DNA of 34,288 nucleotides. Source: a virus (taxonomy: Duplodnaviria > Caudoviricetes). The position numbers and the translations under genes were made by a program. Position 1 is the stretch's first letter. Every line of letters starts with the position of its first letter. Below the pieces are notes generated by a model. It did not search any database, was not told the DNA's origin, and saw only the letters and a program-made list of their open reading frames with translations. The DNA lies in the IMG/VR virus record IMGVR_UViG_3300032234_000434, positions 1 to 34,288 of that record; one strand, 5' to 3'. Positions 1-34,288 of this stretch are shown here, one piece after another.

Positions 1-1
1 A

Positions 2-610
2 ATGTGCTTTTCATCCGGAGATGGCGGGGCCGCAGCCCGTGCTCGTGCTGACGAGGACGCACGCCAGGCACGCATCAAGTCCGGAACGGAGAAGATTAAC
101 CAGACTTTCTCGCAGTTTGACGACAGTTTCTACCAGAAGCGTGCCGAAGACTTCAAGGCCTTCGCGGCCCCGGAGGCTGAACGTCAATACAAGGACGCCA
201 ACCGCGACCTGCTGTTTAATCTGGCTCGCTCTGGAAACCTGGCTTCGTCTGAACGTGCCAGACAGATGTCTGTCGTAGACCGAGAACGCGACATGGCGGC
301 CATGCGTATCGCAGACAAGGGTCAGGAATACGCCAACCAGGCCCGTCAACAGGTCGAGCAGAACCGCACGGACCTTATCAATCAGACGATGGCAAGCGGC
401 GACGACACCCTTGCCGCCAATCAGGCACGCCAGCGTGTTGGCATGCTTGGCACTTCTCCTGCCTTTGAGGGGCTTGGCTCCCTATTCGAGACTACTGGCG
501 GCATCATCAAGTCTACCCGTAACGTAGAAGCATACCAGCCTTGGGCTCCCGGTATGTCTGCCTTCACCAGCCCAGGCAAGTCATCCAGGATGGTAGGAGA
601 GAATAAGTAA
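2..610 (+). CDS. Putative internal virion (ejection/core) protein, 202 aa
   Basis: Met-Cys N-terminus with Gly-rich start, helical Ala/Gln/Arg-rich body, first of a tightly packed series leading to a giant protein; function inferred from position and composition. Confidence 0.5.
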   Translation: MCFSSGDGGAAARARADEDARQARIKSGTEKINQTFSQFDDSFYQKRAEDFKAFAAPEAERQYKDANRDLLFNLARSGNLASSERARQMSVVDRERDMAAMRIADKGQEYANQARQQVEQNRTDLINQTMASGDDTLAANQARQRVGMLGTSPAFEGLGSLFETTGGIIKSTRNVEAYQPWAPGMSAFTSPGKSSRMVGENK

Positions 611-611
611 C

Positions 612-1466
612 ATGTGCGAACTGATGACCAATCTGACGTACGCGGCCATGGCGGCCGGTACCGCTGCTAAATACGCCGCAGCCGAAAAGAGCTCGAAGGC
701 CATGACGGCAGTCCAGCGTCTTGAGGCAGAACGTCAGGACCGCCTAAACAAGGAAGCGGACGCCCTGCTTGCAGGAAGCACCGAGGAAAACACGCGTATG
801 AGCGTGGAAACTCAGCTCGAGGACAACAAGAACAAGCGTCTGACGGCCATGAACGCCGCAGTCGACGCAATCCCTGTGGGGGATGCGGTCAGCAGGCTTG
901 GTGAGTCGGGTCAAAACCGGCTCGTTCAGGCTGAGACGGCATCCAAGGCGGCGGAAGCCGATGCCGTCAACAAGAGCACCGGTAAAGCCATGGCTTCGAT
1001 GGGCTCCCTGTCTGACACCAACTTGAACCTTGGTATCAGTAACGCTCGAGGACTTCAAAACATCAGCAAAATCGGCAACTTCAAGCGTGGTTCCGGCCAG
1101 GTTGCCAACATCGAAAACGAAACGGCAAGCCGTGCTGGTGAAGGTCTGTCTCAGATTGGAGACATCCTAAATGCACTTGCCGTAGTGTCTGGCGGATACG
1201 CCGCACAGGGCACGACTCCGTGGATGTCTGCCACCGAAAAGGCAACCAACCTTGCCCAGGCTCAAAAGGTGTGGCTCGCTGAAGCCGCAAAGGCTGGCCT
1301 CCCTGCGGCGGCGACTGCCGCTGGTACGCCTACCGCACTTGTTGGTTCGTCTGCTGGTCAGGTCGGCAATCTTCTCGCTCAAGGTAGTGCATTTACCGGT
1401 GGCTTTGGCATGAATAGACGCAGGCCGCAGGCTTACAATCTCTACAATAACGGACAAATTACCTGA
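612..1466 (+). CDS. Putative internal virion protein (T7 gp14 / P22 gp7-like role), 284 aa
   Basis: Met-Cys start, Ala/Gly-rich N-terminus (AAMAAGTAAKYAAA), coiled-coil middle, Gly/Ala-rich C-terminus; 1 bp after the previous stop. Confidence 0.55.
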   Translation: MCELMTNLTYAAMAAGTAAKYAAAEKSSKAMTAVQRLEAERQDRLNKEADALLAGSTEENTRMSVETQLEDNKNKRLTAMNAAVDAIPVGDAVSRLGESGQNRLVQAETASKAAEADAVNKSTGKAMASMGSLSDTNLNLGISNARGLQNISKIGNFKRGSGQVANIENETASRAGEGLSQIGDILNALAVVSGGYAAQGTTPWMSATEKATNLAQAQKVWLAEAAKAGLPAAATAAGTPTALVGSSAGQVGNLLAQGSAFTGGFGMNRRRPQAYNLYNNGQIT

Positions 1467-1468
1467 CC

Positions 1469-2830
1469 ATGGCCACTACCAAGAACCCTTTTACCGCAGC
1501 CCTTGAAGGCTTCGCTGTCGACCCGGAAGCCCAGGCCAAGGGCCAGGTCTACCTTGGTCAGACGGCTAAGTTGAACAACGAGAATACCATCCTTGCGGAC
1601 CGCATCGCTGCTCGCAAGAAGATGCTTGATGACCCCCATACTCCGCCCCACATCCGGGCCATGCTGCTTGCGAACGACACCATCAACCCTCAGCAAGCAA
1701 CCGGAGCTACCCGCGAGTTCTTTGGAACTAATACCTTTTTCCCGGGTGGCAAGCCAGCTACCGGCTTGACCCCTGAAGCCCGTTCCGCGGGTCTTGCTGC
1801 GTTGGGTATCAACCCGAATGATAATCTTATTCATGGGCTTTCTGGACTGCCCGGTATTGCACCCTCCAATGCCACCGCCAAGGACCCGGAAGTCCACATG
1901 GTTGATGGCGTTCCTCATGTCTGGACCAACGTCCAAGGCAAAGATGCCAGCGGCAAGGTGGTCACAGACAGGCGTCTTATGCCAGCTCCTGGCGTGACTA
2001 CTCAGACGCTCGCCAAGCCAGTCGTGCCTGGCGACAAGCCTACGGTCGTCAACAAGAGGGTTGGCGAAGGCGGTAAAATCGAGGTTTCATACAACACCCC
2101 CGAGGTCAAGGGGGGTCAGGTCATTAGTGTTGCTGACCTGATGAGAATTACGGAAGAACGACGAAAGCAGGCTGTCACCCAACTTGGTACCGCTGCCATG
2201 AAGTACCCCTCCGGTCCGTACGCGTTCCTTCTGGACAGACAACTTGGACGCATCGACGAGGCTGGCAACGCAAGAGAGGGCGTGGCATCCCTCAATCCGC
2301 TTGAGGCCAACTCCATTATCAACCTTGCTACAGAGCTTGCAAACTCCGGTTACAACCCACTTGAGGCCTTTAACCTTTCGCTGGAAATGCACCCCAAGTT
2401 GAAGACTGCAATCCAAGCAGGAACGATGGCTACTGGAGACTTTGACAGGGGTTTTGCCTGGAACCCATTTAGCGGAACCGACACATACCAGTCTGGCGGC
2501 AAAACCATGAACTTCCCCCATTTTGGAGGAGACTTTGCTATGAGCCCTGGTTTTGTACCGAAGGAAACCGGAGACTACAGCAATCGTATTTCTGGCACCG
2601 TTCCGGTACCTTCAGACACGGTCATCGTGTCCCAGCCTGACCTTGCTTCTGCCGTGTCTGCTGGTGTCGCCATTCGTCCTCGTTTTGCTTCCCCCATCCC
2701 CTCAGACATGGCTTCGGCAAAAGAAGGCGACTACTACTACAGCGGAACCTCTGAGTCTCCACGTTTTGTCGTAGCCCGTCAGCAGGACGGTAAGGTAGTC
2801 CTTGTCCCTGTGACCGGCATCCAGCAGTAA
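1469..2830 (+). CDS. Putative internal virion/ejection protein, 453 aa
   Basis: Long ORF in the same operon between small MC-start proteins and the giant protein; no recognisable catalytic motif. Confidence 0.45.
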   Translation: MATTKNPFTAALEGFAVDPEAQAKGQVYLGQTAKLNNENTILADRIAARKKMLDDPHTPPHIRAMLLANDTINPQQATGATREFFGTNTFFPGGKPATGLTPEARSAGLAALGINPNDNLIHGLSGLPGIAPSNATAKDPEVHMVDGVPHVWTNVQGKDASGKVVTDRRLMPAPGVTTQTLAKPVVPGDKPTVVNKRVGEGGKIEVSYNTPEVKGGQVISVADLMRITEERRKQAVTQLGTAAMKYPSGPYAFLLDRQLGRIDEAGNAREGVASLNPLEANSIINLATELANSGYNPLEAFNLSLEMHPKLKTAIQAGTMATGDFDRGFAWNPFSGTDTYQSGGKTMNFPHFGGDFAMSPGFVPKETGDYSNRISGTVPVPSDTVIVSQPDLASAVSAGVAIRPRFASPIPSDMASAKEGDYYYSGTSESPRFVVARQQDGKVVLVPVTGIQQ

Positions 2831-2867
2831 GTCTCGACAGACGTGTCTGAAGCACTATCTGTCAGAC

Positions 2868-5800
2868 ATGGCTCCACAGAAGGATAACTTCGGTTTGCGT
2901 CAGGCTCTTGAGCGACGCGGCTTGACCTCCATCATGCTGTTCGGGAACCCCGACAGCCCTGAAGGTGCACAAGGTTACCGTCCCGGTCAATGGGACCCGA
3001 CTTATGATGAGACTCGTACCGCAGCCAACGAGTACCTGACCGGCTTCAAAAACTCCGCCTTCCCGGATGGAGTTCGTAATGGCGGACGCTTTCAGGTCCC
3101 CGGTGGTGGCCTCAATGTAATCACGGATGTCCATGTGGACATTGGCGAAGATGGGTTCCCGTCTGTTAAGAGCTTCTCTTTCTCAGACCCAAAAGGCGAG
3201 GAATACACATACCATCTCGACGCACAGGTAGAAGGCCAGGACGAGCCTCAATCCATTGTGACTCCCAGGATGAAGCCTGGTCCCTCTGCGTCGAGTTTTG
3301 CCGGAAACCGTAAAAGCACTGGTCCGCTACACACCGAACTAAGGGGGCCTATGCCTGACCCAGGTTTCCTTGCCAAGGCCGCAGGTGAAGTCCGTATGGC
3401 TGCTGGTGCAGTCAAGGACAAGATTTACGATGGTGCCGCACTATTGTTCGGAGAAAAGTCAGGAACGATTGAGAGCAAGACGCTTCCGTCCCCCCCTTCT
3501 TGGTCTGAGCAGCAGCTTCGTACGTTCCATGACACCGGAAGACTTCCGAGCGGGGCATCATGGGATGACGTCTTTTACCCGAAGTTCACTCCTATCACCA
3601 ATGAAAAGGGTGAAACTATTGGATACCATCAGCCAGGAGAACTTCGTGCACCGCTTGAATACAAGCCGTGGATGCGTAGTGAAACAAATGTTGAGGAGGC
3701 GTTTAAGCGAGACGGATTGATTGGTGGCATGTTTGCGATGCGTAATCCGTACACGCTCACAAAGGACATCATCCACAATCTGCCAATGCCGGGTGGTAAT
3801 GGTAAGTATGACACTATTGGTAACCGTGCAGCGGGCGCGATTGGCCTCGAACAAAGGCTTCCTGGCAAGGGACTTCCGCGTATCGGAGAAGGAAATGCCA
3901 CGCCGCAGCAGCACCTTTTCCAGCCTCAATACATCGCACCAAGCGACTCTGGCCTCGCAACCGGACTCAAGGGTGCGTACAACGTCGGAACCGGCGTTGC
4001 TAACGTACTTTATTCCATCCCCGAGTTCATGCACAGCGGAACCGGGTACGCGGTTCAGGGTATCGGAACGAAGTTGCAATCAGCCAAGGCCGCCATCCCG
4101 CAGGCCATGATGCAGACCGGTGCCGCATCTCCTCAGACGGCTGCTGCTGTCAATACGGCACGCAAATGGGTTGCCGCAGACACGGCCGCACAAGGCATGT
4201 TCATCAAGCACATGGGGGAGGCTACGATTGATGCCGGAAAGAACGTGGTTGAGCAAATCCGCCAAGGAGACTACGCCAACCTTACGTCTTCCCTGCCCGA
4301 CTTGCTTGCATCCGGCATCTTCACCGGACAAATCATCAAGCATACGGCTGGCAACATCCCGCAGCTGTCGCACGGCGGCATGCACAGAGTTGGCGTAGAC
4401 GCCGGTATGCAGCAAGTCGTCGACAGCAACATGTCTGCGATTGACAGGAACTTTGCTCAGACGCCGGACGTTGTCCGGGAGGCTGACATGCGTACCGCCT
4501 TTGGCGACGTGTTTAATGCTGAGGCGTACGGCCCTGGTGGTGTTCCGATTAGCCCCATCGTTTATGGCAGGAACAACGCCGGAGTTGCCGGACTCCCGCA
4601 GCAGCCTATTACCACCGCAAACGGACAGGTAATCTATCAGCCGCAAGAAGGCGATTTGACCTCCGGCTCACGACTTGACCTCCGTAACCTTGCCAAGCCT
4701 GAAGGAAAGCCCGTCGAACTTAGTCCGGCTGCCGCCAAGCTGATGAAGGAGGGCGAGGAGCTCACCGCAAAAGAAGCAGCCGAACGTATCCAGCGTTCTT
4801 CCGCAGACGAAGCCGAGCGTGCTCGCGTTCTTGCTGAACTTGAAAAGCAAGGATTTACGGCCGAACAGAAAGCCAAGGACGACGTTGAACTTGGCGACTA
4901 CCTTAAGCGTATCGACGAGGAACGCCTCAAGCTTTTCCAGGAAACCGGTCATTACTACCATCCTGACGAACTCCTTGCAGCTACGTCCGGCGGCCGTGCG
5001 GGCGGTGGTCCTCGTCCTGTCGAGCCTGGCAAGGGTGGTGCCGGACGTCGTCCGAACAGCCCTGTTGAAATCGCGGCCGAAAATAAGCGACGTCAGGACC
5101 TCATCAATAACGGCATCAATCCTGACACGAACCAGCCGATGGCAAAGCCTGGCACCCTGCCAGCGGACGCCCTAACTGGTCCTCGTGGTACGGCGACCAT
5201 GGCTCCCGATGCCACCGCCGCTCGCCCTGGCCTGGCCCCGGAAGGCGTGACGAACATCGAGTCCCAGCGTAATGCCGCTGGTACGATGGACGTTCCGACT
5301 GCACGTCTGCCCGAAGTCCATTCGTCCATGTTCAGCGGCCCTGCAGGCCGTAACCTGATTGATACCGCTGCTGCCGAACTTGGGCTGCCAAGGCCTACGG
5401 AGTCTGTCGATACAGGCTTCTGGAGCGAAGGTGGCGTTCTGCAAAACAACGGTGCGTCTGCCTTCCGTTTCACGCTTCAGCCAGGCTCTGACATGGCAGA
5501 CGCCATGCGTCGAGTCGGACGGTTCGCGACCTCCCTGTCTGCAGCTCACGGCCAAAAGGGCGTGGGTTGGTCTGTAATCAGACACGACATCCAGCCCGAC
5601 GTAAAAGGGAACTACCCCGACTACAAGGGGGAGAACCAGATGGGTACCGCCATCCAAGTTGACGCGGGTCGCAAGCTTAACAGACCCGAAACCATCGCCT
5701 TCTCAAAGGAAGTCGAAAGAATACTGAAGGCAGACTACAACATTGACGCCGCTGGCTCCGTTGGCCCTATGAGCCACGAAGGTGGAGTCCGAATGTTTGA

Positions 5801-8800
5801 CTTTATGGGCAGCGTGCCCGATAAGATGGCCCTGGCAGAAGCGTCCCGCAAAGCCTGGGAAAACACCATCGGCCGTGACAGCGGCCACAACGCAACCGTC
5901 CGACTAATCGCTTATGAAGGCAAATACGAACAACAAGAAGGCTGGGACTCCGAGTTCAAGCCAGGCACCTTCGGGGGCCGGTACGGCCAGGTTCTTGGCC
6001 TGGGAACCGACGCAGGCATCAGCCCAAGACTACGTCGAGCTATTGATGCAGCCACCCGGGAACGGAACGAGCAGACGAAACTCTACTCAGGTCACGGAGG
6101 GAAGCGAGGAACTCAATTCCATCCTCAGACAGGGCAACCCCTCGACTCGACCGGAAGCCGGGTCGTCGCAACCCCTCTCGCCCTCACCGGAGACAGGCAG
6201 CTCTCTACCCCTGTCCGCCCCGTCCTTCCCCAGTCAAATGCCGAGCAGGTCCCCCTTACCGCAGGGTATGGGCGTTCAAGCCCCAGACTCCCAGGAAGCT
6301 CTCAATCTCGGGCAGCTATTCCAGCAGCCGAGGCAAATCAGGCCGCCAGGGATGTAGGCCGTTTCCGGGAACTCGACAATCCGGACGCACGTCTTGGTGG
6401 CGGTCAGACCGCCGCTCAAGCACCTCTTTCTCGAGGACTCTCAGACACGCTCAGACAGACCTCCTCTCGCGGTGACAATCTCACCCTTGAGGTACTGAGC
6501 GAAAACGAGTCTCTCGACGGTGCTGTCAGGGGCAACAACCCCGGCGTGCCCACCCGGATGAACACGGTCCACCTGCTGCTTCGTTCTGACAAGGACATCC
6601 CTGTCCCGCCGACACAGACCGGACGTCCGGATTACACCGGAATGTCCAACCTATTCCGAGGTGAGGCTGGCCGTCGCGTCGCTACTGAAATCATCGGGCA
6701 AATCCAGACCACAAAGAACGGAGAGCCGGAAGTCTACATCGAGCGTTTCGACACCCATCCTGGCATGCGAAACCAGGGCATGCTCAAGGGTCTACTGTCT
6801 GAGTTCGTTCATCGCATCAACAACGAGGCGGACGCACAGGGCATGACCCGTATGTCGTATCGCCTGTCTGACGTGTCTGACCTGAGTGCTTCGTCCAAAG
6901 CCCTCGCAGCCATCGTTGGTCCTGAGAACATCACCATCAATGTTCGTGGTATCGGCGACATGCCCTACACCGAGTGGCGTAAGAAGTTCGACTCAGACGT
7001 GCTGCGTCGAGCCGAAAACGAACGGGCTGAAGCCAAGTCTTTTGATGACGTTCTGCAGGCTGGAGAAGATTTCCAGGCAGGTCGTATCACCGAGCAGCAG
7101 AGAGACGCAATTTATGCGGCTCATTATGACGCTTCTACCAGGCTCGAAGCCGACAGTACCCTGCCCTATCGCAGTTCGAGGGGTGCTTCCGGTTACTCCA
7201 TGCTCGGCAATCGCTCCCTGCAGGGCGACTCGCTTGAGAACCAGATTGCCGACCACTACCAGCGTATCGAAGAAGCCAAGGGCAAGCTTGAGCGTGGTGA
7301 AGGTAACCCTAATCGCATCCGAGCTGAGCTCGACATGCTTGGAGATGACCTTCAGGACCTTCTCCGAGAGCAGGACAAGCAGGCCGGTCTGAGCACTTTC
7401 GACGCCAAGCCAGCGGAAGCACCGGTCGAAACCAGCAACGTCCCGCGTTGGGAGCAGCCTATGCCTACCCACCTTCGCCCGGGTACGCCTGCCTACAACC
7501 GCGAAATCATGGAGCGTCATCATGCCAAGATGGACTCCATGAAGATGTCCGGAAACCAGGCTCGCCTGCTGCCCCCGAAGGCAGAGGTCGAACTCATGGG
7601 TCTTCGTCGTCTGATGCGTGATGTGTCTGACGGCAAGGTTTCCACCGGAGAAGCCACCGAGGCTATCCAGCGTTCCATTGAGAAACTCGTGGACCGAACC
7701 TCCGTATCCAAGGAGCGTGGACTTGCCGAACTCCGGAACATCCAGGGTATCGACCAGCAGTTCCTTGACATGGCTGCCCGAAAGTTTGACGAGCGTGAAG
7801 CCCGCAAAAATCAGGCATCCCAGCCAGCCCCGCAGGGTGGCACCACCGGCCGTGACCGTGTCCGTGACCCGCTTGCCAAGCCGCAGGTATGGGAGCGACG
7901 ACAGGAACGTACCGGCCCTGAAGCCCTCACCGAAACCGGTGACCCTTCTCGCCTTACCTACGACGAACTCGTAGACCTCCAGACGCGACTCGAGAAGAAC
8001 AAGGGCTCCGCAGACCCTGACCTTCTCCGCTCGGTCACCGAGGAGATGCAGAACCGCCACCGCCAATACGGCAACGAAGGCGAGCGTAATACCGCCCTTG
8101 GCGGCTTTGTCCCCGAAACCACTCCTAAGTCCCAGTTGAACGACATGGTCCGCAGCCTGCCGGACCAAATCCGCTCAGACCGCGAGCGTCTGTCTGAACT
8201 CAACAAGCGTGACGGCCGCAATCGCTCTCCGGAGGCGGCTCAACTTGCCACCGAAATCAAGGTCAACGAGGAGCGTCTGCGTGCCGCCAAGGTAGAACTC
8301 AACGCCCGTGGCCGACAGCAGGGTAACTGGGAACGCCTTGACCGCACTCGCATCGTCCAGCGTGAACGCGACAAGCAGACGTTTGACAACCCGGACAACC
8401 CGGGCCCCCGCGTCAAGCGTGACCCTGTCCAGGCCCTTAATTGGGCTCGCGGTCGCTTCGACCGTCTGACCATCGACGAACTAATGCAGGCCCGGGACGC
8501 CCTCAAAGAGCAGGGTCGCCCCTATTGGCGTGAAGTCGAAAAGGCCATCAACGAGCGTCGTAAGGCGATGCCCGAGATGCGTCGTGAAGAAGGTCGCACT
8601 ACGGACATCGTTCCGGAAAACATGACCCGCCCCGAACTGGACGCGGAGGTTGACCGTCTGTCCACGGAGATTGAGGCCAACGACGCACGCGTGTCCGAGA
8701 TGCAGGCCGCAGGTGCGTCTGCTGCGGAAATCGAAGCCGTCCGGGCCGAAGTTGACCCCCAGCGTGGTCGTCTGTCTGAGTTTCAGGCAGAGGTCGAAAA

Positions 8801-11800
8801 CCGCGACCGCATCGAAACCACCGACTTCCGACGTGAAAACGAGAAGCAAATCGGCGGACACCAGCAGTTCAGGAACGAGATGGCCGGACGTCGCAAGAAA
8901 CTCGACATCGTTAGCCGGGTAGAAGGACGCGAAAACCAGCCCGGACAATTCTTCCAGGAGGAGGCCCGCTACTACGGACTGTCTGCCGGTGCTCGCGACG
9001 TAGTCAACATGACCTTCAGGGGTAACACCAAGGTCAAGGACGTGCTTGAACGCATCGTCAAGAACTCCAAGAGCAAGGACAAGCAGGGCATCGACCCTGA
9101 ACTTGGCAAGCTTGCCGAGTACCTGCTGAAGAACCAGGACGCAAAGAGCCTTGAGGTAATCGTCGGTGCGTGGGGTAAGAACAGCGGAGAGGCTTCTGGC
9201 TACATGGCCGGATGGAGGCCAGAGGCTGGGAACATTCAGGGCGGCAACAAATACGGCGGCATCAAGTTCAGCAAGGAACAGCTTTCCAACCCTAAGCATG
9301 CACTTGAAATCGTGATGCACGAAATCGTGCATAGTGCCACGGCAGACAAGGTCAACCGAGCCATCTTCGGAACAGTCGGCGTAATCACCGGTGACACGGG
9401 GATTGATGTCGTCGGTTCGAGCGGAACCAAATACCTCGACCGTCTTCGTGCTTACGCTCAGAGTTCCGGCTCAGACAAGGCTGTACGCCGACTCGTTCAG
9501 ACATACCTGAAGGTCCTGTCTGAGCAGAAGGACAACAGCAAACCGCTGAGCGTCGACAAACTCAACAACCTCAAGGACGACCCGAGGAACGCAACCCGCA
9601 ACATCTTCGGTGCCGGTTCTGACATGAACAGGTTGGCGGCGGCTGGCCAGTATCCTATCGCCGACCTCAATGAGTTCATCGCCCACGCATCCACGAACGC
9701 GGAGTTTAAGGCCTACCTGAAGACCATTAAGATGGGCGAGACGAACGCCTGGTCTAAGTTCAAGCAGGCGGTCAAGGAAATCATGGGCATCGAAGGCGGA
9801 ACCGCACTCGATGTTGCCATGGAGTCCATCCTTGAAATCTCGGCGAAGAACATCTCTGACTTCAAGAAGCCGGACGGAGAATACTACAGCCAGCTTTTCG
9901 ACATTCGCTCCCAGCGTAAGCAAGCTGAAGGAATGAGCCCGTCAGACGCAGACGCGGCTACGGCTGCGGAAATCCACCCGCGAGGTTTCGACGAGTTCGG
10001 TGTCGGAAAGCAGTCCCTTACCCGGGGCATCAAGGACGCCGAGGCTGACATCGAGGAACTGACCAACCGAACCAAGGGTCGACAGATGACCCGCGAGGAA
10101 ACCAGGGAAATGAACGACCTTCTTCAGGAGCACGAGGGCTACAAGGAAGCGTACGAGCAGAAGTTTGAGAACAACAAGGACTTCCTCCAGGCCAAGAAAG
10201 ACCTTGAGGCGGAACTTGGACGCGAGGCCACCCATGACGAAGTCATCCAGGAGATGGACTTCCGTGAGACGATGTCTGAGCCTGGCGAATACAACTATCG
10301 TCAGTTTGAGCGTGACCGCAAGAGGGAGACTCGTGGCAAGTCCGAGCAAGAACTCATGGACCGCCTTCGCGAGGAACCCGGAATGGAAGGGAAACTCCCG
10401 AAGGAGGAGCCTCTTGACCCGGATTTTGAAGCCGAACTTGCAAAAGAAGCGGCCACCTCCATGGGTCTTGAAAAAGACACGCTTGAAGCCCTTGGCATCA
10501 TCACCCGCGAGGAGCGACGTTCCTCCGGGGAGTTCGCCCCTGGCTCCTTTGAGAGACGCGACGAGCTCTATCAGGGCTTCGTAGAACTCGGCGGGGATAC
10601 GGACGTCCGCAGTTCGTCTGAAATCCCGGCAGACGTCCAGCGTGCCTTCAAGGAACGCTACGGATTTGAATACAAGCCGGAAGACGTGGACACCCTCGGA
10701 GAACCGAGACTCGGAAACAAGGACATCAAGGGACTCGAGGGCGGTACTAATGGCTTCCGCATGTCGTCTAACAAGAGCTTCCTGCGGGAAGAAGCCCAGG
10801 CTTCCATCAACGTGGTAAAGAAGGGCATCGAAGGCCTGAAGCGTGCCAAGGAAAACATCACGGACAAGGAGACGTTCCTGCAGCATGGCGTCGATTTCGC
10901 CACCGCTTCGTTCCTTCGTTCCTCGCAGGCTCAGTTGGATGTGCTCGCAGACAGACGCCAGTCTAAAGTCATTCGCGAAGTCAGCGAACTACTGAACAGC
11001 ACCCTTGCTGGCCGCACGGACAAGGCAGCTAAAATCGGCTTCCATACCGCAGTCAGCAGGAGCCAGCTTCAGTTCAAGAACGAACTCGCAGACGCACTTC
11101 GTCCGTTCGAGTCCGAACTCAAACTCAAGGATGTCGACGGACAAAAGCAGTTCCTCGAAGACCTTGGCCGTGCCATGGTTCAGCCGGGTCTTCCGTCTGA
11201 CCCCAAGTTGGCTCAGGCCGTCACCTCGCTGCGAGGACTCTACCGAAAGATGCACCAGTATCAAATCCGTGCTGGCATCAAGCTCGACAACGCCGGAGAA
11301 ACCTACGTCCCTCGCATGCTCAACAACGAGATGGTGCTAAAGGACCGTTATGGCTTCCTGAACGCGGCCCAGAAGGCCTACGAAACCACCGGCATGGACC
11401 CAATCGAAGCACGCGAAGCGGCTTCGGAATGGTACGACGCCATCCTTCGTGGAGACAGCGGCTTCAGTTTCGACCAGAAGTTCGTGTTCGACTCGTCAAA
11501 CCTGAACGGAGAGCCAAAGCATACCCGCTCCCGCAAGTTCAACAAGGTAGCCGAAGGGTTCATGGAGAAGTATTACAATCGGAACATCCTTGATGCTACC
11601 ACTTCGTACATCGGTCGTGCGGTCAAGAACGCTGAAATTGCCCGACGCTTCGGTGCCGAGTTTGAGGTCTATCAAGGACTTCAGAAAGCCCTGATTAGCG
11701 AAGGCAACCGCACCGCCTTGCAGGAGATGAACTCCCTTGTCGCCAATCAGTTGGGCACCAACCAACTCAAGGACTACAAGGGCCAGGGTATCATCAACTT

Positions 11801-13124
11801 CCTGAACGCTTATTCGGCCATCCACTTCCTGCCTCGTGCCACCCTGTCTTCGATTGGTGAGCCCTTGGTGACCGGCCTTCGGACCGGCAACGTCGTGGAT
11901 AGTCTGTCTGCCATGGGCAATTCGCTGGTCTACATGAAGCGAAAGCTCCTCAAAGACGACCCGGATTACTACCACAAACTCGCACAGGACGTCGGGGTCG
12001 TCGTGTCTGAGCTGTCTGGACAGGCCGTAAGCTCGTCTGTCGACAGCCGCTATTGGACCGACCAAACACGCTCTGCCAGCAAGTACCTGACCGACCAGTT
12101 CTTCCGAAAGACCGGTCTGCACCAATGGACGGAGGGCACCCGCATCGCATCCGTCCGTGCCGGTACCGTGTTCCTTCGACGACTTGCCGAAGACATCAAC
12201 GACAACGGCCGCATGAAGGCTTCGTCTGCCCGCTACCTCAACGAACTTGGCGTTACTGACCACGCTTCGTTTGCAAAGTTCGTCAAGCAACTCGAGAAGC
12301 TCGACGACGCTGGAAGGCTTGCCCTAATCAGCAGACAGAACGGCAAGGGGCCGCAGATGTACCGCGACGCCCTGGCCCGCTTCGCTGAGCAGGTCATCAT
12401 GAACCCGAACGCAGGCACCCGTCCTCGCTGGGCCAACCACCCGCTTGGCTCCGTCATCTTCAACCTTCAGTCATACCTCTACGCCTTCCACGAAAACGTC
12501 ACCAAGCGTGCACTTCGTCTGGCGAAGACCGCCGTGTCGAAGAATGAACTGACTGCCATGGACCGCATGCACATGCTTGGGCCTGCCATGATGCTGCCTG
12601 TCCTTACCGGTGTGCAGTACCTCATGGGCGAAGCCCGCGACGAAGCCTTCAAGGACCCGGCACGAGTCAACGAAGCGAAGATGAGCGAAGGCATGAAGAT
12701 TGCCCGAGCCATGTCCCGCTCCAACTTGTTCGGACGCTTCGACTTCATGGCTAACGCCGCACTTAGTGCACGCTACGATAAGGACCCGGCGACCGTCATG
12801 CTTGGCCCTGTCCTTGGAACCTTCTCCGAAGGCATCAAGGGTGGCGTGGATTACCTCGGTCCGAGGAACTCCAAGAACACCAATACGGCTGAACGCCGGT
12901 TTGCCCGACTTGGCTATGACCTCGCCGTCCAGCCTGCGGCCAACGCCGCCTTTGCCCTTGGTCCGGGTAAAATCATGGGAGGCATGGGAGCCATTGGCAT
13001 CCAGGCCACCAGCCACCCGGCCACCCGAGAGTATGTCGTCAAGGGACTTGCTGGTAAGCCAGCCAAGCCGCAGAAACGAAACGACGAGGAAGACGACAAC
13101 ATCATCGACGAGCTCCTGAAGTGA
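2868..13124 (+). CDS. Giant polyvalent-type virion/ejection protein, 3418 aa, with GNAT-like and HExxH zincin-like domains
   Basis: 10.2-kb uninterrupted ORF; VYIERFDTHPGMRNQGMLKGLL (GNAT motif A-like, about aa 1289-1310); IVMHEIVH (H at aa 2151) with downstream DLNEFIA; coiled coils; helical C-terminal region with YVPR. Confidence 0.8.
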   Translation: MAPQKDNFGLRQALERRGLTSIMLFGNPDSPEGAQGYRPGQWDPTYDETRTAANEYLTGFKNSAFPDGVRNGGRFQVPGGGLNVITDVHVDIGEDGFPSVKSFSFSDPKGEEYTYHLDAQVEGQDEPQSIVTPRMKPGPSASSFAGNRKSTGPLHTELRGPMPDPGFLAKAAGEVRMAAGAVKDKIYDGAALLFGEKSGTIESKTLPSPPSWSEQQLRTFHDTGRLPSGASWDDVFYPKFTPITNEKGETIGYHQPGELRAPLEYKPWMRSETNVEEAFKRDGLIGGMFAMRNPYTLTKDIIHNLPMPGGNGKYDTIGNRAAGAIGLEQRLPGKGLPRIGEGNATPQQHLFQPQYIAPSDSGLATGLKGAYNVGTGVANVLYSIPEFMHSGTGYAVQGIGTKLQSAKAAIPQAMMQTGAASPQTAAAVNTARKWVAADTAAQGMFIKHMGEATIDAGKNVVEQIRQGDYANLTSSLPDLLASGIFTGQIIKHTAGNIPQLSHGGMHRVGVDAGMQQVVDSNMSAIDRNFAQTPDVVREADMRTAFGDVFNAEAYGPGGVPISPIVYGRNNAGVAGLPQQPITTANGQVIYQPQEGDLTSGSRLDLRNLAKPEGKPVELSPAAAKLMKEGEELTAKEAAERIQRSSADEAERARVLAELEKQGFTAEQKAKDDVELGDYLKRIDEERLKLFQETGHYYHPDELLAATSGGRAGGGPRPVEPGKGGAGRRPNSPVEIAAENKRRQDLINNGINPDTNQPMAKPGTLPADALTGPRGTATMAPDATAARPGLAPEGVTNIESQRNAAGTMDVPTARLPEVHSSMFSGPAGRNLIDTAAAELGLPRPTESVDTGFWSEGGVLQNNGASAFRFTLQPGSDMADAMRRVGRFATSLSAAHGQKGVGWSVIRHDIQPDVKGNYPDYKGENQMGTAIQVDAGRKLNRPETIAFSKEVERILKADYNIDAAGSVGPMSHEGGVRMFDFMGSVPDKMALAEASRKAWENTIGRDSGHNATVRLIAYEGKYEQQEGWDSEFKPGTFGGRYGQVLGLGTDAGISPRLRRAIDAATRERNEQTKLYSGHGGKRGTQFHPQTGQPLDSTGSRVVATPLALTGDRQLSTPVRPVLPQSNAEQVPLTAGYGRSSPRLPGSSQSRAAIPAAEANQAARDVGRFRELDNPDARLGGGQTAAQAPLSRGLSDTLRQTSSRGDNLTLEVLSENESLDGAVRGNNPGVPTRMNTVHLLLRSDKDIPVPPTQTGRPDYTGMSNLFRGEAGRRVATEIIGQIQTTKNGEPEVYIERFDTHPGMRNQGMLKGLLSEFVHRINNEADAQGMTRMSYRLSDVSDLSASSKALAAIVGPENITINVRGIGDMPYTEWRKKFDSDVLRRAENERAEAKSFDDVLQAGEDFQAGRITEQQRDAIYAAHYDASTRLEADSTLPYRSSRGASGYSMLGNRSLQGDSLENQIADHYQRIEEAKGKLERGEGNPNRIRAELDMLGDDLQDLLREQDKQAGLSTFDAKPAEAPVETSNVPRWEQPMPTHLRPGTPAYNREIMERHHAKMDSMKMSGNQARLLPPKAEVELMGLRRLMRDVSDGKVSTGEATEAIQRSIEKLVDRTSVSKERGLAELRNIQGIDQQFLDMAARKFDEREARKNQASQPAPQGGTTGRDRVRDPLAKPQVWERRQERTGPEALTETGDPSRLTYDELVDLQTRLEKNKGSADPDLLRSVTEEMQNRHRQYGNEGERNTALGGFVPETTPKSQLNDMVRSLPDQIRSDRERLSELNKRDGRNRSPEAAQLATEIKVNEERLRAAKVELNARGRQQGNWERLDRTRIVQRERDKQTFDNPDNPGPRVKRDPVQALNWARGRFDRLTIDELMQARDALKEQGRPYWREVEKAINERRKAMPEMRREEGRTTDIVPENMTRPELDAEVDRLSTEIEANDARVSEMQAAGASAAEIEAVRAEVDPQRGRLSEFQAEVENRDRIETTDFRRENEKQIGGHQQFRNEMAGRRKKLDIVSRVEGRENQPGQFFQEEARYYGLSAGARDVVNMTFRGNTKVKDVLERIVKNSKSKDKQGIDPELGKLAEYLLKNQDAKSLEVIVGAWGKNSGEASGYMAGWRPEAGNIQGGNKYGGIKFSKEQLSNPKHALEIVMHEIVHSATADKVNRAIFGTVGVITGDTGIDVVGSSGTKYLDRLRAYAQSSGSDKAVRRLVQTYLKVLSEQKDNSKPLSVDKLNNLKDDPRNATRNIFGAGSDMNRLAAAGQYPIADLNEFIAHASTNAEFKAYLKTIKMGETNAWSKFKQAVKEIMGIEGGTALDVAMESILEISAKNISDFKKPDGEYYSQLFDIRSQRKQAEGMSPSDADAATAAEIHPRGFDEFGVGKQSLTRGIKDAEADIEELTNRTKGRQMTREETREMNDLLQEHEGYKEAYEQKFENNKDFLQAKKDLEAELGREATHDEVIQEMDFRETMSEPGEYNYRQFERDRKRETRGKSEQELMDRLREEPGMEGKLPKEEPLDPDFEAELAKEAATSMGLEKDTLEALGIITREERRSSGEFAPGSFERRDELYQGFVELGGDTDVRSSSEIPADVQRAFKERYGFEYKPEDVDTLGEPRLGNKDIKGLEGGTNGFRMSSNKSFLREEAQASINVVKKGIEGLKRAKENITDKETFLQHGVDFATASFLRSSQAQLDVLADRRQSKVIREVSELLNSTLAGRTDKAAKIGFHTAVSRSQLQFKNELADALRPFESELKLKDVDGQKQFLEDLGRAMVQPGLPSDPKLAQAVTSLRGLYRKMHQYQIRAGIKLDNAGETYVPRMLNNEMVLKDRYGFLNAAQKAYETTGMDPIEAREAASEWYDAILRGDSGFSFDQKFVFDSSNLNGEPKHTRSRKFNKVAEGFMEKYYNRNILDATTSYIGRAVKNAEIARRFGAEFEVYQGLQKALISEGNRTALQEMNSLVANQLGTNQLKDYKGQGIINFLNAYSAIHFLPRATLSSIGEPLVTGLRTGNVVDSLSAMGNSLVYMKRKLLKDDPDYYHKLAQDVGVVVSELSGQAVSSSVDSRYWTDQTRSASKYLTDQFFRKTGLHQWTEGTRIASVRAGTVFLRRLAEDINDNGRMKASSARYLNELGVTDHASFAKFVKQLEKLDDAGRLALISRQNGKGPQMYRDALARFAEQVIMNPNAGTRPRWANHPLGSVIFNLQSYLYAFHENVTKRALRLAKTAVSKNELTAMDRMHMLGPAMMLPVLTGVQYLMGEARDEAFKDPARVNEAKMSEGMKIARAMSRSNLFGRFDFMANAALSARYDKDPATVMLGPVLGTFSEGIKGGVDYLGPRNSKNTNTAERRFARLGYDLAVQPAANAAFALGPGKIMGGMGAIGIQATSHPATREYVVKGLAGKPAKPQKRNDEEDDNIIDELLK

Positions 13125-13492
13125 ACCGGCTCGAGCTAAAGCGGACGCGGATGATGGCTTACCGAAAGGCCTTTCCGAACGTCATGCTTTACGCTCTGGC
13201 AAAACAGCGGGCCAGGAAGAAGAACATCAGGTTCACGATAACACCTTCAGACATCGTTGTCCCAAGACGGTGTCCGGTCCTTGGGGTTACGCTCGCACAC
13301 GGCAAAGACAAACGACCGCTACCGACGTCACCGACATTAGATAGGATTGTACCATCCAAGGGCTACATACCCGGCAACATAATCGTCATTTCGTCGCTCG
13401 CCAACCGCGTCAAATCAACCGCCAACTGGACTCAGATTTTGGCGGTCGGCTACTGGCTCAAACGCTTGACCAGCAGACGTGTCAGACAATGA
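13121..13492 (+). CDS. HNH-like (beta-beta-alpha-Me) endonuclease, 123 aa
   Basis: DIVVPRRCPVLG...SPTLDRIVPSKGYIPGNIIVISSLANRVKS matches the CPxLG / SxDRI / GYxxGN / ANxxK pattern of phage HNH-like nucleases; GTGA overlap with the giant gene stop. Confidence 0.7.
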   Translation: MNRLELKRTRMMAYRKAFPNVMLYALAKQRARKKNIRFTITPSDIVVPRRCPVLGVTLAHGKDKRPLPTSPTLDRIVPSKGYIPGNIIVISSLANRVKSTANWTQILAVGYWLKRLTSRRVRQ

Positions 13493-13502
13493 TGTTCAGA
13501 CA

Positions 13503-13637
13503 ATGATTATCTCGTTTCTTCTCGGACTCGTAATCGGCTTCATCGCTGGTCTTCTTGTTTTCCGCAAGCACGCCGCCAAGGCAGCCGCCCTTGAGGTCAA
13601 GGCCAAGTCCCTGGCTGACGAGTTCATGCACAAGTGA
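13503..13637 (+). CDS. Small single-pass membrane protein, 44 aa (not in the ORF track)
   Basis: Hand translation MIISFLLGLVIGFIAGLLVFRKHAAKAAALEVKAKSLADEFMHK; hydrophobic N-terminus then basic residues; fills the gap between two genes. Confidence 0.65.
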   Translation: MIISFLLGLVIGFIAGLLVFRKHAAKAAALEVKAKSLADEFMHK

Positions 13638-13640
13638 GTC

Positions 13641-14360
13641 ATGCGTCTGCATCTGGTCATAGCCTTGATGGCCCTGGCTGGGTGCAGCTCCAAGCCTGAC
13701 AAACTGCCTGACGCACAGCCTGCCCCCAAAGCACCGGACCTGTCTGCGGTGGGCAAGAACCTTGACGCCATCGACTCACGCGTCGCTGCGGCAGTCACCG
13801 TAGCCCGTGAAGCCAATTCGTCTGGCAAGACAGTCGTCGTCGAGTCTGAGCTGTCTGTGGCACAGTCCTTCCTGCCCATGCCTACGGAGGGTGACCTTGC
13901 GTTTGCCAGACAGCGTTCCGAAAAGGCGACCCCGGCTGACTATGAAGCCCAACGCAAGAAGGCGGCCGAAAAGCAGAAGGCCGCTGAGCAGGCTTGGGCT
14001 AACCTGGAGGCACAGGTTGCCGCCAACAAAGCCGCCCTGTCTGCACGAGACGCCCGTATCAAGGAGCTGTCTGAGGAGGTCGAGCGAGTCCGCAAGGATA
14101 AGTCAGACATGGCCTGGACGTTCGTAGGTGCAGGGCTTTCCGTCATAGGGGCTGTTGGTATCGTGTTCGTTGGGCCTAAAATCGGCATCCCCCTGCTGCT
14201 TTGTGGTGCCTTCTGCGGAGGCGTCCCATTCATCATCAACAGTCCTTACTTCCTGTGGGTAGCCATCGGCACCGCTGCCGTCGCAGCCGGGCTCGGTCTG
14301 TGGTGGCTATGGGATAAGGTCAGAGACTCCGTCAACGACAATGGCGAAACCAAAGAATAA
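13641..14360 (+). CDS. Lipoprotein with coiled coil and C-terminal transmembrane helices (spanin-like candidate), 239 aa
   Basis: Signal peptide II with lipobox LAG-C, Pro-rich linker, long coiled coil, about three hydrophobic C-terminal segments; near a holin-like gene. Confidence 0.7.
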   Translation: MRLHLVIALMALAGCSSKPDKLPDAQPAPKAPDLSAVGKNLDAIDSRVAAAVTVAREANSSGKTVVVESELSVAQSFLPMPTEGDLAFARQRSEKATPADYEAQRKKAAEKQKAAEQAWANLEAQVAANKAALSARDARIKELSEEVERVRKDKSDMAWTFVGAGLSVIGAVGIVFVGPKIGIPLLLCGAFCGGVPFIINSPYFLWVAIGTAAVAAGLGLWWLWDKVRDSVNDNGETKE

Positions 14361-14619
14361 GCGTGTAATCAAGTTCGTCAGACTTGGTAAGACACCTCCC
14401 GACGGCAAGAAGGACGGGACTGCCTATGGCATCTTCGACCCGAATGACGGGGTCATCAAAATAGACCCAAGGCAGAAGGAGGAAGAACTCATCGACACCG
14501 TCGTCCACGAACTCATCCACGCGGCCTTTCCGTACCTCGAGGAGGACGCCGTCCTTAACGGAGCCTCGGAAATCGCAGAAGCCATGTGGGAGTTGGGCTA
14601 TCGCAGGACCCACAAATGA
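14341..14619 (+). CDS. Small HExxH zincin-like metallopeptidase-fold protein, 92 aa
   Basis: AYGIFD...IKIDP...DTVVHELIHAAFPYLEED minimal zincin pattern. Confidence 0.65.
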   Translation: MAKPKNKRVIKFVRLGKTPPDGKKDGTAYGIFDPNDGVIKIDPRQKEEELIDTVVHELIHAAFPYLEEDAVLNGASEIAEAMWELGYRRTHK

Positions 14620-14951
14620 GCCCTCCTTCTCCAGACCACGAGTCAAGCAGGGGTATCATGGAGATACTCAGGGAGGGAGGCTTCACGGCTTCGCTCATCG
14701 GCATAGCCGGTATGGTGGCAAGGCTTCTCCTGTCTGAGGGCAAGACGACCATTGGCGGTGCCATCAGGCATGTGCTTGCCGCCGGTATCGTAGCCTACCT
14801 TGTCGACCAAGTAATCCAAGACCACCTCATGTCGCGTGGTCTGAAGGTGGCATGCGTGGGTATCAGCGGTGCCACAGCCACGGAAATCGTCGAGTTCACC
14901 ATCAAGTGGGTGAAGCGTCGCGGTGCCTCCGAGTTGAACTCAAAGAAATGA
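14616..14951 (+). CDS. Putative holin, 111 aa
   Basis: ATG at 14616 overlaps the previous TGA (ATGA); 2-3 hydrophobic helices and a basic C-terminus (KWVKRR...KK). Confidence 0.6.
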   Translation: MSPPSPDHESSRGIMEILREGGFTASLIGIAGMVARLLLSEGKTTIGGAIRHVLAAGIVAYLVDQVIQDHLMSRGLKVACVGISGATATEIVEFTIKWVKRRGASELNSKK

Positions 14952-15980
14952 CACGGCCTGCCGAAGGTGGTTCGGCGAGTGGTGGGCGTAGACGCGGATG
15001 ACGGTTTGAACCGTATCTCCAAGGACACCGGCTATGTCGAACATGGAGACGCCGGACTGTGCGGCCAGCGTGGCCCATGTGTGGCGTAGCGTGTGCGGCG
15101 TCATGGCTTCCCACTTGTCGGAATACTGAGCGTGACGCTCCTTGAGCAGGACCTTGAGCCGCAGGAACTCCCGGTGCATGGGCGTGTTGTTGCCGGTCAC
15201 GAACTCGCTCGTGGGCTGGGGCGAGCAGTAGCGTTCCTTGAGGGCGTCGAACAGGGCCTTGTTCATCGGCACCTTGACCTTACGCTTCTTGGTCCGGACA
15301 GACCCGTCGTCGAAGTTAATCATGCCGTTGGCGAAGTCCACCCGGTCCCATGTCAGATGCTCGATGGACCCCTTTCTGGCAGCCGTGTAGGCGGCAATCA
15401 TGACGAACAGGTAGGTCCGCTCGCCGCAGTCCTTGGCCGTATCAATGGCCATCTGCAGTTGCTCCTTGGTGAGGTAGAGGTCCTTGGGGGCTGGCTGTCT
15501 GGGGATGAACATGTGTCTGAGGCTGTCTGAAGTCAGACGGCCAGCCTTGATGCCATGGTTGATAGCGGCACGGAGCATACCAATCTCCCGACGGACTGTC
15601 GACTCTGCCACGGCGTTAGCCCCGCAGCGGCCAGCCTGCCGCAGGTTGCTGTATTTGAGAGTCTCGGCCATCCCAATGTCCCGGGGCTTGACCTTACCAA
15701 ACATGGCGAGGAGGGGGAGGGCACATTGTTCCTGCCTCTCCTGTGCGACCACACGCGTCTCGACGTGCTCACGCATGTAATCGGCTATGACCATCTCGAG
15801 GGTAGGGTCGGCCTTGTCCACGGCCGCCTGCTTGGATAGCGTGCACCACTTACCGAACGCCTGCATGGCCTCGTCGTAGTCGCGGGTGCCAAGCGAGCGA
15901 ACGCGGGAACGCCCATCCTGTGCGAAGCGGACCTCGTAGATTGCGGTTTCTGGGTTCTTGACGAGCCTTGGGATACTCAT
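14940..15980 (-). CDS. int: Tyrosine recombinase/integrase, about 346 aa
   Basis: TAARKG (Arg I), HTLRHTWAT (HxxR), VLGDT, VYAH (catalytic Tyr); N-terminal arm-binding-like YEVRF...RSLGTRD; start placed at ATG 15980, downstream of the predicted promoter. Confidence 0.9.
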   Translation of the reverse strand: MSIPRLVKNPETAIYEVRFAQDGRSRVRSLGTRDYDEAMQAFGKWCTLSKQAAVDKADPTLEMVIADYMREHVETRVVAQERQEQCALPLLAMFGKVKPRDIGMAETLKYSNLRQAGRCGANAVAESTVRREIGMLRAAINHGIKAGRLTSDSLRHMFIPRQPAPKDLYLTKEQLQMAIDTAKDCGERTYLFVMIAAYTAARKGSIEHLTWDRVDFANGMINFDDGSVRTKKRKVKVPMNKALFDALKERYCSPQPTSEFVTGNNTPMHREFLRLKVLLKERHAQYSDKWEAMTPHTLRHTWATLAAQSGVSMFDIAGVLGDTVQTVIRVYAHHSPNHLRQAVSFL

Positions 15981-15990
15981 GGGAAAAGCC

Positions 15991-16061
15991 ACCATGGGAA
16001 ACATTCACATCATGTCAACCGCCAAAATGGGGTTGACTTAGTGTAGGTGGCTTCCCAAGGT
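15991..16061. promoter_or_regulatory. Back-to-back sigma70-type promoters for int (leftward) and the Cro-like/replication operon (rightward)
   Basis: Minus strand TTGACA (16018-16013)-N16-CATGGT; plus strand TTGACT (16033-16038)-N17-CAAGGT; GTCAACC-N10-GGTTGAC inverted repeat; operator-like GACTTAGTGT at 16035-16044. Confidence 0.6.
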
Positions 16062-16070
16062 GTCGGTGCT

Positions 16071-16301
16071 ATGGAACTCAACACTATCACCAAAATGGAC
16101 GTCGACAAAATCGTGAAGCGGTTTGGCGGCGTCAACGAACTACATCATCGCCTGCTTGCCAAAGGCGTTGACGTCAACCCCAAGACCATCGAGAAGTGGC
16201 GTGAGCGTCGCCGCATCCCATCTTGGCGTCTGCTTCAAATCATCGCACTCGCCAAGGTCGAAGGCCAGCCCATCGACATTCTCGAGTACGCCGCCAACTG
16301 A
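16071..16301 (+). CDS. Cro/YdaS-like helix-turn-helix regulator, about 76 aa
   Basis: IVKRFGGV..L...L...TIEKWRERRRIP matches the Cro-like FGG/W.RIP pattern; first gene of the rightward operon; start could be 16071 or 16095. Confidence 0.7.
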   Translation: MELNTITKMDVDKIVKRFGGVNELHHRLLAKGVDVNPKTIEKWRERRRIPSWRLLQIIALAKVEGQPIDILEYAAN

Positions 16302-16322
16302 TTTCCACCCACACCACACAAC

Positions 16323-16781
16323 ATGAAACTGAAGAAGAACACCGTCAAGGACCTCGCCGAGGCTTACAAGAGCATGAGCGTCGTCCGTCTGCGTGAGATG
16401 TACGCGATGGCCGTCGAGGACGTCAGCCGCAGCAAGAAGAACATGGACCTCATCAAGGCTGAACTGAGCAACCGGTTCACCAACGATGCGATGCTCGAAA
16501 TCGCATCCCGAGGCAAGGAGCACGGCGAGTGCACCATCGAGCAGGATGGCGTCAAGGTCATCTGCGAAATCGGACAGAAGGTCACTTGGGACACCGAGAA
16601 ACTCAAGGCCATCGCCGCCACCCTCCCGGCCGAAACCGTCCAGCGTCTCATGAAGGTCACCATCACGGTGCCCGAACGCGTGTATCACAGCGTCACGGAA
16701 AAAGACCTCCTTGACAAACTGACGGACGCACGCACGGTGCGTATCGACGAACCCAAGTTCTCGTTCCCTGCCTCCGAGTGA
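16323..16781 (+). CDS. Phage recombination-module hypothetical protein, 152 aa
   Basis: Strong codon bias, coiled-coil N-terminus, KVTWD and ARTV motifs; directly upstream of the Sak4-like ATPase. Confidence 0.6.
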   Translation: MKLKKNTVKDLAEAYKSMSVVRLREMYAMAVEDVSRSKKNMDLIKAELSNRFTNDAMLEIASRGKEHGECTIEQDGVKVICEIGQKVTWDTEKLKAIAATLPAETVQRLMKVTITVPERVYHSVTEKDLLDKLTDARTVRIDEPKFSFPASE

Positions 16782-16809
16782 GGCAGGTTCCTTTCCCATC
16801 CACACACAC

Positions 16810-17697
16810 ATGAAAGGCATCATCAAGGCAGACGACCGCCTCAAGGTCGTCCCCAAAGTCAACATCGTCATGTTCGGCCCCAGCGGGGTCGGCAAGACGA
16901 CGCAGGCTCGCACGCTCAACCCGAACGACACGCTGTTCATCGACCTCGAGGCTGGCACTCTTGCCATCCAAGACTGGGCCGGTGACGTCGTCGACGTCCG
17001 CAAGCAGGCATCCGCCCTCGGCATCCATCCGTGGGAATACTGCCGTGCCCTCACCCTGTTCATCTGCGGCCCGGACCCCAGCGACCCCAACGGTCCTTAC
17101 GGCATCGAGACGTACAAGCGTCTGTGTGCACACGAGGCCTTCGGCGACGCTGCCGCCCTCGCCAAATACAAGAACCTCTACGTCGACTCCATCACCGTAG
17201 CCAGCCGTCTGGCGTTCGAGTGGGCTCAGACGCAGCCGTCGTCCATGTCCGAGAAGAACGGCAAGTTGGACAAGCGTGCCGCCTACGGCACCCTCAAGTC
17301 CGAACTCATCCGCTGGCTGACCCACCTCCAGCACTCGGACCGCTCCACCATCCTCGTCGGCATCCTCGACAAGGAGAAAGACGAGTTCGGCCGCGACGTC
17401 TACACCCCTCAGATTGAGGGCTCCGCCACCGCCCGAGAACTCCCGGGCATCTTCGACCAAGTCATCACGCTCCAGACGTTCAAGACCGAAACCGGCGTCC
17501 AGCGTGCCTTCGTCTGCAGACAAGACAACGAATGGGGATACCCCGCCAAGGACCGCTCCGGCCGACTCGAAAGCGTCGAAGCCCCGGACCTTGGCATGCT
17601 CATGCGGAAAATCCGCGAGGGCAAGCGACTCGACACCACGCTGATTACCAGCCTTACGGCCGACGTGTCCAACAACAACAAGGCGGAAACCAAATAA
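16810..17697 (+). CDS. AAA_24 / Sak4-like phage ATPase (recombinase), 295 aa
   Basis: Walker A GPSGVGKT, LFIDLEAG, YVDSIT (Walker B), C-terminal AKDRSG motif. Confidence 0.85.
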   Translation: MKGIIKADDRLKVVPKVNIVMFGPSGVGKTTQARTLNPNDTLFIDLEAGTLAIQDWAGDVVDVRKQASALGIHPWEYCRALTLFICGPDPSDPNGPYGIETYKRLCAHEAFGDAAALAKYKNLYVDSITVASRLAFEWAQTQPSSMSEKNGKLDKRAAYGTLKSELIRWLTHLQHSDRSTILVGILDKEKDEFGRDVYTPQIEGSATARELPGIFDQVITLQTFKTETGVQRAFVCRQDNEWGYPAKDRSGRLESVEAPDLGMLMRKIREGKRLDTTLITSLTADVSNNNKAETK

Positions 17698-17718
17698 AAA
17701 CCAAAACCCAAGAACATC

Positions 17719-18270
17719 ATGTTCACCAGCAAAGACTCCGCAGGCCAGTCCATCGGCCTCATCCCGGACAAGACCGCCAGCAAGGCGGTCGTCAACGTCC
17801 GCGGCATCAAGAACAGCGACAAGACCGGCAGCCGGTACCTCGACGTCGAGTTCACGCTCGTCGGCGGTGAGTTCAACGGCCGCAAGGTCTGGTCCATCAT
17901 CATGGACCCGACGTTCGACGGCAACACCCCCGAAGCCAAGAGCCTCGGTAAGAAGTTCATCGTCCGCATGCTCGAGGCCGCTGGCCTCGTGACCGTGGGC
18001 GACGAGGCTTCCTACGGTCGCTTCCCCACCCTGCAGGACGTGGTCAACGCCCTCAACGGCCAGACCGTCGCCATCAAGGTCGGCATCAAGAAGGGCGACC
18101 AAGGCTACGCGGACAAGAACACGGTGAGCGACTACTACTCGCCCAACCCGGAGAGCGGCTATGCCGAACGCTTCAAGCAGGTCATGTCCGGCTCCGCCGG
18201 TTCGTCTGCTCCGACGCTCGGTGGTAAGCCCAGCTTCCTGAGCACGCCGAAGGGGAACAACCCCTTCTAA
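17719..18270 (+). CDS. Putative single-stranded DNA-binding protein (DUF669-like), 183 aa
   Basis: OB-fold-like YLDVEFTLVGGEFNGRKVW, flexible tail ending NNPF; follows the Sak4-like gene. Confidence 0.7.
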   Translation: MFTSKDSAGQSIGLIPDKTASKAVVNVRGIKNSDKTGSRYLDVEFTLVGGEFNGRKVWSIIMDPTFDGNTPEAKSLGKKFIVRMLEAAGLVTVGDEASYGRFPTLQDVVNALNGQTVAIKVGIKKGDQGYADKNTVSDYYSPNPESGYAERFKQVMSGSAGSSAPTLGGKPSFLSTPKGNNPF

Positions 18271-18279
18271 GCCAAGAAT

Positions 18280-18438
18280 GTGCTGGAGTCCCAAGCCCAG
18301 CACAGACAATCTTACGACAGTCCTAATCCGGTTGGTTTGTGGCGTGGTTTTGTCGGTTCCACGTTGTGTTGTGGCCAATACGGACTAACGGAGCACGCCT
18401 AACTTGGGATGGCCTCTGCTCCGGGGCACCCATTTTTT
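18280..18438 (+). promoter_or_regulatory. Structured intergenic RNA element / terminator-attenuator candidate
   Basis: GTGCTGG/CCAGCAC hairpin at 18280-18303, G-U-rich long stem at 18327-18384, imperfect hairpin plus T6 at 18405-18438. Confidence 0.4.
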
Positions 18439-18441
18439 CAA

Positions 18442-20079
18442 GTGATACTGCGACCAAGACAGTCTGAACTTGTAGACAGGGCAATCGACGCCCTCAAGAA
18501 AGAGAAGAACACGATTGCCATCGCCCCCACCGGGGCTGGCAAGACCGTGATGCTGTCTGCCGTCTGCGAGCGGTGGAAGAAGGTGCTCGTGCTGCAGCAC
18601 CGCGACGAACTCGTGGACCAGAACGCATCCACCTACCGGCGTGTGACCGGAGGAGACTTCACCATCTGCGACGCCCAGAACAAGACCTTCGGGGACGTCA
18701 CCTTCGCCATGGTGCAGACGCTGGCAAGGGATAACAACCTGGCCCTCATGCCCGGGTTCGACCTTCTCGTCATTGACGAGGCCCACCATGTGGCCGCAGA
18801 GTCTTACCAGAAAATCATCCGACGGGCCAAGGAACTGAACCCCAAGATGGCCGTGTTCGGTGTGACAGCCACCCCGGAGCGGGGCGACAGCAAGGGGCTG
18901 CAGGCCGTGTTCAACAACGTCTGCGACGCCATCACGCTGGGAGAACTCATCGCAGACGGACACCTCGTCAGACCACGCACCTTCGTCATCGACTGCGGGC
19001 TTGGCGAGTCCCTGTCCAAGGTCCGCCGGACAGCCAACGACTTCGACATGGGCGAGGTCGAGTCCATCATGAACAAGCAGGTGGTCAACGACGCCGTGTT
19101 CAGGGAGTGGAAGACCAAGGCGTCAGACCGTCAGACGGTAATCTTCTGCAGCACCATCGTGCACGCCGAGGATGTCTGCAACCACTTCACGGCAGCTGGC
19201 GTCGAAGCACGGGTCGTGCACGGCGAGATGTCTGAGCACGACAGACGTAAAACATTGTCTGACTTCGACAAGGGAAAGTTCAAGATAGTCGTCAACGTGG
19301 CCGTCCTCACCGAAGGCTGGGACTGCCAGCCTGTATCGTGCGTAATCCTGCTCAGACCGTGCAGCCATAAGAGCACGATGATACAGATGATTGGGCGTGG
19401 CCTACGCAAACTTGACCCGGAGCGGTACCCGGGCGTCAAGAAATCAGACTGTCTGATACTCGACTTCGGACACAGCATCCTGACGCACGGCGACATTGAC
19501 GCCGGTACACGCATCGAAGAACGCCAGAAAGCGGAGGCCACCCCGAAGGAATGTCCGGAGTGCGGTACCAAGCACCCGGCATGGCTGACGGAGTGCCCTG
19601 TCTGCGGATACGAATACGAAAAGGAAGGCAAAGCCCCTGGGAAGGAACGCGAGGCCCTGGAAACCTTCGGCATGACCGAAGTGGAAATCATCGAGGCAAG
19701 TCCCTTCCGATGGGTCCATCTGTGGGACGGTGCGGCGTCCGTCTGCTCGGCCATGTCTGCGTGGGCCGTAGTCGTCTGCACGAACAACGGGTTCGCCGCC
19801 CTCGGTGCCGTCGAGAAAGGAAAGGTCCGCGTCCTGTGCATGTCTGACGAACGCGTGGCGTGCATAGCGTCCGCAGACGACTACATGCGTCAGCATGGTG
19901 ACCGCGACGCGGCCCGTAAATCCAAGTCTTGGCTCAACCTACCGGCCACGGAGAAGCAACTCTCCATGCTCGGCCTCGGGCCGTTCCACCTCATGAACCG
20001 CTATGCCGCCGCCTGCAGGCTGACGTGGAAGTTCAACGAAGAACGTATTTGCAAAACCATTCACAACACCCAACACTAA
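18442..20079 (+). CDS. Superfamily 2 DEAH helicase (ResIII/RadD-YejH-like) with Zn ribbon, about 545 aa
   Basis: LRPRQ Q-motif, APTGAGKT, IDEAHH, TATP, LTEGWD, QMIGRGLR, CPECG...CPVCG; start placed at GTG 18442. Confidence 0.92.
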   Translation: MILRPRQSELVDRAIDALKKEKNTIAIAPTGAGKTVMLSAVCERWKKVLVLQHRDELVDQNASTYRRVTGGDFTICDAQNKTFGDVTFAMVQTLARDNNLALMPGFDLLVIDEAHHVAAESYQKIIRRAKELNPKMAVFGVTATPERGDSKGLQAVFNNVCDAITLGELIADGHLVRPRTFVIDCGLGESLSKVRRTANDFDMGEVESIMNKQVVNDAVFREWKTKASDRQTVIFCSTIVHAEDVCNHFTAAGVEARVVHGEMSEHDRRKTLSDFDKGKFKIVVNVAVLTEGWDCQPVSCVILLRPCSHKSTMIQMIGRGLRKLDPERYPGVKKSDCLILDFGHSILTHGDIDAGTRIEERQKAEATPKECPECGTKHPAWLTECPVCGYEYEKEGKAPGKEREALETFGMTEVEIIEASPFRWVHLWDGAASVCSAMSAWAVVVCTNNGFAALGAVEKGKVRVLCMSDERVACIASADDYMRQHGDRDAARKSKSWLNLPATEKQLSMLGLGPFHLMNRYAAACRLTWKFNEERICKTIHNTQH

Positions 20080-20086
20080 CCAAGTC

Positions 20087-20287
20087 ATGACCCATCCCAA
20101 AAAGAACACCGACAACAAGTGGAGCAAGGACGATGAGGAAAAATACATCGACGAAGTCCACGACGCCGCATCTCAAATCGTCGCACACAAGGAGGAGTTC
20201 GGCGGATACATCGCCATCTCCGCCGACACGCTCGTGATGCTCATCGAGAGCCATCGCACGCTGAAGCAAATCAGGACCAACAACTGA
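20087..20287 (+). CDS. Hypothetical protein, 66 aa
   Basis: In-operon ORF with host-like codon bias; TGATG overlap with the next gene. Confidence 0.6.
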   Translation: MTHPKKNTDNKWSKDDEEKYIDEVHDAASQIVAHKEEFGGYIAISADTLVMLIESHRTLKQIRTNN

Positions 20288-21072
20288 TGAGCAACCTGTT
20301 CTCACCGGAGAAGCCAAAGCCTCCGGGCGTATCCGAACGCATCACCGAACTGATGGATGCCGCGTGCGTGTCACGCAACAAGTCGCAGGCACCTCGCAAG
20401 TATCTCGGTGCGTCCCGCTGGGGCCATCATTGTGAGCGTGCACTCGGCTACGAGTATCACCAACTTCCGAAGGACGAGGGCTCCGACTTCAAGGGCAAGA
20501 CCATCCGCATCTTCGACATGGGCCACGACGGCGAAGACCGCATGGCCGAGTACCTCAAGGCCGCTGGCTTCCTGCTGGTCACGCACAACCCGGAGGGCAA
20601 GCAGTTCGGCTTCGAGGCCGCAGGAGGACGCCTCAAGGGGCACCTCGACGGCATCATCCATGGAGGCCCCGACGTCGAAGGCATCAAGTGGCCAGCCCTG
20701 TGGGAGAACAAGGCCCTCGGCTCCAAGTCCTTCAAGGACGTCGTATCAAAGGGCATCAAGGAGTCCAAGTTCGTCTACTGGGCACAGGCTCAGACGTACA
20801 TGGCCCACCTCAATCTCGAGTTCTGTCTGTTCACCTGCCTCAACCGCGACACCGGCGAAGTCTACGCCGAGGTCATCCGCCTCGACACCTACGCCGCACA
20901 GCAACTCATCGACAAGGCTGTCCGCATCATCTCCTCTCAGACGCCCGAGGAACTCACCAAGTTCTCACAGGACCCAGCCAACTTCGGCTGCAAGTTCTGC
21001 GACTACGCCACCCGGTGCCACAAATCTCCCAAGCCCACAACCAACGACAACATCCCATCATGGCTAAAGTAA
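20287..21072 (+). CDS. Cas4-like PD-(D/E)XK exonuclease, 261 aa
   Basis: GHHCER, GHLDGI, ENK, QAQTY, CKFCDYATRC: 1+3 Cys Fe-S arrangement. Confidence 0.85.
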   Translation: MSNLFSPEKPKPPGVSERITELMDAACVSRNKSQAPRKYLGASRWGHHCERALGYEYHQLPKDEGSDFKGKTIRIFDMGHDGEDRMAEYLKAAGFLLVTHNPEGKQFGFEAAGGRLKGHLDGIIHGGPDVEGIKWPALWENKALGSKSFKDVVSKGIKESKFVYWAQAQTYMAHLNLEFCLFTCLNRDTGEVYAEVIRLDTYAAQQLIDKAVRIISSQTPEELTKFSQDPANFGCKFCDYATRCHKSPKPTTNDNIPSWLK

Positions 21073-21344
21073 AGAAACCCAAGAAGAAGGCCGATAGTCT
21101 CGGTCCGGACTTCGAGGGCATGCTCATCGCAGACGGCTTCGACAAGGCGGTCCTCGGCTTCACGGCCCACCAGCCCGGCCGCATGCCGCTCGTGGTCTAT
21201 GACTACGAACTCTGCATCAAGGTCCTCATGGACCGCGACGACATGGACTACCGTGAGGCGGTTGAATACATGGAGTTCAATGTCACCGGGTCTTGGTTCG
21301 GCGAGCCCACCCCCATCTTCCTCCACAAGAAGAACGTCAAGTAA
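21060..21344 (+). CDS. Conserved-type phage hypothetical protein, 94 aa
   Basis: ATG 21060; ADGFDKAVLG...VVYDY...EAVEYMEFNVTG..GEPTPIF pattern recalled from environmental phages. Confidence 0.7.
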   Translation: MAKVKKPKKKADSLGPDFEGMLIADGFDKAVLGFTAHQPGRMPLVVYDYELCIKVLMDRDDMDYREAVEYMEFNVTGSWFGEPTPIFLHKKNVK

Positions 21345-23629
21345 TGACCCCCCATTTCCAATCGGTCAGCGACCACCTCGGTCTGCTGTTCAGGACACCC
21401 TTCGCCGCAGGCGAATGGCTATGTCTGCGTGGCATCGGCGAGAAGGGCACGGAGCGTGAGGGCGTGTTCGCCGAGAACATCCTCATCCAGCCCGCCGTCG
21501 ATTGTCCGAGCAACCTCGCACAGGTCGTGTATCAGCACGTCCTGCGGTGGAACTCCCACGGCATCGGTGCGTTCGTCGTCCCGGCCGTGCTGTCCCAGCC
21601 GGAGGCCACCTCCTCGAACGTCATCCGCTTCGACACCGTCTGTTGCGACATTGATAGCGGCAACCCTTGGGGTGCCGTGGACTACATCCGCAAGGCAGGC
21701 ATGGAGCCGACCATGGTGGTCGCATCCGGCGGTCAGACGGAGCAGGGCAAGGACAAGTTGCACGTCTACTTCGGCCTGTCCAGACGCCCCGGTGAAACCG
21801 CCGAGGTGGTCAACATCCGTGACGAACTCGCCGCCAAGGTAGGAGGCGACCCTCAGTTCGGCAAGGGCGTCGAGTCCAACCCCTACGGTCGGGCTCACCA
21901 GCCCATCCGTCTGGCCGGTTCGGTCCACGGCAAGAACGGCAAGATGACCCTCGTTGAAATCCGCGAGCACAACATCGACTACGGCTACCACCCGGAGCAT
22001 GTGTCTGACGTAGTCAGACAGATGGCACCGATGCCCGGCCAGGCGATGGAACGCAAGAAGGGGCCCTCTGCGGAAACGCAGCAGGGCGAGTTTCGGGCTC
22101 TGAACCTAAGCGAAGAAGTCCGTGAAGGCGGCGACGGAGACATGACCAGATGGTCGCAGTTCTCCCGGGTCGCAGGCATGTTCATCACCTCCGTCAGACG
22201 AGGCGAACTCACCGAGCAGGAGGCACTCGAGCGGACCATCGGATGGATGGACGCCAAGATGCTCCCGCCTTGGCCGCTTCCACGGGCCATCAAGGAGTTC
22301 AACGCCATCCTGCGTAAGGACCTGCACTCCCACGGCCCCATGCCGGAGCCCGAGAAGCCCATCGTCCCGGACGAAGGACAGGGCCTGCTGGCATGGGCGG
22401 CACACCGCTGGAGCCACGGCACCCCACCTAAGCGTAAGTTCCTCGTCGATAAGGTAGTCCTCGCAGGCAAGCACCAGATGCTCGTCGCCGAAGGCGGTGC
22501 CGGTAAGACCTTCCTCATGCTGGACCTCGCACTCAAGGTCGCTGCGACCCAAGCCTGCGGCCCTCAGACATGGTGTGGCCACAAGGTGCTGCAAGGTGGC
22601 ACCGCGGTCATCATCACCACCGAGGACGACCAAGAGGAACTGCACATCCGCCTGACGGAAATCGACCCGGACGGCATGCGGTTCGCCGCCGCAGACAACC
22701 TTGTCATCCTGCCCCTCATCAACTCCGGCGGCTCGTTCGCCCTCGTGGACAAGGACCCCAAGACGCAGGAGTCCCGCCCGTCGAAAAAGTGGATGGAGCT
22801 CATGGGCCACCTCAGACAGCTGAAGGACCTGCGTCTGGTGGTCGTGGACACCCTCAACTCCGTCATGCACGGAGAGGAGAACTCGGCCACGGTCATCAAC
22901 GAGTTCATCCGTGTCGCCTCGCAGGTCTGCGGGGAACTCGGCTCGGCCCTCATCATCACCCACCACGTCCGCAAGCAGGGCGACGAACCCATCCGCAACA
23001 CGGAGGACATGAAGTCCGCCGTCCGTGGCTCGTCCGCGTTGCCCGCAGCGTTCCGTTCCGTCATCGGCATCTGGCATGCGTCTGACTACGAGCGTCGCAT
23101 GACGGCCATGAAACTCAGCCCCAAGCGTGGGATGCTGTGGAAGTTGGCCATCATCAAGGCGAACAACCCGGAGATGCTGGACAGCGAACTGACCCTGCTG
23201 AGGCAGCCGTCCGGCCTGCTGACGGACGTGACCAAGGACGACCTGTTCAACTCCATCAACATGGGCGAGCGTGAGGCTTGGCTCATCTTCGCCATCCGGC
23301 ACGCCGCCGAGCGAGGCCACCCCTACTCCATCGAAGGCAAGAACGCCAAGTCAGGCGTGTATCGCCGACGCTCGGAACTCCCGCTGGTGCTCAGACAGAC
23401 GGGTGCCCATGAGTTCGAGTCGCTCGTCAGCAGGCTCATGATGAAGGAAGTGGTCGTAGCCTGTGCGGCCAAGGGAACCAAGGACAAGAAGTGGCTCGAC
23501 ATTCCGACCGGCAACTATGCCACGGACTCGGACGGTGCCGAACTCTCGTCCGGTGCCTACCTCGACGTCCCGAATTGGGATAACTTCTCCTACGACAATA
23601 ACACCAAACGCATCATCCAGACCAAATGA
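21344..23629 (+). CDS. AEP (RepB'-like) primase fused to AAA_25/RepA-like SF4 helicase, about 761 aa
   Basis: CCDID, SGG...KLHVYF, PIRLAGS in the N-terminal part; AEGGAGKT, VVVDTL, THHVRK, RGSSAL in the C-terminal part; TAATG overlap at 21342-21346. Confidence 0.88.
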   Translation: MTPHFQSVSDHLGLLFRTPFAAGEWLCLRGIGEKGTEREGVFAENILIQPAVDCPSNLAQVVYQHVLRWNSHGIGAFVVPAVLSQPEATSSNVIRFDTVCCDIDSGNPWGAVDYIRKAGMEPTMVVASGGQTEQGKDKLHVYFGLSRRPGETAEVVNIRDELAAKVGGDPQFGKGVESNPYGRAHQPIRLAGSVHGKNGKMTLVEIREHNIDYGYHPEHVSDVVRQMAPMPGQAMERKKGPSAETQQGEFRALNLSEEVREGGDGDMTRWSQFSRVAGMFITSVRRGELTEQEALERTIGWMDAKMLPPWPLPRAIKEFNAILRKDLHSHGPMPEPEKPIVPDEGQGLLAWAAHRWSHGTPPKRKFLVDKVVLAGKHQMLVAEGGAGKTFLMLDLALKVAATQACGPQTWCGHKVLQGGTAVIITTEDDQEELHIRLTEIDPDGMRFAAADNLVILPLINSGGSFALVDKDPKTQESRPSKKWMELMGHLRQLKDLRLVVVDTLNSVMHGEENSATVINEFIRVASQVCGELGSALIITHHVRKQGDEPIRNTEDMKSAVRGSSALPAAFRSVIGIWHASDYERRMTAMKLSPKRGMLWKLAIIKANNPEMLDSELTLLRQPSGLLTDVTKDDLFNSINMGEREAWLIFAIRHAAERGHPYSIEGKNAKSGVYRRRSELPLVLRQTGAHEFESLVSRLMMKEVVVACAAKGTKDKKWLDIPTGNYATDSDGAELSSGAYLDVPNWDNFSYDNNTKRIIQTK

Positions 23630-23853
23630 GGAACAAGACCAGACAGTCTGCGGCGTATGAACGCATGACGGACGACCAGAAGCACAACATGCTGCGGACG
23701 CTCTACGAGTCCGCCCTACGCACCGGCTCTATCCGGGCCATCGAGGACAGACACCGCATCGGACGCAACCGCATCTACCGCTGGTGCAAGAAGAACGGGC
23801 TCCCCGTTCCCAAACCCCAGATGGGACCCAAGCGTCCTCGCTCCGATGGCTGA
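23626..23853 (+). CDS. Small basic HTH-like protein, 75 aa
   Basis: SIRAIEDRHRIGRNRIYRW resembles a helix-turn-helix; ATGA overlap. Confidence 0.55.
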   Translation: MRNKTRQSAAYERMTDDQKHNMLRTLYESALRTGSIRAIEDRHRIGRNRIYRWCKKNGLPVPKPQMGPKRPRSDG

Positions 23854-24046
23854 CGAGGATTGGACGGTGCCTAAGAAATTGGGCACGGATTACACGGACC
23901 CTTATCAGCGTGACCATGACAAGATTACGGTCACACGCGGTCACATCATGTGGCTCATAAGGGAGTCGGTCCGTCTGTCCAGACAAGTGCAGGTCGTCGA
24001 ACTCGAGAACATCGAACTCAAGAAGAAACTTAACCCAGACCAATGA
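23846..24046 (+). CDS. Hypothetical protein with C-terminal coiled coil, 66 aa
   Basis: In-operon overlapping ORF. Confidence 0.55.
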   Translation: MADEDWTVPKKLGTDYTDPYQRDHDKITVTRGHIMWLIRESVRLSRQVQVVELENIELKKKLNPDQ

Positions 24047-24462
24047 ACCCAGACCAATACACCAACGACAGCGAACTCATCGAACTCCGGCTCCAACTCC
24101 ACCACGAGAAGTGCCGGGCAGACAACCTGTGGGAGGTCGTCAAGTTCGAGCGTGCCGAACGCAAACGCCTCGAGGGCGAGGTCGAGAACCTGAAGAAACC
24201 CGCCGTCATCGGAGGATACAACATCTCCGAATACATCCGCATGGCCAACTCTGAGACGCTTGAGTTCGACAACGGAGACATGTTCGCAGACATGACGCTA
24301 CCAGAGCGTATCAAATACATCGTTGAGTCCCACGCCCGCCTCAAGACCGAGGTCGAGCGGCTGACCAAGGCGGGGGATGCGATGGCTAAACTCCTTTCCT
24401 GCTGCGGCAACCCGCAGAGTGAAGTCCGTGGATGGCACGCCGCCAAGGGGGTGCAGTCGTGA
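24043..24462 (+). CDS. Hypothetical coiled-coil protein, 139 aa
   Basis: ATGA overlap; repeated LxxEVExL segments. Confidence 0.65.
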   Translation: MNPDQYTNDSELIELRLQLHHEKCRADNLWEVVKFERAERKRLEGEVENLKKPAVIGGYNISEYIRMANSETLEFDNGDMFADMTLPERIKYIVESHARLKTEVERLTKAGDAMAKLLSCCGNPQSEVRGWHAAKGVQS

Positions 24463-24656
24463 TACACGAGTTCCGCAACCCCATGCCGGTCGAGACGCCT
24501 ATCGGCTACGGCATGTTGGTCTATGTCCGTGACGGCGGCACGTTCTCCAACGACGTGTTCGCCATCGTGCTGGACAAGGACGGCGTGCTCAGGCACTTCA
24601 CCTCGGACCAATTCAAGTTCGTCCGCAACGACACCTTCGGGGTGAGGTCCGAATGA
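24459..24656 (+). CDS. Hypothetical small beta-rich phage protein, 65 aa
   Basis: GTG 24459 overlaps the previous TGA; MIHEFRNPMPVETPIGYG... Confidence 0.65.
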   Translation: MIHEFRNPMPVETPIGYGMLVYVRDGGTFSNDVFAIVLDKDGVLRHFTSDQFKFVRNDTFGVRSE

Positions 24657-25069
24657 TTGCCGCGTTGCTGCTGGCCGTGGCCATGCCGTCCGAGAAGATG
24701 GTGACCGCCGTGGCCGTGACCGAGTCCCGCATGGACCATGCCGCCGTCGGAGACGGAGGCCGGGCCATCTCGGCGTGGCAAATCTGGCCGTCCGCCTGGG
24801 AGGACGCCAACCGGTTCAGGTCCCTGAATGGGCTCAGACCGATACCTCGGACAGCCGACCCGCAGCTGGCCAGACAGCTGGCGAGCTGGCTGCTGGCTTT
24901 GCACATGGACCGTCTGAGGAAGGCCGGGATACCATACCCGTCGCCGCAGCAGGTCTATCTGTCGTATGCCATGGGCTTCGACGGCTTCCGTCGGATAGGG
25001 TTCAACCCAAGCAGAGCACCGGCCCATAAACAAAGGGCGTTGGTGAGGTTGAAAGAAAGTTTGAAATAA
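24653..25069 (+). CDS. Lysozyme-like (transglycosylase/destabilase-type) protein with N-terminal hydrophobic segment, 138 aa
   Basis: AVAVTES (catalytic Glu-Ser)...AVGDGGRAISAWQI...W; hydrophobic MIAALLLAVA N-terminus. Confidence 0.7.
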   Translation: MIAALLLAVAMPSEKMVTAVAVTESRMDHAAVGDGGRAISAWQIWPSAWEDANRFRSLNGLRPIPRTADPQLARQLASWLLALHMDRLRKAGIPYPSPQQVYLSYAMGFDGFRRIGFNPSRAPAHKQRALVRLKESLK

Positions 25070-25087
25070 CCGCTTGACAGTCTGGAA

Positions 25088-25125
25088 TGATTTAATTACG
25101 TTACGTACGTAACGTAATTAAATCA
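25088..25125. repeat. Perfect 38-bp AT-rich palindrome
   Basis: TGATTTAATTACGTTACGTACGTAACGTAATTAAATCA equals its own reverse complement. Confidence 0.97.
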
Positions 25126-25178
25126 CTTTTGGTGTTAATAGTGTTTCTGTCTGAGCCGGTTGTCTGACAGACATCTCA

Positions 25179-25516
25179 GACACTAAGTCTTGCGTAGATT
25201 ATTAAAGTTTTGTATCCCGACACTAAGTCGTTCACAGACGAGGACGTTGGGCGTGTCCTTGTGAATGACTCTGAGGACGCCAGACACGCAAGTGGTTGTA
25301 TTACAACAACTTGTCTGCGTCCTGTGAATAGCGTCCTCAAACGGTTTTTGGAAATCTGTAAGTCGTTGATTTCACGCTACTTAATTTTGAGGACGCGAGT
25401 CCTAATAATAGAATGGTGTCCTCATGGGCACACCCATGCTTCGCAGGTGTGCCACCAGACACTACATCCTATGTAGCGAACCCCGACACTAAGTCTTGCT
25501 TTTCCGACACTAAGTC
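25179..25516. repeat. Repeat-rich non-coding control locus: 4x GACACTAAGTC plus about 8 AGGAC-core repeats
   Basis: GACACTAAGTC at 25179, 25219, 25485, 25506; TGAGGACGC at 25272 and 25388, inverted at 25331; related copies at 25239, 25253, 25317, 25397, 25416. Confidence 0.85.
25359..25371. promoter_or_regulatory. IHF consensus-like binding site
   Basis: TAAGTCGTTGATT matches YAANNNNTTGATW (reverse complement of WATCAANNNNTTR); a related site lies at 25289-25313. Confidence 0.55.
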
Positions 25517-25530
25517 TTTCGTATGTCCCC

Positions 25531-26172
25531 GTGCAAAACGCAGCCGCAAACGCAGACGCCGGTCAGACCGGCAGACAGCCAGACATCCGCAGACATCCGG
25601 GCATCACGGTCATCGCCGTCGGCACGCCCAGACCGCAACCCAGACCGAGGTTCGCTGCTGGCCGGGTCATCAGCACAGCAGACAAGAACGCTCGTCTGTG
25701 GATTTCGTCGGTCGAGCGAGCCTGCAAGCAGGCACTCGAAATCACGGGAGGCAAGCAAGCCCTGCCCGGTCTGCTCGGGACAGACGCCCTGTCTGTCAAG
25801 ATGCAGTTCCGCTTCTCGTTCCAGAAGGTCGCAGGCCGGAAGCCGAAGCGTGGCAGACAGACAGGGTCGCCCCATGTCTCCAGACCTGACACGGACAACC
25901 TCGCCAAACTCATCCTCGATTGTCTGACCAGACAGGGCGTCATCGCAGACGACTGCCTCGTCTCGTCGCTCACCGTGGACAAGGTCTGGTCCGACCTCGA
26001 GCACGCCGGAGTCACCGTCTGGGTCCAGCCCTACGAGCCTGCGTTCCAGCCCTCTGGCTGGACCGAGAGGCAGGGCTACCCCTGCGACCCGAGCCCGGAG
26101 CCTCCCGCATGGCTGAACGAGGCTCTGAGGGCCAGCGAGCAGGCCAAAAAAAAGGGCCAGCCCGGAGGCTGA
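25531..26172 (+). CDS. rusA: RusA-like Holliday junction resolvase
   Basis: GTPRPQPRPRF, SRPDTDNLAKLILDCL, VIADD; start position uncertain. Confidence 0.85.
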   Translation: MQNAAANADAGQTGRQPDIRRHPGITVIAVGTPRPQPRPRFAAGRVISTADKNARLWISSVERACKQALEITGGKQALPGLLGTDALSVKMQFRFSFQKVAGRKPKRGRQTGSPHVSRPDTDNLAKLILDCLTRQGVIADDCLVSSLTVDKVWSDLEHAGVTVWVQPYEPAFQPSGWTERQGYPCDPSPEPPAWLNEALRASEQAKKKGQPGG

Positions 26173-26178
26173 CCCTTT
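26146..26178 (-). terminator. Intrinsic terminator for the leftward arm, possibly bidirectional
   Basis: Minus strand GGGTCAGCC-TCCG-GGCTGGCCC-T8 at the convergence of rusA and the leftward operon. Confidence 0.8.
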
Positions 26179-26190
26179 GAACGACCACGC

Positions 26191-26295
26191 TCAGAGGCGT
26201 GGCATGATTGCCTTGCTTAGGCAGGCCGACAGCACCAGCCCCAACAGGATGGCGTTGAGCAGGACGAAGAAGGCGTAGACCCAGACGCCCTTCAT
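26191..26295 (-). CDS. Small hydrophobic membrane peptide, 34 aa
   Basis: MKGVWVYAFFVLLNAILLGLVLSACLSKAIMPRL; ATGA overlap with the upstream stop. Confidence 0.55.
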   Translation of the reverse strand: MKGVWVYAFFVLLNAILLGLVLSACLSKAIMPRL

Positions 26296-26894
26296 GTCTG
26301 GGCCCCGCCCTTGCCAGCGTCCTCCTCCGTGATGAGCATGACCTCGGGCTCGATGGCCTCGAACAGGTCCTTGCTGACGCCCATGCCCGGCTTGCACGAA
26401 CGGCGTGCACCCCAGACGACCTTGTCCGAAGTGTTGGCCACAGACAAGGCGTGCGGCGTCATCGACCTCGGCTTGATGGTCGGCAGTTGCCACCACAGAC
26501 GCTTGAGCAGTTCGAGGACGGCGTCCTTGGCCTCCGGCGTCTGGCATCCGTCCGCAGTCCGAACATCCACGCAGACCATGAAGCGGACCTGCGTGCACAG
26601 ATACTTCCGGGAGCCGTGACCCTTGCGGTTGGACAGGAAGTTCGGCAGGACCCAGACAGACAGGATTTCCAGACGGTCACCGTCAACGCGGTCCCTGATG
26701 ACGAGGTTGTCCGGGTCCGTGACTTCGTCCTCGAACGCCTCCAACTGCTCGTCCGGGAACAGGAGGATGGGCTTGCTTTGCTTGGCCGAAGCCCAGACGC
26801 AGACGGACAGCGTCTGCTCAGCCTTGCCCTCCTTGAGTTTGCGGACCCGGGACTCCTTGTCCGGCGGGTTGGTCGCCTCTTGTCCGTCGCTCAC
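26292..26894 (-). CDS. Hypothetical protein, 200 aa
   Basis: GTG 26894 overlaps the upstream TGA (GTGA); globular composition. Confidence 0.65.
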   Translation of the reverse strand: MSDGQEATNPPDKESRVRKLKEGKAEQTLSVCVWASAKQSKPILLFPDEQLEAFEDEVTDPDNLVIRDRVDGDRLEILSVWVLPNFLSNRKGHGSRKYLCTQVRFMVCVDVRTADGCQTPEAKDAVLELLKRLWWQLPTIKPRSMTPHALSVANTSDKVVWGARRSCKPGMGVSKDLFEAIEPEVMLITEEDAGKGGAQT

Positions 26895-27295
26895 GACGCA
26901 CCTCCCACATTCTTGCGGACCTCGCAGACGGTCCACGGTTCGGCATCGAGGTCCCACGAGCGTCCGAACTCGTCCTCGACGGACAGGTCGAAGGACAGGA
27001 CGCCGGGGTCTGTGTTGGCCGGGTCAGACAGGATGCTGGCCAGGCGGTCTGCGACCTTGTCCTCGCAGGTGAACACCCACTCGCTCACGAACTTGAACAC
27101 GGTGCGTTCGCCGTCCGTGGACAGCGAGTAGGAGTCGCACGAGACGGACGACAGACAGACACCGTCCTTGCGGACGATGGGATGACGGTCATCGAACTCG
27201 CCGAACTCCAGCGGGTCGATGGGCACTTCGTCCGGGAGGGACACGCCCTCCACGGAGAAGGCGAGGGTGACCCTCGCCACGATGACGGCAGACAT
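26891..27295 (-). CDS. Hypothetical acidic protein, 134 aa
   Basis: TAATG overlap at 27297-27293; MSAVIVARV... Confidence 0.65.
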   Translation of the reverse strand: MSAVIVARVTLAFSVEGVSLPDEVPIDPLEFGEFDDRHPIVRKDGVCLSSVSCDSYSLSTDGERTVFKFVSEWVFTCEDKVADRLASILSDPANTDPGVLSFDLSVEDEFGRSWDLDAEPWTVCEVRKNVGGAS

Positions 27296-27756
27296 TAGGC
27301 CACCTCCTTTCCTTTGCGGCGAGCCCACGCCGCCTTGGCCGACTTGGACCGCTTGGCCTTGGACCAGCGACGAGCCCGGGCCTTGGCGAGGACCTCGTCA
27401 GACCGTCCGGCAGACCTGTCCGGCTTGCGGGACTCGATGACCTCGTGGACCTTGGTCGCCGAGTCGTGCAGACAGGCGATGGCCTCGACGACGAGGGCGA
27501 TGCGGTGCGTCTCCGGCGTCAGACCAGCCGGGACGGCGTGGGTCTGTCCGAACAGGGACGACAGCAGGTCGCCGCACTTGTGCAGGGCCTTGACCGTCTG
27601 GTTGTTCGCCTCCTCGAGCGTGACGAGGTCACGCTTCACCGCCTGCCGGATGCCGGAGGCCGTGGTGAGGTGCGAGAGGGACAGGCGGGGCCTGCCTCGG
27701 TTGTTCTGCGTCGCCGGGGTGGCTTCGCTCTTGTTGGTGTTGTGCTTGTGCAGCAT
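27295..27756 (-). CDS. Hypothetical basic, possibly DNA-binding protein, 153 aa
   Basis: RGRPR AT-hook-like motif; C-terminal KARARRWSKAKRSKSAKAAWARRK; C/A-rich leader before ATG 27756. Confidence 0.6.
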   Translation of the reverse strand: MLHKHNTNKSEATPATQNNRGRPRLSLSHLTTASGIRQAVKRDLVTLEEANNQTVKALHKCGDLLSSLFGQTHAVPAGLTPETHRIALVVEAIACLHDSATKVHEVIESRKPDRSAGRSDEVLAKARARRWSKAKRSKSAKAAWARRKGKEVA

Positions 27757-27845
27757 GGGTGAAGGTGGTTTGTCTGACGGCCTCGTCAGCGGGAGCATAA
27801 CTCCACGGACACCAGACGGCCATGACTCCGTCTGATGTTTCGGCC

Positions 27846-28394
27846 TTAGTTGAACCGATGCTTGTCCGGGTCGAAGCCGTCCAAGCGGTCGTGCGGGTCG
27901 AAGTTCTTGTCCTTGTAGCCGGGCTTCTTGTCTGCGGACTTCTTCTTGTTGAACGGACCCTTGGGGTCCTCGACGAAGCCGTTGCCCTCGGCCTCCTCGA
28001 AGAAGGACTTGAGGAAATCCTCGCCGGACAACTTGAAGTCGTCGATGAGGTTCTCAGACACGCTCGTCACCGGGATGCCACGCTCCTCACACTTGCGGGT
28101 GATGTATTCGTCGTGACGGACGATGGTCTGACCGAGGGTGCAGACAGCCTTGCCGAGCAGGTTGAGGCCCTGCCGGATTTGGTCTGCGTGGACCTTGGCG
28201 TCTGCCGTCTGTCCGGCGTCGAGGGCCTTCACCAACTTGGACAGGTCGTCCTTGATGGCGGCGGCGGTCACGGCCCCGATGAGCGTGCCCTTGCTGATGA
28301 AGCCGAGGAAGTTGAGCAGGTCCTGCGGGCTCGTGGCGATGGCGTGCTCGGGCGGGGTGCCGTTGCTGGGGTTCTTGTCGTTGTTGTTCGTCAT
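27846..28394 (-). CDS. Hypothetical protein, 182 aa
   Basis: ORF with consistent codon bias and a C/A-rich leader. Confidence 0.7.
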   Translation of the reverse strand: MTNNNDKNPSNGTPPEHAIATSPQDLLNFLGFISKGTLIGAVTAAAIKDDLSKLVKALDAGQTADAKVHADQIRQGLNLLGKAVCTLGQTIVRHDEYITRKCEERGIPVTSVSENLIDDFKLSGEDFLKSFFEEAEGNGFVEDPKGPFNKKKSADKKPGYKDKNFDPHDRLDGFDPDKHRFN

Positions 28395-28438
28395 GTTCGT
28401 ATTATTTTCTGGGTGGGTATTCTGGGTGGGTGAAAAGG

Positions 28439-28765
28439 TTATCGGTTCGAGGCGAACCAGACAGACAGGTCGATGAGGGTTTCGGCGTTGTAGCGTTCGA
28501 GGGGGAAGGCGTGCTTGTCCTTACGCTTGCTGTCCGTGTAGGCGGTCCGGCACAGGCTCGCCAGAAGCGGGATGGTGACCGGGTGTCCGGCGTCCGTGAA
28601 CGCCTTGACGCACTTGTTGGCGAGGTCGGCGAAGGGGTCGTCCGTGGCCAGCACCCGGTTGAAGGGGGCGGGGTCCTTTTCCTTGTCTCGCAGTTCGATG
28701 TAAGCCTCGAGCACCGTCTTGAGGACAGCGTCGAGGGCCTTGAGTTTGTTGGAGGTTTTGCTCAT
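28439..28765 (-). CDS. Hypothetical protein, 108 aa
   Basis: ATG 28765 lies just downstream of a predicted promoter. Confidence 0.65.
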   Translation of the reverse strand: MSKTSNKLKALDAVLKTVLEAYIELRDKEKDPAPFNRVLATDDPFADLANKCVKAFTDAGHPVTIPLLASLCRTAYTDSKRKDKHAFPLERYNAETLIDLSVWFASNR

Positions 28766-28773
28766 CGGTGGGA

Positions 28774-28816
28774 AGTATTGCTGGGTTGTTTGATTTGTCA
28801 AGCGACAGTTTGTCGG
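28774..28816 (-). promoter_or_regulatory. Leftward promoter with adjacent palindromic operator
   Basis: TTGACA (28801-28796)-N16-AATACT; CGACA-GTT-TGTCG at 28803-28815. Confidence 0.6.
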
Positions 28817-29245
28817 TTAGTATTCGCTGGGCAGGAGGACGGTCGTGACGATGCCCTCGTCCGTGGACTCGGTCGTGACCCACACGGACTCGGACGAGTC
28901 GGGCAGACGCCACGAGGCGAGCACACGGCCCGGGTTGCGGACGGCACAGGGCTCGAAGTCCTTGCCATACGCAGACGGCAGACGCTCGAAGCGTTCGATG
29001 TTGCCCGGGTCGTCGTTCGACTGCCAATCGCCAGCCGGGATGGCGTTGCCCCAATCGCAACACGAGTGGGCGGTCAGCAGTTCAGACACGGTGTCGAGCG
29101 TCTGCTCGTTGAAGCGGTCCTGCACGCCGTTCGTGATGACGATGCGGCCGGTGTTGAACAGCGGGATGAACTCAGACGAGAGCAGGTGCTGGTGCAGGTG
29201 CTCCCGGATGAGGGTGGCGGTGGGGGTGGGTTCGTTGGTGCTCAT
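28817..29245 (-). CDS. Uncharacterised mobile-element-type protein (DWG...TxLLPxEY pattern), 142 aa
   Basis: GRIVITNGV...H..CDWG...VWVTTE...TTVLLPSEY pattern recalled from plasmid/ICE/phage hypothetical proteins. Confidence 0.7.
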   Translation of the reverse strand: MSTNEPTPTATLIREHLHQHLLSSEFIPLFNTGRIVITNGVQDRFNEQTLDTVSELLTAHSCCDWGNAIPAGDWQSNDDPGNIERFERLPSAYGKDFEPCAVRNPGRVLASWRLPDSSESVWVTTESTDEGIVTTVLLPSEY

Positions 29246-29288
29246 GTTCGTATGTGTGTGGAGGTGTGTCTGGGGGTGAGTGGGTGGG

Positions 29289-29648
29289 TTAGGCGTTCGG
29301 GCGGTAGGCGGTGTCGTCCGGGATGCTCACCTTGGATTTGAGCGAGCCGAGGACAGACAGACCGAGGTAGGCAGACAGGAGAAAACCACGGGCGTCAGCA
29401 CAGCGAGGGTCAACCTGCTCGTAGTCGTAGACGGACAGGTAGAAGTCTGCGTCCTTGAGCGTGTCCCGGGCGGCTTGAGCCTGCGAGATGGCCGAGTCGA
29501 GTTTGACCCGGAGAGCCTCGAGGTTTTCGAGCGAGTCAACGGCGGCGTTCAAGCCGACACGGACTCGGTTGGCGAGGCGGTCGTGAGTCGCCTTGTTGGT
29601 GGACTCCCACAGGTTGTCCGTGGGCTTGTTTTCATTGGGCTGGGTCAT
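29289..29648 (-). CDS. Hypothetical helical protein, 119 aa
   Basis: ATG 29648 follows a C/A-rich leader and a promoter; the upstream part of the 280-aa track ORF overlaps another gene. Confidence 0.65.
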   Translation of the reverse strand: MTQPNENKPTDNLWESTNKATHDRLANRVRVGLNAAVDSLENLEALRVKLDSAISQAQAARDTLKDADFYLSVYDYEQVDPRCADARGFLLSAYLGLSVLGSLKSKVSIPDDTAYRPNA

Positions 29649-29673
29649 GTTCTGGGTGGGTTGGAGATTGGGC

Positions 29674-29701
29674 ACTATGCCGACAGTTTGTAGGTTGTCA
29701 A
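29674..29701 (-). promoter_or_regulatory. Leftward promoter with operator in the spacer
   Basis: TTGACA (29701-29696)-N16-CATAGT; CCGACA-GTT-TGTAGG at 29680-29694. Confidence 0.65.
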
Positions 29702-29707
29702 GCGGGT

Positions 29708-30379
29708 TCAGAAAGTCCACGGCTGTTCGACGCCGGGCAACAGGCCAAGCGTGAAGGTGATGCGGTGCTTGCGTCCGGTCGGGACCGTGATGCGGACGAC
29801 CGCACGACCGGGGGCCTCCGGGCAGACGCCGAAGCCCAAGTAGGTGGCGTGGGCTCGGACGAACTTGCGGTTCACCAGACAGAGGATGCGGTCTTGCAGA
29901 CAGCGGTCTGCGATGTCCTCGCTGTTCACCTTGCCGATGCGGGTGCAGACGGTCACGCCGTCGTGTATGTCCGTCCGCACAGGCGGCTGGCCGGGCTCGC
30001 CGGGCACGCAATACGCAGACGCAAAGTGCTGTCTGAGGATGACACCTTCCCAGCCGAGCGAACGCACGCCGGTCTTGCACCGGGTGAGCACGACAGACAG
30101 CAGGACCTCGTGGCGTGCACGAGTGATACAATGGTCTTGGATGTTGTCCGTCTGTCTGCTCGAGGCTCCGTGGTGCGGCTTCACGCCGTCGTGGTCGAGC
30201 GAGATGCCACGGACAGGCGGCAGGTAGTCACGGATGCCCACGGTCAGCGGGTGCGTGATGCGTGCGTAAAGCGGACGGATGACGCCGTTCAGACCGAGGC
30301 ACTCCGGCTTGGTCGTGTCCGGGTCTGCGGCCAGCCACTTGTTGCTGTCCGAGGAGAATGGGTTGTATGTCTTGGTCAT
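29708..30379 (-). CDS. Hypothetical protein, 223 aa
   Basis: Long ORF in the leftward arm; no recognisable motif. Confidence 0.6.
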   Translation of the reverse strand: MTKTYNPFSSDSNKWLAADPDTTKPECLGLNGVIRPLYARITHPLTVGIRDYLPPVRGISLDHDGVKPHHGASSRQTDNIQDHCITRARHEVLLSVVLTRCKTGVRSLGWEGVILRQHFASAYCVPGEPGQPPVRTDIHDGVTVCTRIGKVNSEDIADRCLQDRILCLVNRKFVRAHATYLGFGVCPEAPGRAVVRITVPTGRKHRITFTLGLLPGVEQPWTF

Positions 30380-30393
30380 GGTCGTCTGTCTGA

Positions 30394-30648
30394 TTAGGAG
30401 AGGAGGAGGTCGAGTTGCGTCTGCAGGTCGTCGAGTTTGACGCTGGCGTCGTTCCAGCGGAGCGTCACATCACGCAGACGGATGTTGCTCCGGCTCAGAC
30501 GCTCGAGGTCGGGCTCGGGCTTGGCGAGCAGGTCCGAGTGGTGCTGGGATGCGATGGCGTAGTCACGCTCGCACTCGGTCACACGCTCCCGGGCCAAGTC
30601 GATGGCGTCGATGAGCGAGCGGATGAGTTGTTTGGTTTCGTTGGTCAT
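30394..30648 (-). CDS. Hypothetical helical-hairpin protein, 84 aa
   Basis: ATG 30648 follows a C/A-rich leader. Confidence 0.65.
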   Translation of the reverse strand: MTNETKQLIRSLIDAIDLARERVTECERDYAIASQHHSDLLAKPEPDLERLSRSNIRLRDVTLRWNDASVKLDDLQTQLDLLLS

Positions 30649-30755
30649 GGTGTGTCTGTTGGGTTTGGGTGAGAGTGTCTGAGTGCTTGCGTCTGGACTC
30701 GTCAGCGTGGGCCTTACCCACGGACGCCTCACGGCGTTTCGTCCTGTCTGTCTGC

Positions 30756-31697
30756 TCAGTTGAACTTGAGCAGGAACCCGGCCTTGGTGAACACGGCAGA
30801 CAGCGTCTCGAGGCTGGCCTGCGGCGTGCTGTGCCGTCCGTGGGCGGCGAGGGGCAGGTAGATGCTCCCGGCCTCGAGCCCTTCCGTGGGGCCGTAGCAG
30901 GTGCCACCGTAGCCGCCCAGCAGACCGTCCACGCTACCACTCGGCGTCTGCACAGACCAGAGGCACTCACGCCCGGCGAAGAAGCCTCGGCGGAAGGCCG
31001 CCGGGTGAGCCAGCCAGACAGCGAGGTTGTTGAGGTCGAGCGAGGCTCCGGCGTGCTTCACCTTCACTCGCTGACAGACAGCCTCGGGGGCAGACTTGCT
31101 CGCAGACTCGGCCCAGACCTCGCATTGGTAGCCAGCGGCCTCGATGCTACGGATGCAGGCCACGACCGCCGCACCTCGGTTGTAGAGGTAGTCCGCATCG
31201 TATCCGGCGAGGGCACCGACCGGGACAATCAGACGGATGACCTTGGTCTGTCCGAGGCTTGCGTCCTCGTCCGGGTCGCAGTCCCAATGGCAGGGGTCGC
31301 CAGCCACGAACGCCGGGATGTTGAGCGAGTCACCGCATACATCCGAGTCCGGGATGCGTCCGAAGCCGATGGACGAGGGCAGGGCGGCAACGGCGGTCTT
31401 GAGTTTGGCCACGCCTTTCGGCCAGCCGTCAGACACCAGCGTCTGATAGCCGTCCCATCCGGCCTTGAGGTCCCACGACTGCTTGGCAGACGCAGACCGG
31501 GACTCACGCCAGCCGCTGACAGACGGCTCGCACTCGGCCTGCCACTTGAGGTAGGTGTCGATGCTGTCTGCCTCGAGCAGAACATAGTTCTTGCTGCGGT
31601 CTGCGTTGCTGAAGTCGGACTTCAGACAGACGCCGGGGGTTTGGTAGTAACGCTTCTCCTTGTGGCGGGGAAGCGGGGTGTTGTCGATGAGGGCCAT
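30756..31697 (-). CDS. Degenerate vWA-like partner of the MoxR-type AAA+ ATPase, 313 aa
   Basis: Directly downstream of the AAA+ gene; GDP.HW, RGAAVVACIRSIEAAGYQCEVWA, VKVK, HPAAFRR; no canonical DxSxS MIDAS seen. Confidence 0.55.
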   Translation of the reverse strand: MALIDNTPLPRHKEKRYYQTPGVCLKSDFSNADRSKNYVLLEADSIDTYLKWQAECEPSVSGWRESRSASAKQSWDLKAGWDGYQTLVSDGWPKGVAKLKTAVAALPSSIGFGRIPDSDVCGDSLNIPAFVAGDPCHWDCDPDEDASLGQTKVIRLIVPVGALAGYDADYLYNRGAAVVACIRSIEAAGYQCEVWAESASKSAPEAVCQRVKVKHAGASLDLNNLAVWLAHPAAFRRGFFAGRECLWSVQTPSGSVDGLLGGYGGTCYGPTEGLEAGSIYLPLAAHGRHSTPQASLETLSAVFTKAGFLLKFN

Positions 31698-31781
31698 GTG
31701 TGTTGTGTGTGTTTGGGTGGGTGAGAGGGTGCAGGGGCCTGCCCGCCGTTCGTCCGGCGAGCAGGCTTGTCTGCGGTTGGG

Positions 31782-33449
31782 TTAGGCGGTCGGCTGGGCG
31801 GGGTTGCGGCGAGCGTTGACAGCGGCCTCGCCGAACTTGGCCAGACGCTTGCGGGCCTCGGGGTCAGACACCTTCTTGAGGATGAAGCAGTCGAGCAGGT
31901 CCTTGCACTTGCGGAACTGCTTGCCCCCGGCGGCCAACACCCGGACGCCGAAGAAGGCGGCACGAGGGCTGAGCACGAGGTCGATGCTGTTCGCACGAGC
32001 CGCCAGACGGTAGTCCCGGACGGTGGCAACCCACTCGAGGGCTTCATCGAGGACGGCCCCGGTCAGACCGTAGGACCGGACCACGCTGTCCGTGAGGGCG
32101 TCATCGTAGTCGCACTCGAGGACGGCGAAGCGGTCGAGCGAAGCGGCGTCCAACTTGTTGCGTCCGCTGTATTGGGCCGTAGCACCGCCGCCGTTCGTGT
32201 TCGCCGAGGCGATGAAGCGGAAGCGGGGGTGGGCCTTGACGGTGCGGTCCGGGAAGTCGCAGATGCCGTTCGCCAAGGCGGCGTTGAGCACCAGCAGGAC
32301 CTGCGGGTTGGAGGCGTCGATTTCATCGAACAGGAACAGACCGCCATGCTCGAAAGCCTGTCGGAATGGCGTGGTCTGATACTCGCCCCGGGCGTCCTTG
32401 TAGCCGAGGACCTTGAAGTCCTTCTGGACGGCCCCGGCGATGTAGCAGTCCAGACCGAGCGTCTGAGCCACCGTCTGAGCCAGCGTGGTCTTGCCGGAAC
32501 CAGCCGGGCCGAACACGAACACCCCGAAGCCGCCGGGAGTCAGCAGGTCCACGCATTCGTCATGCAGGGCGTGCTTGCGGATGTTCGAGGGCACCTTCAC
32601 AGGCTTGGGCAGGGGCTCGGGCAGGCCGCTGGGGGTAGGCGTCTGGGCCTTGGGCGTCTGCGGCGTCTGAGCCTGCTTGGGCTCGGGCTGGCCGGAGGGC
32701 GTCTGGGGCTGGTTCGCACCGTTCGTCTGAGGGCTGGTCTGACCGCCCTGCTGAGCGAGCAGGTCCCGGAGCGTCTGGTCGGTCGTGTCATTGTAGGCCG
32801 CAGACAGTTCGGACACGGACAGTTTGCCAGCACCCTTGCACGCACCTTCCGGGTTGTAGGCCACGCCCTTGCGGGTCAGCCACTTGCGGACGGCACCCCG
32901 GTTGTCCGAGGTCACCTTGGTCTGGCCACGAGGGCCGATTTGGGCCTCGAGGTCGCTGGCGTCCGGGAGGGCCTGCTGGGGCTCGCTGGTCTGGGCCTGC
33001 TGGGGCTCAGACGCACCGCTGGGGCTGGGCGTCTGGCCGGGCTCGCCTGCCTGCTGGCCGGGCTCGCTGGGCTCGCCGGGCGTCTGACCCGGTTCGCTGG
33101 GCGTCTGACCCGGTTCGCCGGACGAGCCGGACTGAGGGTCGGACGCACCGCTGGGGGTCTGCGTCTGGGCGTTGGCCGTGGCGTTGGCGTTGGGCTCACC
33201 AGCGGACAGGCCGCTGGGGTTGCCCACTTGGCCGGGAGCCTGCCCGCCCTGCTCGGGCTGGCCGGACGAGCCGGGCTCGGAACCCGGGCTGGGCTCGTTG
33301 CCGAACCCGCCACGGCTGTTCTGGGCCGAGGGGGCGGTGGCCGTCTGGCTGGTCGAGCCGGACGAGGACAGCCCGGCGGTCTGCAGGGCGGTCTGGGTGA
33401 TGCCGATGACGAGGGTCGGCTGGGTGGCGTCGGGGGTGTTGTGGGTCAT
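31782..33449 (-). CDS. MoxR/CbbQ/CobS-like AAA+ ATPase (AAA_5) with long low-complexity N-terminus, about 555 aa
   Basis: GPAGSGKT, GGLFLFDEID, SANT, RNKLDAASLDRF; N-terminal P/Q/G/S/T/E-rich repeats; start placed at ATG 33449, downstream of the promoter. Confidence 0.88.
   Translation of the reverse strand: MTHNTPDATQPTLVIGITQTALQTAGLSSSGSTSQTATAPSAQNSRGGFGNEPSPGSEPGSSGQPEQGGQAPGQVGNPSGLSAGEPNANATANAQTQTPSGASDPQSGSSGEPGQTPSEPGQTPGEPSEPGQQAGEPGQTPSPSGASEPQQAQTSEPQQALPDASDLEAQIGPRGQTKVTSDNRGAVRKWLTRKGVAYNPEGACKGAGKLSVSELSAAYNDTTDQTLRDLLAQQGGQTSPQTNGANQPQTPSGQPEPKQAQTPQTPKAQTPTPSGLPEPLPKPVKVPSNIRKHALHDECVDLLTPGGFGVFVFGPAGSGKTTLAQTVAQTLGLDCYIAGAVQKDFKVLGYKDARGEYQTTPFRQAFEHGGLFLFDEIDASNPQVLLVLNAALANGICDFPDRTVKAHPRFRFIASANTNGGGATAQYSGRNKLDAASLDRFAVLECDYDDALTDSVVRSYGLTGAVLDEALEWVATVRDYRLAARANSIDLVLSPRAAFFGVRVLAAGGKQFRKCKDLLDCFILKKVSDPEARKRLAKFGEAAVNARRNPAQPTA
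33078..33118. repeat. 21-bp-period tandem duplication encoding EPGQTP units
   Basis: GGGCGTCTGACCCGGTTCGC at 33078-33097 and 33099-33118, within a wider degenerate repeat tract. Confidence 0.85.
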
Positions 33450-33474
33450 GGTTGGGTGCCGTTTGGCGATGACC

Positions 33475-33502
33475 ACCATGACGGCCACCGACAATGTGTC
33501 AA
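33475..33502 (-). promoter_or_regulatory. Leftward promoter for the AAA+/vWA operon with overlapping operator
   Basis: TTGACA (33502-33497)-N16-CATGGT; CCGACA-ATG-TGTC at 33488-33500 overlaps the -35 box. Confidence 0.6.
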
Positions 33503-33578
33503 CTCAATCCGACAAATTGGTGCCAAATCCGATGTTGCAAATGTCGGTCTGACCCTTGAAAACATTGGTCAAAACCCT

Positions 33579-34151
33579 ATGACAAAAAAAGTGTCTGGCT
33601 CTGGTCTGGTGGCTCGGTCTGGCGGTGTCCGAAACGGTGTCGGCGGTCGGTTCGTCTCAGCGGTGTCTGCCGACTGTTTGACTGAGCCCCAGACGCTGTT
33701 CGTGGCGGCCTATGTTCGCAACGGTGGATGCGTGGCGTCTGCCTGCCGGTCTGTCGGCCTGTCTGAGCACTCTGGTCCTCGTCTGCTCAGACTGCCCCAT
33801 GTCCGGGAGGCAATCCAGACGGCCCTCGACACCGGGTTGCGGACCGAGGGTGCGGCGTTGGCTTGGGGGTGCATCCGTGGGCTCATGCAGGACCCGGCCA
33901 CGCCTGCCAATGTCCGTCTGCAGGCCGCACGCTGGACGCTGGAGCACGCTGGCATGGGCTTGGCCGCACAGCAGACACGGCTGGGGCTACCTGCATGGAC
34001 AGGCCCACTTGCGGACATGGACGAGCACGCCCTGCAGGCGTTTGTGCAGGCTGGTGCGGATGCACTCGCCAGCCTGTCTGCGTCCGAGCACCTGCCTGCC
34101 TGTCTGCCTGTGGATGCCTGCCCGGATGTGCAGGTGCCCAAGCAGGCATGA
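33579..34151 (+). CDS. terS: Terminase small subunit, 190 aa
   Basis: LTEPQTLFVAAYVRNGGCVASACRSVGLS...RLLRLPHVREAI matches the TerS HTH pattern; true start at ATG 33579 within the 794-aa track ORF. Confidence 0.8.
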   Translation: MTKKVSGSGLVARSGGVRNGVGGRFVSAVSADCLTEPQTLFVAAYVRNGGCVASACRSVGLSEHSGPRLLRLPHVREAIQTALDTGLRTEGAALAWGCIRGLMQDPATPANVRLQAARWTLEHAGMGLAAQQTRLGLPAWTGPLADMDEHALQAFVQAGADALASLSASEHLPACLPVDACPDVQVPKQA

Positions 34152-34288
34152 GCAGGTGCGGGCCCGCCCAGCCGCAGGTGCACACGCCATGTGGGGGCGT
34201 GCACGCCGCACGCACCCCCGGGCACGCCCCCGCCCGCGACCGTCCGCGTACATCTCAGGTGCCCCGCGAAAAAATCTGGGGCTAAAAG

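Follow-up and report, generated by a model that had tools for sequence, protein, structure and literature searches.

The window, by which we mean the whole 34,288-nt stretch of DNA analysed here, carries the word CAGAC/GTCTG at very high density, and across phages such words go with a single protein domain, the N-terminal domain of a MoxR-type AAA+ ATPase. From these sequence comparisons we consider it likely that this domain binds the CAGAC word. Our preferred reading, held a little short of even confidence, is that CAGAC is a self-tag of the phage and that the ATPase, once tethered to phage DNA, would remove or inactivate the host proteins by which that DNA is attacked or silenced. A single phage protein domain is thereby linked to a strong and unexplained genome-wide bias, and a testable function is offered for a gene pair that is common in phages and carries the label of a vitamin-B12 auxiliary metabolic gene.

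The array extends over 1..34288 and comprises 351 sites (180 CAGAC and 171 GTCTG, hence without strand polarity), with a mean spacing of 97 bp, a median of 51 bp and a longest gap of 917 bp. Markov models of order 0, 1, 2 and maximal order predicted 74, 101, 118 and 246 sites, respectively, and the word ranked first among 5-mers both by raw count (the runner-up has 214) and by Markov ranking. The hand counts of a preliminary description made from the sequence alone were exact in all seven places (28, 30, 16, 11, 7 and 11, plus 3 in the spacer 2831-2867), and its view that codon bias is insufficient was borne out. Within 36 hand-picked ORFs, one of which (28521-28766) was taken in the wrong frame and contains no site, we counted 324 sites, against 144±8 under a synonymous shuffle (maximum 171 in 200 shuffles), 82 under a codon shuffle and 185 under a synonymous shuffle fixing the next base (maximum 224). 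GTCTG and CAGAC were the two highest words under all three nulls, which excludes codon or dicodon bias. As had been described, the word lies on both strands, in all codon frames (all six phases are occupied, 66/51/38 and 28/57/84) and in non-coding DNA, where 3,823 bp hold 51 sites against 11.5 expected. It also captures codons: 38 of 55 AGA codons lie inside C-AGA-C and 84 of 134 TCT codons inside G-TCT-G.

The favoured extension is CAGAC(A/G), with T disfavoured at the following base; TCAGACA, earlier given as the usual form, occurs 52 times and is surpassed by CAGACAG with 66. Both chains and inverted pairs had been pointed out. Overlapping chains (CAGACAGAC) are the sole arrangement that stands out, and the inverted pairs TGTCTG-A-CAGACA (25161..25173) and TGTCTGAC-GTA-GTCAGACA (22002..22020, within the primase gene) are present in the sequence, but inverted pairs have no preferred spacing. 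Over 1-40 bp inverted half-sites gave no peak (in three genomes, distances 8 and 9 accounted for 4 pairs apiece), which argues against a LexA-type or yhcG-type CAGAC-N3/4-GTCTG operator. Iteration of the HIP1 kind, linked to a methyltransferase, was also rejected: the word is not palindromic, and the scanned ORFs of the window and complete relatives, some of them still unannotated, gave no methyltransferase family match. The densest cluster, at 25141..26172 (+), spans a control gap and the RusA gene (25531-26172; 31 sites/kb) and has 28 sites in 25141-26040. From RusA through the accessory arm to terS (25400..34288) genes hold 17.7 sites/kb; here 121 of 262 synonymous opportunities are taken, compared with 27-31% elsewhere and 7-9% in motif-free relatives, and even protein sequence is skewed to favour the word.

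The window is a 34-kb part of a clade of ~47-kb temperate podophages, whose members uniformly carry 9-10 sites/kb. Sites at synonymous positions were retained in 180 of 207 cases against 139 expected, and in distant relatives the sites turn over while density stays constant, in keeping with the DNA-level signal under selection that had been suggested. Unshared sites differ from CAGAC over 13 of 15 single-base neighbours and none of the deamination-type neighbours TAGAC, CAAAC and CAGAT is singled out; repair-driven conversion from a single neighbour would have left a signature that is absent. The counts of zero for GATC, CTAG, GAATC/GATTC, GCCGGC and TTCGAA, and of 1 for GCGC, suggest heavy defence pressure on the phage. 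The word is not a by-product of restriction-site avoidance, as the avoided sites differ across relatives G001, G002 and G004 while the word is constant, and G012 and G013 carry it without zero-count 4-mers.

The candidate reader-motor is a 555-aa MoxR/'CobS-like' ATPase (31782..33449, −; phrog_249, Pfam AAA_5 at 39.8 bits), the first gene of the leftward accessory operon. It has the Walker A and B motifs GPAGSGKT and FDEID, and the closest solved folds to its AAA+ domain (31806..32564, −) are NorQ and CbbQ, the top Foldseek matches (E 8e-13). Directly behind it, as in most loci, lies a DUF7192/phrog_1909 partner gene (30756..31697, −), whose product we take from its alignment pattern to be vWA-like; its MIDAS motif is degenerate in the window and nearer DxSxS in phage phiM5, and its profile had no PDB sequence match. 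No nuclease domain was found in either protein. We rejected a cobaltochelatase CobS/CobT identity, as a scan of 58 ORFs in the window and 10 from complete relatives found no cob genes (CobN/cobalamin context), and 'porphyrin biosynthesis' is the PHROG label. The divergent neighbour of the ATPase gene, both here and in G001, G002, G004, G012 and G013, is a terS-like gene (33579..34151, +; 26 sites/kb) which has no family match and was called by its position before tail-fibre and TerL genes in complete relatives; the gap between the two (33450..33578) is likely an early promoter. Between two low-confidence linkers the ATPase carries a four-helix domain of ~70 residues (aa ~166-235; 32745..32954, −), here called type I and predicted to be the DNA reader, with no Pfam family and no solved-fold match (best structural Z 3.5).

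This N-terminal domain had been named among candidate binders, together with a screen of related phages for a gene that co-occurs with the motif, and the screen supports it. When 47 window/G001 proteins were tested against 15 genomes, two of them, the ATPase and its neighbour, split motif-bearing from motif-free genomes, and no others did. The ATPase occurs in 8 of 40 genomes, and each of these has a GAC-type word, though a weak one in G005. The word is not tracked by the helicase, by Sak4, by the integrase or by the giant virion protein (whose first 1,200 aa had one relative), nor by the primase, which motif-free relatives share at 46-54% and which was not found in G011 or G012. Under a frame-aware null, the top word contained GAC in 21 of 27 records with such N-domains (14 of 18 type I and 7 of 9 of a second type, II), in none of 25 ATPase-free relatives and in 2 of 44 ATPases with other N-termini. 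In this tally the cut-off of 3.5 was chosen post hoc, many entries are related or nearly identical, and for 18 of the 25 ATPase-free negatives the scoring used loci of 13-21 kb, some in incomplete records. The words were CAGAC, CGGAC, AGACA and GGACA, with TGACA in the cultured phage phiM5. The misses are G005, L170, L174, L182, L207 and P106B, the last having CCTGGA as its top word and CCTGGAC as its top 7-mer. Since it dropped the raw-count words GTTAAC (L183), GCTAGCA (L196) and ACACCTA (L214), the frame-aware scoring is conservative for palindromes. The word CACGCAC of L169 is a local tandem repeat and was discarded. On a quick capsid-protein tree 4 label changes are needed, with gene and word changing on the same branches. 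A prospective pick by N-domain peptide pattern yielded 5 new loci, with CGGAC in 4 and CAGAC in 1, and another with weak AGACC/TAGAC; of the remaining pattern matches, L258 and L260 were false and lack the ATPase, L257 duplicates L170, and L263, L264 and L268 fall in the window's clade.

The word follows the N-domain and not the ATPase tree. Types I and II gave no alignment to one another. Type II domains are found on ATPase domains just 21-25% alike, yet on both of these they go with xGAC words. Because of this span, and because the DUF7192 profile detected no partner beside the distant ATPase clade, the N-domain is the common part. phiM5 is unrelated to the window and has only the ATPase in common with it; TGACA occurs there 349 times against 94. 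In L196 the same N-terminal slot is occupied by a DNA-binding domain of the Pfam SAP family, at 24.5 bits (cut-off 23.9), with weaker matches in L183 and L205, and other N-termini pair with other words (GCTAGC, CTTTAAA). Snenia, Octobien14, LP-026, CS266P3, EW2 and G282 carry the ATPase and no strong word, which suggests that the motor can act untethered or has further jobs. Around the ATPase gene, G001 and G004 show a clear excess of sites, but the profile is flat in G011, G012 and phiM5. We found no report of a word-domain link in a search outside which most subscription papers lay, and the link is new to the literature searched.

In the mechanism that we propose, the N-terminal domain would read CAGAC roughly every 100 bp throughout the genome and anchor a NorQ/CbbQ-type remodelling motor on phage rather than host DNA. 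With a hexamer state taken from the NorQ/CbbQ family, the motor would carry six weak readers, each on a long linker, and would respond to how dense the sites are instead of to any one site; this would account for selection on density in both orientations. If the domain does bind the word, we lean slightly towards a gene that is among the earliest both to enter and to be expressed, the motor and its DUF7192 partner clearing tagged DNA of restriction, defence or silencing proteins of the host; counter-defence as the purpose of tag and motor, taken overall, falls somewhat below an even chance. When the N-domain drifts or is swapped, reader and word would change together. A MoxR ATPase of phage Bas54 is reported to be required against the defence system DS-28 (10.1101/2025.11.20.689424). 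More tentatively, there may be a widespread and overlooked phage self-recognition code, in which interchangeable readers sit on MoxR motors, whole genomes, protein sequences included, are rewritten with a 5-7-base word every ~100 bp and the motor clears host immune proteins from tagged DNA only; phage 'CobS/porphyrin biosynthesis' genes would then be DNA-targeted counter-defence machines.

The same reader and word could serve other ends. They might coat the genome in the manner of a nucleoid, to compact, position or segregate it, or switch on its transcription. SAP/HeH-type domains, which are chromatin-organising modules, occupy the same slot and control regions hold the densest sites; however, the gap upstream of the ATPase gene itself is site-poor in G002, G004 and G012, operator geometry or fixed spacing is absent, and a patchy spread among kin suits an accessory conflict gene, so that we regard such a role as unlikely. 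A part in DNA entry, with an early-made protein binding entering sites and ratcheting in the remaining genome, would fit coverage of the whole genome with no site-free gap above 917 bp, the equal service of either orientation, and the position of the ATPase gene at the phiM5 genome end (adjoining the terminal repeat) and, within the clade, next to the terS-like gene. It appears quite unlikely, given that gene and word are missing from close relatives sharing the virion module, L265 retains the word despite a truncated ATPase gene, and the nearest folds are protein remodellers and not DNA translocases. Alternatively, the tag might separate the phage's own DNA from host, satellite or competitor DNA in packaging or superinfection, with untagged DNA excluded or attacked. 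The terS-like neighbour points this way, as do the integrase or prophage state of most carriers and a virion-assembly role proposed for a MoxR-vWA pair in jumbo phages (PMC7824862, in its accessible part), but neither protein shows a nuclease domain, the ATPase gene points away from virion genes and the phiM5 ATPase carries no particle-protein mark in its record; we judge this decidedly improbable.

It is improbable, too, that the N-domain is a bystander and the word is made or read by a fellow traveller of the ATPase, be it the DUF7192 partner, a modifier that escaped recognition or a bias in repair. The partner does lie behind the ATPase in most loci, there is no annotation for the virion protein of 3,418 aa or for many of the small genes, and relatives without the ATPase show other routes to strong words (CCAGG/CCGGC in G014, G029 and L095-L112; ACAGGC in the fragment G008). 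Against it, the scatter of unshared sites favours no deamination-type neighbour, and the word goes with the N-domain rather than the ATPase tree. Finally, CAGAC might be a host signal copied by the phage, as lambdoid phages do with Chi. Phages over-representing host Chi have been described (PMC3784561), and a search for the clade's host gave 9 genome loci, with no close prophage among them. Sister words, though, end at the borders of three related prophages: AGACA falls from 4.7/kb inside G036 to 0.1 and 0.5 in its flanks and from 6.2/kb inside G035 to 1.5 and 0.8, and GGACA falls from 5.2/kb inside G037 to 1.6 and 1.1. A host signal is therefore unlikely. Sister words are not over-represented in the flanks of any of the three hosts, strands are even, the word varies among phages according to a phage gene and the phage has its own Sak4-like recombinase, which makes copying of a Chi-like, uptake-like or HIP1-like signal very improbable. 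Of the meanings first listed for the motif, a site for a phage protein is supported and the Chi-like, HIP1/uptake-like and primase readings are not; for a DNA-modification target, the scanned ORFs yielded no methyltransferase.

The self-tag reading has partial parallels. NorQ-NorD and CbbQ-CbbO (MoxR AAA+/vWA remodellers) and viral 'CobS/CobT-like' pairs (phrog_249) share the AAA+ fold and the partner directly behind, and in the accessible part of PMC7824862 we found no DNA targeting for them. The window's ATPase differs in an extra variable N-domain, attached through a long linker and changing in step with a genome-wide word, and in a partner whose MIDAS motif is degenerate. Chi/RecBCD and Chi-rich lambdoid phages (PMC3784561, accessible part) also rely on a short, non-palindromic, selected word and plausible self mark. 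In contrast to Chi, the CAGAC reader is predicted to be phage-encoded, and the word is unpolarised, far denser (~10 per kb), variable between phages and, for sister words, no commoner than background in the host DNA flanking the prophages. Like CAGAC, cyanobacterial HIP1 and DNA uptake sequences recur genome-wide and bend the choice of codons and amino acids, but CAGAC is phage-confined, 5-7 bp, and goes with a domain of an ATPase, not with a methyltransferase or a competence protein. McrB joins an N-terminal DNA reader to an AAA+ ring, and ParB/parS is an NTP-driven module loaded at a DNA signal. The candidate ATPase would likewise fuse a reader to an NTP-driven module loaded by sequence; here no McrC-like nuclease or ParA partner was found, sites are everywhere instead of at one centromere, and it is the phage that has its own DNA tagged. 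Bas54 gp63, likened here by description, is also a MoxR ATPase from a phage; its role against defence has been tested, and no DNA word is reported for it in the accessible part of its source (10.1101/2025.11.20.689424).

If the self-tag reading is correct, phages own a counterpart of Chi-type self marking whose reader is virus-encoded and swapped among lineages. The domain/word pairs make up a set of very small sequence readers with sites readable from genomes and, on the same condition, a natural library of reader-word pairs. The system is testable now, because phiM5, a cultured phage of Sinorhizobium meliloti, carries it. No Escherichia phage is among the top groups listed for the window's ATPase family, and the ATPase is present in 3 of 401 sampled class-level genomes.

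The enrichment of CAGAC/GTCTG in the window is real. It is the commonest 5-mer, with 351 sites (180 and 171 on the two strands) where order 0–2 models expect 74 to 118, and the local hand counts of the preliminary description, which had called the window saturated with this word, proved exact in every case on recount. Within 36 genes we found 324 sites, compared with 82 after codon shuffling, 144 after synonymous shuffling and 185 after synonymous shuffling with the following base held; the highest of 200 shuffles reached 224. The word uses all six codon phases and draws in rare codons, with 38 of 55 AGA and 84 of 134 TCT codons lying inside it, and non-coding DNA carries 51 sites against 11.5 expected. 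Synonymous opportunities are used at 121/262 in the right arm (25400-34288; RusA, accessory arm and terS), where amino-acid sequences are also tilted towards the word, at 105/385 and 69/220 in the rest of the window, and at 81/909 and 69/961 in two motif-free relatives. Comparing the window with its near-complete relative G001 at positions of unchanged amino acids, we found 180 of 207 sites retained (139 expected); distant clade members have only 21–25% of sites in common, at equal density. Because mismatches at unshared sites are spread over many different single-base neighbours, with deamination products not singled out, selection on site density fits these differences better than repair bias.

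At 34 kb, the window covers part of a temperate podophage genome, with internal virion genes, lysis genes, an integrase, Sak4, a helicase, a Cas4-like exonuclease, a primase-helicase and RusA, followed by a leftward accessory arm whose first gene encodes an AAA+ protein, and by a terS-like gene. Each of four near-complete relatives (G001–G004, 43–48 kb) holds 9.1–9.7 sites per kb, a density that is constant despite different avoided restriction words: the window has no GATC, CTAG, GAATC/GATTC, GCCGGC, TTCGAA, GAGACC or CTCTTC and a single GCGC, and the sets avoided in G002 and G004 are different ones (CCGG, CGCG, AGCT, ACGT). Capsid relatives occur in a few bacterial genomes at 42–60% identity. 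Of 89 loci chosen by capsid protein, the five from the clade have CAGAC as their first- or second-ranked word and three distant ones (L066, L068 and L083) have it in first place, with CGGAC, AGACA or GGACA instead in others. In three prophages the density of such a sister word climbs at one border and drops at the other (AGACA at 4.7 per kb inside G036, flanks 0.1 and 0.5; AGACA at 6.2 inside G035, flanks 1.5 and 0.8; GGACA at 5.2 inside G037, flanks 1.6 and 1.1). The word is most likely a signal of the phage, not of the host.

When 47 proteins were screened against 15 genomes, only the AAA+ gene (31782-33449, minus strand) and its DUF7192 neighbour (30756-31697, minus strand), whose MIDAS motif is degenerate, followed the word; replication genes were present in motif-free relatives and absent from several motif-bearing genomes. 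A profile search found the full ATPase in 8 of 40 genomes (G005, G011, G012, G013, G035, G036, G037 and G041). G018, half a genome, carries the word, and the ATPase gene is not in that half; locus L265 retains CAGAC with a truncated ATPase gene, which we read as a recent loss. Since kin share labels, a quick capsid tree counts four changes of label, not eleven. A peak of word density near the ATPase gene was not general among the genomes compared.

The word follows the N-terminal domain of this ATPase, a conserved helical stretch of ~70 residues (32745-32954) bounded by low-confidence linkers; Pfam and fold searches with the window's own copy gave no family or fold match. Clustering of ATPase N-termini yielded two large groups, type I (the window's), found with CAGAC, CGGAC, CCTGGAC, AGACC/TAGAC or GATTGAC, and type II, found with AGACA, GGACA, TGACA, CTGACT or GGGACC. 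We scored words against a three-periodic null with the best phase omitted, and a top word containing GAC at length-scaled z >= 3.5, a cut-off set after seeing the data, was obtained for 14 of the 18 records with a type I domain and 7 of the 9 with type II (6 of 27 failing), for none of 25 relatives lacking the ATPase and for 2 of the 44 ATPases whose N-terminus is of another kind, many of these scored rows being kin and G005, L187, L265 and G037 being typed by alignment. When loci were picked out by nothing but a peptide pattern of the N-domain, four yielded CGGAC, one CAGAC and one a weak word. In phiM5, a cultured phage of Sinorhizobium meliloti whose sole match to the window is the ATPase, TGACA occurs 349 times in genes (94 expected) and in 44 of 44 one-kb bins. 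N-domain types are scattered over the ATPase-domain tree, with type II on two clades 21–25% alike.

By eye only, the residue after GV in the N-domain (32871-32880 region) is a possible specificity position, mostly aromatic in CAGAC phages (GVAY, EVPY, GVAF, GIPY, GMAY) and serine in CGGAC phages (GVPS, GVAS, GLPS), with G012 as an exception. At L265:9881-10420, in a CAGAC-rich phage with a different replication module, a type I N-domain gene ends before the ATPase domain.

Other N-termini stand beside other dispersed words: CTTTAAA (28 versus 1 expected, L178), GTTTAAA (31 versus 1, L185), CGCTAGC (26 versus 1, L192), and also GCACCCC, GTTAAC and ACAGCTG. One such N-terminus scores above the Pfam SAP cut-off, so this position in the protein can be occupied by a recognised DNA-binding module; two more resemble SAP or Rho_N below cut-off. 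Several cultured phages with the ATPase and other N-termini showed no strong word in the stretches examined. Cysteine-rich N-termini occur in L270 (Tunturi_4) and L203, with the words CCTAG/ATCCTAG and GCACCCC, and similar ones in Octobien14 and Snenia, with no strong word. Locus L214 has ACACCTA(AA) 51 times versus 2, in 17 of 18 kb and on both strands, with a distant AAA+ gene alongside. Word enrichment also has other causes, as a subclade of relatives without the ATPase (G014, G029, L095–L119) is rich in CCAGG and CCGGC (551 versus 225 in G029), which is a distinct bias that host methylation and repair may explain, and G008 (L249–L250), a relative of 68% completeness whose available part lacks the ATPase, is rich in ACAGGC(T) (51 versus 13).

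By fold, the nearest solved structures to the ATPase domain are NorQ and CbbQ, which work as hexamers and remodel proteins via a vWA partner. We predict with good confidence that the N-domain binds the word; with six such small readers, each on a long linker, avidity would favour DNA with densely packed sites, so that a 5-mer with a chance frequency of ~2 per kb could still be a mark of self when it occurs ten times per kb. The ATPase gene heads the accessory operon and adjoins the terS-like gene in the clade or the terminal repeat in phiM5, a position that suggests early entry and expression, and it is likely the first gene to enter and be expressed. The phiM5 record gives the ATPase no particle-protein mark; ORF 65 (L231:42460-42657), within the ATPase gene in another frame, is annotated in the particle proteome.

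The same binding step is included in three less favoured readings: an entry ratchet, a nucleoid-like coat and a role in packaging or exclusion. We chose a DNA-tethered remodeller because the clade avoids many restriction words and because phage Bas54 needs a MoxR ATPase against defence system DS-28 (10.1101/2025.11.20.689424). The tethered motor would strip host defence or silencing proteins off tagged phage DNA, a reading that we hold tentatively, at slightly under an even chance. Viral MoxR–vWA pairs are described and proposed to be assembly chaperones (PMC7824862), and phages enriched in host Chi are described (PMC3784561). The component parts are known; a search of mostly open-access literature returned nothing that connects an ATPase of this kind with a word iterated through a genome, and no description of a swappable reader encoded by a phage that is itself saturated with the reader's site.

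In the control gap before RusA, a long perfect palindrome (25088-25127, centre ACGTTACGTACGTAACGT at 25098) is a candidate operator or origin, and four direct copies of GACACTAAGTC (25179, 25219, 25485 and 25506) are iteron- or operator-like; G001 has three copies, G002 and G004 none. The virion module encodes a 3,418-aa protein (2868-13124) without Pfam or PHROG match; a search with its first 1,200 aa against 1.8 billion representatives found a single relative, and its C-terminal part alone is common to relatives. A variable tail-fibre-like gene (G001:27161-29683) lies between the terS-like gene and TerL throughout the clade.
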